Of a stretch of 64,000 nt of DNA, positions 1-64,000 are shown piece by piece. Position numbers and translations under genes: made by a program. Source of the stretch: a candidate division FCPU426 bacterium (GTDB lineage Bacteria > Oederibacteriota > Muellerivitia > Muellerivitales > Muellerivitaceae); assembly GCA_963847625.1 (NCBI GenBank), contig CAWKAR010000050.1, positions 1 to 64,000 on the forward strand, read 5' to 3'. The notes beneath the pieces were generated by a model. The model did no database searches and was not told the origin of the DNA. It saw nothing but the letters and a program-made list of their open reading frames with translations. Numbering within the stretch: the stretch's first letter is position 1; each line of letters starts with the position of its first letter.

Positions 1-3000
1 GGCGTGTAGGTGTTGGTGGGAGTGTTTGTCGGCGTGGAAGTCGAAGTGACGGTGGGCGTATTCGTGGGAGTGTTGGTATTCGTGGGTGTGGAGGTGTCGG
101 TGAACGTGGCGGTTGGGGTCGATGTGTAGGTATTGGTGGGAGTGTTCGTTTCAGTCGGCGTGTTCGTGGGCGAGGAGGTGTTCGTCGGGGTTGGGGTGAA
201 CGTATACGTGAAGGGAGGGGTGTTGGTCGAAGTGGGTGTGGCGGTGGAAGTGCTGCTTGGAGTCGGGGTTGGCGTTGAGGTGAACGTGTTGGTCGGAGTC
301 GGGGTGGGAGTGTTGGTAGTTGTCGGCGTGTTGGTGAGAGTCAAAGTCGGCGTATTGGTTGAAGTATTCGTGGGAGTGTTGGTATTCGTCGGCGTATTCG
401 TCGGTGTCGGGGTAGGAGTGTTGGTCGGGGTGTTCGTGGATGTGGGGGTGTTCGTCGGAGTGTTGGTGAATGTTAGCGTGAAGATGGGCGTGTTGGTCGG
501 AGTCGGGGTAGGAGTCGAAGTCGACGTGCTAGTCGACGTCGAAATCGGCGTATTCGTCGGGGTGTTCGTCGGCGTGTTGGTCGGAGTCGGGGTAGGTGTC
601 GAAGTGGACGTGGTGGTCGGAGTCGCAGTCGGTGTCAAGGTCGGCGTGGGGGTGGGTGTTGAGGTCGGTGTTTTCGTCGGGGTGTTCGTGGACGTGGGAG
701 TGGGCGTAGTCGTTGGCGTAATCGTGGGCGTATTCGTGGGTGATGTCGTCCCGGTCGGGCTGGGGGTCGGAGAAGACGTGATGGTGGGTGTAGGGGTGGA
801 CGTGGAAGTCGACGTGTTCGTGGGGGTATTGGTCGGGGTCGGCGTGGGTGTCGTCGTCGGAGTCGGGGTGGGCGTGTTTGTGGGTGTGTTGGTTGGGGTA
901 TTCGTGGGCGTGGGCGAGGATGTGGTTGTCGGGGTGGGTGTCGGGGTGGGTGTGGGCGTACGAGTCGGCGTGTTGGTCGGGGTGAAGGTGGGTGTCGTCG
1001 TCGGAGTCGGTGTGGGAGTGTTCGTGGGGGTGTTGGTCGGGGTATTGGTCGGCGTGGGCGAGGGTGTGATCGTGGGTGTGGAAGTCGAAGTAGGTGTGGA
1101 CGTACGAGTCGGCGTATTGGTCGGGGTGTTCGTGGGTGAGGTGGTCCCGGTCGGGCTGGGGGTCGGAGTGAGTGTGATCGTAGGCGTGTTGGTTGGTGTG
1201 GGCGTGGGCGTGATCGTCGGGGTGGGCGTGGGTGTCCGGGTCGGCGTGTTCGTAGGCGTATTGGTCGGGGTGGGAGAGGGTGTGACTGTGGGCGTAGGGG
1301 TTGGGGTCCTCGTCGGTGTATTCGTGGGCGTATTGGTCGGGGTAGGAGTGGGTGTGGTTGTCGGAGTCGGTGTAGGAGTGTCCGTGGGGGTGTTGGTGGG
1401 GGTATTGGTTGGCGTGGGAGAGGGCGTTGTTGTCGGGGTGGGTGTCGGGGTACGTGTGGGCGTATTAGTCGGGGTATTGGTTGGCGTAGGCGTGGGTGTG
1501 ATCGTGGGTGTGGAAGTCGACGTGGGGGTGGACGTTCTCGTGGGCGTATTGGTCGGGGTATTCGTGGGTGAGGTGGTCCCGGTTGGGCTGGGGGTCGGTG
1601 AGAGCGTATTCGTCGGCGTGTTCGTGGGTGTCGGTGTGGGGGTGATGGTAGGCGTGGGGGTCGGCGTGCGAGTGGGCGTGTTCGTCGGGGTATTCGTCGG
1701 GGTCGGGGTGGGTGTGGTCGTGGGGGTGGGTGTCGGCGTATTCGTGGGTGTGTTGGTTGGGGTGTTGGTTGGCGTGGGCGAGGGTGTCGTCGTGGGGGTG
1801 GGTGTCGGGGTGCGCGTGGGCGTGTTGGTCGGGGTATTCGTCGGGGTGGGCGAGGGTGTCGTCGTGGGGGTGGGTGTCGGGGTGCGCGTAGGTGTGTTCG
1901 TTGGCGTATTGGTTGGCGTGGGCGTGGGTGTGGTCGTGGGGGTGGGCGTGGGTGTGTTCGTGGGTGTGTTGATCGAGGTATTGGTTGGCGTGGGTGTGGG
2001 AGTCGTCGTGAGGGTGGGAGTAGGTGTGGATGTGGGTGTTCTCGTGGGCGTGTTCGTTGGGGTGGGTGTGGGTGTGGTCGTTGGGGTCGGAGTGGGTGTG
2101 TTCGTGGGTGTGTTGGTTGGGGTATTCGTCGGCGTGGGAGAGGGCGTCGTTGTCGGGGTGGGTGTCGGGGTACGTGTGGGCGTATTAGTCGGGGTATTGG
2201 TCGGGGTGGGTGTGGGGGTAATGGTGGGTGTGGGAGTCGGGGTGGGCGTATTCGTGCGAGTTGGCGTGTTGGTCGGGGTGTTCGTGGGCGATGTGGTGCC
2301 GGTCGGGCTGGGGGTCGGCGAAGGTGTATTCGTGGGCGTGTTGGTCGGGGTGGGCGTGGGGGTGATGGTAGGCGTGGGAGTCGGCGTGCGCGTGGGTGTG
2401 TTCGTCGGCGTATTGGTCGGGGTAGGAGTGGGTGTGGTCGTCGGGGTCGGCGTGGGTGTCCTTGTCGGTGTATTCGTAGGCGTGTTCGTCGGGGTGGGTG
2501 TGGGTGTGGTCGTTGGGGTCGGCGTGGGGGTGTTCGTAGGTGTGTTCGTAGGGGTATTGGTCGGGGTGGGAGTCGGGGTCGTGGTGGGAGTAGGAGTCGG
2601 TGTCCGAGTCGGTGTGTTCGTGGGAGTATTCGTCGGGGTAGGAGTGGGGCTTGTGGTAGGAGTTGGGGTCGGGGTGGGAGTAGGGGTTCTCGTGGGCGTG
2701 TTAGTAGGGGTCGGGGTTGGGGTCGTCGTCGGAGTCGGTGTTGGCGTGTTCGTGGGAGTCAGGGTAGGGGTATTCGTAGGCGTAGGGGTGGGCGTACGGG
2801 TCGGAGTGGGTGTAGGAGTATTCGTGGGTGTGTTCGTGGGGGTGTTTGTGGGTGTAGGCGTGGGGCTTGTTGTGGGGGTGGGTGTTGGCGTCCGGGTCGG
2901 GGTGTTCGTGGGGGTATTGGTTGGCGTGGGAGTGGGCGAGACGGTCGGGGTTGGAGTTGGGGTGTTCGTCGGGGTCGGAGTCGGCGTCCGGGTCGGGGTG

Positions 3001-3746
3001 TTCGTGGGGGTATTGGTCGGCGTGGGGGTGGGAGAGACGGTCGGGGTCGGGGTTGGGGTGTTCGTCGGGGTTGGAGTGGGTGTCCGGGTCGGGGTGTTCG
3101 TGGGGGTATTGGTCGGCGTGGGGGTGGGCGAGACGGTCGGGGTCGGTGTCGGGGTGTTCGTCGGGGTGGGTGTATTCGTCCGGGTCGGCGTGGGAGTGGG
3201 AGAAGGTGTATTGGTTGGGGTTGGGGTGTTGGTCGGGGTAGGGGTCGGCGTCCTGGTCGGGGTATTCGTAGGGGTATTGGTGGGGGTGGGAGTGGGCGAG
3301 ACAGTCGGAGTCGGGGTCGGGGTGTTCGTCGGGGTCCTTGTCGGTGTATTCGTAGGCGTATTCGTCGGGGTGGGGGTAGGTGACACGGTTGGGGTCGGAG
3401 TCGGGGTGTTCGTCGGGGTCGGCGTATTCGTCCGGGTCGGGGTGTTTGTTGGTGTGGGGGTAGGTGTCGGGGTATTCGTCGGGGTCGGAGTCGGCGTCCG
3501 GGTTGGGGTATTTGTGGGGGTATTGGTCGGCGTGGGAGTGGGCGAGACTGTCGGGGTCGGGGTGGGCGAATTCGTCCGGGTCGGCGTGGGAGTTGGAGTT
3601 GGAGTGTTTGTCGGGGTCGGAGTATTGGTAAAGGTATAAGTGTAGGTATAGGTATGGGTGAAGGTGTTAGTGACATTAGGGGTCCAGGTATAGGTGGGGG
3701 TGTAGGTGCGGGTAAAGGTATAAGTCGGTGTAAAGGTATTGGTGGG
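1..3746 (-). repeat. Coding low-complexity repeat (Thr-X dipeptides, X mostly P/N) with 72-bp and 96-bp higher-order units
   Basis: Three 96-bp units start at 2891, 2987 and 3083; 72-bp periodicity e.g. 1781/1853; landmark TPSPTGT(T/S)SPT segments near 750, 1146, 1578 and 2298. Confidence 0.95.
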
Positions 3747-4931
3747 GCAATTCATGATGTAGGTGATGGAATTCGATGTGACGGCGGGGTTGAGCATCGA
3801 ATAATTGTTGGTCCGCGTCAGGCAATCGTAAACGGCATTGGCGGTGTCGTCCGTGCCGACAACGGTGGTCGACCAACAATAGGGCACCCAGCCGGAACCG
3901 TTATAGGAAGCCCCGGGGAAACCTTTCGATCCGATCATCGTCACCGTTTGGTCCCAGTCGTAGTAAAAACCGTTGGAGTCGGGGGGGGGACCGAATCCCT
4001 TGTTCGTGATTCCCAGGACGGAACTGCGGAAACCCTCGCTCCAGAAGAAGGTCGAACCGCCGGCGATCCCGGAATCAGTGAAGGTGACCGCGCCTGAAAC
4101 CCAATGTCCCGAGTTGCAGGCCGTCAGGGCAATAGTGACATATCTGTTCCCCGGATTTGTATTCTGCTGGTAGCCGGTGAAAGTCACGGCATTCGCGTTC
4201 CCGGTCGCGCCGTCGCCTGACCAGCCCACGAAACTCTTGGTGAGGGTGATGTTCGTCGCGGGCGGGGTGGGGACGGGAGGGGGGATCGTGGTGGACTGGG
4301 AGAAGAAAAGGGCGCCGTTGCAGTTGCCAGTGCTGTAAAGCCCGGTGGAGTCGCCGGATAAATAGGGAACCTGGGCCCCGGTCGAGGGGTTATAGAGGGA
4401 TTGGCTCCAACAGCAATCGCCCGAGGTGGTACTGACTTGAACCGGATTGCTCCAACCGCTTGTGCCGTAGTTGGTCGCATACCAGTTGCTGGCGGGGGCA
4501 GTGGACGGGTTTCCGGAGCTCACGTAATCCATCTTAACGGTGCCGCTCCCGCTAGTGATCTGGGAATGTTCCCCGCCGGAACAGGTGATATCCAGATCCC
4601 AGGAGGCATAAACGTTATTGCAGGCGGTGTTTTGGGTATAGACCGATATATAAACTTGGCTTCCGGTTAAAAGGGATGTATTAACGGTGATGCAACCCGG
4701 GGGACAGACTCCTGTGCCGTCCCAGTTGCAATAAGCCACTTGCCCCAGGTAAACACCACCGACGTAGACTTGGGACCAGTCGTCGCTGGCCACGCAAATC
4801 TGGGCGGAGGTCGGTGTGCATGTTTGGGACCATGACCGAATGGGGAAAGCGGCGAAAAACAAAACCCCTAAAATCGGTATGAGTTGCCTGGTTTTGCGTC
4901 GAATAAAAGTTTTAAACGATAAAAAAACCAT
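1..4931 (-). CDS. Giant secreted Thr/Pro-repeat (mucin-like) protein, >=1643 aa, 3' end runs off the window
   Basis: Manual translation from ATG 4931: [36 protein letters not shown] (signal peptide), then a Cys-rich globular region of about 360 aa ([15 protein letters not shown]...; NITLTKS...[11 protein letters not shown]), then TPTNTPTPT repeats; frame still matches at position 3 with no stop seen. Absent from the ORF track because there is no stop in the window. Confidence 0.93.
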
Positions 4932-5398
4932 GTAAATTTGCACTCCATCCCGTAAAACTTGATTCAATTTTCAAATTGAAAAACTTGGCAAATGATTATA
5001 ACCCAAAAAGAATTTACTTTTACCGCCTTGCGGCCACAGTACTATCTCTTTAAAAACAAGCATAATTTATTCCAAAAAAGGGTATCAGGATGCTAAATCC
5101 CAAACCCCCTTATTCACTGATTTAAAGTGTTTTGTTTTAGAACTTGGAAGCGTTTTTATGTAATTCCACCCTCATAAAATCGCGAGAAACACTTAAAATA
5201 GCCTTTCCTTTAAGCATATCTTGAATCAGGAACTGCTAAAACGCTTTATTACTCCCCCGCCATTTTCTTTCCGAAAAAAAGGTCTAAATTGTCAGTTTTT
5301 TGAATTTGTTGAAACTATTTTTGACTTTTTTAGATTAATAAATCTCAATCCTATAACCAAAATAAGCTTGATTCATGGAGTCGTTTTCTTCCGCGATT

Positions 5399-6244
5399 TT
5401 AGGGCCACTTGCACCAGGGAAACTGCGCGGCGATAGCCGTCTCCAAAAGTCCATCCGGGATGATACGTTTCAGGAAATAAAGGGCCTTGTCCTCGAATTT
5501 CACCAGGTAACGCCTCTTCATGGTTTTGTCCTGGAAGGCCTTGAGAACCGACTTGACCGCCGTTTCAACCGGCGCGGCCTTCTTGAAGCGATCCAGCGAG
5601 AATTTCTCGAAGGACTCGGTAAAGGCCCGATAGGGAGACTGGCTCGAATAGACTCGGTCGCCCCGGCGGGTGTTGTCCACTACCGAAGTCTTGATCTCGC
5701 TCATGACCAGTTCGGAAACTTCCACGCCGAAAGGGCGGGTTTCCATGCGCAGGGCCTCGGTGATGGAATTAACCGCAGACTTGCTGGCTGAGTAGGGCCC
5801 CAGGACCGGCAGGGCCAGGTATCCGCCGATGCTTCCCACGTTGAGGATCCTTCCCGTTTTCTTCCGGCGCATGTGGGGCAATACCGCCCGGGTCACCCTC
5901 AGCATTCCGAAGACGTTGGTATCGAATTGGGCCTTGATTTCCCCATCGGTCAAGTCCTCCCAAAAACCCGCCATCACGAACCCCGCGTTGTTCAACAAGA
6001 AATCGATTCGGCCTTCCTTGTGGATCACCTGTTTCACGGCTCTTTCCACCGAGGAAGTGCGGTTGACGTCCATCACGACGGGGAAGAGGGGGAGTTTCTG
6101 GGCCAGGTTCCAAAGCTGTCCACTTTTGTTGGGGTTGCGGTAGGTGGCGTAAACCCGGATTCCCTTCCGGGCCATGGCCTCGGCGCAGGCAAGGCCCAGG
6201 CCCGAGTTGGCTCCGGTGATCAGGGCGACGTCGATTTTTTCCAT
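5399..6244 (-). CDS. Short-chain dehydrogenase/reductase (SDR)
   Basis: TGANSGLG, NNAG and YSASK (YxxxK) motifs. Confidence 0.93.
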   Translation of the reverse strand: MEKIDVALITGANSGLGLACAEAMARKGIRVYATYRNPNKSGQLWNLAQKLPLFPVVMDVNRTSSVERAVKQVIHKEGRIDFLLNNAGFVMAGFWEDLTDGEIKAQFDTNVFGMLRVTRAVLPHMRRKKTGRILNVGSIGGYLALPVLGPYSASKSAVNSITEALRMETRPFGVEVSELVMSEIKTSVVDNTRRGDRVYSSQSPYRAFTESFEKFSLDRFKKAAPVETAVKSVLKAFQDKTMKRRYLVKFEDKALYFLKRIIPDGLLETAIAAQFPWCKWP

Positions 6245-6247
6245 TTT

Positions 6248-7105
6248 TTACCTCTCGAAGCGGGAATACATACCCCGAAGGATTCGGTCAAACAAGGCAT
6301 CCGGAATGAACCGCCGGAGGAAGGGCAACCATCGGGCATCGGTACCCGCCGTATAACGTATCGCCATGCGTTTATCCCGCAGGGCCTTCAGGATCGTCCA
6401 GGATACCACTTGGGGGCCAGGGCCCTGGGCCGGCTGCTGGTCCCCGTAATCGAGGATATTGGAAAGGACCTTTTGATAGGCCGACTTTCCCTCCAGGAAA
6501 ACTCCTGCCTTGCGCCGGTTAGCCTTGAAGGCGGTATTCATCTGCCCGGGCTCGATGACTCCCACCTGGATATTGAAGGGCCTCAATTCCAGCCGGAGGC
6601 TTTCAGTGACCGCTTCCACGGCGTGTTTGCTGGAGCAATAGAGTCCGATGCCGGCGAAGGTCATGTGCCCGGCGAGGGATCCCACCTGGAGGATCCGGCC
6701 TGATTTCCGGGAGCGCATCGCGGGAAGCACCGCCTTCGTCACCCGCAAAAGGCCGAAAACATTGGTTTCGTATTGGGCCAGGATCTCCTGGTCGGAAAAT
6801 TCCTCCAGGGCCCCGAAGGCGCCCCAGCCCGCGTTATTAATGAGAACATCGATGCGGCCTGTGGATTTAACCACGGAGGAAACGGCTTTCTTCACCGAGG
6901 CGGCTTTGTCCACGTCCAGGGCAAGGATTTCCACTGGAAGTCCCGCGGCTTTTTCCCGCAAAGTCACGGCTTTCTTCAGGTTTCGAAGGGTGGCGAAAAC
7001 CCGGTATCCCTTTTGGGCCAGGAGGACCGACGTCTCAAGTCCGATGCCGGTGGAGCAGCCGGTGATGATCGCAACAGGTCGGTTATCCAATCCAGGCTCC
7101 TTCAA
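6248..7105 (-). CDS. Short-chain dehydrogenase/reductase (SDR), tandem paralog
   Basis: TGCSTGIG, NNAG, YCSSK; ends 3 bp before the next SDR. Start may be TTG 7090, after AAGGAG. Confidence 0.92.
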   Translation of the reverse strand: MKEPGLDNRPVAIITGCSTGIGLETSVLLAQKGYRVFATLRNLKKAVTLREKAAGLPVEILALDVDKAASVKKAVSSVVKSTGRIDVLINNAGWGAFGALEEFSDQEILAQYETNVFGLLRVTKAVLPAMRSRKSGRILQVGSLAGHMTFAGIGLYCSSKHAVEAVTESLRLELRPFNIQVGVIEPGQMNTAFKANRRKAGVFLEGKSAYQKVLSNILDYGDQQPAQGPGPQVVSWTILKALRDKRMAIRYTAGTDARWLPFLRRFIPDALFDRILRGMYSRFER

Positions 7106-7270
7106 GTGGTTGTGGGGTGGGAGCAGTCTAAAACAACAAAAAGGAAACCAAAAGCGGTAAAAGTCCGCAGACGGACTTCAGACCGTCCTTTCCGCATTGC
7201 CCCGGGGTAAAAAAAAAGATAGGATAAGTGCCTGAAAAGCTTTATTCCTCCCTTGTTTTAAGGAGATGCT

Positions 7271-7960
7271 ATGCGCCTTCAAGCTTGCCTTGGTTTGGCC
7301 CTCTGCTTGGCCCTCCCTGCCGCCCTCGCGGCTAAAGCTTACAATGAGATGTCCGTGGAAAAACTCAACGGAACGGTCATGATCCAGCATGCCGACGGTT
7401 CCGATCCAACCGCCCTCCAGACGGGCAGCACCGTGCAAAAAGGCGACACCCTGACGGTCTTCGATAAAAGCTGGGTGATACTCAAGTCCCACCGTGGGGA
7501 TCGAATCGGCTTCGATGGAGACAAGGGCCCGACGGTAGTGTTTGTCGACGAGTTCTTTATCGAGGGCCCCGACCGGCAGATCCGCTTCCTTTTGCAAAAA
7601 GGGACCCTTTTCCTCAAAACCAACGGTTGCGGTTCCCGGCAGAGTTTTTTCGAGATTAACGCCGGCTCGGTGGTTACCTCGATCAACAACACCCGCGCCA
7701 TCCTGAACTTCGACCCGGGCCAAAACCAGCTCAAGGTGCAATACCTGGACGGCAAGATGACCGTGTTGGACAAGAACAGCGAGCAGGTCATGAGCGAACT
7801 GCATACCGAGCACCAATGGAAGGACGGGGTCCTGCAGGATAAGGGACAGGAACAGGGACCGGAATACATGGATGAGTTAGACAGCGTCAACTTCAGCAGG
7901 TTTTTTGACGGCGAAACCCGGCTTCAACCCGAAAGTAACAACATCCTCCTGACGAAATAA
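7271..7960 (+). CDS. Secreted FecR-domain protein
   Basis: AAGGAG RBS, signal peptide, FecR-like beta pattern (LQTGSTVQKGDTL...LQKGTL...FEINAGSVVT). Confidence 0.7.
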   Translation: MRLQACLGLALCLALPAALAAKAYNEMSVEKLNGTVMIQHADGSDPTALQTGSTVQKGDTLTVFDKSWVILKSHRGDRIGFDGDKGPTVVFVDEFFIEGPDRQIRFLLQKGTLFLKTNGCGSRQSFFEINAGSVVTSINNTRAILNFDPGQNQLKVQYLDGKMTVLDKNSEQVMSELHTEHQWKDGVLQDKGQEQGPEYMDELDSVNFSRFFDGETRLQPESNNILLTK

Positions 7961-8010
7961 ATTTTTCCTTTCACCTATTCGATTCACCTCTTCTTTCGAA
8001 CGGATGGACC

Positions 8011-8199
8011 ATGAATCCCCTCAATCTTGAATTTTCCTGTCCTTATTGTGGTTATCCCAATTTTTCCCCGGTGGATCCCCTGACCGGTGTCCATGAATGG
8101 ACCTCGGACTGTGAGAACTGTTGCCGGCCGATCTCCTTGAGGGTCAGGGTCCGGTATGGGGCAATCGAGGAATGGATCATGGACCGGGAGCAGGACTGA
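8011..8199 (+). CDS. CPXCG-motif cysteine-rich small protein
   Basis: CPYCG ... DCENCCRPI signature. Confidence 0.85.
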   Translation: MNPLNLEFSCPYCGYPNFSPVDPLTGVHEWTSDCENCCRPISLRVRVRYGAIEEWIMDREQD

Positions 8200-8249
8200 G
8201 AGAAGCAAGGGGAAAAAACATTCGGCGATCAACCGGCGGTTATCCTCTG

Positions 8250-8966
8250 TTAATTAAAAGGCGCCCCGCCCGTGTGGATGAGGTTCAACACCACCTTGGT
8301 GGCCATGAAAAGATAATACCCCAAGAGGCCCAAACCGCAGATCCAGGTGATAAGGCCGAGGGCCTTCCGGTTGAATAGGTTCCGGCTGTAGTGCACGCCC
8401 ATCCCCAGGCAGAAGAACCAGACCAGTTCGCTTACCAAGACCGCCGAGAAAAAGGTCGTGGCGGCCCCGCCCATCAGGGCAATGGGTCCCGAGACCTGGT
8501 ACTGGTACACTTGCATCGTGCCGACCCAGCCGATCCACCGCAGGAGGGTGAAAGGGTTGGTGGCGTTCAGGATAATTCCCATAACGAAGGAATTATCCAA
8601 CCACTGAACCTGGCGCCGCAGGGACGAATTAGCCTGCGCCTCGGGACTGTCCCCTATCTCCGTCAGCATGGAATAAGCCAAGTACAGTAGGAATATCACG
8701 CAGATGGCGAAAAGGATGAACTTCCAGGAACCCGCGAAGCCCTCGTGGGCCAGGCCCACGAAAACCGCATAGGCGCATAAGGCGTCCATGATGGCCGCGC
8801 CCGCTCCCACCAGGAAGGTTTGTTGGAATCCGCCCAGGATTCCCCGGCGGATGGCCAGGAAATTCACCGGGCCGATCATGGCGGCCGTGCAAAAGCCGAT
8901 GATGAGCCCCTGGGTGATGGCGGCGTAAATCAGTTTGACGGTTTCGTTCATGGGCATGGCCGGCAT
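8250..8966 (-). CDS. LysE/RhtB-family amino acid exporter
   Basis: GPVNFLAIRRG, GAAIMD and ILNATNP motifs; about 6 TM segments. True start may be ATG 8957. Confidence 0.85.
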   Translation of the reverse strand: MPAMPMNETVKLIYAAITQGLIIGFCTAAMIGPVNFLAIRRGILGGFQQTFLVGAGAAIMDALCAYAVFVGLAHEGFAGSWKFILFAICVIFLLYLAYSMLTEIGDSPEAQANSSLRRQVQWLDNSFVMGIILNATNPFTLLRWIGWVGTMQVYQYQVSGPIALMGGAATTFFSAVLVSELVWFFCLGMGVHYSRNLFNRKALGLITWICGLGLLGYYLFMATKVVLNLIHTGGAPFN

Positions 8967-9108
8967 ATTTTACCGGAACCCATCGGGAGAAAACACAGGC
9001 TTTTTCCACTTTGTGCGCGGATTCCGGGAACATCGGGTTTGTTTTTCAACTTTCCCCCAAATTTGATATCCTGACCTCGTTCACTTCCGGATTGAAAGGA
9101 TCGGGCTT

Positions 9109-9600
9109 ATGGCACTATCTTCCAAGGCGCTGGTCAACATCCTCATGGGCAGCAAATCGGACTGGGAAACCATGAAAAACGCCTCTGACATCCTGAACGG
9201 GTTAGGAGTTGCCCACGAGTGCCGCGTCCTATCGGCGCACCGCACGCCCAAGGAAACCACCACTTATGTCGGCGGCGCCGAGGCCCGGGGCGTGGAGGTC
9301 ATCATCGCGGCGGCGGGCGGGGCGGCCCACCTGGCCGGGATTTGCGCGGCCCATACGATCCTTCCGGTCCTGGGCGTGCCCCTGGAAAGCAAACTGCTCG
9401 GCCTGGACTCGCTTCTCTCCACCGTCCAGATGCCGGGGGGAATCCCCGTGGGGACCCTGGCCATCGGCAAGGCTGGCGCCATAAACGCCGCTCTATTGGC
9501 TGTGGCCATTTTGGCCGGTAAAAGGCCGGACCTGAAAAAGAAACTCAAGAAATTCCGCGAAGGCCAAATCGCTAAAGTTCTCAAGGAAAAATTAACCTAA
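9109..9600 (+). CDS. purE: N5-CAIR mutase PurE
   Basis: MGSKSD, SAHRTP, AGGAAHLAG, SLLSTVQMPGGIPV. Confidence 0.97.
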   Translation: MALSSKALVNILMGSKSDWETMKNASDILNGLGVAHECRVLSAHRTPKETTTYVGGAEARGVEVIIAAAGGAAHLAGICAAHTILPVLGVPLESKLLGLDSLLSTVQMPGGIPVGTLAIGKAGAINAALLAVAILAGKRPDLKKKLKKFREGQIAKVLKEKLT

Positions 9601-9632
9601 CCAAACTCGGAAAGTTGCGGTTATTTTTAGCG

Positions 9633-11528
9633 CTATTTTTTACCGCCCTGGTAACCCAGTCCGTTATCCGGAATAATCCCTTTTTCCAGCCATTCGTATT
9701 TCCCCTCCATGGCCTTTTCCGCAACCTTCCGGTCGTTCGCGTCGTTGTTCCAGCAGACCCCGCAGAAATAATTGTAAATGCGGATGCGGGCCTGCCGGCA
9801 GAAGGTGTCGGCCAGTTCCGAGGGAGTAGAATCGTCCGGGTTTTGGCGTGATGACGAATCTGCCTTAGAACAGGCTGTGGCCATGGCGAACAATTCGGTC
9901 CCTATCTCTACCAGCCTCCCTAAGATTCTTTGCCTCTTTTCCAACCTGGGTCCATGCTGGATCATCCGATGGAATAGGGCTCGGGCCAGCTTTCGGGAAG
10001 TACGCTCAATAAACCGTAAATGCGCCGCCAATGGTCCGTAAGAGGAAAACCGGGGCCAAAGTCCCGTGGGCAGCCAAAGCCGCAGGTACCAGAAGGGATA
10101 ATAAAGGGCGCATTTTCCCAGGGCCCGAAGTTTTCGCGCGAAAGGCGCCCGGGGATTCAGCAGGTCTCCCGCCAAGCGCATGTGGAAATCCAGGGCCTCG
10201 CGGGCGATGAAGAGGTGCTGGATTTCCGTGGTGCCCTCGATGATCCGGTTGATGCGGTTGTCCCGCATCATGCGCTCCACGGCGTAACCCTTTTCCCCCC
10301 GGGCCCTCAGGGAAGGCGCGGTCTCATAGCCCCGCCCGCCCCGCAACTGCATGAGGTCGTCCATAATTTTCCAAGACGCCTCGGAGCAGAAAAGCTTGGC
10401 CATGGCGGCCTCCATGCGGATGTCCGCCCCGCCCCTGTCTACCAGTGCCGCGGCGTAATAGGTCATAGCCTCCTGCGCGAAGGTGGAGGCGGCCATGTTG
10501 GATATTTTCACGGCGCCTGCCTCGTGGCTTCCAATGGGCCCGCCCCACTGCTCCCGCTCCTTACCCCAAATCCGGGCGATGCGAAGGGCCTGCTTGGACA
10601 TTCCCGCGGCGGCCGCCGGCAAGGTCAGGCGCCCGGTGTCCAGGGTGATCAAAGCCAGCTTCAGCCCCAGGCCCTCGCCCCAGAGGATGTTTCCCGAAGG
10701 GACCTTAACGTTCGTGAACCGAATCAGGCCGCTCTGGATTCCCCGGTTGCCCATGAAGTCGCACCGGCGCGGGTATTTGATGCCGGGGGTCCCTTTTTCC
10801 ACCAGGAAGGCAGTGATCTGCTTTTTCCCCCGGCCACCCACTTGCTTGGGGGGAGTCCTCGCCATGACCACCATGACGTCCGCCACCAGGCCGTTGGTAC
10901 ACCAAAGTTTCTCGCCGTTGATCGTCCAGGTTTTCCCGTCCGGCGAGGGCTCGGCTGTGACTGCCATTCGGGCCGGGTCCGACCCGACGCCGGGCTCGGT
11001 CAGCGCGAAGGCCGAGATCCAGCCCTTGGCCAGGAGCGGGAAGTATTTTTTCTTCTGGGCCTCGGAGCCGAAAAGCATGAGGGGCTGGGGGACGCCGATG
11101 GACTGGTGGGCCGAAAGCCATACCGCGGTGGTGCCGCAGTAGGATGCCACCAGGTCCACGGCCCGATTGTAGTTGACCTGTGAGAGGCCCAGGCCCCCGT
11201 ATTCCTTAGGGATCTTCATGCCCCAGCAGCCCAGGCGGGTGAGGCCATCCAGCACTTTTTTCGGGAGGATGCCGGTTTTATCCACCTCGTCCGGATCCAG
11301 GTTCTCCCGAAGAAAAGCCTCCAAGCTGCCCATGAACTCATCCCCCTGGGCCTTGTCTCCGGGGGACTGTTCGGGGTAGGGGAAGAGAAGTCCGGGTCTG
11401 AAACGGCACATGAAGAGCCCGGCCGTGAAACTGAGCTGTTTCCAATCGGTTTCCCGGGAAGCCTCGGCCACTTCCAGGGATTCCCGTTCCTTTTCGGTGA
11501 GGTGTTTGGCAGTGGATGCGTCGCTCAT
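9633..11528 (-). CDS. Acyl-CoA dehydrogenase with C-terminal extension (VLCAD/ACAD9-like)
   Basis: FALTEPGVGSD, NGEKLWCTNG, QLRGGRGY, RIIEGTTEI. Confidence 0.93.
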   Translation of the reverse strand: MSDASTAKHLTEKERESLEVAEASRETDWKQLSFTAGLFMCRFRPGLLFPYPEQSPGDKAQGDEFMGSLEAFLRENLDPDEVDKTGILPKKVLDGLTRLGCWGMKIPKEYGGLGLSQVNYNRAVDLVASYCGTTAVWLSAHQSIGVPQPLMLFGSEAQKKKYFPLLAKGWISAFALTEPGVGSDPARMAVTAEPSPDGKTWTINGEKLWCTNGLVADVMVVMARTPPKQVGGRGKKQITAFLVEKGTPGIKYPRRCDFMGNRGIQSGLIRFTNVKVPSGNILWGEGLGLKLALITLDTGRLTLPAAAAGMSKQALRIARIWGKEREQWGGPIGSHEAGAVKISNMAASTFAQEAMTYYAAALVDRGGADIRMEAAMAKLFCSEASWKIMDDLMQLRGGRGYETAPSLRARGEKGYAVERMMRDNRINRIIEGTTEIQHLFIAREALDFHMRLAGDLLNPRAPFARKLRALGKCALYYPFWYLRLWLPTGLWPRFSSYGPLAAHLRFIERTSRKLARALFHRMIQHGPRLEKRQRILGRLVEIGTELFAMATACSKADSSSRQNPDDSTPSELADTFCRQARIRIYNYFCGVCWNNDANDRKVAEKAMEGKYEWLEKGIIPDNGLGYQGGKK

Positions 11529-11635
11529 GAGGCTTCCCTTTCGAGCTCTTATTCGCCGGCCCGCTTATTCTATTCCTCTTTCGGAAAATAACAAAAGGCT
11601 CCCACTTTTCCGGGTGGCGTTGTAAAATACCGCCC

Positions 11636-11860
11636 ATGAATTCATTCGCCAAACCCGAAGAAGCCAAGCCCTACACCTATCCCGAGTTTCCCCGTCCCGA
11701 AAAAAAGGTCCTGAAAGTGGATTATTCCAAGGTGCCGGGCGCGGATAAATTCAAGGAATTGGACGTGGATCGCCCTGAATCCAATATTGCGGACCTGCCG
11801 GTCGTCCATTCGGTTCTTTTCCAGGATTTCAAGGAAGTCCTTTCTAAGAATCCTTCCTGA
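11636..11860 (+). CDS. Hypothetical 74-aa protein, probably leaderless
   Basis: TAAAAT (11623-11628) lies 7 nt before the ATG; protein-like composition. Confidence 0.6.
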   Translation: MNSFAKPEEAKPYTYPEFPRPEKKVLKVDYSKVPGADKFKELDVDRPESNIADLPVVHSVLFQDFKEVLSKNPS

Positions 11861-11873
11861 GCCTGAATCGGTC

Positions 11874-13820
11874 TTGACCTTGGTTCCAACCGGAAGCCCA
11901 GGTTCCTCACCTTCCCAAAAGATCTTTTTCTCATACCATCTTTTATTCCTCGACCGCTGGTATTACGTCTTGTCCGTTTGTTTCGCCCTGATTTTTCTTT
12001 TCGCGTCCCGTTTGAACGTCGATTATGACTTGGGTTTTCACTTAAAAACGGGCGAATGGATCCTCCGGCATCTGGCCTTTCCCAACAAGGACGTCTTCAC
12101 TTATTCCGTGCCTCAAAACGTCTACACCGACTCCCATTGGCTTTACCAGGTCGGCCTCGTCCTTATTTACAGGGCTTGGAATTACGCGGGCCTCTCCTTC
12201 CTGAACGCCCTGCTCATCCTGGCGGTGTTCACCCTGACCTTTTCGCGCATGCGGCGGACCGGCTGTCCCGCCTGGGCCCTATTTCTTTTGCTTTTTCCCG
12301 CCATCCTCGCCATGGAAATCCGCTTCCTGGTCCGGCCGGAGGTGATGAGCTGGTTCTTCCTGGTCCTGGACCTGGCGGTCTTAGACCTTTGGGCGGAAAA
12401 CCGGAAAAACCTATTGTTCATCCTCCCCCTGATCCAACTCGTTTGGGCCAATTCGGAGGGCCTCTTCGTGCTGGGTTGGGGGGTCATGGGTGCCTACCTT
12501 CTTTCCTTTTTCCTCCATTCCCGGCGGCTGGATTTGCCCCTCCTCAAGGCTTTCCTTTTATCCATCGCACTATCCTTCCTGAACCCCTATTTCCTCAAGG
12601 GCGTCGCCTTTCCCCTCGAACTTTTCACCCGATTCGAACCCTCCAACCTTTTCAAGCGGTATATTTCAGAACTCCAGTCACCCTGGTCTCTGACCCGGGA
12701 CTCCCACGTTCCTTTTTATCCCGCGACTCCCATCTACGCTTACAGGATCTTCGCGCCGCTTCTGCTGTTGTTGATCCTGGCAGGATTTTCCCGGCGTAAA
12801 TTTCACGGCATCCTCATACCAGTCTGCTTTTTCCTCCTTTCGGCGGTGGCCATCCGGAACATGCCCCTGTTTTTTCTCACGGCTCTCCCCTTGGCAGCCG
12901 CTTCCTTGAAAGACCTCCGATCGGTCCCAGGTGGATGGTTCCAAAGGCTGGACGGTTTTATCCGCTCCTGGAAGCTTCTTCCCCTCGGGGCCGCCTTCCT
13001 GGTCCTACTGCTTTGCCTAAGAGTCGGGAGTCAGGCTTATTACGTATCCGAGCGCAGGGCCGTGCATAACGGCTGGGGCGTGGACTCGGAACGAATTCCC
13101 GTCAAGGCCGCCTCCTTCCTGGAGAAGAACGGCCTCCAAGGGCCCATCTTGAACGAATTGGGATTCGGAGGTTGGTTGGAATGGCGGGGCGGGCTCCCGG
13201 TTTTCATCGACGGGCGGTTGGAAGTCATGGGTGAGGACCTCTTCGCGGAGTACCGGGACAGCTTCAATCAGGGCGGCTTGTGGCGCCTGGTGAAAAAGTA
13301 CGGCGTCCAGCTGGTCTTGTACGACCACATGGCGGGGATCCCCTGGACCACCCAGCTCCAGCAGATGCCCGGCTGGCGGTTGATTTATTTCGATGACCTG
13401 GCCGCGCTCTGGGCCGCCCCAGGTTACGCGGTCCAGTTCGCGACCGTGGCCCCCCGAAACTCCCTGGCGGCTTGGGGGTTGGCCCCCCCGCCCACCGACG
13501 GCCTCTTGTTGGATTTCCAGAAACAGCGCCGGAACGCCTTCGCCGATTGGGCCGAGGGATTCGTCCGTCCCCAAACCTATCCCATGTCCCTGATGCGCCT
13601 GGGAACCTTCGCCTACGAGAACGGGGACTACGCGACGGCCAGGGACCTGTTTCTGGGAATGCTGGAAAAAACACAGGGAAAATATTACGAGGTTTATTTC
13701 AACCTGGGCGCGGCTTACCTGCGCTTGGCCCGTCCAGACTTGGCTGAAATTTGCTACAAGAAGGTCCTGGAATTGGAGCCGGATAACCCCGCCGCCCTGG
13801 AAAAGCTTAAGAAACTTTGA
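11874..13820 (+). CDS. Polytopic membrane protein (GT-C-like) with C-terminal TPR
   Basis: DYDLGFHLKTGEWI, RPE and VFIDGR motifs, many TM helices, TPR-like C-terminus. Start uncertain (TTG 11874 chosen; ORF open from 11787). Confidence 0.75.
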   Translation: MTLVPTGSPGSSPSQKIFFSYHLLFLDRWYYVLSVCFALIFLFASRLNVDYDLGFHLKTGEWILRHLAFPNKDVFTYSVPQNVYTDSHWLYQVGLVLIYRAWNYAGLSFLNALLILAVFTLTFSRMRRTGCPAWALFLLLFPAILAMEIRFLVRPEVMSWFFLVLDLAVLDLWAENRKNLLFILPLIQLVWANSEGLFVLGWGVMGAYLLSFFLHSRRLDLPLLKAFLLSIALSFLNPYFLKGVAFPLELFTRFEPSNLFKRYISELQSPWSLTRDSHVPFYPATPIYAYRIFAPLLLLLILAGFSRRKFHGILIPVCFFLLSAVAIRNMPLFFLTALPLAAASLKDLRSVPGGWFQRLDGFIRSWKLLPLGAAFLVLLLCLRVGSQAYYVSERRAVHNGWGVDSERIPVKAASFLEKNGLQGPILNELGFGGWLEWRGGLPVFIDGRLEVMGEDLFAEYRDSFNQGGLWRLVKKYGVQLVLYDHMAGIPWTTQLQQMPGWRLIYFDDLAALWAAPGYAVQFATVAPRNSLAAWGLAPPPTDGLLLDFQKQRRNAFADWAEGFVRPQTYPMSLMRLGTFAYENGDYATARDLFLGMLEKTQGKYYEVYFNLGAAYLRLARPDLAEICYKKVLELEPDNPAALEKLKKL

Positions 13821-13985
13821 GGTTTTATTCAGAGATTTCCCCGCGAATTCCCAAAACTCTTTGACATAATCCAAAAATCACGGGCTGGTTTTCGGGCGGG
13901 AATCGGGTAAACTTTGACCGGAACGTTTGAGCCCTGTAGAACGTCTAAATTACACCGTTATCACAATTAATAGAGGAGACCCGTT

Positions 13986-15224
13986 ATGCTTAAAAAGTTC
14001 ATGTGTCTGTTATGGGGAGTTTTACTGGTGGCCCCCTCGGCCCTTCTGGCCGCCAATTCCACCGCCCAGGATTTCGACGATTTGGGAATGGCCCTTTACC
14101 AAAAGGGTCTTTACGACAAGGCCATCGTTTATTTCCAAAAGGCCGTCCAGGCCGACCCCGGGGATTGGCAGGGCTACGAGAACCTTGGGGATGCCTATTC
14201 CAAGAACGGGGACAACCAGGACGCCCTGAACGCCTACCAGCAAAGCTTGAGGATCCACCCAGACAACCCTACCGTGCAGGCCCATATCGACAGCTTGGGA
14301 GGCACTTCCAATACGGTTTCCCCCGCCAATCCTCCCTCCAACAGCCAGGTGGAGCAGGAAGCTCCGGTTCAAAACAACAAAGCCGGGCAATTCCGTCGTT
14401 ACCGGCCCCAACCAGCGGACAGCCTGGCGCCCATGGATCACGCCAAGGTCTGGGCCAAATTCGAATTAGGGTATAACTATTCAGTCCAGGGCGATTTAAT
14501 GAATAGTGTTACCGCTCTTAATGGAGAAAACGCAAATGGCACTCTGCCTTTCGGCTTTACCAATGGGAATGCCTCTATGGACGCTGGCGGATTCAATTCA
14601 GGAGGGGAAGTGGGCTTCCTGATAAATCCCAACAATGGAATAGCCATTGGCTTTCATTATCTCCAAGCCAATGACTATACCTATAGCGCGTACAACTCGG
14701 CTCCTTCTTCTATAGCGGGTTATCCTAGTGATTTCGAAACCACGACTATGACCCCATCAGTAGTGCCATTCACTCTGGATTATTACCTTTTCCTCCCTGA
14801 CAGTGGAGGTCGTTTTTTTATTAGCGCGGGTGTGGGCTATTATGCTGCCAACGTGCACGTGGATGAAAATTACAGCGTAGTAAATTATGAATACACTGCG
14901 GGCGATCCCAATTACCAAAATGATTACAATCACCCCTTTGGAGATTTGACTGCCGGCAATGTAGGTTTCCAGGTGGGGATCGGCCGGGATTTCGCTGTAA
15001 ACCCGAATTTTGGAATTTCCATCTTCGCCCGTGGGCGGTACGCCCGGATTTCCAATTTCAGGGGAACCCTTTCGGACGGCAACCCCTGGGTTTTGGCCAA
15101 ATACGCGGATGGAACAGTGGATATCGACAACCCCTCCTTTATTGGTACCAACGGCGAGACTTACGCGACGGTTGATTTTACCGGGTTCGACATCGGTGCC
15201 TCGCTGAACTTTTATAGTTTCTAA
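13986..15224 (+). CDS. TPR + outer-membrane beta-barrel protein
   Basis: AGAGGAG RBS, signal peptide, 2-3 TPRs, Pro/Ser linker, amphipathic beta-strands ending LNFYSF. Confidence 0.8.
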   Translation: MLKKFMCLLWGVLLVAPSALLAANSTAQDFDDLGMALYQKGLYDKAIVYFQKAVQADPGDWQGYENLGDAYSKNGDNQDALNAYQQSLRIHPDNPTVQAHIDSLGGTSNTVSPANPPSNSQVEQEAPVQNNKAGQFRRYRPQPADSLAPMDHAKVWAKFELGYNYSVQGDLMNSVTALNGENANGTLPFGFTNGNASMDAGGFNSGGEVGFLINPNNGIAIGFHYLQANDYTYSAYNSAPSSIAGYPSDFETTTMTPSVVPFTLDYYLFLPDSGGRFFISAGVGYYAANVHVDENYSVVNYEYTAGDPNYQNDYNHPFGDLTAGNVGFQVGIGRDFAVNPNFGISIFARGRYARISNFRGTLSDGNPWVLAKYADGTVDIDNPSFIGTNGETYATVDFTGFDIGASLNFYSF

Positions 15225-15241
15225 TAAAAACCACAAATTTT

Positions 15242-15275
15242 AAGGCCCCGGCTTGAACAGCCAGGGCCTTTTTTT
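15242..15275 (+). terminator. Intrinsic terminator
   Basis: aaggccccggct-tgaac-agccagggcctt hairpin followed by a T-run. Confidence 0.75.
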
Positions 15276-15324
15276 ATCTTTAAAACAGGACTGTTTGTTT
15301 TAATGCGGGAAAAGGGGAGCCATT

Positions 15325-15924
15325 ATGAATAAGACCTTCAGGATTTTTCTGAAATACTGCTTTTTCTTGCTTTCTTTCACGCTTCTCGCCGGGACCACAA
15401 TCCCTAAAACCGAAACCGCCGTCTTCGCGGGGGGGTGTTTTTGGTGCATGACCCCTCCCTTCGAGCAATTGGAGGGGGTCGTGAAAGTGACGGCGGGTTA
15501 CACAGACGGGCAAGAGAAGAACCCCACCTATGAGGATTACGCGGAGAAAGGCTATACCGAGGGTGTCCAGGTCACCTATGACCCGGCCCAAATCTCTTAC
15601 AGCCGCCTCGTGGAGGTTTTCTGGCGGCAGATCAACCCGACAGACCCCAACGGCCAGTTCGCGGACCGAGGGCCCCAATACCGGGCGGCCGTGTTTTACC
15701 TGAATGAGCCGCAAAAGCAATTGGCGGAAAAATCCAAGAAGGATCTGGAAGAATCCGGAAAGTTCGACAGGCCCATCCTGGTTCCCATCAGGAAATTCGT
15801 GAATTTTTATCCGGCCGAGGATTATCAACAGGACTACTACAAAAAAAATCCCGTCCATTACCGGCTTTACCATAAGAACTCGGGTCGGGAATCTTTCTTG
15901 AAAAAAGTTTGGGGCAGGCCGTAG
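15325..15924 (+). CDS. msrA: Exported peptide-methionine (S)-S-oxide reductase
   Basis: FAGGCFWC, GQFADRGPQY, FYPAEDYQQDYY; N-terminal signal peptide. Confidence 0.95.
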   Translation: MNKTFRIFLKYCFFLLSFTLLAGTTIPKTETAVFAGGCFWCMTPPFEQLEGVVKVTAGYTDGQEKNPTYEDYAEKGYTEGVQVTYDPAQISYSRLVEVFWRQINPTDPNGQFADRGPQYRAAVFYLNEPQKQLAEKSKKDLEESGKFDRPILVPIRKFVNFYPAEDYQQDYYKKNPVHYRLYHKNSGRESFLKKVWGRP

Positions 15925-16207
15925 CAGGCTAAAGAAAATGATTTCTAAAGCCCTGCCCCTCGCTGCGGTGCGAGGGGTGTTTGTAAAGAGTGGGGAAGGG
16001 CAAGGCGGAGGTTTACCGGCTAAAATTAGATGCCCATGAGGTAAGATAGCTGGGGATACAATGAGTAAGGGAAATGGCTAATAAACTTAAAGTGTCCTTT
16101 TAATCGGGTGAGTACCAGCCCGGCCCCTTTGTGGGTAAGGAATGAAAGGGAAAAAATATTTTACGAGGGGAAAATATGGGCCATTGGAATTCAAGAATTA
16201 AAACATT

Positions 16208-17062
16208 ATGTTATGTATGGGAGTTCTTTGCGCGGCTGTCATAGCCTGCGTGATTGCTCCCCTGGCCTGTTCCAGAAACAGCTCTCCTGCGGGCGGCGCA
16301 GCCCCCACACCTAGTCCCACAGCCACGTCCACCTTGACGCCCACGATGACGGCTACCTGGGCTCCGGGAAACACGATCAATACCTGCGACCCCTACGCGG
16401 CCATGACCGTGGGGTCCTACGTCGTGGAGGCGGATTTTTGGGACCAGGGAAGCTGTCCCGGAACCCAGTGCATGAACCTCGACAACGCGACCGGAGCTTT
16501 TTCCGTGACGGAGTGTCCCAACTGCGGAAGCACCGTGGCTTCCTACCCTAATGTGCTTTACGGTTGTTCCTTCGGGACCTGCAGTCCCGGAACAGTGCTT
16601 CCCTTGGAGGTCAGCTCGCTCACCACAGTGACCAGCAGTTGGGCTTTCGGCGTGGGAGGCATCTCCTCCGACCAATATGACGTGGCCTACGACATCTGGT
16701 TTTGCCCCATCAACACCTGCAGTTCCAGCTCGTTCCCTTGTAATGGGACCGAGCTGATGATCTGGCTGGATTACAAGAACTTGACCGGTTGGCAAAATTT
16801 CAAGGGGTCTGTGAGCCTGGGCGGGTATAACTGGCAAGTATGGCAGGCCGCCATGAGCGGCTGGACTTACCTGGCCTACCTGATCCAGGGCCCGGTGGTC
16901 ACCTCCGTCACTAACCTAGATTTGAACGCCTTCTTCCAGGACGCGGTGACCCGGGGTTACGTTAAGAATTTCTGGTACCTTTACGCGATCCAGGCGGGCG
17001 ACGAGCTTCGCACCGGCGGATTACCCTATAACAACGTCAGCTTCTCGGTCTCGATCAATTAA
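16208..17062 (+). CDS. GH12 endoglucanase/xyloglucanase lipoprotein
   Basis: PLAC lipobox, short PT linker, YDVAYDIWF, ELMIWL, QAGDE. Confidence 0.88.
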   Translation: MLCMGVLCAAVIACVIAPLACSRNSSPAGGAAPTPSPTATSTLTPTMTATWAPGNTINTCDPYAAMTVGSYVVEADFWDQGSCPGTQCMNLDNATGAFSVTECPNCGSTVASYPNVLYGCSFGTCSPGTVLPLEVSSLTTVTSSWAFGVGGISSDQYDVAYDIWFCPINTCSSSSFPCNGTELMIWLDYKNLTGWQNFKGSVSLGGYNWQVWQAAMSGWTYLAYLIQGPVVTSVTNLDLNAFFQDAVTRGYVKNFWYLYAIQAGDELRTGGLPYNNVSFSVSIN

Positions 17063-17163
17063 GGTGACGGGGTATTATCTCGAACCGGTTTTTTAGTCCT
17101 GGCCCAATTGTTCTTCGGGTGAATGGTAGGCGCGTGTAGCGGGGAACCTTTGTTCCCGGTGGA

Positions 17164-18181
17164 TCAGGGATTGAAGTTGACGCCAATATTAATGGGAATA
17201 AAGGAAAAGGACCCCCCGGGACCCCCGTTGTCCCCTCCCACGAAAATCATGGCATATTTCGCCTCGAGGAGGAGGTTCATCTGCGGGCTGACTTTAAAAG
17301 CCAAGCCTGCTCCTCCCTCGATCATGGGTTCGACATTGGAAGTGCCATTGCCACTGCCAGAGACAGGGATAATCGGGGTGCCGTTCGAGTAATTAATGTT
17401 GGCGGTGACGCCGGTCATGAGTATCGAGAGGCCGCCGCCCCCCAGCAAATAGGGCCAGAAGTTGGTCCCGTTGAACTTGTATTTCGCCATGGCCAAAATC
17501 TCCAAGTCGGTGATGTTGGAATCAATCGATCCCGAATAGGTGCCCACGGAATAGTAGCCATAGGTGTAATAACCAGAAACCTTAACCGAATGCGTGAATG
17601 TAAAAAAGGCGGCTTGCCCGCCGATCCCGAAATTCGGATCCAACATATAAAATCCGTTTCCACCGCCCCCGAAACCTGACCCAAAATCCGCGCTCTCTGA
17701 CGGTATGCCGTCGTAAGCGTCGGACGTGAGTTTAGAACTCAGTCCTACCCCGAGCATTACGTTCAACTCGAAAGAATTGTATGGAGCGGTGGTCGAATAA
17801 TTAAGTCCGGAGTTTCCGGCCTGTGCGGAAGCAGAGGTGGAACTGGGTTCCCCGGCGCCCACCATGGTCTTGAAGGATTGGACAAAAGAGGCCAAAGAGG
17901 CGTCGCCCGGATTGAGGGCGGATGCTTTTTCATAGGCCGCTAAGGCTTCCTGCTTGCGACCCATGTAATAGTACGCGTTTCCCAGGCCCCGGTAGGCCGC
18001 GGCGTTGCCGGAGTCCACTTGAATAGCGGCGTTGTAATAAAGAATGGCCTTGTCGTAATCCTTTGCCTGGCACATTTGGTTTCCAGCCGCCAGGTATTGG
18101 GCCGAGGTTGCCTGGGAAAAGAGCGCAGGCGCGGGAAGAAAGAATAAAACAGGGATGAGCAGATAATTAAGGTTTGAACAT
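17164..18181 (-). pseudogene. TPR + OmpW/OmpA-like beta-barrel protein; signal peptide is out of frame with its ATG (+1 frameshift or sequence error)
   Basis: ORF 18075-17164 has TPRs and a beta-barrel. The in-frame upstream sequence LNYLLIPVLFFLPAPALFSQ has no ATG; ATG 18181 reads ATG TTC AAA CCT TAA. Confidence 0.65.
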
Positions 18182-18473
18182 GATGGAAAGGATTATATCA
18201 GCAGATCAGCCCGCCGCAAACTCGCTTTTCTTAATCCTGTTATCGGACCCCATCGGCACGTTTGGAGAGGGCGGGGAAGGACAAGACGGAGGCGATATAA
18301 TGAACAACAAAACAGCGGGCGATATTTCCAGGGAATACCAATTGTTTTTCAATTGGCATGACCAACCATCACCATTCACCTGGTGGGTGAGTAGTGGGCC
18401 AGGTCATCTGGGATAGGTCGGTTTACAGGTGACAGGGTGGTTGAAATGATTTTTTTAGGATTATAATTCCGCC

Positions 18474-20174
18474 ATGGTTTCAGTCCAAAATTCCCTTCTC
18501 AAGTGGTTCCTTCTTTTCGCGGTAGTCTTCAGCCTGCAGGTCATCCCGCGCTGGTGGGGCGATTCCATCGTCATGGACGAGGAATGGAACCTGACCGCGT
18601 CTTATTACTATTGGAAGCAAGGCGATGTCATGACGACCTGCGGAACTACGGCCCCGGGCGCGCTTTGCGCGATTCCCCTGCTTTTCATGGACTTGAACCT
18701 TGATCCCAGTACCGGCATTGATTGGCGTCCCCGCTCCTTAAGCCTTCTTTTCATGAACAATCCGGGCCGCCTGGAAACCATCACGGCCTGGAGCCGGTGC
18801 GTCTCCTGGATCCTGGGGCTTTTGATCGGGTTTTTCCTTTATCGGGCCGTCCGGGATGGCCCCTTGCCTCTCGGCCTTTCAGCTCTGGCGCTTTGGGCTT
18901 TTGAGCCGACCTTGCTGGCCTTTAGCGGCACGGCCAAAACCGACATCTCCGTGGCCTTTTGGTTCTTCCTTTGCATTCTTTATTACAAACGCATCCATTC
19001 TCGGGAAAAATATTTTCCTTTCGTCCTATTGGGTTTCCTGGCGGGCCTTACGTCCGCTTCCCGTTACAACGGCCTCTTCGTTCTACCTGTGCTTTTTTTA
19101 CTGGAAATCTTTTATTTATTCGAGCCGGGCAACGGTCCCAAACCCTTTACGAGACGCTTTCTCTTTTGGCTCTCGGGCCTGACCGGTTTTCTCGCGTGCG
19201 TCACGCTGGCTTACCTTCCCGGCGCCTTTTTTTCGATCATGCATCACTGGCCCCCTACCATATTTATCCTGAATATGGCCGCTTATGCCTCTAAGCTGAA
19301 ACCCATCTCAGACCAATTCGTGTTTTTCGCGAATCATTATTGGGAGAACGGCTCCTTCCTCTGCTTTCCTTACCATTTCTTTTTCAAGAACACCCTTCCT
19401 TTTTTCCTCCTGCTGGCCATCGGCGTCTTGTTGGGTTTTTTAAAAAAAGGATTTCTCCCCCGCTGGATCTGGATTCCCGCGGCGGTTTATCTGGGGCTTT
19501 TTTGGATGTTTGACAAATCCATGAACATCCGCCACGCCTTGCCAGCCTATCCTTTTCTCATTCTCATCGCAGCCAAAGCCTTCCAATGGTTATGGGAAAA
19601 AAGCCGGACATCAACTTGGTATTGGGTCCGCTTCCTTCCCATGGGCCTTCTTTTTTGGCACGGTATCAGCGTGCTTCACGCCTTCCCGCACCACATCGCC
19701 TACGCCAACGACCTTATGGGGGTCATGAAAAAACCCGGCCACTTGTATTCGTTCAATTGGAACCTGGGGCAGGATATGAAGCGCTTGGCTGAAACCGCCC
19801 GGGAGCGGGGCTGGAAAAGGGTAAAACTGGTGACTGAACAAAGAACGGACCCCTATTTTTATGGTTTGTCCTGGGAACCCTGGACCGAACAAGATTTCAC
19901 CCAACCCCAACCCGGAACAGTCTATGTTGTGGACCCTTCCATCTTCTTTGACCATTCCTACTACTGGAATCTTTACACGAATCATTCCTGCTGGTTGAGA
20001 TATGTACAAGCTTCCGGAAATATCGGCGGCACTTTGTATTATTATGAAATTCCGGGTACCTGGGACTCCGCACGAAAAGATGATTCGCCCGTAGTCAATT
20101 CCTTTATCTATTACGCTGATGGGGTTCCCCCCTACCGAAGGAATACACCCCCTGAAACTTGGACCGCGCCTTAA
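18474..20174 (+). CDS. GT-C / PMT_2 (ArnT-like, family 39-like) glycosyltransferase, leaderless
   Basis: MDEEWN acidic motif after TM1, FEPTLLA..AKTD, RHALPAYP; TATAAT 6 nt before the ATG. Confidence 0.82.
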   Translation: MVSVQNSLLKWFLLFAVVFSLQVIPRWWGDSIVMDEEWNLTASYYYWKQGDVMTTCGTTAPGALCAIPLLFMDLNLDPSTGIDWRPRSLSLLFMNNPGRLETITAWSRCVSWILGLLIGFFLYRAVRDGPLPLGLSALALWAFEPTLLAFSGTAKTDISVAFWFFLCILYYKRIHSREKYFPFVLLGFLAGLTSASRYNGLFVLPVLFLLEIFYLFEPGNGPKPFTRRFLFWLSGLTGFLACVTLAYLPGAFFSIMHHWPPTIFILNMAAYASKLKPISDQFVFFANHYWENGSFLCFPYHFFFKNTLPFFLLLAIGVLLGFLKKGFLPRWIWIPAAVYLGLFWMFDKSMNIRHALPAYPFLILIAAKAFQWLWEKSRTSTWYWVRFLPMGLLFWHGISVLHAFPHHIAYANDLMGVMKKPGHLYSFNWNLGQDMKRLAETARERGWKRVKLVTEQRTDPYFYGLSWEPWTEQDFTQPQPGTVYVVDPSIFFDHSYYWNLYTNHSCWLRYVQASGNIGGTLYYYEIPGTWDSARKDDSPVVNSFIYYADGVPPYRRNTPPETWTAP

Positions 20175-20475
20175 ACGAAACTCAGGGAACAAAGGGGAAG
20201 GCTTCCCACACCCTGCCCAGACCTTGAAATCTCTTGGCCGATTGCCTGAAAACGGTTTTTAAACTTCCGGGTAGGTTATTCGTAAAACCCTTCCACCGGT
20301 CAGGCAAATGGCCTGTGTGGGCGGGGGCAATGGGCATGAAACCCTCGACTCTTTTACTCCGGTTGGAATAAGATTTTTAACAAGCAGCGGGTTTATTCGG
20401 TATTTCAAAGAGGTTTTGATTGAGACGCTTCCATTTCGCGTCCCACCTTTAAATAAATCAACCAAGGAGTGAGTC

Positions 20476-21108
20476 ATGATCCAATGTAAAAGCGCCATTT
20501 TGCTTTTCGCGGCCGGGCTAGCATTTTCAACGGGAAGGTTGTGCGCGGACGACACGATTCCCGTTCCACAGACCCCCACCACGCCTACCACTAAAGCCGC
20601 CGTCGCCAGCAAGGAGGCCAAGACCGAAAGCCCGGCCGTGTCCCCTATGAAGGCGGCCCTGGCTTTAGCCGAGGCCGGCAAGACCGACGAGGCTGTCGCG
20701 GCTTTTGAGAAAATGGGAGTCCAGAAGACCAAGAGAGTGGAAGCCTGGCGGCTCAATAACGAGGGCCTGGCCTACCTGATCGCTGACAAGCCCGAAAAGG
20801 CCCTGCCGCTTTTAGAAAAGGCCGTGGCCGCCAACGCGGATAATTACGTAGCCTTGAACAACCTGGGAATCGCCTATGAGCAGACCGGAGCGCTCGAGAA
20901 GGCCAAGGACGCTTACCAGAAGTCGATCGACGCGGCCAAGACGGCCGATGCCACCTCGGCCAAGGCCGAGGACAACCTGAAAAACCTTCAGGCGAGGCTG
21001 GACAAGATCGCGGCCAAAAAAGAAAAGGCGGCCAAGAAGGCCGGCGCTAAATCCCCGGCCACCCCTGTCAAGAGCACCCCCGCGGCGGGAGGGGATGAGA
21101 AGAAGTAA
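20476..21108 (+). CDS. Secreted TPR protein
   Basis: AAGGAG RBS, signal peptide, NNEGLAY and NNLGIAY TPR units. Confidence 0.85.
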   Translation: MIQCKSAILLFAAGLAFSTGRLCADDTIPVPQTPTTPTTKAAVASKEAKTESPAVSPMKAALALAEAGKTDEAVAAFEKMGVQKTKRVEAWRLNNEGLAYLIADKPEKALPLLEKAVAANADNYVALNNLGIAYEQTGALEKAKDAYQKSIDAAKTADATSAKAEDNLKNLQARLDKIAAKKEKAAKKAGAKSPATPVKSTPAAGGDEKK

Positions 21109-21126
21109 GGCCTTTTAGCTCAAACC

Positions 21127-21165
21127 AAAAAGCCCTTCCCGTGGAAACACGGGGGGGCTTTTTTT
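21127..21165. terminator. Bidirectional intrinsic terminator
   Basis: A-run, gcccttcccgtg-gaaa-cacgggggggc, T-run. Confidence 0.8.
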
Positions 21166-21211
21166 GTCCGGTTACGCCAAAAAAGAGTGGATCGGCTTTA
21201 AACCTCTCCAA

Positions 21212-21340
21212 TCAACGCAAGACCAGTATTTTGAAAATTCGGGTGGCGGAGGTGGCTTCCAAAGTGACCTTGACCCGGAGGAAATAAAGTCCATCGGCCA
21301 CAGGTTTGCCCCAATGGCCGTTCAAAACCCATGTTTTAAC
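21212..21340 (-). pseudogene. Orphan C-terminal fragment resembling a FlgD-Ig/T9SS-type tail domain
   Basis: WVLNGHWGKPVADGLYFLRVKV...KILVLR* resembles the WDG..G..VA.GxY.....K.... consensus; the rest of the domain and a signal peptide are missing. Confidence 0.55.
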
Positions 21341-21428
21341 CCCGTAAAATCCCCTCATTTTTATTTTTTCCGGGAGTTTTTTCCTTCTTGACCCGTCCAA
21401 ATCTAAAGACATCTTAGGGGAGCTTTCC

Positions 21429-21695
21429 ATGAAAAGTTAAATCCGGGTTAAAAACAAGTTTGGACTGCACCTTCGGGCGGTAGCCCGGCTGGTCCTAATA
21501 GCGAACGCTTATGACTGTCCGATTGCGGTTAAAAAAAATGGAAAAACCGCCAGCGCCAGGAGCATCTTTGACCTTTTAGCCCTGGCGGTGCCTGAAGGCG
21601 CCGAACTGGAAATTGAAGCCGAAGGAAAAGACGCGGAACAGGCGATCCGGGCCATTCGCGAATTGGCCCAATCCAAGTTCGGTGAATCGGAATAA
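21429..21695 (+). pseudogene. ptsH: HPr phosphocarrier with in-frame TAA at codon 4
   Basis: GGGGAG RBS; MKS*IRVKNKFGLHLRAVARLV...ASARSIFDLLALAVPEGAELEIEAEGKDAEQAI...KFGESE*; 89 codons; His15 and Ser46 equivalents present. Confidence 0.88.
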
Positions 21696-21819
21696 ACCCG
21701 CCGCGCTTCTTTCCCATAGTCCCGTCAGCGGGTATTCAGCCTTTCATCCGGCGGCCGGAAAATTCAAGGTTTGAATCGGATTGACCGGCGGTTATCCTAT
21801 CCCCGGGGGGGGTGATGGT

Positions 21820-22695
21820 TTGAAACTTTACATTATTCCGGCTTTCGCCGTTTTCCTGGGGACCTTTTCCATCCTGGGGGCGGTTCCCGCGTCCGTCGAG
21901 AACCTTAATTACAAGGTCACCCTCTCCGAGACCCAGCCTGGCCTGGACGACCAGGCCGTTCAGCAGGCGGGGCCCACCATCACCGTGGCTATCTTGGATA
22001 AAATGCGGAACACGAGGTTGGTTTATCCCCTCCAGATTTATGCGATCCATTATTACTTCCTGCGGGACGAGGCCCTGGACCTGGTCTGCCGCACCACCCT
22101 CGAGGGGGACGCCGGAGGCCCCCGTTATTCCTTCATCCAGTTGAACCTTAACAACACGCAGGATTCCCGCCAGTTTCCGCTGATGAAGCGTTTTTCCTTT
22201 TCGCCCGACGGCCAGACCCTTTTGGCGGTCCTTGACGGCTCCGGGGCGGCGGACCCAGTCGTCCTCCTGCGGATCCAGGAGTCGCCGCCGCGGATGGGGT
22301 GGATCTATTCGAGCAAGGATCAAGTCAACTTATTCACGCGGGCCCAACCGGCCCTGGCCCGGGATGTGACCGTGAACGAACCCGTCGGTTGGTCAGCCGA
22401 TTCCTCGACAGCCGCTTTCGTGGTTTCCTCCCCCGATGGCACGAAGGACGGCCAAGATCTGCCCATCCAACGGGATTACCTGGCCTGCCTGCGGCTCAGT
22501 GGGGAAGGTTTCCGGGTGGCCGCCCAGCCTTTAGATCTTATCCCCTACCATTACCACAACGGGTCGGTGATTACGGAGATTAAATGCAATGGCGACAAGG
22601 CCACGCTGTCATTCGTCCAGAGCGATTCTTCGTCCAACCTGACGGCCGAATTCCCCCTGCCCCCGGATACCCCCACCCCGCCCGCGGGGCCTTGA
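21820..22695 (+). CDS. Secreted hypothetical protein
   Basis: TTG start after GGGGTG, signal peptide, FSFSPDGQ propeller-like motif; ORF open from 21781. Confidence 0.7.
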   Translation: MKLYIIPAFAVFLGTFSILGAVPASVENLNYKVTLSETQPGLDDQAVQQAGPTITVAILDKMRNTRLVYPLQIYAIHYYFLRDEALDLVCRTTLEGDAGGPRYSFIQLNLNNTQDSRQFPLMKRFSFSPDGQTLLAVLDGSGAADPVVLLRIQESPPRMGWIYSSKDQVNLFTRAQPALARDVTVNEPVGWSADSSTAAFVVSSPDGTKDGQDLPIQRDYLACLRLSGEGFRVAAQPLDLIPYHYHNGSVITEIKCNGDKATLSFVQSDSSSNLTAEFPLPPDTPTPPAGP

Positions 22696-22965
22696 AGCCA
22701 ACCGCCTAAAAAGAATTTGACCTGACGCTTTTGGCGGTTTCGACCAGCTTCCTCCGAGCTCTTGAAAAAAGAGGGATGGGAAGTCAAATCACCTAATAAA
22801 TAAAGTTATCCCTGGAAGTTATTTGCGGTTCTTAGTCTCTTCTGTGGACAAAGATGGGAATCATGACAAGGCTGGCTCAAAAAAGTTTGGAACCTGTTTA
22901 TCAAAGGTTATCGCTAAAAGCATTGTCCGGATTTTAATGGTCTCTTTCGGGAAGAGACCAGGGGT

Positions 22966-23181
22966 TTACTGGGACGTCATCATTTTCTTAGGGCGGACCC
23001 ACAAGGCGATCTCATCGGTGGCCCAGATCTCATCCGGCAGATCGGAGTTGATGAAGACCCGCACGTATTTTTTTTTGCTGGAAATGGAAGTGCTGATCTC
23101 CTTAACGTTCAGGACAGTCCCTACCTTCCGCGTCAGGATATTGAAAACCTCGTCATTCGGCACAAATTGGAAATCCTGCAT
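22966..23181 (-). CDS. Hypothetical 71-aa protein
   Basis: Strong GGAGGAGG RBS before ATG 23181 (MQDFQFVPNDEVF...). Confidence 0.7.
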   Translation of the reverse strand: MQDFQFVPNDEVFNILTRKVGTVLNVKEISTSISSKKKYVRVFINSDLPDEIWATDEIALWVRPKKMMTSQ

Positions 23182-23442
23182 ACGTCCTCCTCCGTACTCA
23201 CCCGGAGGCATTTTACCTGAAAAAAGGGCGATCCTCTCCCAATAGTACGTAACCACACCGGGAATTGAAGAAAATGGCGGAAAAGAGACAGTTTTAATTT
23301 TCCGGGGACCTACAAGAAACTTAGGCTGAGTTTCATCACTACCTGCATAGGTTGGGGAACGCGGCCCAGGCCCATCTGAAGGCGTTATTCGCGGTCCGCT
23401 AAAAAAACTGGGGCTAAATGCCCCGGCTCCCACAATGCTTCC

Positions 23443-24114
23443 TTACTTTTTGGAATCCCCTGGTGCTTTAATTTTTATTTTTGGGCTCATTTTATCCAGA
23501 CTTGCCTTGTCCATGCCCGCGATGTCCAGGGTGATGGTCACGTCGTTGCCTACCATCAGGTTCTTGCCGCCGGAGAGTTTGTCTTGGCCCCAGTCCAGTT
23601 TGAAATCCCGTCGGTCGATTTTGGTGGCGGCCGAGAAGCCCACGATCTTAGCCACACTATTTCCATCCTTGCCCATCGGCATGGTATCCTCGCCCATGTA
23701 GTCGACGTCCAATACGACGGATTTGGTCACCCCGTGCAGGGTGAGATCGCCTGTCACTTTATATTGGTTATCGCCGTCACCCTTGGCCACGCTTTTACTG
23801 ACGAAGGTGAGGGTGGGATATTTTTCCACGTCGAAAAAATCCGGGGATTGGAGATGTTTGTCCCTCATCTCGTTGCCGGTGCTGATGCTTGCGGCCTGGA
23901 TGGTCACCTGGATCTTCCCGGATTCCGGCTTGGCCGGGTTAAAACTGAAGGTCCCATCGTAATCCTTGAATTCCCCTGGAACGGGGCTCAGGATGTGGCG
24001 CACGGAAAATCCGATATGGGTGTGTGCCTTGTCAAAACCGTATTCAGCGGCTCCGGCCGGGGGTAGAACCCCCAAAAAGAAGACCACTGTCGTGGCTAAA
24101 AAAATCTTTTTCAT
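23443..24114 (-). CDS. yceI: YceI-family periplasmic protein
   Basis: DKAHTHIGFSVRH, RDKHLQSPDFFD, GDLTLHGVTK; AAGGAG before ATG 24114. Confidence 0.93.
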   Translation of the reverse strand: MKKIFLATTVVFFLGVLPPAGAAEYGFDKAHTHIGFSVRHILSPVPGEFKDYDGTFSFNPAKPESGKIQVTIQAASISTGNEMRDKHLQSPDFFDVEKYPTLTFVSKSVAKGDGDNQYKVTGDLTLHGVTKSVVLDVDYMGEDTMPMGKDGNSVAKIVGFSAATKIDRRDFKLDWGQDKLSGGKNLMVGNDVTITLDIAGMDKASLDKMSPKIKIKAPGDSKK

Positions 24115-24269
24115 GTTCACAAACTCCTTTCTTGATTTGCGCCAGAATTGGACATATATATAAGAAAGGTGATTACTTAAAGAAAGTATCATTCGGCAAA
24201 ATTTTCCGAATGGGGTTACGGCCCAGTAACCGTTTCCAACCTCAATTGAACTGTTTTTTGGAGGAAAGA

Positions 24270-24716
24270 TTGATCCGCCATCGAGCCAATAAGTCGGGCC
24301 CGGCGCCCCAAAGCTGTCCCCTGGAAACCAGCCTGAAGATATTAGCGGGGGCTTGGTCCCCCCAGATCCTTTGGTACCTCCAGGCTGAACCGCGTCGATT
24401 CGGCGACCTCAAGCGGGATCTGGGAAAAATTTCCGCCAAAGTTCTTACCACCCGCCTGAGGGAGTTGGAAAAAAGGGGAGTTGTCGCCCGTAACGTCATG
24501 CATACCTCGCCCCCCACTGTGGAATATTCCCTGACCGAGCTGGGGCGCAAGATGAACCCGGTCCTGGAGATCATCGCCGAGGTGGGCAAGGACCTCACCC
24601 TGGCCTCCGGGGACGCAGTCCCCGAGCGGAAGGAAAAAGGCCAAGAAGCCCTGCCAAAAATCGGCGCGATCGGGTGGGATGTTTCCCTTCCTCCCCGGGA
24701 CTTACCCTTAGTTTAA
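24270..24716 (+). CDS. HxlR-family winged-helix regulator, divergent from yceI
   Basis: CPLE..LKILAGAWS, RRFGDLKR, PPTVEYSLTELG; GGAGG before TTG 24270. Confidence 0.9.
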   Translation: MIRHRANKSGPAPQSCPLETSLKILAGAWSPQILWYLQAEPRRFGDLKRDLGKISAKVLTTRLRELEKRGVVARNVMHTSPPTVEYSLTELGRKMNPVLEIIAEVGKDLTLASGDAVPERKEKGQEALPKIGAIGWDVSLPPRDLPLV

Positions 24717-24949
24717 ATTTTCCAAACCGATGCAGGACCTGAAGTTCCGATACCACTCCATCCGCTGATTAACCTTTCTTTTACTCGAAGTTCATTGAAT
24801 TTAAGCTAAAAACGTTGTGAATCCCGATGGGAAACGTCTTAACCTAATATTACTCATAGAGATACTGAGAAAAGCGCGGTAAAGTAACTTTATGGCATTT
24901 AGCACGAGAGAATTTATTTGAATCCCGATCCGGGAGATGGAGGGCAACG

Positions 24950-25117
24950 ATGGTGTTTAAAAGAAGAGATGAAAAGGAATTGTTTCCTAAAAAGAAGGAA
25001 GTCACGAAGGAAGCCATTGAGATCGAGGCTTACCATATTTGGGTGAAACGGGGAAAACCCGTTGGCAATCCCATGAACGATTGGTTGGAAGCGGAAAAAA
25101 AGTTAAAAGGGAAATAA
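24950..25117 (+). CDS. DUF2934-like 55-aa protein (not in ORF track)
   Basis: GGAGG RBS; IEIEAYHIWVKRGKPVGNPMNDWLEAEKKL. Confidence 0.82.
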   Translation: MVFKRRDEKELFPKKKEVTKEAIEIEAYHIWVKRGKPVGNPMNDWLEAEKKLKGK

Positions 25118-25312
25118 GCCGCTCAAACTTACAAATTCGATCCTGGTTTATCATCTTAAAGAGCCTCATTAATTTTTACGGTTTTCCCACGTCAATAACT
25201 TTGATTTTTTCTGCTTGCCTGGCGCCGGAAAAGCACCAATCCAGCCGTTTTATATCCTGTATTACCTGATTTAAATCATAGTATTTAGAACAAGGGAATC
25301 CTATATTCCAAT

Positions 25313-25425
25313 CAGGCGTGGGGTTCTTTAACGGCACCAATGCGGTGCCACGGGCAATTTGCCCGACTTGGTAAGAAAAGGGCCTCTGCCAACACCCTGG
25401 GTGGCTCCCCTACCTGGGGTTTTTT
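25313..25425 (+). ncRNA. Candidate structured small RNA of unknown family
   Basis: TATATT at 25302-25307; closing helix caggcgtgggg/cccctacctg; internal hairpins GGCACC/GGTGCC and CGGGCAA/TTGCCCG; T-tract at the end. Confidence 0.3.
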
Positions 25426-25557
25426 ATTTTCCGGCACCCTTCAATCCTCCCTCAACCGAACTCCCGGCATCAGTCACACTTATAGGAAATTTATTGTGCC
25501 AAGGAATAAGACCTTTTTTCCCGGTTTTTGCTCTTCCACAATTTTTCGGGATATGGA

Positions 25558-26658
25558 TTAAGTCGGCTGGTAGACGCAAAAGGGGTCCGCGCCCATCACA
25601 TCGCCTGTCAAAGCATAACTGCGGGATCGGGACCCCCCGCAATGGTAGCGGTACTCGCAGCGGCCGCATTTTCCCTGTAGGGCGTCGGAATCCCGAAGTC
25701 TCATGAACATCTCGTTTTTTTGGTATATGGCGGCCAGGGGCTGGTTTTTCACGTTGCCCCCGGGGATCGGCAGGAAACCGCTGGGGCATACGTCCCCCGT
25801 GTGGGAAATGAAAACGAAACCCCGGCCGTCGTTCACTCCCAGGGCTGCCCGGATGAGACCGGGATCACCCCCCCTCTTGAGGGCTTCCTCCAACGCGTCG
25901 GGTTTCACCCCGGCTCGCTGAAGGATGACCCGTCTAAAGTGGTGAGCCTCGGTGGTCTTGATATCGAACCAGCCTTCTTTGAGGATGTCGTAGAGCTGGT
26001 TCAGGATGACTTCCGACTCCGAGGCGTTCAGGGCCTGGGATTTATCAGCGCGCCCCGTGGGAACCAGGAAAAACACCGACCAGCGCTCGATGCCGAAAGG
26101 TTTCAAGCGCTTGGCGATATCCCAAATTTGGTCTTGGTTATGCTTTCCCACAGTGGTATTGACCTGGAGTTTCAGGCCCCACTCCTGGACCTGGGCCATG
26201 GCTTCCATGCATCGGTTGAAAGTACCGGAAATCCCGCGGAAAGTGTCGTGGGTTTGGGCGTCAGCGCCGTCCAGGGAAATGGAGATGCTTTTCAAGCCTG
26301 CTTCCTTCAACTCCCCCAATTTATCGAAAGTCAAAAGGGGAGTGACCGAGGGGGCCAAGGCAAAATTCAATCCACGCCGGGTGCATTCCCTGACCAGGGC
26401 CATGATATCCCCGCGCTTTAAGGGGTCGCCACCCGTGATGACGAAAAGGGGAACTTTCCACTCGGCGATTTGACGGATCAGGTCCAGGGCTTGGTGGGTG
26501 TCCAACTCTCCGGGATAGGGGATGGGTTCCGCGGCAGCACGGCAATGGACGCAAGCCAGGTCGCAGGCCCGGGTGGCTTCATAAATGGCGATAAAGGGTT
26601 TTTCGGAATAGCGGTGGTTCGGCTTGGACCCGACCCCTTGGAAATTGTAAGATTCCAT
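25558..26658 (-). CDS. Radical SAM/SPASM protein (TIGR04053 / AhbD-NirJ-like)
   Basis: TRACDLACVHCRA, TGGDPL, SPASM cysteines CPSG...CGRCEYRYHCGGSR...DPFC. Confidence 0.9.
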   Translation of the reverse strand: MESYNFQGVGSKPNHRYSEKPFIAIYEATRACDLACVHCRAAAEPIPYPGELDTHQALDLIRQIAEWKVPLFVITGGDPLKRGDIMALVRECTRRGLNFALAPSVTPLLTFDKLGELKEAGLKSISISLDGADAQTHDTFRGISGTFNRCMEAMAQVQEWGLKLQVNTTVGKHNQDQIWDIAKRLKPFGIERWSVFFLVPTGRADKSQALNASESEVILNQLYDILKEGWFDIKTTEAHHFRRVILQRAGVKPDALEEALKRGGDPGLIRAALGVNDGRGFVFISHTGDVCPSGFLPIPGGNVKNQPLAAIYQKNEMFMRLRDSDALQGKCGRCEYRYHCGGSRSRSYALTGDVMGADPFCVYQPT

Positions 26659-26714
26659 CTTTTCTCCTCTTGCTGAAAAAATCCGGCTGCGTTGGACTTT
26701 TCGCAGGTCGTGTC

Positions 26715-27188
26715 TTAGGAAGTTAGGGTGAAGTTGCGGAGGATCTCCCGCTTTTCAAGGTCGGAAGTGACGCGGTTCAACTCCGGAAACAGGATGGTTT
26801 GCTCCCGGAGAAAATGGTGGTTTAAAAGTTCCTTGAAGAGGTATTGTTTCTCCAAGAGGTCGAGGGTTTCCTTCCGGTGCCTTTCCTGGTCCTTCAATTC
26901 ATTGAACAGGCGGTGGAGTAAAACCAGGAATTCCCGAAGCTTCTTGTGTTCTCCGAGGAAAAGCACTGGGGCCCCACCCCGGGTCTTGCCGCATCTTTCC
27001 TTGTAAAGAGGAAACAACAGCCGTTCTTCCTCTTCCATGTGCGCCAGGAGAAGTTTATCGAATTGGTCGAAAAAAGACCAGGCTTGAGAAAATTCCCGCT
27101 GGAGCACCGTGAGTTGGTGCTGGTGGAAAAGCCATTCAAGTTGGAAATGAACCTGCTCAATCGTATCCAGGCCGATACCCGATTTCAT
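26715..27188 (-). CDS. Hemerythrin-like (HHE) protein
   Basis: H...HMEEEE...EH...HFLRE ligand pattern. Confidence 0.85.
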   Translation of the reverse strand: MKSGIGLDTIEQVHFQLEWLFHQHQLTVLQREFSQAWSFFDQFDKLLLAHMEEEERLLFPLYKERCGKTRGGAPVLFLGEHKKLREFLVLLHRLFNELKDQERHRKETLDLLEKQYLFKELLNHHFLREQTILFPELNRVTSDLEKREILRNFTLTS

Positions 27189-27237
27189 CGATCCCTCGTT
27201 GAGTCGGATTGGTTCAAAGCGGTTTGTAACTTCAATC

Positions 27238-27720
27238 CTACTGCGGCGCCGCGTTCACCGGAGTGAAACGGTCCAGGACCTTCTTACGCTCTTCCTCGTT
27301 GATCACTCGATCCAGGTCAGGCATCAGCAATTGTTCCCGCAGGTGGTGCTGATGCAAAAGGTCTTTCAAACGCAACTCTTCCTCCAAGAGCGCGAGGGCT
27401 TCCAGGCCGGGTTCTTTAGTTAATGTCCAACGGTTATAAAAGGATTGGATAATCCCCAGGGCGGCCCGAATTTTCGTATGCTCGTTGGCCAGAGTTTGGA
27501 CCGTTCCGATCTGGTCTACATCGCCGTGCACTTCTAAAAGGGGAAAAAGATGGGATTCCTCCTCCGACATATGGAGGCGAACGGCTTTTTCAAACCGCTC
27601 CAAATAAGAGGAAGCCTGGAGGGGATCGTGCCTCAGGATGAAGAGTTGGTGCTGCCGGATAAGCCATTCCAATTGGGAGTGGACCCATTCGATCTTTTGA
27701 AAGCTGCTGGTTATTTCCAT
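27238..27720 (-). CDS. Hemerythrin-like (HHE) protein, tandem paralog
   Basis: H...HMSEEE...EH...HHLRE. Confidence 0.85.
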   Translation of the reverse strand: MEITSSFQKIEWVHSQLEWLIRQHQLFILRHDPLQASSYLERFEKAVRLHMSEEESHLFPLLEVHGDVDQIGTVQTLANEHTKIRAALGIIQSFYNRWTLTKEPGLEALALLEEELRLKDLLHQHHLREQLLMPDLDRVINEEERKKVLDRFTPVNAAPQ

Positions 27721-27823
27721 GCCGCCGCCCTATCCGTCAACTACAAGCAGTTTACCACTTTCGAAGAAGGGGAATAAGAGCGCAACAACAGCAACACGAA
27801 GAATGAGAATGGGAATAAAAACG

Positions 27824-28513
27824 TTAAAACGGGGGATCGGCGTAGGCCTTGAGTTCCTTTTCCCTCAGGAGGGTCGCCACCCGGCGTTTATCCACCGAAA
27901 TCAGGTCTTTCTCCTCCAACTTGGAAAAAGCCCGGGACACCACTTCCCGCACCGAGCCCACCCGGGCCGCAATGACGGTGTTGGCGGGCAAACGCAGTTT
28001 CATCTTGTTTTTTTCGATAAAGCCCCGCCTCTTGAATTCCCGGATCAGAAAACTCGCGAGCCGCTGGTCCACCTCCCGAAGGGAAAGAGACTCCACCAGG
28101 GCCGCCGTCTTCCGGAGCCGTGCGGAAAGAATCTTCAAGGCTGCCAACGCGATCGCCGGGTGTTGAAGGCAGAGGCGTTTCACGTCCCGCTTGTCGATAA
28201 AAAGGACCTCGCTGTCCTCCTCGGCGATCACCGTGGAGGGGTAGGGACGCCCGTCGAAGACGGGGATTTCGGCGATGGTACTTCCGGATTTCTCCACGTG
28301 GATTACCTGCTCGCGGCCCTCGATGTTTTCCCGGAGGGCCTTCAAGGAACCTCTCACGATCACATAAAGGCCTTTGGCCTCCTCGCCGGCAACGAAGAGT
28401 GTTTCCCCCATCCGGAGCCGCTTTTCCACGCAGCAACCGGCCAGCGCCTTCCTTTCTCCCTCGGCGAGGGAGCCGAAAAGCTCGGTTTTCCGCAAGACTT
28501 CAGCTTTATCCAT
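27824..28513 (-). CDS. Crp/Fnr-family regulator (Dnr/HcpR-like), leaderless
   Basis: cNMP-like domain, HTH VGSVREVVSRA; TATGAT 6 nt before the ATG. Confidence 0.93.
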   Translation of the reverse strand: MDKAEVLRKTELFGSLAEGERKALAGCCVEKRLRMGETLFVAGEEAKGLYVIVRGSLKALRENIEGREQVIHVEKSGSTIAEIPVFDGRPYPSTVIAEEDSEVLFIDKRDVKRLCLQHPAIALAALKILSARLRKTAALVESLSLREVDQRLASFLIREFKRRGFIEKNKMKLRLPANTVIAARVGSVREVVSRAFSKLEEKDLISVDKRRVATLLREKELKAYADPPF

Positions 28514-28586
28514 GATCTCATCATAATCATCCCCGACCGGTGGCTCAAGCTCAGGGAAGCCGGCCGGGAATTTTTCAACCGTCCCT

Positions 28587-28602
28587 TATGACTAAAATCA
28601 TG
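28587..28602. promoter_or_regulatory. TATGAC-N4-GTCATA-type site (TATGAC TAAA ATCATG)
   Basis: Between the divergent Crp gene and the RIC-like gene; TAATAT starts 21 nt downstream (28624). Confidence 0.7.
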
Positions 28603-28660
28603 GGTGCCCAGCGGCGGAATACCTAATATAAAACAAATAAAGTTTCAGCAAGGGGCGAAC

Positions 28661-29200
28661 TTGAAAGATGAAACGGCGCGGTGGATGAATAAGCCCATCC
28701 CTGAGATCATCGACTTCATCCTCAAAAAACACCATGCTTATACCCGGGAGCAGATGGAACGCCTCCTGAACCTTTCCAAAAAAACAGTCCGGACCCACGG
28801 AACGAAACATCCGGAATTGCTGCAACTGAACGTGATCCTCATGGAAATGAACGAGGAGTTGGAAGGCCATATGACCCGGGAGGAGAAGGAAGTGTTTCCC
28901 CACTTGAGGAAATTAACGGAAGGAAGTAGAAAGGCGAAAAAAAACACCGATTCAACCCTTGACAAGAAAAATAGGGACCGTTTGATCCACTTGCAAATGT
29001 GGGAACACGGCATGACAGGCGAGGAATGGTTAGAAATCCACCGGTTGACGAGAGATTACACCACCCCTCCTGATGCCGGCTCATCCTATAAATCGCTTTA
29101 CCGGGGGCTGAGGGAAATGGAGGCGGACATGCATCGGCACATCCACCTGGAAAATAATGTGCTTTTCCACCGGATCGTCGAGATAGGGTTTTTGAAATAA
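28661..29200 (+). CDS. RIC/YtfE/ScdA-like di-iron protein lacking the N-terminal ScdA_N domain
   Basis: KHHAYTR, HGTKHPEL, HMTREEKEVFP, EH, HIHLENNVLF; TTG 28661 after AAGGGG. Confidence 0.85.
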   Translation: MKDETARWMNKPIPEIIDFILKKHHAYTREQMERLLNLSKKTVRTHGTKHPELLQLNVILMEMNEELEGHMTREEKEVFPHLRKLTEGSRKAKKNTDSTLDKKNRDRLIHLQMWEHGMTGEEWLEIHRLTRDYTTPPDAGSSYKSLYRGLREMEADMHRHIHLENNVLFHRIVEIGFLK

Positions 29201-29249
29201 ATTTGGATAATCACATAACCTCATGAGGTTTTTACCGGCGGGTTTAAGA

Positions 29250-29403
29250 CCCCGGCTTTAGCCGGGGGCATGCCAACTATTTATAAAGAATAAAAAGAGG
29301 TTGGTGTAGTACCGATCTCAATATGTATTTATGGAAGATCGGCACAAGCCGTGTAATTGGCCGGGGTCCATGCCCCGGCCAAGTGGCGACCCAAAGGGTC
29401 GTC
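29250..29403. repeat. Cluster of GC-rich palindromes (REP/MITE-like or structured leader)
   Basis: CCCCGGC-TTTA-GCCGGGG (29250-29267), TTGGCCGGGG-TCCATG-CCCCGGCCAA (29357-29382), GGCGACCC-AAA-GGGTCGTC (29385-29403), ccgatct/agatcgg. Confidence 0.6.
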
Positions 29404-29452
29404 CCTTGACAAAAACGGGGAAGGGAAACGGCAATAAAGCAGGTGATTGACG

Positions 29453-30295
29453 ATGAGCTCTAAAATCCATTTGGACCTGAGGGGACTGCCTCCCCGGGAG
29501 CGCCACCAACGCATCCTCCAAACATTCGAAAGCCTGGGGGTGGGCGAGGCGTTTGAAATAGTGAACGACCATGACCCCCACACCCTGCACCACCAGCTTC
29601 AACACGAGAAACCCCGGCAATTCCGGTGGGAATGCGGCGAAAGGGGTCCAGAAATCTGGAAGATCACCGTCGTGAGGGTTCCGGAAGGAATGGGGGAGGT
29701 CGAGGACAGCGATTACGTCCCCCAGCCCCAGCCCAAACCCATGTCCAAACCCGATTGGGTCAAGAACCTCAATCCCTCCTGCGACCTGTTCCTCGACGTT
29801 CGGCCCATGGTTGAAAACGGGTTGGAACCCTTCCAAGTCATCTTGAAAACCCTCAAGGAATTGAAGCCAGGACAGCACTTTCAACTGGTGGACTCGGTGG
29901 AGCCAACCGCCCTTTATCCCGTCCTGGCAAGGATGGGTTTCATCCATTACACGGAGTTTCGGGACGGGGCTTGGAACTGCTATTTCAAGAAAGCTTCCGA
30001 GACGGACGGGGCGGCCTCGGGCAACCCCGAATCCGCCGAGCCTGGAAGCCTATTCGACCGGATGATGACCGTCGGCCCCAGGGTGGAGCTGGATGTCCGG
30101 AATCTTCCCGCACCAGAGCCTCTCATGAAGATCCTGGAAAACCTTCCCGCGGTCGCCGAAGGGGGGGTGCTTTTAGTGCGCCACCAGAAGGAGTCCAAGC
30201 AACTCATGGACAAACTCCGGGAGAGGGGATTCGATACGGCCAGCCGAAAAATGGGGGAGACGCACTACCAAATCCTGGTTTGGAAAAAAAGTTAA
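29453..30295 (+). CDS. Triple DUF2249 (TusA/SirA-like) domain protein
   Basis: Three units: LDLRGLPPRERH...VNDHDP; LDVRPMVENGLEPF; LDVRNLPAPEPL. Confidence 0.85.
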   Translation: MSSKIHLDLRGLPPRERHQRILQTFESLGVGEAFEIVNDHDPHTLHHQLQHEKPRQFRWECGERGPEIWKITVVRVPEGMGEVEDSDYVPQPQPKPMSKPDWVKNLNPSCDLFLDVRPMVENGLEPFQVILKTLKELKPGQHFQLVDSVEPTALYPVLARMGFIHYTEFRDGAWNCYFKKASETDGAASGNPESAEPGSLFDRMMTVGPRVELDVRNLPAPEPLMKILENLPAVAEGGVLLVRHQKESKQLMDKLRERGFDTASRKMGETHYQILVWKKS

Positions 30296-30431
30296 ACCGT
30301 TTTACGTCCCAACCCGCAAGGGATCGGAATCCGGTATGGAAATACGTTCTTAACGCGCACTTTAGGGACTTGAAAAACCCAAGCCCTTGTCCATTTCAAT
30401 CCAAGTCAAAGTCACCTTATTTTTCCATATT

Positions 30432-30447
30432 TATGACTATAGTCATG
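30432..30447. promoter_or_regulatory. TATGAC-N4-GTCATA-type site (TATGAC TATA GTCATG)
   Basis: CATAAT starts 21 nt downstream (30469), upstream of the PRTase-like gene. Confidence 0.8.
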
Positions 30448-30503
30448 CAGGCCCAAGATGCGTCATCCCATAATGAAATCGGCATTCAAAGGGGAGACGA
30501 GCC

Positions 30504-31232
30504 ATGAAAAGGGATTCCATGATCACGCGAGCCAAGAAAAAATACGTTTTCCGGGACAGGGAGGAATCGGCCCGGGTTCTCTGCGAGAAACTTTTCCATT
30601 ACCGGGGTTTGAATCCCCTGGTTCTGGCATTGAACCCCGACGCCTTGCGTATGGGGAGATTGGTGGCTCACTATTTAAGAGGGGATCTGGACATGATACT
30701 GGTCCAGCCGGTTTTCTCGCACGAAAATCCTTTGGCCCAAGCGGGAGCTGTCAGCGAAAAGGGTGCCTTTTACCTGAATAAAGGACCGGTTGGATCCAAG
30801 ACGACGGGGTTTTCTTGCGAGGAGGAGGCCCAACAAGGCCTTCGAAACCTGGAACAAAGGCGCAAACTTTTCACCCCTGGCCGGCCTTCGGAGAGCGCCC
30901 ATTATCGGGTGGTGGTTGTGGTAAGTGACGGAATGGCAGCTCCCGGCGTCCTGATGGCGGCTATCCGGCAAGTTGATACCGAGCACCCGGCCAAAATCGT
31001 GGCGGCGACCGCAGCGGCCACGCCGGAAACTCTGGACAGCCTCCGCCAGGAAGCCGAGGAGGCCATTGTGCTGGTGGTGAAACCCGAGGCGGAATCGCTG
31101 CGAGACCTTTATGAGAAGCTTCCCCCCGTCGAGGATGAGGAAGTCATCCATATTCTCAACGATCCCCGGCCCATCCTGGCACCGGGCCGGATCGTCCGCG
31201 CAGACTCAATGGATTTAAACCCGGAAGATTAG
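30504..31232 (+). CDS. Phosphoribosyltransferase-like protein with degenerate PRPP loop
   Basis: FRDREESARVL N-terminus, NPLAQAGAVSE, VVVVSDGMAAPG. Confidence 0.8.
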   Translation: MKRDSMITRAKKKYVFRDREESARVLCEKLFHYRGLNPLVLALNPDALRMGRLVAHYLRGDLDMILVQPVFSHENPLAQAGAVSEKGAFYLNKGPVGSKTTGFSCEEEAQQGLRNLEQRRKLFTPGRPSESAHYRVVVVVSDGMAAPGVLMAAIRQVDTEHPAKIVAATAAATPETLDSLRQEAEEAIVLVVKPEAESLRDLYEKLPPVEDEEVIHILNDPRPILAPGRIVRADSMDLNPED

Positions 31233-31293
31233 AAGCACCCGTCTCAAACCTCCAAAAAACCTATTATGGGATTCCTATGTTCAGAATCTTGGT

Positions 31294-31866
31294 TTAGGCC
31301 CCGAACCTGGTTCCGGCTTCGGCCCAGTCGATGGCCTTCAGGAAGGCCTGTACGTAATCGGGCTTGGCCAGTCCATAATCCACCATATAAGCATGCTCGA
31401 ACACGTCCCCCAGAAGAACCGGGACGGAGCCAGCCGGATATCCTGTGTCATGTTCGTTGATCCAAACATTGAACAGTTTTTTCCCGACCGGGTCGTAAGT
31501 CAGAGCCGCCCAGCCGATGCCCCTCATGCCGCACACAGCCGTGAAGGTTTTTTTCCAATTCTCCACCGAGTCGAAATCAGTCTTGATTTGGTCAGCCAGT
31601 TTTCCCGAGGGTTCAGGTTGCTTCGGGGCCTTGGTCATGTTCGCGAAGTAAAGCTCATGTAGCCTCATTCCGTTGAACTCCCACCCGAACCTGCGCTTCA
31701 GCTCTGCGAAACCCGGGGTGCCGGCTTCGGCCTTTTCCAGAAGCTCCACCACCTTGTTCACGTTGGTCACATATCCCTCGTAAAGTTTGAAATGGTTCTT
31801 CAGCAAGGTTTCGCTGAAGCCTGGCGTTCCGATCAGGCTTGAAAAATCCTTTGGTTGGTAAGGCAT
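31294..31866 (-). CDS. Fe/Mn superoxide dismutase (ChrC-like subgroup)
   Basis: NHFKLYEGYV, LHELYF, GIGW, DVFEHAY. Confidence 0.92.
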   Translation of the reverse strand: MPYQPKDFSSLIGTPGFSETLLKNHFKLYEGYVTNVNKVVELLEKAEAGTPGFAELKRRFGWEFNGMRLHELYFANMTKAPKQPEPSGKLADQIKTDFDSVENWKKTFTAVCGMRGIGWAALTYDPVGKKLFNVWINEHDTGYPAGSVPVLLGDVFEHAYMVDYGLAKPDYVQAFLKAIDWAEAGTRFGA

Positions 31867-32104
31867 GTTTCCCCTCCTTGGTTATATTTGATACAACTGA
31901 TAAAGCCTTTTTCATAAAAAAGAAAGGGGTCTGAAGTAAAAAGTTTGAATTTTCCTTGAATTGGGGTATTACCGATTAACCTTTTTATATAGGGTGTTTA
32001 AAACAAGTCCCTTTCAAGGCTACTAAACGGTTGATTCCGGGCCAAAAGATGGATACCGTGACATTCCCCGGGTTGGACGGGGATATCCCAGCTTCGAGGA
32101 GCCT

Positions 32105-32851
32105 ATGACCTCGACTTTCCTATATATAGTCCTCAGCGTCACGATCGTGAGCCTTATTTCGCTTATCGGTATATCCCTTTTCTCACTCAGCCATAACGCG
32201 TTTCACCAGATCGTCTCTTTCCTGGTGGCGTTGGCGATAGGGGCGCTTTTCGGCGATAGTTTCCTCCATCTCCTGCCGGAAGCTTATGCCCGGCCAGCCG
32301 CCGGATTGAATACGCCCCTTTACGCCATCGGCGGAATTCTGCTTTTCTTCATCCTGGAGAATTTCCTGCAATGGCGGCACCAACACTCGGATGAGCACCA
32401 GGAAATCCACCCGGTCGGCTACTTGAACCTCATGGCGGACATGGCCCACAACTACATCGACGGGCTCATCATCGGTGCTTCCTACCTGGCGGGTTTCAAG
32501 TTGGGATTGGCTACCTCTTTAGCGGTCATGCTTCATGAAATCCCACATGAGTTCAGCAATTTCGGAATCCTGGTGATGTCCGGCTTCACAAGGGGAAAAG
32601 CACTTTTCCTGAATTTCCTGACGGCCTTGACGGCGGTAGTGGGGGGGCTTACGGCCTGGTGGGTCGGATCGAACGTGGATGGCTTCATGCAAGCCTTGAT
32701 CCCCATTACCGCTGGAAGCTTTATTTATATTGCGGGTTCCGACCTGGTACCCCAGCTCCATAAAAACGTGAAATCCCTCAGGGCGTTTTTACAGATCTTG
32801 GCCATCCTCGCGGGAGTAGGGATCATGTATTTGTTGAAGGTGTACGAGTAA
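32105..32851 (+). CDS. ZIP-family metal transporter
   Basis: HLLPE, His-rich loop, HNYIDG, HEIPHE. Confidence 0.93.
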   Translation: MTSTFLYIVLSVTIVSLISLIGISLFSLSHNAFHQIVSFLVALAIGALFGDSFLHLLPEAYARPAAGLNTPLYAIGGILLFFILENFLQWRHQHSDEHQEIHPVGYLNLMADMAHNYIDGLIIGASYLAGFKLGLATSLAVMLHEIPHEFSNFGILVMSGFTRGKALFLNFLTALTAVVGGLTAWWVGSNVDGFMQALIPITAGSFIYIAGSDLVPQLHKNVKSLRAFLQILAILAGVGIMYLLKVYE

Positions 32852-32893
32852 AAAAAACTGGCCTCACTGTCGGCCGGTTATCGCAATGAGGCC
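32850..32893 (-). terminator. Probable terminator for the convergent minus-strand transcript
   Basis: ggcctcactg...caatgaggcc hairpin preceded by an A-run on the + strand. Confidence 0.55.
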
Positions 32894-33021
32894 GTCGCCG
32901 ATTCCTTCCAAAGCCGGGTCAACGCATCCCACAGGTTTTTCCGTGTGGCCAAGTGATAGCTGAGTGGAAAATTTTTGTCCCCTAGGCTAGAAAGAAAAGG
33001 AGGGTTCGGGAAATCCTGGGA

Positions 33022-33537
33022 TTAACTTTCAGTCTCACTGGAAAGGTTGGGGGTGTCCTTGATGGAGAAGGTCAAAAGGCGGCAAAGCTGGGCTTTTTCC
33101 TTTTCTTCCACCAGCCGGTCCACCTCGGGATACAAAATCCGGTTTTCCCTTACCGAATGCTGTTCCAGGTATTTCTTGAACTGGGCTTCGTCATCGAATA
33201 GGGCGATGATTTCCTTCCAATTGGAATCGCTGCGGCTCAAACGGGAAGCCCGCAGGACCAAACGGTTGAACCACTCCGTGATTTTCTGGTGTTCCGAGGA
33301 AAAAACCTCGGTTTCACCGCCATGGATTTGGGCGGCCCTCTGCTGGTAGAGGGGCAGCAGGATCTCGTCCTCCTCCTTCATATGATTGAAAAGGGCTTTA
33401 CCTAATGTTTTCAACATAGCCCTGGCTTGGGTGTAATCGCCTTTGAGAATGGCGACTTGGTGGTTTTCGAACAAATCATGTATTTCCTGGTGGATCTGGT
33501 TCAATTCCAAAAGAGTGCGGGACTGGGATTCCGTCAT
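33022..33537 (-). CDS. Hemerythrin-like (HHE) protein, third paralog
   Basis: H...HMKEED...EH...HSVRE. Confidence 0.85.
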   Translation of the reverse strand: MTESQSRTLLELNQIHQEIHDLFENHQVAILKGDYTQARAMLKTLGKALFNHMKEEDEILLPLYQQRAAQIHGGETEVFSSEHQKITEWFNRLVLRASRLSRSDSNWKEIIALFDDEAQFKKYLEQHSVRENRILYPEVDRLVEEKEKAQLCRLLTFSIKDTPNLSSETES

Positions 33538-33627
33538 TTTTTTCCGTTCCTTGGGAATATAAGTGATTCTTGAGAATGGAGCCTTTATGAATTACTTGAA
33601 TTTTAAATTTAATGGAAGTTTTTAATG

Positions 33628-33643
33628 TATGACTAGTCTCATA
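33628..33643. promoter_or_regulatory. TATGAC-N4-GTCATA-type site (TATGAC TAGT CTCATA)
   Basis: Minus-strand TAAAAT starts 22 nt away (33605), upstream of the hemerythrin gene. Confidence 0.75.
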
Positions 33644-34037
33644 ATGGTTATCGTCGCAAGAAATGTTTTCCGTGTTGAGGGGCACGGCCGGGTTTCATAT
33701 TCCATGCCGATCTTCCATAAAGCTTACGAGGAGGCCGGTATTGCACCGATTTTTATGACAGCCTTATAGAAAATCGGCGCATGTTTATGATGGAAGCGGG
33801 GAAAATGAAATGGGGGGTTCAGCCGCCACTGATTCCCCATGAATCTGTGCCGATCTTTCATAAAAAACATTTTGAGATCGGTGCTATACCAGCCACTTTA
33901 ACCGTTTTATGGAGGGCTGGCATGCGCCGGCAGTCTTCTCCCTCGGGCCGAATTTTATATCTATTAATTCAGCACACTCACATCTTGGGTTTCGGCTTGT
34001 AGCCTCAACCCAGAGGCCGGAAGTCTCGAGCGGCCTG

Positions 34038-34511
34038 CTAAACGATCCCCGAGGTGATATTGGTTTGGAGGAATTTGAAAACCAAATCGGATAATTTTTC
34101 ACAATTTTGGCCATAGGCATAAAGCTGGCAGCGCCCGCCCCTGGAGGGATTGAATTCCACCACCAGCGTCGCCGGGGGACCGGGGGGGGGCTGGATGGAA
34201 AATTTCGAAAGTTCGCAGTTTTCCAGGATCAAACGGACATTGCGCAAGCCTTCCAAATGGTGGAGCTCAAAATCGTTGTGAACCAGAAACTGCCGGGCTT
34301 CCAGGCAGTATTTTTTCGAAAAAAACCAAAGGCTGTCCCACTCCGTAATTTTTTGGTTTTCCTCGTTGGATTGGGAAATGAAGACGTCCTCGATGGGTTC
34401 GGGGATCAAACGGGCGGCGAATTCAAGGATATCCTTGAGCTTTTTCAGGCAGGACTCCGAAGTCAGGCCCATTTTTTGAAAATACACATTGAAAGATTTG
34501 TTCATGACCAC
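34038..34511 (-). CDS. Hypothetical protein
   Basis: 157-aa ORF with GGAGA RBS; no recognised motif. Confidence 0.7.
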   Translation of the reverse strand: MVMNKSFNVYFQKMGLTSESCLKKLKDILEFAARLIPEPIEDVFISQSNEENQKITEWDSLWFFSKKYCLEARQFLVHNDFELHHLEGLRNVRLILENCELSKFSIQPPPGPPATLVVEFNPSRGGRCQLYAYGQNCEKLSDLVFKFLQTNITSGIV

Positions 34512-34567
34512 TCTCCAAATTTCTTCCTCGATTAGAAGTTTTTATAGGGGATGGGAATTGAAAGGGG

Positions 34568-34583
34568 TATGACCACGGTCATA
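34568..34583. promoter_or_regulatory. Perfect TATGAC-CACG-GTCATA site
   Basis: Minus-strand TATAAA starts 21 nt away (34546). Confidence 0.8.
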
Positions 34584-34607
34584 CCCTGCCGGCGCCGGAC
34601 CGCAAGG

Positions 34608-34829
34608 TCAATTTTTGGGTTTGCCCCTGGGTGCCGGGATAGGCTTTGCCGACCCCGTCGCCGGATGAGAGTCGGGGGTTGAAACATCGCTTTGGCGCTT
34701 CAACCAATCACGGTACCCAGAGTGAAGCGCGGGAAGCTGGCTTGGCTTTTTCCCTGAAAAATTCTGGGCCACGGCTTTCCATTTTCGGTGTTGTTCCTCG
34801 AAAAATTTTTTCAGGATTTTAGAATCCAT
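34608..34829 (-). CDS. Small basic hypothetical protein
   Basis: ORF open from GTG 34838; has its own palindrome and -10 pair upstream. Confidence 0.55.
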   Translation of the reverse strand: MDSKILKKFFEEQHRKWKAVAQNFSGKKPSQLPALHSGYRDWLKRQSDVSTPDSHPATGSAKPIPAPRGKPKN

Positions 34830-34894
34830 CAGGAACACCTTTAGCTAAACTGCGGAACCCATAAAGTAAAGTACTTGGCAGGGGAGAGCTGAAT

Positions 34895-34910
34895 TATGAC
34901 GTAAGTCATA
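34895..34910. promoter_or_regulatory. Perfect TATGAC-GTAA-GTCATA site
   Basis: Between the small ORF and acs; minus-strand TACTTT starts 21 nt away (34873). Confidence 0.8.
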
Positions 34911-35083
34911 GGGGGAGCCTAAAAAGAGGGGAGAATGACCTTCCCTTGATTAGATTCCAGGGATGCTGCGAGTGAAAGAAGTTAAAAAAAGTCAATCTTT
35001 GCGGGCATATTTTGCCAGGTTGGTTAAACTTTAAAAAACAAGCTACTAAGCTTTGATAACTTAAATTTTTTTAGGGAGGAAAG

Positions 35084-37063
35084 ATGACACCGCCAGAACA
35101 ATCCATCACAAGTTTTCAAAAGGATTCCCAAACCTTCCCGCCGCCGAAGGACGTAGCTGCAAAAGCCTATATCGGTTCTTTTCAAAAATACCAGGAGATG
35201 TACAACCGTTCGATCAAGGATTCCAAGGCATTTTGGCTGGAACAGGCCGCTTCCGAACTTCAATGGTTCAAGAAACCGACGAAAGCCATGGAGTACACTT
35301 GGGACACGGCCAAAAGGGTTATCAAACACACCTGGTTTGAGGACGGTGAGCTGAACATTTCGGTGAATTGCCTGGACCGCCACCTCGCCAAGCTCGGGAA
35401 CAAAGTCGCGATCCTTTGGCAGGGTGAAAAGGACGAGGAAGTCCGCAAGATCACCTATACGGAATTGCACAAAATGGTCTGCCAGTTCGCCAACGTGCTT
35501 CTCTCGAAGGGAATCAAAAAAGGGGACCGCATCTGCGTTTATATGCCCATGATCCCGGAGGCGGCCGTCGCCCTGTTGGCCTGCGCCAGGGTGGGGGTCA
35601 TCCACTCGTTTGTTTTCGGGGGGTTCAGCGCGGAATCCTTGAAAACCCGCATCCAGGACTCCGAGAACGTCATGGTGATCACCACGGACGTGAGCTACCG
35701 GTCGGGGAAAACCATCGGCTTAAAAACCATCGTAGACGAAGCCCTGAAGGAATGCCCCTCGATTAAGAGCGTGATCGTATACAAAAGGGGGGAAGGCAAA
35801 GTCAACATGCAATCCGGGCGGGATTCCTGGTGGCACGACGACATCAAGAACACCAGCCCCATGCACGAAGCTAAGCCCATGAAGGCCGAAGATCCCCTCT
35901 TCATCCTTTACACGTCGGGTTCCACGGGAAAGCCCAAGGGCGTCCTGCACACGACGGCGGGATATCTCCTGCACGCGGCCATCTCCTTCAAGTACATCTT
36001 CGATTACCATCCGGAGGATATTTTTTGGTGCACCGCCGACATCGGCTGGGTAACGGGCCATAGTTACATCGTTTACGGGCCCCTGGCCGTCGGCGCCACC
36101 ACCGTAATGTTCGAGAGCGTCCCCACCTATCCGGACGCGGGAAGGTTCTGGCAGGTCGTGGCCAAACACAAGGTGACCATCTTCTACACCGCCCCCACGG
36201 CCATCCGGTCCCTCATGCGCGAAGGCGAACAGTGGCCGAACAAACACGACCTCAGTTCCCTGCGGATACTGGGTTCGGTGGGGGAGCCCATCAATCCCGA
36301 GGCGTGGCTGTGGTACCACCGCAATATCGGGAAGGGCCGCTGTCCCATCGTGGATACCTGGTGGCAGACCGAGACGGGCGGCATCCTGATCACCCCCCTG
36401 CCGGGCGCCCATACGCTCAAGCCCGGAAGTGCCTCCCGGCCCTTCTTCGGGGTAGAACCGGTTGTGATGGACAACAACAATAAGGAATGCGCCGTGAACG
36501 AAGGCGGCAAGCTCTGCATCAAGAAGCCCTGGCCCGGCATGGCCCGGACCATGTGGGGGGACCACAACCGCTTCATCGACACCTACTTTACGGCTTTCGC
36601 CGACCTTTATTACACCGGCGACGGCTGCCGGGTCGACACGGACGGGGACTATTGGCTCCTGGGCCGCGTGGACGACGTGGTGAACATCTCGGGGCACCGC
36701 ATCGGAACCGCCGAGGTGGAAAGCGCGTTGGTCTCCCATCCCAAGGTTTCGGAGGCCGCGGTGGTGGGCTATCCCCACGACATCAAAGGCTCGGCGCTTT
36801 ATGCTTACGTGACCCTCAAGGAGGGCGTGACACCCTCCGAGGAACTGAAGAAGGAACTGGTCCAGCACGTTCGCAAGGAAATCGGGCCGATCGCCCAGCC
36901 GGACAAGATCCAATTCGCCGAAGGGATGCCCAAGACCCGGAGCGGCAAAATCATGCGCAGGATTCTCAGGAAAATCGCCGAGAACGACACGAGCAACCTG
37001 GGGGATACCTCGACGCTGGCCGATCCAAGCGTCGTGGACAAGCTGGTGAAAGGGAAGCTGTAA
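35084..37063 (+). CDS. acs: Acetyl-CoA synthetase (AMP-forming)
   Basis: [32 protein letters not shown]. Confidence 0.97.
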
Positions 37064-37102
37064 TCAGCCGGTAAGCCGGGTTTGCTTCCTTATATAAGTT
37101 AT

Positions 37103-37141
37103 AAAAAAGCGCACTTTAGATTTCCTAAAGCGCGCTTTTTT
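37103..37141. terminator. Bidirectional intrinsic terminator
   Basis: aaaaaagcgcactttag-atttc-ctaaagcgcgcttttt between convergent genes. Confidence 0.8.
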
Positions 37142-37180
37142 ATTTACGGCTTAAAGAGTCAACAACTAAGGACTAAATGG

Positions 37181-38779
37181 TTAGAACCGATACCAAGCTG
37201 AAACCTGGAAGCGATGTCCCAACCAAACCTGTTCCGGGGCGGTGGCTGTCTTGAGATAGTTCGTGGCGATCCGGGCATATTCCACGGCCAGCCGGATGTT
37301 GCTGGTGAAGTCATGCATGATATTAGCGAACATGACCTGGTCGTCATTGTAAGACCCGGCGCTCATGCCGGCCCCGCCGGCCTTCGCGGGATTCCAGGCG
37401 GACAAACCCCCGATATTGGGGGAGAAAATTTCCCCGTAACCCGCCGTCAAGAAGGTTCCCCAGCTCTTGGGACCGTGGATCTGGACCTGGCCGTTCCAGC
37501 TTTGCACTTTGATCAGGGTGAAATTGTTGCTCGGATCGAACCCGGCGATACCCGCGTCCAAGTTGGGGGAAAGGGTGTTGTTGCCGACGGTTACGGCTGC
37601 GTTATTAGCGTTGGCTAATGCCGGCAAACCACCCGTCCAGTACGGAAACATGTCCCCGTCCCCTGTTCCCGTGGTCCACTCACCTGTCGCCACCACAGCG
37701 GGACCATCCTTGCCGTCAAAGGGAAGAAGCGGGATCAAGGCGTCAATCGCCAGGCTTTGCGCCCAAGTGTAGTTGTTTAAATCGTAGTTGCCCGGATTGT
37801 TCCAGGCGGTGGGCCAGGCATAGTTCCGGTCGGTCCCGGAAACACCGATGCTGAAAGGAACGGTGTTGACGGGGCCGGTGGCCATCCCAAAACGCCCCTT
37901 CCACCCGCCGATGATGAATTTCAACGCGCCATCCGCGTTGGGGAATTGCGAATCGCGCTGCTCGGGACGGTCGGCGGAAACGGCGAGTTGCACCCTCACA
38001 TCCTCTCCGAGTCCCAGGGTGTCGGATACTCGGATCTGGGGGGTCCGCTCGTAAAGCACGCCCATGTAGGGGGCCACGGAAACGGAGGCCAGGATGTAGT
38101 CCATGTTCCACCCGAAGAGGGACCAGTATTGGCCGGCCATGATATTCAAGCCGTTCTTTTCAGCCGAGACGTAGGCGTGGCGGAGGCCCAGGGTGGGATA
38201 GGTGTACCAACTACTCTCTGAATTAGGAGAAGCAGAGTTACTGGGGGCAGACAAGTAGGTGGGGCTCGGGTCATACCCCTTGAAATCGACTTCCACGTAA
38301 CCCTTGGTCTTCCAGCCGTCGATAGCCGGAACCGTGCCCAGGAAGGAAAGGCGTGAGTCCCGCATGGAAGCCAGAGTTTCACCGTTATTTCCGTTATAGG
38401 ATCCCACTCCCGGAGACGGAAGTCCCGACCTTAGGACCGGACCGTCACCCACCACCTCGGCGAAGGAATGGGTATCATCCTGGATCGCGTCCAGTTCGGC
38501 GAAACCATGGACCTCGACCTTAATCGCGTTTTCCAGGCCTGAAACCCGCTTGGATAAAGAATCAAGGGTTGGAGTCTCCGCGGCAGGAACGGCCGTGGAA
38601 ACGGCGGTTGGCGCTGTTGCCGGTACCGCCTTATGAGATACTGTTGCCGGAGCGACAGTTGTAGCTTTTGTCGCGGCTGAAGCGGGAGCGGCATTGTCCG
38701 CCAGTGCCGGGGAGGCTGACAGGGTCAGGGAAACCCAACCAGCCGCAATCCAAAACATTAAAAACAAAATCCGTTTCAT
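37181..38779 (-). CDS. Outer-membrane porin (DcaP-like)
   Basis: Signal peptide, Ala/Thr/Pro linker, short coiled coil, SRL..., LRHAYV, AGQYWSLF, RTPQIR, C-terminal WYRF. Confidence 0.78.
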   Translation of the reverse strand: MKRILFLMFWIAAGWVSLTLSASPALADNAAPASAATKATTVAPATVSHKAVPATAPTAVSTAVPAAETPTLDSLSKRVSGLENAIKVEVHGFAELDAIQDDTHSFAEVVGDGPVLRSGLPSPGVGSYNGNNGETLASMRDSRLSFLGTVPAIDGWKTKGYVEVDFKGYDPSPTYLSAPSNSASPNSESSWYTYPTLGLRHAYVSAEKNGLNIMAGQYWSLFGWNMDYILASVSVAPYMGVLYERTPQIRVSDTLGLGEDVRVQLAVSADRPEQRDSQFPNADGALKFIIGGWKGRFGMATGPVNTVPFSIGVSGTDRNYAWPTAWNNPGNYDLNNYTWAQSLAIDALIPLLPFDGKDGPAVVATGEWTTGTGDGDMFPYWTGGLPALANANNAAVTVGNNTLSPNLDAGIAGFDPSNNFTLIKVQSWNGQVQIHGPKSWGTFLTAGYGEIFSPNIGGLSAWNPAKAGGAGMSAGSYNDDQVMFANIMHDFTSNIRLAVEYARIATNYLKTATAPEQVWLGHRFQVSAWYRF

Positions 38780-38937
38780 GTTGTCTCCTTGAAAATTATT
38801 GCGCCTCTACCATTCGCCGGAAAAATCCAAGAAATTTTTCTGAAAACTTGGCCCGGATCCTATTTTAAGGCGTCCGTCATTTTTATAAAAACAGATGACG
38901 AATATAAACATTACATTCTCATCAACGCGTCCTACTG

Positions 38938-38953
38938 TATGACTTGGGTCATA
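38938..38953. promoter_or_regulatory. Perfect TATGAC-TTGG-GTCATA site
   Basis: Between the divergent porin and acetate operon; TGcTATAGT extended -10 at 38990-38998. Confidence 0.8.
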
Positions 38954-39101
38954 GATAATGAATGAACTTTGGCCTCAAAAATCATTCCATGCTATAGTTA
39001 ACCGGTATTCCCACCCGAAAAATTTATTCGAGAAATAAATCGGATAAGACTTTATTGAATAACCCGGGGGGAATTTTTTTTTGTGAGGACCTAAATTCAT
39101 C

Positions 39102-40997
39102 ATGGAAACCGAACACCAAAGCCTATTCGAAAAGCTGAAGACGGAGTACCCCTCCAAGTTCGTCACGGAAGAAAACATCTTCAAGCATATCCATCCCGGT
39201 GACCGGATTTTCATCGCCACCGGTTGCGGCGAGCCACAGTACCTGGTCGGAGCCCTGATCCAGTTCGTCGAAAACCATCCCAAGGCCTTTTTCGACGCGG
39301 AAGTCATACACGTCTGGACCCTGGGGCTGGCCCCCTATACCGACAAGAAATTCAAGCAGAATTTCCGGCACAATTCCTTCTTCATCGCCGACAACACCCG
39401 GGAATCGGTCAACCAGGGCCTGGCGGATTACACCCCGATCTTCCTTTCCCAGGTCCCCGACCTGCTCAAACGAAAAGTAGTGCCGGTGGACGTGGCCTTG
39501 ATCCAGACCAGCCTACCGGATGCCCATGGGTACATGAGCCTGGGTTTGAGCGTCGACATCACCAAGGCGGCCACGGAAAACGCGCGCCTGGTCATCGCCC
39601 AAACCAACATCGAAATGCCCCGGGTCCACGGGGACACCTTCATCCACATCAACGACGTGGATTTCATCGTGCGGCATGACGAGCCCCTTCTGGAGTACGA
39701 ACCCCAGGTTTCCGACGAGATCGCCCAGCGCATCGGGAAGTACGTGGCGCGTTTCATCGAGGATGGGGACACCATCCAGGTAGGTTACGGCAGCCTGCCC
39801 AACGCCATTCTGGCCAACCTACGCGGCAAGAAGCACCTGGGCGTGCATACCGAACTGCTGACGGACGGCATCGTGGAGCTCATGAAGGAAGGGGTCATCG
39901 ACAACACTCTTAAAAACCTCAACCCGGGAAAGGCCATCGCCAGCTTTTGCATGGGCCGGAAGCCCACCTACGAGTATATCCACGACAACCCGGGCATCGA
40001 GTTCAGGCCCATCGACTACACCAACAACCCGCTCATCATCGCGAGCATCAAGAACATGACCGCCATTAACACCGGCTTGGCCGTGGATTTGACCGGCCAA
40101 TCCACCGCCGAGTCCCTGGACCGGGTGTTTTTCAGCGGCGTGGGGGGCCAGTCGGATTTCATGCGCGGCGCCGTGCTATCCCCGGGCGGGAAGACCATCC
40201 TGGCCATCCAATCCACCGCCGACAACGAGAATATCTCCCGAATCGTCCCATTCCTCCACGAGGGCGCCGGGATCACCCTCACGCGGGGCGACATCCAATA
40301 CCTGGTCACCGAGTACGGCATCGCCTACCTGCACGGCAAGAACGTGCGGGAGCGCGCCATGGACATCATCTCCATCGCCCATCCCAAGTTCAGGCCCTGG
40401 CTGATCGAGGAAGCCAAGAAAAACAACCTGATTTACCGGGACCAGGCCTTCATTCCCGGCCGCCGGGGGGAATACCCGGAGGACCTCGAAACCCACCGCA
40501 CCACCGAGTCGGGCCTTCGCCTCCTCATGAGGCCCGTGAAAATCAACGACGAACCGCTTCTGAAGGATTTCTTTTACTCCCTTTCCGACCAGAGCACCTA
40601 CCGCCGGTTCATGTCGGTGCGCCGGGATATGCCGCATGAAAGGCTCCAGGAATTCGTGGTCATCGACTACAGCAAGGAAATGGTGATCCTGGCGGTCCGG
40701 GAGGACCCGGAGCGGGAGGAAATCGTCGGGGTCGGGCAGTACGGTATCCAGGAAGACCGTCATGCGGCCGAAGTGGCCTTCGTGGTCAAGGACAGCTACC
40801 AGAACCAGGGTGTGGGGACCGAACTGCTGGCGTACCTGACGGTGCTGGCCAAAAAGCAGGGGCTTTTCGGCTTTACCGCCGAGGTCCTGCCGGACAACGC
40901 CACCATGCTCCACCTTTTCGAGAGCCAGGGGTTCGACGTGGAGAAACGCACCAGTTCCGACGTGGTGGATCTCAAGATGGCCTTCAAGGCTGTTTAA
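39102..40997 (+). CDS. Acetyl-CoA hydrolase/CoA-transferase fused to a Pat-type GNAT acetyltransferase
   Basis: GCGEP, HLGVHTELLTDG, SGVGGQSDFMRGA, VTEYGIAYL; then RPVKINDEPLL...RRF...IDYSKE...AEVAFVV..YQNQGVGTELL. Confidence 0.92.
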   Translation: METEHQSLFEKLKTEYPSKFVTEENIFKHIHPGDRIFIATGCGEPQYLVGALIQFVENHPKAFFDAEVIHVWTLGLAPYTDKKFKQNFRHNSFFIADNTRESVNQGLADYTPIFLSQVPDLLKRKVVPVDVALIQTSLPDAHGYMSLGLSVDITKAATENARLVIAQTNIEMPRVHGDTFIHINDVDFIVRHDEPLLEYEPQVSDEIAQRIGKYVARFIEDGDTIQVGYGSLPNAILANLRGKKHLGVHTELLTDGIVELMKEGVIDNTLKNLNPGKAIASFCMGRKPTYEYIHDNPGIEFRPIDYTNNPLIIASIKNMTAINTGLAVDLTGQSTAESLDRVFFSGVGGQSDFMRGAVLSPGGKTILAIQSTADNENISRIVPFLHEGAGITLTRGDIQYLVTEYGIAYLHGKNVRERAMDIISIAHPKFRPWLIEEAKKNNLIYRDQAFIPGRRGEYPEDLETHRTTESGLRLLMRPVKINDEPLLKDFFYSLSDQSTYRRFMSVRRDMPHERLQEFVVIDYSKEMVILAVREDPEREEIVGVGQYGIQEDRHAAEVAFVVKDSYQNQGVGTELLAYLTVLAKKQGLFGFTAEVLPDNATMLHLFESQGFDVEKRTSSDVVDLKMAFKAV

Positions 40998-40998
40998 G

Positions 40999-43119
40999 AT
41001 GACCATAAAAACGCCGGATATTAAGAGCCTCTTCGAGCCCAAGAGCGTGGCGATCGTGGGGGCTTCCGCCCTCCCGGACAAGATCGGCTACAAGATCGTG
41101 GACAACATCCTCGCGGGCGGTTACAAGGGCCGGGTTTATCCCGTGAACCCCAAGGGCGGGGAGGTACTGGGCCTTCCAATGAAGTCCAGCCTCGCGGAAA
41201 TTCCGGAACCCGTGGACTTGGTCACCATCGTGATTCCGGCCAAACTGGTCATGGACTCCGTCAAGGATTGCGCGAAGTACGGCGCGAAGTTCCTCTCCAT
41301 CATCACCTCCGGTTTTTCCGAGGTGGGCAACGTGGAGGAGGAAAAGGCCATCGCCTCCTACGCCCGCGACAACGGGATGCGCGTGCTGGGGCCCAACATC
41401 TTCGGTATTTACTCGGCCAACGCCTCCATGAACGCCATGTTCGGGCCCCGGGTCCAAAGCGGGAACGTGGCCATCATCACACAAAGCGGCGCCCTGGGCA
41501 TCGCCATGATCGGCAAGACCGCGGTGGACCACATCGGACTTTCCGCCATGGTTTCGGTGGGAAACAAGGCCGACCTCACCGAGTCGGACCTGTTGGACTA
41601 CCTCGCGCAGGACCCCCGCACCAAGGTCATTATGTTGTATATCGAGGGTATCCGTGACGGGGAGAAGATGGTATCCGCGCTCGCGCGGACGGTCCGGAAA
41701 AAACCCGTGGTCCTGATCAAGTCCGGGCGTTCCAAGCGCGGCGCTATGGCGGCTGCCTCCCACACCGGGGCTCTCGCCGGGTCCGACGAGATCCTCAACG
41801 ACATCGTCAAACAATGCGGCGTGCTGAGGGCCGAGAACATCCAGGACGCCTTCAATTGGTGCAAATTTTTCACCTGCAGCGCCGCGCCCCGGGGAGAGAA
41901 CACTGTCATCATCACCAACGGCGGGGGAATCGGCGTGATCACGACGGACGCCTGCGAGAAATACCAGGTGCAGCTTTACGACGATGCGCAGGTCATGAAG
42001 AATATCTTTGCCAAGGCGGTTCCGGATTTCGGTTCCCTCAAGAACCCCATCGATCTCACAGGCCAGGCCCGGTCCGAGGATTACAACGCGGCCATGGACG
42101 CGGCCCTGAAGAATGAGAATATCCACTCCATCATCAGTCTTTACTGCGAAACCGCGGTCTTTGACGTGAACAACCTGGCTACCATGATCCGCGAGAACAC
42201 CATCCGTTACCAAAAAAGGGGAAAGCCCATTCTATTCTCCATCTTCGGGGGAGAGGCCACCGAGAACTGCATCCTGTCGCTTCGCAAGGACAACGCGCCG
42301 GTTTTCCCGGACGTATACGAAGCTGTTTCCTGCCTGGGGTCCCTGATGGCCCAGTACCGCCACACGCTGACCCCTCCGACCGTTCCCGAGGAAGCCGCCG
42401 TCCCCGCGAGGGAAGTGGACGCCATCCTGGACAAGGCCCGGCAGGATGGGCGTTATTTCCTCCTGGCCCAGGAAGGCCAGCGCCTCATGGAACTATGCGG
42501 CATCGCCACCCCCCAGAGTGCCATCGCGCGCAGCCTGGAGGAGGCCGTCAAGGCCGCGGAAAAGATCGGCTATCCTGTGGTCATGAAAGTGGTGTCCCGT
42601 GACATCCTGCACAAGAGCGACGTGGGCGGGGTGGCCCTGAACCTGGAAAACCCCAAGGAAGTCATGGACGCCTACGAGGCAATCCTGCACAACTGCCGGA
42701 ACCATAACCCGCGTGCGGTCATCGAGGGCATGGAAGTGTCTGAAATGGTGAAGCGCGGCATCGAGACCATCGTGGGCGCCCGGCGGGACGCTTCCTTCGG
42801 GCCCATCGCCATGTGCGGCATGGGCGGCATTTACGTGGAGGTCATGAAGGACGTGGCCTTCCGGGCGGTTCCTTTTTCCCGGCAGGAGGTCCTGTCCATG
42901 ATCAAGGAAACCAGGATCTATCCCCTGCTGTTGGGGGTCCGGGGGGATGAGAAGAAGGACATCGAGCGGGTGATCGACTCGATCATCATGTTGGGCTCTC
43001 TGGTGCGGCAGTGCCCGGGGATATCGGACATTGAGGTGAATCCCCTGGTGGTGTACGATCAGGGGAGCGGGATCAAAGCTGTGGATGTGCGGGTACTTTT
43101 ATCGGAGAGGCGTTTGTAA
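40999..43119 (+). CDS. Acetate--CoA ligase (ADP-forming), fused alpha/beta
   Basis: AIVGAS, VYPVNPK, GPN, AASHTGALAG, HKSDVGGV, IEVNPL. Confidence 0.92.
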   Translation: MTIKTPDIKSLFEPKSVAIVGASALPDKIGYKIVDNILAGGYKGRVYPVNPKGGEVLGLPMKSSLAEIPEPVDLVTIVIPAKLVMDSVKDCAKYGAKFLSIITSGFSEVGNVEEEKAIASYARDNGMRVLGPNIFGIYSANASMNAMFGPRVQSGNVAIITQSGALGIAMIGKTAVDHIGLSAMVSVGNKADLTESDLLDYLAQDPRTKVIMLYIEGIRDGEKMVSALARTVRKKPVVLIKSGRSKRGAMAAASHTGALAGSDEILNDIVKQCGVLRAENIQDAFNWCKFFTCSAAPRGENTVIITNGGGIGVITTDACEKYQVQLYDDAQVMKNIFAKAVPDFGSLKNPIDLTGQARSEDYNAAMDAALKNENIHSIISLYCETAVFDVNNLATMIRENTIRYQKRGKPILFSIFGGEATENCILSLRKDNAPVFPDVYEAVSCLGSLMAQYRHTLTPPTVPEEAAVPAREVDAILDKARQDGRYFLLAQEGQRLMELCGIATPQSAIARSLEEAVKAAEKIGYPVVMKVVSRDILHKSDVGGVALNLENPKEVMDAYEAILHNCRNHNPRAVIEGMEVSEMVKRGIETIVGARRDASFGPIAMCGMGGIYVEVMKDVAFRAVPFSRQEVLSMIKETRIYPLLLGVRGDEKKDIERVIDSIIMLGSLVRQCPGISDIEVNPLVVYDQGSGIKAVDVRVLLSERRL

Positions 43120-43120
43120 A

Positions 43121-44155
43121 ATGAAAACAATCGTCATTGGATCCAGCGAAAAAAGCGCCGGTAAAACCGGTGTAATCTTGGGTTTGCGAAGCGCCCTGGG
43201 AAAGGGGGCGGGGTACATGAAGCCCCTTGGCGACCGGCTGATCTACCGCAAGAAGCAATTGTGGGACTACGATTCGGCCCTCGTTACCAACCTGTGGGAC
43301 CTCAAAGAGAACCCCGAGGACATCTCCATCGGGTTCGAGCACGCCAAGCTCAAGTACAAGTACGACGCTGAAACCACCGTTGAGAAGGTGCACGAGGTGG
43401 CCTCCCGGGCGGGTTCGGGGAAGGACATCCTGTTCGTGGAGGGCGGGAACCAGTTAGGGTACGGTTTGTCGGTCCACTTGGACGCGGTTTCCGTAGCCAA
43501 GGCCCTGAAAGGGGACCTGGTGATCGTGGTCAGCGGCTCCGAAAGCTCCATCGCGGATGACATCTATTCCATCAAAAGAAACCTGGACCTCCAGGGGGTC
43601 AACTTCAAGGGCGTCATCCTCAACAAGATCCACGATCCCCAGGATTTTAAGCAGACCCACCTGCCCGGCCTCGAGAAACTGGGCATCCCGGTGCTGGGCC
43701 TCCTGCCATACAAGAAGGAACTCACTCACTTCACCATGGGCTACCTGGCGGACATCCTGTTCTCCAAGATCCTGGCGGGCGAGGAAGGCCTGGCCAACCC
43801 GGTGGAGCATATCGTGATCGGGGCCATGTCGGTGGGAAGCGCCCTGCGCGAGACTTCCTTTATGAAGGATCATAAGCTGGTCATCACCGCGGGGGACCGG
43901 ACGGATATGATCCAGGCGGCCCTGGAGAGCAATACCTCGGGCATCATCGTGACCAACAACATCCTGCCGCCCCTGAGCGTCATTTCCCGGGCAAACGAGC
44001 TAAAAATCCCACTGCTCCTGGTTTCAACCGACACTTTCTTGACGGCCAAGCACGTGGACACCATGGAACCACTCCTCACCAAGAAGGACCAGGAAAAGGT
44101 CGCCCTGTTGACTCAAATGGTCAAAGACCATGTGGATTTGAAAAAATTAGGGTAA
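43121..44155 (+). CDS. Stand-alone Pta N-terminal (BioD-like + DRTGG) protein
   Basis: SAGKT, YMKPLG, FVEGG, ILNK, ITAGDRTD; no PTA_PTB catalytic domain. Confidence 0.88.
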   Translation: MKTIVIGSSEKSAGKTGVILGLRSALGKGAGYMKPLGDRLIYRKKQLWDYDSALVTNLWDLKENPEDISIGFEHAKLKYKYDAETTVEKVHEVASRAGSGKDILFVEGGNQLGYGLSVHLDAVSVAKALKGDLVIVVSGSESSIADDIYSIKRNLDLQGVNFKGVILNKIHDPQDFKQTHLPGLEKLGIPVLGLLPYKKELTHFTMGYLADILFSKILAGEEGLANPVEHIVIGAMSVGSALRETSFMKDHKLVITAGDRTDMIQAALESNTSGIIVTNNILPPLSVISRANELKIPLLLVSTDTFLTAKHVDTMEPLLTKKDQEKVALLTQMVKDHVDLKKLG

Positions 44156-44311
44156 AGTTTCAAATCCGATAAACTGTTCCTTAGGCTTAGACTGGTGCGA
44201 ATGGGTGTTTCTCCCATAAATCCGGGAAACACCCATCAAATTGAAAATATCTCCTCGAATATCCCCCCTAAAACCCAAGATATTTTTTTGATTTCATTTG
44301 GGTTGTTTTTT

Positions 44312-44377
44312 TGTGGATAAATCATCTGAATTAAATCAAGAACCCTCAAAAATCGGTGTATTTGGGCCTGTGGATAA
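44312..44377 (-). promoter_or_regulatory. Two perfect DnaA boxes (TTATCCACA)
   Basis: TGTGGATAA at 44312-44320 and 44369-44377. Confidence 0.5.
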
Positions 44378-44409
44378 CTTTTTTACTTTATTCCGCCCCT
44401 GGATTTTTT

Positions 44410-44425
44410 TATGACTTCGGTCATA
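44410..44425. promoter_or_regulatory. Perfect TATGAC-TTCG-GTCATA site upstream of the Crp/Fnr gene
   Basis: Palindrome extended by ttt/aaa flanks. Confidence 0.78.
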
Positions 44426-44558
44426 AAATCATTGATGGAATGGGAAAAAAGAAGTAATTATTAAGCCCTCAAATCTAAATGTGTTCCGATCGGCCCTAAG
44501 GCCCCTGGGAGCCTACCGCAACTTAATCTTCCTGAAGCGGGAGAGGGAGGAAGTTACC

Positions 44559-45257
44559 ATGCAGTTTCAAAAACCAGTTACGGGCAGGCTATCTAACATG
44601 GCGGGCAAATCCTTCATTACCACCCTCGACCTATTCAAGAAAATCCCGTCCTCCCAATTGGCCGACATCGAGAAAAAAATGCTGGAGCGGAAGTTCGCCA
44701 AGGGGGAGTCCATCTTTCTGGAAGGCGATCCCGCAGAGTATGTCTGGTTCGTCAAGGAGGGCCACGTCAAGTCGGTTATCCATACCGCCAACGGGAGGGA
44801 CCTCACGCTTTGCATGGTGGGGGCCAGCAGCATGTTCGGAACCTGCTGTTGTTTCGGGGGCGGGGAATATCCCTGCCACAGCATCGCGGAGACCGAAACC
44901 ACGGTAGTGGCCTTTCCAATCCAGGATTTCCTGTCCCTCTTGGAGAAATATCCCGAGATATCCAAAGCCATCGTCCACCACCTTTCAGCCCGGCTCCGTC
45001 AGGCCAAGGATATGCAGACTTTCGACCAGGAGAGCGTGGAAAAACGCATCCTCCATATCCTGACCAACTTGGTGGCCGAATTCGGAAACACTATTCCCCT
45101 GACCCGCAGGGAAATCGCTGAGATGACCGGAACTACGGTGGAGACCTGCATCCGGACTTTTTCAGGGCTGGAAAAGGAAGGGTTGGTTTACAGCTCGCGG
45201 GGCAAGATCACCGTAAAGAACGTGCAGGACCTGATCGACCGGCAGGAAGAACTCTAA
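44559..45257 (+). CDS. Crp/Fnr-family regulator with a Cys cluster
   Basis: GGAGG before ATG 44559; IFLEGD, GTCCCFGGGEYPCHS, LTRREIAEMTGTTVETCIR. Confidence 0.93.
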   Translation: MQFQKPVTGRLSNMAGKSFITTLDLFKKIPSSQLADIEKKMLERKFAKGESIFLEGDPAEYVWFVKEGHVKSVIHTANGRDLTLCMVGASSMFGTCCCFGGGEYPCHSIAETETTVVAFPIQDFLSLLEKYPEISKAIVHHLSARLRQAKDMQTFDQESVEKRILHILTNLVAEFGNTIPLTRREIAEMTGTTVETCIRTFSGLEKEGLVYSSRGKITVKNVQDLIDRQEEL

Positions 45258-45303
45258 CAGGGTTGTTTGTTAAAAACTGTCAGTAATAAATGAAATGGAA
45301 ATT

Positions 45304-45340
45304 AAAAAACCCGCGGATCCAAAGTCCAGCGGGTTTTTTT
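45304..45340. terminator. Bidirectional intrinsic terminator
   Basis: aaaaaacccgcgga...tccagcgggttttttt. Confidence 0.8.
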
Positions 45341-45454
45341 ATTTTCCGAAGATGATACGTCTCAGTTGGCAATGGCCAGACTGTTTTTCACTTGTTCCAT
45401 ACTTGATATTCGCCCTGATTATTTTTTAATAGAAATTGAACAAACTAGAAAGTT

Positions 45455-47671
45455 TCACTTATCAAATTTCTTCCTGTAAAGCCTCAAGGCGTTCAGGACC
45501 ACCGTGATGGAAGAGAGCGACATGGCAAGGGCAGCCAGAGAGGGAGGCACCTGGGCGAAAATGGCCAGGGGAAGGGCCAACAGGTTGTAGCCGAAGGCCC
45601 AGAAAAGGTTTTGGCGGATGACGGTAAAGGTGGCCCTGGATATCCGGATGGCCTCAATGACCTTCGAGAGGTTTCCCTGGACCAGAATGATGTCCCCGGC
45701 CTCCTTAGCCGCGTCGGTTCCAGTCCCCATGGCGATTCCCAAGTCCGCGGCCGCCAGGGCCGGCGCGTCGTTGTAACCGTCGCCCACCATAGCCACCTTG
45801 CGTCCCTGATCCTGGAGAGAACGCACGTACTCCAGTTTCCCCGCCGGGTTCATGTTGGCCTTTGAATGGTCCACGCCCACCCGGGCGGCCACGCGGGTTG
45901 CCACCACCTCCCCGTCGCCGGTCAGGAGGTGGGTTTGCAGACCTAATTCTTTGAGCTTTTGGACGACCTCTTGGACATTCGCGCGGGGCGGATCCTCCAG
46001 AACCAGGATGGCGGCGATTTTTCCCTCTACGGCCATGAGGGAAACTGTCTGGCCGGCCTGGCGGTGGGCTTCGACGTTGGCCCGAACCTGGGGCGAAGGT
46101 ACGATACCCTTCAGGGATTCAACAAAAGCCTTCGTGCCAATGGCGACTTGGTGTCCCTCCACAAAACCCTGAATTCCGGCGCCCGGGGTTTCCACCACCC
46201 TTTCCACTCCAGGGAGAATCAAGCTTAAGACCATGGCTTCCTTCAGGATGGCGGAAGCCAGGGGATGGTTGGTCCCCAATTCCAGGGCCGCGGCGTACCG
46301 GAGAAGTTTTTCCTCCCGGTGGCCCTCGAAAACTATCATGTCCACCAGGCGGGGTTTTCCTTCGGTGAGGGTGCCGGTTTTGTCGAAGACGATCGTGTCG
46401 ATTTTCAGCGATTTTTCCATGACTTCCGCCCGGCGGATGAGGATGCTTCGCTTGGCGGCCACCCCGATGCCTACCATCAAGGCAATGGGTGTGGCCAGCC
46501 CGAGGGCGCAGGGGCAGGCAATGACAAGGACCGCCACCGCGTGTTGAATTCCCACCGCGAAGGGTTGTCCTCCCATAAAAACCCAGCCTAAGCATGTTAA
46601 AAAGGCGGTCCATAGCACCAAGGGAACAAAAATGGAGGCGGCTATGTCGGCGGCCTTCTGGACAGGGGCTTTGGAACCCTGTGCATCCTCCACCAGCCGG
46701 ATGATCTGGGCCAGGGTCGTTTGCTCACCCACCGATTGGGCCTTCAGGATCAGGGTGGCCACGCCGTTGAGGGTGCCAGCGTAGATCTTATCCCCGGGCC
46801 TCTTTTCCACCGGGGTGGATTCCCCAGTCAATAAGGACTCATCCACCGGTCCCTTTCCCTCTAGGATGTCCCCGTCCACTGGGATGGACTCACCCGGCCT
46901 CACGCAGAGGGTATCGCCCGGACCCACCAACTCCACCGGTACGTCCAGTTGGCGGGTTTCCTTAAGCACGTGGGCCGTGTTGGGCCTTAAGTTCATCAAG
47001 AGTTCCAGGGCCCGGTTGGCCCGGCGCTTGGAAAGGGTTTCGAGGTACCGGCCCAGCGTTATGAAGAAGACAATCAGGGCGGCGGCGTCAAAGTAAAGGC
47101 CCTGGGTGCGCCACAGAAAGGCTGCCAGGGAGGCCATAAACGCGGTGGTGGAGCCCAAGGAAACCAGGGTATCCATGGTCAAATCCCCCTGTTTCAGGCC
47201 CCGGAGGGCGGCCTCATGGAAGGGTAACCCCACCAACAGATAAACCGGGGCCGCTAGGACCAATTGGATCCAGGGCGACAGGGGGAATGGGCCCAGGCCC
47301 ATCAGGAGGTGTTGGAGTAGGAAGGGAATTACCAAGAGGCCCCCCAGGACCAGCCGCCAGCGCAGACGGTTCTGGTCCGACTGGTAGAGGCGGGAAGCTT
47401 GTTTACTGGGGAGATAGGGTTTGGCTGAATAACCGGCCTTTTCCACGACCGCTTGGAGGGTAGCTAGATCCTTAAAATCCGGTCCCAACCGGACGTAGGC
47501 CTTTTCCGAAGCGAAATTGACCGTGGCGGCTTCTACTCCTGGAACTTTATTGAGTTTATTCTCGATCCGGGAGGCGCAGGAGGCGCAGGTCATACCCTCT
47601 AAAGAGAGGATGACCGAGCGGCCGGTGGCCTCCTGGGGTGCCTCCTGTTGGGGTAAAATCGCGGTTGACAT
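45455..47671 (-). CDS. copA: Cu(I)-translocating P1B-type ATPase
   Basis: [31 protein letters not shown] and MxxSS. Confidence 0.95.
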
Positions 47672-47701
47672 GTTTGGGCCTTATCGAAACGGTAACTAAA
47701 T

Positions 47702-47914
47702 TTAAGAAAGCAGGCTGGCTTTGTAGCCTTCCTGCTCCAGTGCTTTATTCACGGCTTTCAAATCCAAGGCGCCCCCGTGGGTCACAATAGCTTTCTTGGG
47801 GGCTAAAAGGACCTCGACTTTCTCCACCCCCGAGAGGGAAGCCAGGGTTTTTTGAACGGTTTGGACGCAATGATTGCAGGTCATTCCTTCGATTTGAAGC
47901 TGGGTTTGTGTCAT
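47702..47914 (-). CDS. copZ: Copper chaperone (HMA domain)
   Basis: GMTCNHC; ATG 47914 after AAGGAAG. Confidence 0.9.
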   Translation of the reverse strand: MTQTQLQIEGMTCNHCVQTVQKTLASLSGVEKVEVLLAPKKAIVTHGGALDLKAVNKALEQEGYKASLLS

Positions 47915-48161
47915 GGCTAGGTCTTCCTTGGGCTTTGAATTTACCATAAGCAAGTTTTGACAGGAATGAAAGTGTTACAAAGCTTTAACACCCCATTTTT
48001 GTTGATTCATTTACCCTATTCTCCAAGCGGGGGTGCTGATTTTCCCTTTATTTTCAAGGTTTTATTAGGGTTGCAATGGCAAAGGGGCACAGCCCATAAT
48101 GGTTGACCCGTAAAACCACTCAGGAGGAGTTTTCCTACTTTTTTAAATTTTGGAGGAAATC

Positions 48162-50174
48162 ATGACGGCTGCCCCCGAGCGATTGAACCTGGTTCAGAAG
48201 ATCATACAAGCCCACCTCGTCACCGGTAAACCCCAGGCTGGCGATGAAATCGGCGTCAAAATCGACCAAACCCTTACCCAAGACGCCACCGGCACCATGG
48301 CCTACCTTCAATTTGAGGCCATAGGCATCCCCCGGGTCCAAACCAAGCTGTCCGTCTCTTATATCGACCATAATATGCTTCAAACCGGCTTTGAGAACGC
48401 CGACGACCACCGTTACCTCCAGTCCGTGGCTTCCAAATACGGTATTTACTTCTCCCGGCCCGGAAACGGTATCTGCCATCAGGTCCACTTGGAACGCTTT
48501 GCCGTACCAGGCCAGACTCTTCTGGGGTCCGATTCCCATACCCCCACCTGCGGGGGGCTGGGGATGCTGGCTATCGGGGCGGGCGGCCTGGACGTGGCCG
48601 TGGCCCTGGGGGGCGGCCCCTTCTTCATGACCATGCCCAAGGTCCTCAAGGTAGAGCTCAAGGGCAAACTCAAGCCCTGGGTGACCGCCAAGGACATCAT
48701 ACTGCAGGTCTTACGCCGCCTGACCGTCAAGGGCGGGGTCGGCAAGATCCTGGAATACACCGGGCCGGGGGTCAAGAGCCTTTCCGCCACCGAGCGGGCC
48801 ACCATCACCAACATGGGCGCAGAATTGGGCGCCACCACCTCGGTTTTCCCATCTGACGATGCCACCCGCGACTACATGAAGGCCCAGGGGCGGGGCAAGG
48901 ACTGGACCCCCCTGGAGGCCGACCCAGATGCCCCCTACGACGAGGAACTGTTGATCGACCTGGATAAGCTGGAGCCGCTCATCGCCCAACCCCACAGCCC
49001 GGACAACGTTACCGAGGTTTCCAAGCTCAAGAACGTGGAGGTCCAGCAGGTTTGCGTGGGAAGTTGCACCAACAGCTCCTACCTGGACCTGATGGCCGTG
49101 GCCCGAATGCTCAAGGGCCGCCATATCCACCCTGGGGTTTCCATGACGGTCACACCCGGTTCCAAGCAGGTCTTTGAAATGATTGCGAAAAACGGGGCCC
49201 TGGCGGACATCATCGCCTCGGGCGCCCGTATCATCGAGTCGGCCTGCGGGCCCTGTATCGGCATGGGGCAGGCGCCCCCCTCGGGCGGGGTATCCATCCG
49301 CAGCTTTAACCGCAATTTCGAAGGCCGGTCGGGAACCCGGGACGCCAAGGTGTACCTGGCCTCGCCCGAGACCTGCGTGGCTTGCGCCCTGGAGGGCAAG
49401 ATCACCGATCCCTCCAAGATGGGCAAAGCCCCGAAGGTCGAAGTGCCGGAAAAATTCGCCCTCGACGACGAAGGCATCATTCCCCCGGCCAAGGAACCCA
49501 AAAAAGTGGAGATCCTACGCGGGCCCAACATCAAGCCCCTCCCCATCAAGGAACCTCTCGGGGATACCATGGCCGGCCCCGTCTTGTTGAAGGTGGGCGA
49601 TAACATCACCACCGACCATATCATGCCCGCGGGGTCTAAGGTCCTGCCGTTGCGTTCCAACATCCCAGCTATCTCGGAGTTCGTGTTCAACATCATCGAC
49701 CCCACCTTCCCCAAGCGTGCGAGGGAGGCCAAAGGAGGTTTTGTGGTGGGAGGCGAAAACTACGGACAGGGGTCCTCCCGCGAGCACGCGGCCCTGGCAC
49801 CCATGTTCCTGGGGCTCAAGGCCGTCATCGCCAGGAACTTCGCCCGCATCCACCGCGCTAACCTGATCAACTTCGGCATTCTGCCCCTGACTTTCGTGTC
49901 GCCCGAGGATTACGATAGCCTCTCGCAGGCTGACATGCTGGAGATTCCCGACCTGGCAATGGTGATCAAGGTCGACCATCCCTTCCCAGTGAAGGACCTC
50001 ACCACCGGCAAGTCCGTCCAGGTGGTACACGGCCTGACAGGACGGCAGAAGGACATCATCCTGGCCGGGGGACTTTTGAATTACACGAAGCAGAAGAACG
50101 CCCAGGCACTGGAAGCTGCCGAGGCCTCCAAGATGAAACCGCCCCGTAAAGCGAAGGGAAAAGGAACGAAATAA
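48162..50174 (+). CDS. Aconitate hydratase (short, Aquifex/archaeal type)
   Basis: TQDATGT, DSHT, GSCTN, CGPCIG, ITTDHI, YGQGSSREHA; GGAGG before ATG 48162. Confidence 0.94.
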   Translation: MTAAPERLNLVQKIIQAHLVTGKPQAGDEIGVKIDQTLTQDATGTMAYLQFEAIGIPRVQTKLSVSYIDHNMLQTGFENADDHRYLQSVASKYGIYFSRPGNGICHQVHLERFAVPGQTLLGSDSHTPTCGGLGMLAIGAGGLDVAVALGGGPFFMTMPKVLKVELKGKLKPWVTAKDIILQVLRRLTVKGGVGKILEYTGPGVKSLSATERATITNMGAELGATTSVFPSDDATRDYMKAQGRGKDWTPLEADPDAPYDEELLIDLDKLEPLIAQPHSPDNVTEVSKLKNVEVQQVCVGSCTNSSYLDLMAVARMLKGRHIHPGVSMTVTPGSKQVFEMIAKNGALADIIASGARIIESACGPCIGMGQAPPSGGVSIRSFNRNFEGRSGTRDAKVYLASPETCVACALEGKITDPSKMGKAPKVEVPEKFALDDEGIIPPAKEPKKVEILRGPNIKPLPIKEPLGDTMAGPVLLKVGDNITTDHIMPAGSKVLPLRSNIPAISEFVFNIIDPTFPKRAREAKGGFVVGGENYGQGSSREHAALAPMFLGLKAVIARNFARIHRANLINFGILPLTFVSPEDYDSLSQADMLEIPDLAMVIKVDHPFPVKDLTTGKSVQVVHGLTGRQKDIILAGGLLNYTKQKNAQALEAAEASKMKPPRKAKGKGTK

Positions 50175-50191
50175 TCTAGACGTTTAAACCG

Positions 50192-50222
50192 AGCCCCGCC
50201 CGACAAGCGCGGGGCTTTTTTT
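50192..50222 (+). terminator. Intrinsic terminator
   Basis: agccccgc...gcggggct followed by a T-run. Confidence 0.8.
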
Positions 50223-50247
50223 ATATAGCCCAACATGAACGAGAACC

Positions 50248-51033
50248 ATGGTGAATGATAGAAAAAACCACAACGAAATTGTCCGGGATCAATTCACCCG
50301 AAGAGCTGACGACTACGCGCGGATGATTTCCGGCAACCCGAGCGACCAATCGTTGAGATTTTTGCTGGAGAGATTTCCGGTATCCAGGGAGGACAAGGTC
50401 TTGGATGTGGCCTGCGGGCCCGGCCTCTTGGCGACGGCATTGGCAGCTTTCGCGGGGCATGTCACCGGCATCGACCTGACCCAGGCCATGATCGCGAAGG
50501 CCCAGACCCTCCGGGCCCAGAAGGGATTGGCCAACCTAGACTGGGTAGTCGGTGACGTGGCGAAACTTCCCTTTGCGGACGGCTGTTTCGATTGGGTGGT
50601 AAACCGGTTTTCCCTACACCATTTCCCAAAATCCATGGCCGTATTGAAGGAAATGAGGCGTGTCCTCAAACCAGACGGGGGACTTGCCGTCATCGACCTG
50701 GCTACGCTGGAAGAAAACAACGAGGCCTTCAACCGGATGGAAAAACTCCGCGACCCCACCCATGTACGAGCCCTCACGGTTCCGGAGCTCAGGGACTTGG
50801 GGAAGAAGCTGAAACTGAGGGACATCAGCCTGGACTTCTACGGGTTGGAAATGGAATTGGAGAGCCAATTGGCCGCCTCCCGCCTCAACCCCGGGGACGA
50901 AGAAAAAATCCGGGAACTATTTAAAGAAGACCTTCGATCCGATAGACTGGGGATTCACGCGAGGATGGCAGGAGGCATGATCTGCTTCACCTATCCCGTG
51001 ACGGTTTTGACGGGTTTTAAAGAGCCAAAATAA
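50248..51033 (+). CDS. Class I SAM-dependent methyltransferase
   Basis: VLDVACGPG, LPFADGCFD, LHHF, RDPTHVR. Confidence 0.9.
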   Translation: MVNDRKNHNEIVRDQFTRRADDYARMISGNPSDQSLRFLLERFPVSREDKVLDVACGPGLLATALAAFAGHVTGIDLTQAMIAKAQTLRAQKGLANLDWVVGDVAKLPFADGCFDWVVNRFSLHHFPKSMAVLKEMRRVLKPDGGLAVIDLATLEENNEAFNRMEKLRDPTHVRALTVPELRDLGKKLKLRDISLDFYGLEMELESQLAASRLNPGDEEKIRELFKEDLRSDRLGIHARMAGGMICFTYPVTVLTGFKEPK

Positions 51034-51065
51034 AGCGAATTTGTTTTTATAAGTTTTAACACTTC

Positions 51066-51299
51066 ATGAGGTTTTTGATGGAAACCAAACCTTCCGGTAC
51101 CCAGCCTGGAACCAACCAGAAAAAGGGTATGAACATCGATATCTCGGCCCGCGAACCGGGTGAAAAATTCCTTTATACCGGCCCGCATCTTTGCGTCACC
51201 TGCGCCGAAGAGAACCGGATTGTGAATCGTCATTTTAAAGAAGGGGATACCGTCCCTGAATGCGCTCAGTGCGGGCCCCGGGCTCGTTGGGAGCCTTGA
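51066..51299 (+). CDS. Small zinc-ribbon protein (YjzC/DUF1451-like)
   Basis: PGEK..TG..LCVTC...GDTVPECAQC...W; start uncertain. Confidence 0.65.
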   Translation: MRFLMETKPSGTQPGTNQKKGMNIDISAREPGEKFLYTGPHLCVTCAEENRIVNRHFKEGDTVPECAQCGPRARWEP

Positions 51300-51453
51300 A
51301 GACATAATTGTTTCGGTCGTTAGGTTAAACGCCCTACTTCATGTGGTGGGTCAAATTCCCATTTGGGTTGCAAAACAGGCTGTTTTTTGAAGATAATGTT
51401 CCCGCTTCAACTGTTGGTGGTTTTATTTATGATCCGACTGTTAAAGGAATGGA

Positions 51454-52386
51454 ATGGCTCACGATTTCACAATAACCTTCCGGGGGGTCCGGGGAAGCAT
51501 CCCGGTGCCTGGCCCGACCACGCTTAAAATCGGGGGCAATACCTCCTGCGTGCAGGTGAACGTCCTGGATCACATCATCTTCCTGGATGCGGGCACTGGT
51601 ATCGTGAGCGCAGGCCAGCAAATGGTGCGGAATTTTTTCGCCAATCGCGAAAAGATCCGGCGGTTGAACACTACCATCTTGATTTCCCACACCCATCATG
51701 ACCATTTGATGGGCCTCCCCTTTTTTCCACCCCTCTTCATCGGCGACGCGTCCCTTTCCATCTATGGGCCCTCCATTTACGGCCCCGTCAACAGTCAGAC
51801 GGATATGAAGTACATCCTGGAAATGCTGATGGATCAAATGTTTTTTCCCATCGACCTGATGGAAACCGGTTCCCTCAAGAAAATCGAGACTCTAAGGCCC
51901 TTCGACCAAATCCTTCTGGCGAAGAATTCCGAACCCGAGCTGGCCAACCTCCAGACCGAGATCAAGACTACCTTCAAGGATAAGGTCATCGTCAGCCAGT
52001 ACAGGGCCTACAACCACCCCAAGAACGGCACGCTGGTGTATAAACTCCAATACGCGGGAAAATCCGTCGTTTACGCCACGGACATCGAGGGTTACGCGGA
52101 AGGTGACCGGCGGCTTATCCAATTTGCACGCGGGGCGGACATTCTTATCCACGACGCGCAATACACATTGGAGCAATACACAGGGCCGGTTCCCACCCAG
52201 GGTTTCGGCCACTCCACGGCGGAAATGGCCTGCCAGGTGGCGCGGGAGGCGGGAGTGAAACAACTGGTGCTTTACCACCACGACCCCAACCACGACGACG
52301 CGGCCATCCTGCAAAAGGAAGAGAACGCCAAGAAGCTCTTTCCCAATACCGTGGCCGCGTTCGAAGGTTTGGTTCTGCTCGTTTAA
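51454..52386 (+). CDS. MBL-fold metallohydrolase (putative phosphodiesterase)
   Basis: GVRGSIPVPG, GGNTSC, HTHHDH, DAQY, GHS, HHDP. Confidence 0.9.
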   Translation: MAHDFTITFRGVRGSIPVPGPTTLKIGGNTSCVQVNVLDHIIFLDAGTGIVSAGQQMVRNFFANREKIRRLNTTILISHTHHDHLMGLPFFPPLFIGDASLSIYGPSIYGPVNSQTDMKYILEMLMDQMFFPIDLMETGSLKKIETLRPFDQILLAKNSEPELANLQTEIKTTFKDKVIVSQYRAYNHPKNGTLVYKLQYAGKSVVYATDIEGYAEGDRRLIQFARGADILIHDAQYTLEQYTGPVPTQGFGHSTAEMACQVAREAGVKQLVLYHHDPNHDDAAILQKEENAKKLFPNTVAAFEGLVLLV

Positions 52387-52528
52387 TCCCAGCCCCGTCC
52401 GGGCTTTGGTTCCCATGACGCTGGAATTTCTGCCGATCCCTTTATTCCCATGAAACCATACACGCGGAAAAATCCTTTTTTAAATGCTTGGGAAATGGGT
52501 GGGTTTTAACGGCTTCCGGAACGGCGGC

Positions 52529-53218
52529 TTAATTAGTCCTAAATCCCTTGATTTTGTTTCCAAGGTCATTAAGTTCCTCTTCGGTGGGTTCCGGCGCCGG
52601 GGACTGCAACACTTCCAACTGGTTGAAAAAATCGAAAAGAACGGACCAAAGCTCCTCTTTTGAAAATTTTTCCCGGTTCAGGAAATACCGCAGGTACAGT
52701 TGGAAACGCACGCTAGTTTCATATAGGACCGTAAAGGATATTCCTGCGAGATCGGAACTGACCAGGGGAAAGGCCTGGAGGATCACTTCCACCTCATCGA
52801 GGATCTTTTTCAAAAGTGCCCTTATGTCCAGAGCCTGGATGGCGTCGTAATAAACCGTGTCGAAATGATCGTGGGTAAGTTCGGGGCGGATCAAGACGTC
52901 ATATCTTTGGAAAGTGTCCTGGAAGGCTTTGCCGCCATCCCGGATTTCCGCCACCAACCCCCCTAAACGGGCCAGGTGAAGGATGAAATTGTTCCGTTCT
53001 AGTTCCAGGGTGGAAGCCAGCTCGTTGATGTATTGGATGTAGTCATAGGTGCCTCGGTAGCACTTCAAGAGGGCCGAAGCCATCTCCGAGGCCGTCTCAG
53101 CCTGCGACCCGCCCATACGGAGGCGGTTTTCCATCAGTCCCTGTAAATTTTTGCCAGGTTTCCAGCTTTTCAAGCCTTCCATTAATTGTTCGGCCGTGAT
53201 TCCGTCCATAGGCAACAC
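52529..53218 (-). CDS. Hypothetical alpha-helical protein
   Basis: 229-aa ORF filling the gap; no recognised motif. Confidence 0.7.
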   Translation of the reverse strand: MLPMDGITAEQLMEGLKSWKPGKNLQGLMENRLRMGGSQAETASEMASALLKCYRGTYDYIQYINELASTLELERNNFILHLARLGGLVAEIRDGGKAFQDTFQRYDVLIRPELTHDHFDTVYYDAIQALDIRALLKKILDEVEVILQAFPLVSSDLAGISFTVLYETSVRFQLYLRYFLNREKFSKEELWSVLFDFFNQLEVLQSPAPEPTEEELNDLGNKIKGFRTN

Positions 53219-53403
53219 CTTATCACCAAACAGGCTCCAAGAAAACGGCCCTCTCCCTGAAACCGGGAAGGCGGGCCGCGCAGAGGAGGGGGTTTCCGGG
53301 GGTAACCTTTGGGTTCGTAGACATCAAGTGGGGCTTTGGGTAGACTACTCGCGCCCGACGTGGGATTTATCAAACGACAAAATGACAATGAAGGGAAGGA
53401 AAT

Positions 53404-54345
53404 ATGCCGTCACAACGTCCGAAAATCATCGTAGTGGGAGCCGGCAACGTGGGGGCTTCCTGCGCCGCCTGGATGGCTGAGAGGGACCTGGGAGACATCG
53501 TCCTTTTGGATATTCCGGCCGCCAAGGACATGCCCAAGGGAAAGGCCCTGGATCTTTTGCAGGCGGGCCTCATCTCCGGCTACAACGCGCGTTTGACCGG
53601 TACCACCGACTACGCGGACACGGCCCAATCGGATATCTGTGTGATCACCGCGGGCGTGCCCCGCAAGCCTGGAATGAGCCGGGAGGAACTGGTGGCTGTC
53701 AACCAGGGAATCGTGACCGAGGTGGCCAAGAAACTCACGGCCGGGTCGCCCGACACCATCCTGGTCGTGGTAACCAACCCCCTGGACACCATGTGCTATA
53801 CCGCCCTTAAAGCCTCCGGGCTCCCCAAGCACCGGGTCCTGGGCCAGGCGGGAATACTGGACTCGGCCCGCATGCGGGCCTTCCTGGCGCAAGCCGCCGG
53901 CGTGACCGTGGAAAGCGTTCATGCCGCCGTCATCGGCGGGCACGGCGACGAAATGGTGCCGCTGGCTCGCTATTCCACCATCGGGGGGGTTCCCATCTCC
54001 CATTTCCTGAAACCCGAGCAAGTCACCGCCATCATGGACCGCACGCGCAAGGGCGGCGGGGAGCTGGTGAGCCTGCTGGGGGTCAGCGCCTGGTACGCGC
54101 CGGGGGCCGCCGCAGGTTCCATGGTGGAGGCCATCCTGAGGGACAAGAAATTAGTGGCGCCCTGCTCGGCCTACCTGGAAGGGGAGTACGGCCTGAGGGA
54201 CATGTATTTCGGGGTTTATTGCGTCCTGGGCCGCAAGGGCCTGGAAAGGATCCTGGAGATCCCGCTGGACGCGGAGGAAAAAAAGATGGTCGAGAAATCA
54301 GCCTCCCTTATTCGCGATACCATGAAGGCGCTTAAGAATATCTAG
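53404..54345 (+). CDS. mdh: Malate dehydrogenase (LDH-like)
   Basis: GAGNVG, TAGVPRKPGMSR, VTNPLD, LDSAR, GGHGD. Confidence 0.96.
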   Translation: MPSQRPKIIVVGAGNVGASCAAWMAERDLGDIVLLDIPAAKDMPKGKALDLLQAGLISGYNARLTGTTDYADTAQSDICVITAGVPRKPGMSREELVAVNQGIVTEVAKKLTAGSPDTILVVVTNPLDTMCYTALKASGLPKHRVLGQAGILDSARMRAFLAQAAGVTVESVHAAVIGGHGDEMVPLARYSTIGGVPISHFLKPEQVTAIMDRTRKGGGELVSLLGVSAWYAPGAAAGSMVEAILRDKKLVAPCSAYLEGEYGLRDMYFGVYCVLGRKGLERILEIPLDAEEKKMVEKSASLIRDTMKALKNI

Positions 54346-54381
54346 GGTTAGCAGAAAAAGTTCTAAATCGGTGGGGATAAC

Positions 54382-54774
54382 TTAAGAAATCTTGGCAGAG
54401 AGAACGGGGGCCTGCTTGCCAAAACCCTCGTTTAAAGCGGATTCCACGCTGGGGAAAAGCCGGACCCACTTGTTGAATTCCAACATCTCGAAAGTGTCGT
54501 GGATCTCAGGTGGCATAGCCGCCAGGAGGATGTCCCCCCTCGATAAGCGCACGCGAGCGTGGAAAACCAGCAACGCCTTCCAAGCCTGCCCGCTGAAGTA
54601 TTTGGCCCCTGAAAGATCCAGGATGATTTTTTTCGAGGTCGATTTGTCAAAAGCGGCCTGAAGGGCTTTGTCGAATTCCGGCAGGGTGGCGGCGTAAACA
54701 AAGCCGGTCACTTTCAGGACTCCCACTCCGCCGTACTGTGAATGAAGATTGACATCGAAAGAGAAATTTTCCAT
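54382..54774 (-). CDS. STAS-domain anti-sigma factor antagonist
   Basis: IILDLSGAKYFS, GDILL, FEMLEF...FPSVESAL. Confidence 0.82.
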   Translation of the reverse strand: MENFSFDVNLHSQYGGVGVLKVTGFVYAATLPEFDKALQAAFDKSTSKKIILDLSGAKYFSGQAWKALLVFHARVRLSRGDILLAAMPPEIHDTFEMLEFNKWVRLFPSVESALNEGFGKQAPVLSAKIS

Positions 54775-55004
54775 TGAACCCTCGGAACCGGAATGGGGCG
54801 CGCTAACTTGAAACTAACTATAGTGGGGGACTCCCGCAGAAACCTAGTCAAAACGACTCGAATTTAGGAAATCGATTAGTCTGATGGCCGAAAAAAATGC
54901 TTCATTCCCGCAACAAAAGTTTCGAAAAAAGGTTTATCCTTTTCCAACGGTCGAATAGTTGTGACAGCCATCGGTAAAAATGAGAGAAGAGGGCGGAAAA
55001 AAAG

Positions 55005-55847
55005 ATGTTAAATCGTTTTCAGGTTGTTCAACCCGCTGAAAGTCAAATCCGGCACGTTCTTGCAAAAATCCGGGACAACCGGGCGGCTCTTTTGGCTGGC
55101 GGTAACAGAGATGAAATCCATGATTTCCGGGTCGGCTTAAGGAGTTTAAGGACCTACCTGCGACTTGCCCGGAAACTTTGGAGCGCGGCGCTAGTGGAGC
55201 CAATCCGGAATCAGTTGAAAAGGCTACAGCGAGCCACCAGTATTTTCCAAGACGAGATCGCCCAAGACAAAGTCATCCGAACGGCCCTGCGCGCCCTCGG
55301 CTTAATACAAGCCGCCCGCCCATGGCTGGATGAGCGTAAGGAATATCTCGAGAGCCAGAGGGAGAAAGCCAAAGAGGTGATCTGCGCTCCTGGGGTCGAG
55401 AAACTCCTAAAACGGGCGGAAACTCTACTGGCCCCTCTGGCGGGTTTGGAAATTGCGTCCGGCAGAATCAAAAATTTGAGAAAGGCCTATCGGGAGGAGC
55501 GAAAACGGTTCAAAAAACGCTTGAAAGCCCATGAAGAAGGTGAGAAGGACGATACCACGCTCCACCGCCTCAGGATCCGGGCGAAACGTCTGCGTTACAG
55601 CCTGGAAGGATTCGGTTTCCTCGACCCGCGCCGTAGGCAATGGCTCCACCCGCGAACCAAGGCATTCCAAAAAGCAGTCGGGGATTTGAGGGACACCGTG
55701 GGCGCCCTGGGGGTTGTGGCAAGGGATAACCGGATTCCCTACAAGGTTCGGATACCGCTCAAGAGGGAGTTGTCAAAACGGGAAGCCTTGTGCCGGACGG
55801 ATATTGATAAAATTCTCAACGCCTTTGCTCGGTTGAAGGCGCGTTGA
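55005..55847 (+). CDS. CHAD-domain protein
   Basis: IHDFRVGLRSLR, LHRLRIRAKRLRY, GDLRD. Confidence 0.88.
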   Translation: MLNRFQVVQPAESQIRHVLAKIRDNRAALLAGGNRDEIHDFRVGLRSLRTYLRLARKLWSAALVEPIRNQLKRLQRATSIFQDEIAQDKVIRTALRALGLIQAARPWLDERKEYLESQREKAKEVICAPGVEKLLKRAETLLAPLAGLEIASGRIKNLRKAYREERKRFKKRLKAHEEGEKDDTTLHRLRIRAKRLRYSLEGFGFLDPRRRQWLHPRTKAFQKAVGDLRDTVGALGVVARDNRIPYKVRIPLKRELSKREALCRTDIDKILNAFARLKAR

Positions 55848-55977
55848 ACACAGCGCTCAGAGGTTCGTCACCGGATGTTTTTAATAACCCGGTTTTGGAC
55901 TTGGAGTGGATCGGGATTGTGCCGATCATCTATAAAAATATATCGAGATTGGTACTATACCAACCTCCTTGAATAAA

Positions 55978-58089
55978 TTATGGATAGTTGGCATGGGCCG
56001 CAAGCTCATCCAACTTTTGAAGGAGTTGGGGAGGAGGTTGGTAAATCGAATCCCACTTGGCTGCCTCCAGAAGGGCTTTTTTCGCCTCCGAGTAACGTTC
56101 CGCCTTCCCGAAAATCTGAGCCAGGTTGTAGTTCAACAGGCCGTTAGACCCGAAGCTCAAAGCTTTTTGAAAAGTTGTAAGGGCCAGAGTGTATTTCTTA
56201 TCCCAATAATAATTGTTGGCCAGCTTGCCCCAATAATAAAACTTGAGGAAGGAATCGCCCTGAAAGTCCGATTCCCTGTCCAATAGATACCGGATGGGTT
56301 TGTCCAGTGGTTGGGTAAAAGGATGGTCCAAAAGCAAAAAGTTCAATTCCCGCAGGTCCCGGTCCGCCTGGTTCCAACCCTCCAGGATTTTTCGGTTGGC
56401 GGGGTTCAAGGGGATAATGGCTTGAAGGTTGGAATCAGAGGGGGAAGGGCTTTTCCAGTCGGTAAAAACGGCATCAGGAAACAGCCTTGTTAAATGGGGG
56501 CGGCATCCATCGTCCGCGATGATTGCGGCCCAGGAAACTTTTCCGGAATCCAATGAAGGGTTAGCCAGGGTGTTGAATGAATAAGTCCCCACGTTCAAAT
56601 AAACCGGGAGCCATTCATCCATGGAAAAATCCGAATAAACCAAACCGGGACCGGAGGTTTGGCTGTGTTTCTTGAGGCTTTCGCATAGGGCGACCCTCGG
56701 ATTCGTGTCCGAAAAATCCCGGTTGGCGACGGCCATTGATTTTTCCAGGGTGACGTGGTCCAGGCCAATCGAAAGGAAAAAAACGGGAAGAATGAATGCA
56801 AATCTCGCTGGCCCATTGGGAAGTCCCCCCAGAACAGCTCCCAAACCCAAGGCCATGGTGGCGATGAAGAGGGGAAGAAGCGGCGCCAGATGATAACCAT
56901 TGATGTTGTTGGCCAGCAGGCAGGGCAGGAAAAGCACGGCGGCGCTTCCAGCCATCCATTTCGCCAGGGGGTGCCAGCGGAGGCGCCACCATTCCGCCGT
57001 CCCCATGAAGAAAAGGCTTCCCAGAATCGGATTCAAGAGGCCTCCCCAGCCGGAGTTGTACAGGAAATACCAGGGCTGGCCAGTCCAGAAAAGGTTGGTG
57101 AAGAGAAAGGCGTTTTGCCAGTAGTGCCAATGGTAAGTCTCGTCGCCCTTTTGGTTGAAAGCGAAAAGGATCCTGATATAAGCGCCGAAATTTTCCCTCA
57201 GGGCCGCAATCGCCAGGGGCAGGACCGTGAGAAAAGCGGCCGCCAGGAAAAGGAAGAGGTCCCATTTCCGGTTGGGCCAGGAACGGCGGAAGAACCAGCC
57301 GAGGGTAAGAATGACGCAAAGGGCTATCAGGGGCCAGGCGAAATAAGTGTAAAAACCCAGCCCCAGGCAAAACCCCAGAAAAATCGAAAGCGCCGGATGA
57401 TTACGATTTGAATCCGCGCTCAAGAACTTGGCCAGGATCCAGAATGCCAGGGCCTGACAGAAAACCATGAGGACGGCGTTGTGAGAAAAACGCCCGATAT
57501 AAACCGGCCAAAAGCTGATTCCCAATAAGACTAAGCACAAGAATGAGAAGGACTTGGAAAAAAACACGCGAAAGGCCCGGTAATAAATAACAATGGCGAG
57601 AAAGGAGAGGAAAGCGGGAACCAGCCAAAGATTCTGGAAAGAGACACCTCCGAATTTGAATTCTTCTGTTAATAGCCAGAGATAAAGAGGCGGTAATTGG
57701 CTGGAGTAATAAAAAAAAGGCCAGCCCCCATGGCCGTTCAGGTGGATCGCGCTATAGGCGTTCACGATTTCGTCCAGGATGGGAAAGGAAAGAAAAGAAG
57801 TCAGCTTGTAAAGGCGGACAACGAGGGCCAAACCCAGGATTAAATAAATCCACCAGATTACTGGAGTGAAAAGTTCCCGGGTGAAAAGGGGTTGTTCCTG
57901 CAGCGGGGCGGGTGGCTGGTTTTTCAAATAGAAAAAACCCAAGATCCCGAAGCCCAAAAGTCCCACCGCCAGTTTGATACCCCAATCCAGGGGCGAATAA
58001 GCCAGGAGGGTGTTGAGAGCCGCCAGAAGCGTGAAGAAGACGGCGGGCCTGGAAAAGAGGGCGGCCAAGATTAACCCGCTTACCGGCAA
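55978..58089 (-). CDS. GT-C / PMT_2 (family 39-like) glycosyltransferase with C-terminal TPR
   Basis: RLYKL...DEIVN, SFWPVYIGR, GLGFYTY, many TM helices. Confidence 0.8.
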   Translation of the reverse strand: MPVSGLILAALFSRPAVFFTLLAALNTLLAYSPLDWGIKLAVGLLGFGILGFFYLKNQPPAPLQEQPLFTRELFTPVIWWIYLILGLALVVRLYKLTSFLSFPILDEIVNAYSAIHLNGHGGWPFFYYSSQLPPLYLWLLTEEFKFGGVSFQNLWLVPAFLSFLAIVIYYRAFRVFFSKSFSFLCLVLLGISFWPVYIGRFSHNAVLMVFCQALAFWILAKFLSADSNRNHPALSIFLGFCLGLGFYTYFAWPLIALCVILTLGWFFRRSWPNRKWDLFLFLAAAFLTVLPLAIAALRENFGAYIRILFAFNQKGDETYHWHYWQNAFLFTNLFWTGQPWYFLYNSGWGGLLNPILGSLFFMGTAEWWRLRWHPLAKWMAGSAAVLFLPCLLANNINGYHLAPLLPLFIATMALGLGAVLGGLPNGPARFAFILPVFFLSIGLDHVTLEKSMAVANRDFSDTNPRVALCESLKKHSQTSGPGLVYSDFSMDEWLPVYLNVGTYSFNTLANPSLDSGKVSWAAIIADDGCRPHLTRLFPDAVFTDWKSPSPSDSNLQAIIPLNPANRKILEGWNQADRDLRELNFLLLDHPFTQPLDKPIRYLLDRESDFQGDSFLKFYYWGKLANNYYWDKKYTLALTTFQKALSFGSNGLLNYNLAQIFGKAERYSEAKKALLEAAKWDSIYQPPPQLLQKLDELAAHANYP

Positions 58090-59666
58090 ACGAAGAGCGT
58101 GGCGGACAAGGGCGGCAAGTTCATGTCGAATTGGTTGTTGCTGAGCTTGCCCGGTTTTTCCGCCTTGATCTCCGGGGAGTGGGAATCAAACCCATAGCAG
58201 GTGTAACCGGCGAATTCGGAATTTGACTGAATCTTGAATTTGCCGTGGACCGCGTCCTTCTGGTTCTTGTTGAGGACCAATACCCACAGCACTCCCGGAG
58301 TCTTCGGATCGGTGGAGGCGTAAATCGAGGTTTGGGCGACGTCCTCAGTGGCGGCGGAAACCGAGGTTCCGCCAAAGGCGGCCCCGTTCCCGTCGTAATT
58401 GCGGTAAATCTTGAAAGCGGCCCGGTTGTAGGGTTTCAAATCACCCCAATAGTTGGCCATGAAAACCGAGTTTTTCCCGAAGATGCCCAGGACGTCCGCC
58501 TGGGCCAGGCCGCCGGAAACGTGGTTGCCCGCCCCGTAGTCGTATTCGGTGAAAGCAAGCTTGGTGCCGGGATAGCGGGTGTCGATCTTCTCCTTGACCC
58601 AGGGGATCAAAGTGATGGGTTGGCCCTTGGTGGAATACTGGGTGATCCAGCTCTTCTCCACGTAGCCCGGGTCCCAGAGACTGCGCGGGGCCTGTAGCCG
58701 CGCCTCCACGCTCTCGGGGGAAGTGTCACCCTCGGTGATGCGCTTGCCCCCTCCCTGGGCTTCGGGATACCAGTGAAGGTCCAAAACGTGCAGAAGGCGC
58801 TGGTGGTCCCTGCTTTCCAGGTATTTCATTTGGTCCAGGTAAAAGTCCAGGAAACTCCCGAACTGCTTGTTGATGTCCGCCGCGTCGGGGGAATCCTGGA
58901 GGGTAAGAAACTCCTGCCAGCCGTAGCACACGGGGCCGAAAATCATGGCTGTGGGGTCCACTTTCAAAATGCCGAGGGCCGTCAACTCGGTGGCATTCAC
59001 CATCTCCCAGTACCCGGTTTTCCGGGGATGGATGCGGGGATGGGTGGAAGGCCAGAGGGCGGGCTCATTATCCAAGTCATAGAACCTCACGCCCCCCTCC
59101 AAGCCTTTCTTGTAGTTGGCGGTCAGGAAATTCACGAACTCGTCGACGTAAACCGCGGGAGCGTCAGGGTCCGGGGTCAGGGAGAAAGCCCTTTCCTTGC
59201 GGGGCAATACCTTTTTCCAGCGGGGAGAGGGCGCGGTTTCTTTCTCGCTGACCTCCCCCTTCTTGTCAGTGGAGACGTAACCCGCCATTTGGACAGTCAC
59301 GAGGGATTCCATGCCGGCCTTTTGGTTGGCCTCCACGAAATGGCGGACGAAGGCTCCCGGCTGGTCGCAGTCGGTGTAATGGTGGTCGTCGCAAAGCCAG
59401 TTGTCGCTCACATGGTGCCAGTCGTTGCCGGCGTTGGAGGCGTTGGTGACCCAGTTGTACCCCGTCAAGCGGTTTCCTCCCAGGCGCCGCACCGTGGCGT
59501 GGGTTTCGAGGGGGTCCGTGTCGTTCAGGCCGTAGACATAAGGGCTGATGGGGCCGATGACTTCCTCTGGCATCACCAAAAAGTTGATGTCGGCGGCGCG
59601 GGCTCCGGAAAGGAAAAGCCACAAGGCTGGAAGAAGGCACCACTGGAGAATTTTTCGAATTGGCAT
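58080..59666 (-). CDS. GH44 endoglucanase/xyloglucanase
   Basis: RLGGNRLTGYNW, NAGNDW, LDNEPALW..TH..IHP, LDLHWYP, FTEY; signal peptide. Confidence 0.93.
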   Translation of the reverse strand: MPIRKILQWCLLPALWLFLSGARAADINFLVMPEEVIGPISPYVYGLNDTDPLETHATVRRLGGNRLTGYNWVTNASNAGNDWHHVSDNWLCDDHHYTDCDQPGAFVRHFVEANQKAGMESLVTVQMAGYVSTDKKGEVSEKETAPSPRWKKVLPRKERAFSLTPDPDAPAVYVDEFVNFLTANYKKGLEGGVRFYDLDNEPALWPSTHPRIHPRKTGYWEMVNATELTALGILKVDPTAMIFGPVCYGWQEFLTLQDSPDAADINKQFGSFLDFYLDQMKYLESRDHQRLLHVLDLHWYPEAQGGGKRITEGDTSPESVEARLQAPRSLWDPGYVEKSWITQYSTKGQPITLIPWVKEKIDTRYPGTKLAFTEYDYGAGNHVSGGLAQADVLGIFGKNSVFMANYWGDLKPYNRAAFKIYRNYDGNGAAFGGTSVSAATEDVAQTSIYASTDPKTPGVLWVLVLNKNQKDAVHGKFKIQSNSEFAGYTCYGFDSHSPEIKAEKPGKLSNNQFDMNLPPLSATLFVCR

Positions 59667-59778
59667 GGGATGCTCCTGACTGGTCCGGGATGAAGGTAAA
59701 AACCCGGCTCATAATAGCTCAAGGGCCGCCTTTATCCCACCAGAAGGGAAGATAGTCCTTCGGCGCCAGACCCCGCGT

Positions 59779-61134
59779 TTAGTACCGGCTTCCCGGGCGG
59801 CGTTCCCCCAAAAGCTTATAGTTTTTTTCCGAGATCGCCTTTTGAACCAGGGGCCTGTTCAAGTAAAGGGACTGGGTGCGCATCATTTCCATCAAGTATC
59901 CACCTTGGAACCAGAGACTGGCCGCGAGGCAAGCGATGCCGGCCCACCGCCAAAGGGCTTTTCGAGACAAGCGCGCCCAAGCGTAAAAGGAATAAACCGC
60001 CAACAGGGGCATCAGGATATAGAAGGAGGTGGCGGAGGTTCCCTTGGCGTTGAACCAGAAGGCGGCCCAGGCCAGGAAAAAACCGAAAAAGGCCGCCCAA
60101 ACCGCCGGCCGGGCTTCGGGATGCCGGTCATCCTTGAACCAGCGATCCATCCCCCGGGTGAGAAGCCGGATATTCATGTTGACGCAAAGGTATAGGAACA
60201 GGACCAAGGGTTGCAGCCAACCGGCTAAGAGCAGAAAAACCGCCGGAAGGATCAGCCAGGGGGCGTTTTCCAGGAAAAGTAAACGAAAATGCGTGTTCGC
60301 ACCCAGGGACTTGGGTATCTCAAAGGAGACGATGGAAAAATACCGGGCCAGGACCGTGAAAAAAGCCAGGAAATTTTCCCGGTTGAAACCCACCGCCAGG
60401 CCCATTCCCCCCGCCTCCTGATGGATTCCATAACGAATCCAAGTGGGAATGAGAAAAACCAGGGGAAAAAACGATCCCAAAATAAATCCCTCAGTTTCCG
60501 GCGCCCATTTCATTTTTCCCCGGCGCCACCTGAGGAGGATAGCCAAGACGATAAAGGGGGGCAGAAGAATCCAGGAATAATGGAACTGCATATTCCAGAA
60601 AAGGCCGAAGCCCATCCAGGCGAAAGCGAACTTGGGGGAAAAGAGTCCGATCGTAAGCTCCGGTGTTGCCTCCAAAAAACCTATGAAAAAGGGGATGCTG
60701 CCGAACAATAAATAGGATGTATTAATGGTATTGGCTGAGATGTGGAGGTTCCAAGGAAGAAAGGAGAGCCAAACGAGGGTGAAGGCAAAGGGGATTTCGG
60801 GGACGCGTTTTGTGATGTACCAGGCCAGGAATCCCAAGGCCCCCATCGAAAGCAAGTTCAGCAAAATAAAAGGGGCTTCGGGGATGGCCCAGAGATGGAA
60901 GGGAAGTCCGGTCAAGAGGCCCTCCAGCGCCCCTGGAATCTGGGATTCGAAATTTTTCTCCAGCCAGAACAGGTCGGGGCCGAAATAAGGCCAGGTGCCG
61001 GTCGAATAGCACTTCAGCCCGATGAGGTAGGTTTGCAACTCATCCGTGGAGAAGAAGGGCTGGGAAAGCCCGAAGGCCAGCCGGAAGGCGAACAAGAATA
61101 AAAACAAGAAAAAGAATTTTAACCGGTTCGACAA
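59779..61134 (-). CDS. GT-C-like polytopic membrane protein, paralog 1 of 3
   Basis: DELQTYLIGLK, WPYFGPD, QIPGALE, MQFH.SW, LGERRPGSRY. Confidence 0.75.
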   Translation of the reverse strand: MSNRLKFFFLFLFLFAFRLAFGLSQPFFSTDELQTYLIGLKCYSTGTWPYFGPDLFWLEKNFESQIPGALEGLLTGLPFHLWAIPEAPFILLNLLSMGALGFLAWYITKRVPEIPFAFTLVWLSFLPWNLHISANTINTSYLLFGSIPFFIGFLEATPELTIGLFSPKFAFAWMGFGLFWNMQFHYSWILLPPFIVLAILLRWRRGKMKWAPETEGFILGSFFPLVFLIPTWIRYGIHQEAGGMGLAVGFNRENFLAFFTVLARYFSIVSFEIPKSLGANTHFRLLFLENAPWLILPAVFLLLAGWLQPLVLFLYLCVNMNIRLLTRGMDRWFKDDRHPEARPAVWAAFFGFFLAWAAFWFNAKGTSATSFYILMPLLAVYSFYAWARLSRKALWRWAGIACLAASLWFQGGYLMEMMRTQSLYLNRPLVQKAISEKNYKLLGERRPGSRY

Positions 61135-61193
61135 GAACCCTCCTGGAAACTTTATTTTTAAATTTTAAATGAATGGGCGGTTGAAATCACTTT

Positions 61194-62540
61194 TTAATAA
61201 AGGCTCCCGGCGCGGCGTTCTCCCAGCAAGTGGTAATTCTTATCCTGGATGGCTTTCGCCACCTGGTCCCGGTTCAGGTAAAGGGATTGCTGGGGCATCC
61301 GGTGGAGGATCAGCCCCAATTGGAAAAAGAAACTTACCACCAGGCATATCCTGCCCAAGATCCTGCAGATGGGTTTCACCGCCAGGCGATCCCAAACATA
61401 AAAGGAAAATAGGACCACAACCGGAAAGTAGACAAAATAAATATGGGCCACCGGCTCTTTCTGGGTGAACCAAAAGCTCATATAAAGCGTGAGGAAGGCC
61501 GCCCAGGCTAAAAGGTAAACCGCCAAAGCGTCCGGACGGAAGGCGCTTTTGATCTTTCCTTTCGCCAGCAAAACCAACGGCTGGATCAATCCCAGGCCCA
61601 GCATGACGAGGGGCTGAATCCAGCCCGCCAATATCAGGAAAAGCCCGCAGGGAAACAACCACGGGACCTGCTTGACCAAAAAATCCCAACGGTCATTAAA
61701 GTGATCCCCGATGAATTGGGGTATCTCGTAGCAGGCTAGGGAAAGGTAACGCGCAAGAATCGTCACGAAGTCGAGAGCATGACTGCCGTTGAAAAGTGTG
61801 ACCGTGCTTCCACCGGCGAATATACGATCCCATCCGTAACGCAGGAAGGCCGGCAGGACCAGAGCCACGGGGGGAAGCGAACCCAGGATGAAATAGAGGG
61901 CACCCTGTGAAGCCCGGCCCCAACCCGCCCGGCGGCCGTAAAGGAAAAGCGCGGCCGGAACGAAGGGTACAAGCAGGATCCAGGAGAAATGAAACTGCAT
62001 GTCCCAAAAGAGGCCGAAACCCATCAGGGCGAAAGCCCAGGAGGGGCCGGGAAATCCACCGGAAAGGGCCGGGATGGCTTCCAGGACCCCGATGAAAAAA
62101 AGGACGCTTCCAAACAGCAGGTAGCTCGGGTTCAGCACCCAAGTCGATTGGTTCAAGGTCCAGGGCAAGAGGGCCGTCCAAGCGAAAATAAAGAGGAATG
62201 GGATTTCCTTGAGCCGCCTGGAAAGCCACCCACTCAAAAGCGCGATGGACGAAAGAGAGAGCAAGTTCAGAAAAAGAAAAGGAGCTTCCGGAATCGGAAG
62301 AAGGAAAAAGGGCCCTCCCACCAGGAAGGCCTCCAGCGCGCCGGGAATTTGGGCCCGGACCGACCCGTAAAGAACCAGGTCAGGCCCAAAGAAGGGCCAA
62401 TCCCCGGTGCAGTACCACTTCAAACCGATCAGGAAGGTTTGGAGGCGGTCCTGGTCCATAAAGTCCCCGCTCAGGCCGAAGGCCGTGCGGAAAAGGAAAA
62501 GGAAAATAAAAAGAAGGATGAATTTCATTCTCGCGGACAA
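61194..62540 (-). CDS. GT-C-like polytopic membrane protein, paralog 2 of 3
   Basis: DRLQTFLIGLK, WPFFGPD, QIPGALE, LGERRAGSLY. Confidence 0.75.
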   Translation of the reverse strand: MSARMKFILLFIFLFLFRTAFGLSGDFMDQDRLQTFLIGLKWYCTGDWPFFGPDLVLYGSVRAQIPGALEAFLVGGPFFLLPIPEAPFLFLNLLSLSSIALLSGWLSRRLKEIPFLFIFAWTALLPWTLNQSTWVLNPSYLLFGSVLFFIGVLEAIPALSGGFPGPSWAFALMGFGLFWDMQFHFSWILLVPFVPAALFLYGRRAGWGRASQGALYFILGSLPPVALVLPAFLRYGWDRIFAGGSTVTLFNGSHALDFVTILARYLSLACYEIPQFIGDHFNDRWDFLVKQVPWLFPCGLFLILAGWIQPLVMLGLGLIQPLVLLAKGKIKSAFRPDALAVYLLAWAAFLTLYMSFWFTQKEPVAHIYFVYFPVVVLFSFYVWDRLAVKPICRILGRICLVVSFFFQLGLILHRMPQQSLYLNRDQVAKAIQDKNYHLLGERRAGSLY

Positions 62541-62586
62541 GGGTTTCCTTCCGAATCCGGAATCAGAGACAGTATTAAACCAGTTT

Positions 62587-63921
62587 TCAATATACGCTGC
62601 CGGGCCGGCGCTCGCCCAAGCAATGGTAGTCTCTTTCCTGCAAAGCCTTCAGGACAGGCGCGCGGGAAGGAAGCCAACATTGGCTGGGGGCTTCCTCCAT
62701 GGCCCAGGCAGCCTGAAAGTACACGGATGCCACCAGGACCAAGGCGACGGTCCATCTCCAATGTTTCCAATTCCCGAGCCAGGACCAAACATAACAGGAA
62801 TAAATCATGACCAAGGGGAAAAAAACGAAATAAATATGGGTCATGGGTTCCTTGGTGGTGTACCAGAAGCTTACGTAAACCATCACGAATATGGCCAACA
62901 GGAGAAGCTTCAACTCCTTCCAGGCCGGCAAGGCGCTTTTACGTTTGAACCAGGCGAAGAACAGGATGGCCGCTTGGAGGATGCCCAATACCCAGAGAAA
63001 CGCGCCGGGCAGCGCCAGGTAAGGATGGGCCTTCAGGAAGGAAACGCGCTCGTGGGTTCCTCCTCCGATCCACCGGGGCAATTCGAAGCATGCAAGGGAA
63101 AGGAACCGCCCCAGTATGACGTGTAATTTCAAGAAATTAACCTGATTAAAAGAAATGAGGAAACCGGACACGGTTCCAGAAGAACCGAAACCATATTTCA
63201 GGCAGGTGGGGATCAGGAAGGCGGCGGTAGGAAGGCTTCCCAGGAGGAAAAACAAAAGGGGTTTCGGGCCGGGCTTCAGCCTCCATTGGGCGAGCAACGA
63301 AAAGGCCGCCAGGGGAAGCAGGTAGACCCAGGAAAAGTGGAATTGCATGATCCAGAAGAGCGAGAAACCCATGAAGAAGTTGGCCCAGGACGGGGGAATC
63401 CGGCTGACGGAAAAACGGGGGATGGATTCCAGGAAACCGATTGTAAAAAGAACGCTGGGTAAAAAGATATAAGAAGGGTTCAGCACGCGGGTGGATTCCT
63501 GGATCGACCAGGGAACCACGGCGATCCAAACGCAAAGCCAGGGAAAGGATAAGGAAGGAATTCTCTCCCGGATATACCAGGCCAGCAGGAGCACCGCCGC
63601 GGCGGAGATCAAGTTGAGGAACACATAGGGGGATTCGGGAAAGGGAGCCAAACGCAGGGGGAGGGCGATGAAGAGGCCTTCCAGGGCCCCGGGGATCTGG
63701 CTGTGGAAGTTGAGGTTCTCGCCGCCGGCGATGTCCGGCCCGAAATAAGGCCAGGTGCCGGTGGTCAGGCATTTCAACCCGATCAGGTAGGTCTGAATCT
63801 CATCGATGGAATTCCACCTGGAATTGAGCAGGCCGAAACCGAGCCGGAAAAGGAAAATACCCAGAAAAAGAAATAAAATCTGGCGTTTATTCATGCGGGA
63901 AAGGACCTCTTTTAAATCCAT
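62587..63921 (-). CDS. GT-C-like polytopic membrane protein, paralog 3 of 3
   Basis: DEIQTYLIGLK, WPYFGPD, QIPGALE, LGERRPGSVY. Confidence 0.75.
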   Translation of the reverse strand: MDLKEVLSRMNKRQILFLFLGIFLFRLGFGLLNSRWNSIDEIQTYLIGLKCLTTGTWPYFGPDIAGGENLNFHSQIPGALEGLFIALPLRLAPFPESPYVFLNLISAAAVLLLAWYIRERIPSLSFPWLCVWIAVVPWSIQESTRVLNPSYIFLPSVLFTIGFLESIPRFSVSRIPPSWANFFMGFSLFWIMQFHFSWVYLLPLAAFSLLAQWRLKPGPKPLLFFLLGSLPTAAFLIPTCLKYGFGSSGTVSGFLISFNQVNFLKLHVILGRFLSLACFELPRWIGGGTHERVSFLKAHPYLALPGAFLWVLGILQAAILFFAWFKRKSALPAWKELKLLLLAIFVMVYVSFWYTTKEPMTHIYFVFFPLVMIYSCYVWSWLGNWKHWRWTVALVLVASVYFQAAWAMEEAPSQCWLPSRAPVLKALQERDYHCLGERRPGSVY

Positions 63922-64000
63922 TTCTAATAAGTTGCTAAAAAAACTCCAAAACGGATTTTTTCAGCTGACGACATTTGCGGAAACCCCACGATTCCTGCCC

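Follow-up and report, generated by a model that had tools for sequence, protein, structure and literature searches.

A candidate Crp/Fnr operator, TATGAC-N4-GTCATA, and its predicted low-oxygen regulon in an uncultured FCPU426 bacterium

The window analysed here is a stretch of 64,000 nucleotides of contig CAWKAR010000050.1 from a candidate division FCPU426 bacterium. In the Atlas, the nearest cluster, judged from 6 members, is most frequent in Elusimicrobiota. The window carries genes for two Crp/Fnr regulators, here called A and B, and seven copies of the palindrome TATGAC-N4-GTCATA, hereafter the box, among genes for hemerythrins, a RIC/YtfE-like protein and acetate and CoA enzymes (Table 1). 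Genes for a copper ATPase and a chaperone lie right downstream in the window, with no box in front of them.

Table 1. Genes, boxes and a predicted promoter element, by position in the window
Feature	Position	Strand	Remarks
Two hemerythrins and TIGR04053 AhbD-like radical SAM gene	25558..27720	-	Downstream of regulator A
Crp/Fnr regulator A (229 aa)	27824..28513	-	Helix SVREVVSR (R-E-V-V-S-R)
Box	28587..28602	+	2 mismatches; class II to RIC-like gene; either regulator may read it
Predicted -10 hexamer TAATAT	28624..28629	+	21 nt past box 28587; predicted start near 28636
RIC/YtfE-like di-iron protein	28661..29200	+	N-terminally short; 149 bits against cut-off of 204.7
DUF2249/TusA-domain protein	29447..30295	+	Downstream of RIC-like gene
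Box	30432..30447	+	1 mismatch; -10-like CATAAT 30469-30474; faces phosphoribosyltransferase-like gene
Phosphoribosyltransferase-like protein	30504..31232	+	No Pfam match; groups with PF00156 proteins, themselves box targets in relatives
Hemerythrin/HHE-domain protein	33022..33537	-	Faced by box 33628
Box	33628..33643	-	1 mismatch; TAAAAT 33600-33605 (22 nt); faces hemerythrin gene; same box in relative G001
155-aa protein	34038..34505	-	Conserved in G001, as is its box; weakly resembles hypothetical/DUF3908 clusters of the Atlas
Box	34568..34583	-	Perfect; TATAAA 34541-34546 (21 nt); faces 155-aa ORF
73-aa ORF	34608..34829	-	Frame kept in G001
Box	34895..34910	-	Perfect, identical in G001; TACTTT 34868-34873 (21 nt); faces 73-aa ORF
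AMP-forming acetyl-CoA synthetase, acs	35084..37063	+	
Porin/DcaP-like outer-membrane protein	37181..38779	-	Atlas lead only
Box	38938..38953	+	Perfect; between porin-like gene and CoA-transferase cassette; extended -10 TGC-TATAGT 38990-38998
Cassette: CoA-transferase-GNAT fusion, 39102-40997; ADP-forming acyl-CoA ligase, 40999-43119; DRTGG/Pta-N protein, 43121-44155	39102..44155	+	
Box	44410..44425	+	Perfect; 141 bp upstream of regulator B gene
Crp/Fnr regulator B (232 aa)	44559..45257	+	Recognition helix GTTVETCIR; invariant C85, C96, C97, C106

An earlier note on this DNA had located the seven boxes between genes, and both points hold: four are perfect (34568, 34895, 38938 and 44410), two have one mismatch (30432 and 33628) and one has two (28587), and none of the seven lies inside any ORF of at least 100 aa. 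Shuffled sequences contained a mean of 0.75 sites and a maximum of 3, and seven were reached in 0 of 100 shuffles. The genome-wide scan for which the note had called (4.43 Mb) returned five perfect and four one-mismatch boxes, with four of the former and two of the latter in this 16-kb stretch. Sites 33628 and 38938 lie in or at the edge of called ORFs of 46-58 aa, which look spurious. The exact box is present in 19 of 24 family relatives and the reversed-pattern control in none, although the genomes compared are kin and their counts are therefore not independent. None of the 111 sites that have no more than one mismatch departs from TGA and TCA, and only two of the 111 lie inside ORFs of at least 100 aa, though such ORFs cover 82% of the fetched DNA; for these sites, as for the target analysis, certain of the loci fetched from relatives were picked around already known sites.

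The boxes stand at a fixed distance from promoter-like elements. As previously stated, 21 nt separate the box from a -10-like hexamer at 28587 and 30432 on the forward strand (TAATAT, CATAAT) and at 34568 and 34895 on the reverse strand (TATAAA, TACTTT), and 22 nt at 33628 on the reverse strand (TAAAAT); the CATAAT past box 30432 recurs at 21 nt in relatives G001 and G005. The note's placing of site 38938 near -60 was also correct, with TGC-TATAGT 39 nt past the box (centre about -59.5), a distance found in G001 too. In 14 relatives, TAnnnT starts exactly 21 nt past the box in 39 of 77 site-gene pairs, compared to about 1% at other offsets, and the composite of box, 21 nt and TAnnnT has 308 matches in 31 family genomes and none in the control. 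The side of the box that does not face the gene made an unclean control, with a peak at offset 21 there too (14/76), probably because some genes or long leaders had escaped the ORF caller, and other offsets and reversed patterns were therefore used as controls instead. A box centred at -41.5, with 21 nt between the 16-bp box and the -10 element, is the class II promoter arrangement, and we predict from these distances that the box is placed for a class II activator. Site 38938, at about -59.5, is class I-like and off the usual -61.5, and on its opposite strand a weak TGTAAT lies at 22 nt. At site 44410 no -10-like hexamer was found at 21 nt towards the regulator B gene in this genome. Control of acs by the box, proposed earlier, was not supported: site 34895 with its hexamer at 21 nt faces the conserved 73-aa ORF and not acs.

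Two alternatives are weakened by this geometry. That the palindromes are chance occurrences or non-regulatory repeats has next to no probability: we found no point in its favor, and against it stand the enrichment, the intergenic bias, the composite counts and the conservation of the arms and of the distance to the -10 element while the spacers differ between boxes; the fixed-spacing result effectively refutes it. A co-located two-component regulator, whether a sensor kinase's partner or a sigma-54 activator of NtrC type, is a highly improbable binder, even though an NtrC-type gene occurs in the fetched clusters of nine genomes or loci and a sensor kinase in 14. Sigma-54 activation is of the enhancer type, which is at odds with boxes that keep 21 nt from a sigma-70 -10 element, and the NtrC-type regulator was rejected for lack of an orthologue at E <= 1e-100 in G000, G001, G016 and G005, all of which are site-rich.

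Between the two Crp/Fnr regulators, which the earlier note had left open as binders, the comparative data favor the product of 44559-45257, and regulator B is the likely binder of TATGAC-N4-GTCATA as predicted from sequence. At least three composite matches occur in 36 of 43 phylum genomes that have a homologue with a V/I-E-T/S helix, compared to 6 of 56 genomes without one. A box lies upstream of the regulator gene in 14 of 14 closest orthologues, and class II geometry towards the regulator's own gene was found in 11 of 18 genomes; box 44410 is likely to be autoregulatory for the regulator B gene. Orthologues at 55-62% identity have no box within 450 bp upstream (0/9). In two distant families, whose regulator has about 30% identity and the helix T-[TS]-I-E-T-[AT]-I-R, the box lies 3' of the regulator gene and before nfuA, with TAnnnT at 21 nt before nfuA in 10 of 10 loci. 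Among distant homologues from metagenomes (L197-L237), selected for a TTVET[CS]IR-type helix, just 6 of 41 had a box nearby with at most two mismatches.

Individual genomes vary in how sites and regulator coincide. In G017, which is 97% complete, neither a regulator B orthologue nor a site was found. Genomes G014, G015, G074 and G048 (63-85% complete) have three composite matches each and no detected regulator B orthologue, and G025 has two orthologues yet only two sites at up to one mismatch (control 3). The sites of G098 (22 at up to one mismatch, control 7) were set aside as chance, since none is perfect, the TGA core is often mismatched and there is a single composite match, and so were the composite matches of G087 and G088, seven of eight of which lie inside ORFs in genomes whose Crp proteins have R-E helices. 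The best plasmid homologue, from Azospirillum (33% identity), has the helix TTLHTVSR, which we take to be NnrR-like, and no box nearby; with its different helix it was rejected as the same system.

Regulator A appears to have a box of its own. Its R-E helix tracks a G-containing box in our internal control (9 of 17 genomes compared to 0 of 13), and the rule linking R180 to G, as given in the passages of PMC1274295 that treat it, predicts such a box for an Arg180 helix. In most relatives carrying regulator A, the RIC promoter has GTGAC-N4-GTCAC. Regulator A, with Arg180, would likely bind this second box before RIC and qNor genes for NO defense, as predicted from its helix and these promoters. 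The idea of one regulator for all sites, proposed in the earlier note, oversimplifies, though its inclusion of gene 44559 in the regulon was supported; two regulons overlap, and site 28587 is ambiguous and may be shared or rewired. That regulator A (27824-28513) binds all seven sites is very unlikely. It adjoins site 28587 and has a CRP-like helix that would read TGA...TCA, but it tracks the other box and was not found in G003, G004, G007, G020, G023 and G076, which have 8-31 sites each, and as sole binder it was rejected on these grounds. Because the two boxes are nearly identical, a promoter can switch regulon by one base per half-site, and two regulators in one window with boxes differing by this much offer a natural test of the recognition code and of regulon switching.

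The description of the box as of Crp/Fnr type yet matching neither the CRP nor the FNR consensus was borne out. Regulator B belongs to the superfamily, with a cNMP-binding beta-barrel and a Crp-type HTH (PF00027 at 70 bits and PF13545 at 50 bits, both above cut-off), a palindromic site and an E-x-x-x-R helix, of which E195 and R199 do not vary in any of 121 sequences; its predicted structure has a TM of 0.82 to GlxR and mycobacterial CRP. FNR has valine at residue 180, and the Bacteroides protein BT4338 is a Crp-like regulator. In the motif passages of PMC2908626 and PMC3590769, the FNR/FnrL/FixK/DNR box is TTGAT-N4-ATCAA; as far as these passages go, regulator B shares with this group Val-Glu at 180-181, class II geometry, autoregulation, paralogues with one common box and targets of a low-oxygen kind, among them oxidases, a haem enzyme and stress proteins. 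FNR and FnrL have an ExSR helix and four cysteines, three N-terminal and one central; regulator B has E-T-C-I-R, no Cys before residue 85 and, in its box, an A where theirs has T, and it scores 44-45 bits compared to NCBIfam cut-offs of 228-300. FixK combines an FNR-type helix and the TTGAT-N4-ATCAA box with a lack of Fe-S cysteines; the same A and 45 bits against a cut-off of 300 place regulator B outside it. With E. coli CRP, whose box is given as TGTGA-N6-TCACA in the relevant part of PMC2677863, it has in common the fold, the TGA-N6-TCA core, Glu181 and Arg185, and class II and class I-like positions, but it lacks Arg180, the R-E-x-x-x-R helix being that of regulator A, and with helix V-E-T-C-I-R, Thr95/Tyr104 and 57 bits against a cut-off of 266 it is not a CRP. 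The nearest motif printed in the passages compared is that of HcpR, TTGAC-N4-GTCAA, from which TATGAC-N4-GTCATA differs at one symmetric position; the box predicted for HcpR1 of Geobacter/Desulfuromonas/Desulfotalea is wyTTGACnnnnGTCAArw (PMC1274295, PMC545781). On the evidence of those passages, the two systems share the Crp/Fnr family, the inner TGAC-N4-GTCA, a residue 180 other than Arg and a redox/nitrosative flavor of some targets, but here the variable position has A rather than T, with a T before it (TATGAC compared to yTTGAC), residue 180 is Val/Ile rather than Ser/Pro, the pocket has four cysteines and the regulon is broad. The HcpR1 combination of TTGAC-N4-GTCAA or TGTGA with Ser, Pro or Arg at residue 180 is not that of regulator B, which has Val there, and at the variable position A occurs in 238 of 248 half-sites and T in none, in training sites selected by consensus likeness. 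An A at this position has precedent in the BT4338 (Cur) box of a carbohydrate-starvation regulon, wwwTATGTTnTAnAACATAwww in the motif passage of PMC6989115, since its half-site starts with TATG, although its inner bases are TT/AA rather than AC/GT.

The predicted targets point to a low-oxygen role. The regulon is predicted to reach beyond the window to two [NiFe]-hydrogenase operons and NikR elsewhere in the genome; predicted targets in relatives further comprise cytochrome bd, alcohol dehydrogenases, phosphoketolase and Hsp20, and it is this set that indicates low oxygen. The AhbD-like radical SAM gene has a box directly 5' in eight other loci. Against this role, some targets are enzymes that use O2, namely oxidase subunits, a desaturase and an AurF-like protein. 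The same box and regulator could instead respond to nitric oxide or nitrosative stress, as an HcpR/DNR-like system, which we consider unlikely. The RIC, hemerythrin and AhbD-like haem enzyme genes among the targets would fit such a signal, as would the nearness of the HcpR motif in the motif passages of PMC1274295, the nitrate-reductase-like operons and DUF1858 genes adjoining distant homologues, and some source names that read 'nitrogen oxide reductase regulator'. The classic NO targets qNor and RIC, however, mostly have regulator A's GTGAC box, hcp, which with frdX is a core target of HcpR1, is absent from the 63 annotated target representatives, and hydrogenases, NikR, alcohol dehydrogenases, phosphoketolase and cytochrome bd suit anoxia better.

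We therefore consider it probable, from sequence comparison, that regulator B activates box promoters from -41.5 under low oxygen, with the box as its operator. A dimer would bind TATGAC-N4-GTCATA, a step that the comparative evidence strongly suggests, with Glu181 and Arg185 reading the invariant TGA...TCA; Val180 and Cys/Ser/Ala-Ile, where FNR has Ser, would favor A over G (CRP) or T (FNR, HcpR). A class II activator covers part of the -35 region and brings in RNA polymerase with sigma-70, and the bound dimer would do the same. Its targets suggest that the output is a low-oxygen program, which in this genome would comprise hydrogenases, nickel uptake, acetate/CoA enzymes and hemerythrins and in relatives high-affinity oxidases, alcohol dehydrogenases, phosphoketolase and Hsp20. 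In the weakest step of this scheme, four cysteines in the former cAMP pocket might hold an O2-labile metal or Fe-S center or act as a thiol switch. C85, C96, C97 and C106 occur in every one of 121 sequences and align to pocket-lining positions, and Thr95 and Tyr104 stand where Thermus CRP, in the alignment, has the Glu and Arg with which its phosphate-binding cassette binds cAMP.

Regulator B might alternatively sense a metabolite, sulfide or metal (e.g. Fe-S status, persulfide or copper), or be ligand-free and controlled by its expression like FixK, a reading we judge improbable. Family paralogues and distant homologues have the helix and box in common but not the cysteines, and the signal may therefore differ between branches; in addition, nfuA is a target in the distant families, the most frequent target cluster is a sensor kinase gene (11 members) and copper genes lie close by. 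On the other side, the cysteine invariance speaks for a cofactor or a redox function in the regulator B branch, and this genome lacks the sensor kinase at the corresponding position, its best matches genome-wide having 30-32% identity. Copper sensing was rejected because the ATPase and chaperone genes lack a box.

Beyond regulation at low oxygen by regulator B, it is possible but doubtful that this protein founds a class of direct O2 sensors with an Fe-S or metal center on the four pocket cysteines, serves as the family's master aerobic/anaerobic switch and has a T-[VI]-E-T-x-I-R helix that defines a widespread, undescribed TATGA-N6-TCATA specificity class. If the pocket cysteines do bind a cluster, the O2-sensing architecture would be distinct from that of FNR. 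A search of the literature with helix strings returned only irrelevant papers. The box maps a likely low-oxygen program of an uncultured lineage, and the pairing of Val/Ile-Glu-Thr-x-Ile-Arg with A at the variable position adds a predicted entry to the Crp/Fnr recognition code. Many of the representatives returned at 50% identity have helices of the T-[VI]-E-T-x-I-R type, and regulons could therefore be predictable for many uncharacterized regulators.

The palindrome TATGAC-N4-GTCATA is almost certainly a real regulon box. A search of the 64-kb window at up to two mismatches returned seven matches, at the coordinates that the earlier note had claimed, compared with a mean of 0.75 and a maximum of 3 in shuffled sequences. 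Across the 4.43-Mb assembly, 5 sites are perfect, 4 have one mismatch and 68 have two; a 16-kb stretch of the window accounts for four of the five perfect and two of the four one-mismatch sites. Of 24 family relatives, 19 carry the exact box, and the reversed control scored 0 in all of these genomes. A weight matrix trained on 124 sites, all from relatives, gave 11 matches of at least 16 bits in the genome-wide scan that the earlier note had proposed, and none in the reversed genome; ten of the 11 are intergenic.

The position of the sites points to promoters. ORFs of at least 100 aa contain only 2 of 111 sites (up to one mismatch), yet they cover 82% of the 782 kb sampled from relatives (see below). 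The distances to -10-like hexamers in the window were also as claimed (see table). A 16-bp box that ends 21 nt before the -10 hexamer is centered at -41.5, the class II position. Promoter geometry in relatives was read from 40 regions around listed exact sites in 13 relatives plus 6 further loci, with gene calls from a simple purpose-made model and with the sites of G003 and G024, among others, outside the sample. In these loci, the distance from box center to start codon peaks at 60-80 bp, and of the 84 site-gene pairs whose start codon lies at 45-110 bp, 40 have TAnnnT beginning exactly 21 nt past the box. When the source genome and its congener are set aside, this offset is found in 39 of 77 pairs from 14 genomes or loci, compared with about 1% at other offsets. 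The unselected whole-genome count agrees: the composite of box, 21 nt and TAnnnT has 308 matches in 31 family genomes and none in the control, although these genomes are kin and neither site nor composite counts are independent.

Only two Crp-type helix-turn-helix matches in the genome exceed the Pfam cut-off, and both lie in the window. One of them, regulator B (helix GTTVETCIR), is very likely the binder of the box and is predicted to be a class II activator. Regulator B was detected in 27 of 31 family genomes, which have a median of 16 sites (up to one mismatch), compared with 0, 2, 3 and 5 in the remaining four, among them three assemblies of just 63-84% completeness. All 14 of the closest regulator B orthologues, including that of the source genome, have an upstream box; the next nine (55-62% identity) have none within 450 bp upstream. 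Class II geometry toward the regulator's own gene occurs in 11 of 18 genomes. The source genome is not among these, its 44410 site having no -10-like hexamer at 21 nt in the direction of its gene. In L027, L030, L032 and L115 (also L159 and L163), loci from relatives, the box center precedes the codon that aligns with Met14 of regulator B by exactly 41.5 bp, with the -10 at 21 nt, an arrangement that suggests leaderless, autoactivated transcripts of the regulator gene. Up to six regulator B paralogues per genome were seen in G002, G003, G013, G019 and G076, and the number of regulator B matches increases with box number (rho 0.80; kin genomes, not independent).

In two distant families, a homologue about 30% identical to regulator B carries the helix T-[TS]-I-E-T-[AT]-I-R, and a box lies after the regulator gene and before nfuA; TAnnnT follows this box at 21 nt in 10 of 10 loci. 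In L139-L149 and L153, from these families, nfuA is often followed by a small cysteine-rich ORF without a Pfam match. Across the phylum, at least three composite matches occur in 36 of 43 genomes with such a helix homologue versus 6 of 56 without, a grouping that comes from homologue searches, with the G067 helix unread and G069 placed uninspected in the second group; two of the six are chance-like, and the other four come from incomplete assemblies that yielded no orthologue. Among distant metagenomic homologues (31-40% identity), 6 of 41 have a box nearby, four of these with the 21-nt hexamer. From these counts, the predicted pairing of helix and box extends past the family, and within the distant metagenomic clade it is seen in a minority only. 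In L197-L199, a distant homologue lies inside a cluster for a nitrate-reductase-like molybdopterin oxidoreductase and molybdenum cofactor, with boxes directly behind.

Other candidate binders were considered: in relatives, genes for an NtrC-type activator and for a sensor kinase are found repeatedly in the neighborhood of the sites. The activator was rejected for lack of an orthologue at E <= 1e-100 in the source genome and its relatives G001, G016 and G005. The kinase gene stands between the hemerythrin and 155-aa genes in G001 and is missing at that position in the source genome. The G001 kinase (L072:17862-19241) is a 459-aa membrane sensor kinase, absent from the source counterpart at 33650-34030; across the family, it is the gene most often targeted by the box.

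Regulator A has the helix SVREVVSR. Six family genomes that carry 8-31 TATGAC sites yielded no match to it. Upstream of RIC genes adjoining its orthologues is GTGAC-N4-GTCAC, with G at the variable position and a -10 hexamer at 21 nt. Of the 17 relatives that have regulator A, 9 contain the exact form GTGACYTWAGTCAC, compared with 0 of 13 without it, an outcome toward which the pattern is biased because it was derived from sites beside regulator A. Six of its 11 exact sites face RIC genes and two face qNor. The occurrence of GTGAC-N4-GTCAC follows that of regulator A, and with its place before qNor and RIC genes this box likely marks an NO-defense regulon; the association fits the rule that Arg180 pairs with G at the variable half-site position (PMC1274295, PMC2677863). 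In the source genome and in G001, both halves of the RIC site at 28587 carry A. The RIC gene of G003, a genome with no regulator A match, is preceded by a perfect TATGAC box, and a YceI-like gene has a G box in the source genome and an A box in relatives. Promoters thus appear to move between the two regulons. The earlier proposal of one regulator for all sites falls short, as regulator A likely has its own related box.

Among published motifs, the closest one identified is wyTTGACnnnnGTCAArw, a predicted HcpR box of Geobacter, Desulfuromonas and Desulfotalea (PMC1274295, PMC545781) that differs from our box at one symmetric position. TTGAT-N4-ATCAA is common to FNR, FixK and DNR (PMC2908626), and the BT4338 box is TATGTT-N4-AACATA (PMC6989115). 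A literature search, whose scope lay outside the motif tables of PMC2677863, supplements, RegPrecise, CollecTF and subscription papers, found no description of TATGAC-N4-GTCATA. Helix motifs are ExSR in the FNR type and RExxR in the CRP type (PMC3590769), and many Crp/Fnr subgroups are uncharacterized (PMC9603854). Regulator B falls far under all NCBIfam equivalog cut-offs and outside CRP, FNR, FixK and HcpR1; it is predicted to work like FNR or FixK.

In the window, the predicted class II targets are the genes for the RIC-like, phosphoribosyltransferase-like and hemerythrin proteins and the 155-aa and 73-aa genes. The CoA-transferase cassette has a class I-like site with spacing conserved in G001; for acs, no -10 hexamer fits the box. 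Outside the window, weaker matrix matches lie in front of a GH57 branching-enzyme operon and of an H+-pyrophosphatase gene. Compared with window 31866-32105, the G001 island (L072:11357-17027) adds a desaturase, cytochrome c oxidase subunits and a YwiC-like gene; oxidase subunit I has no match in the source genome, and cytochrome bd is present on C23.

Features of the source genome (C numbers, contigs; other positions, window)
Feature	Position	Observation
Regulator A	27824-28513 (-)	
Box	28587	-10-like hexamer at 21 nt
RIC-like protein	28661-29200	lacks N-terminal ScdA domain of relatives' RIC proteins
Box	30432	-10-like hexamer at 21 nt
Box	33628	-10-like hexamer at 22 nt
Box	34568	-10-like hexamer at 21 nt
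Box	34895	-10-like hexamer at 21 nt
Box	38938	-10-like hexamer at 39 nt
CoA-transferase-GNAT fusion, ADP-forming ligase, DRTGG protein	39102-44155	three-gene cassette
Box	44410	
Regulator B	44559-45257 (+)	
Copper-type P1B ATPase, HMA chaperone	45455-47914	convergent with regulator B gene; no box upstream in window search
Soluble sulfhydrogenase-type [NiFe] hydrogenase operon	C19:73414 (box)	perfect box upstream
Membrane-bound Ech-like hydrogenase operon with hypAB	C57:65024 (match)	matrix match upstream
Ech-like first membrane subunit	C57:65110-66630 (L238:1111-2630)	apparently split in two ORFs
DUF3683 FAD/Fe-S oxidoreductase	C28:112037 (match)	matrix match upstream
NikR + TonB/ABC uptake system	C52:34084 (match)	matrix match upstream
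qNor gene	C21:66186 (box)	G-type box before gene
YceI-like gene	C39:31222 (box)	G-type box before gene

Among relatives, 63 of 69 target clusters were annotated. Respiratory targets include cytochrome bd subunit I, cytochromes c, a Rieske protein and oxidase subunit III, alongside an AhbD-like radical SAM enzyme, RIC and hemerythrins. Metabolic targets include zinc alcohol dehydrogenases, PEP synthase, phosphoketolase and phosphoribosyltransferases, and among the others are P-type ATPases, an AAA_33 protein, Hsp20, cyclopropane synthase, a desaturase and a sensor kinase. This set resembles the hypoxia gene sets of FixK, FnrL and DosR type. Low oxygen is probably the signal, a reading that rests on the predicted target genes.

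The structure model of regulator B (mean pLDDT 79.5) has a CRP fold (TM 0.82). C85, C96, C97 and C106 are invariant in an alignment of the query with the 120 best of its 221 matches (56-96% identity). Aligned with Thermus CRP, this quartet falls in or beside the phosphate-binding cassette (as described in PMC12937710), and Thr95 and Tyr104 replace the cAMP-binding Glu and Arg. Family paralogues (40-55% identity) have mostly lost the Cys-Cys pair and kept the helix, and distant families lack the quartet. From this distribution, regulator B may be a metal, Fe-S or thiol sensor within its branch. More tentatively, the pocket cysteines may bind a cofactor.
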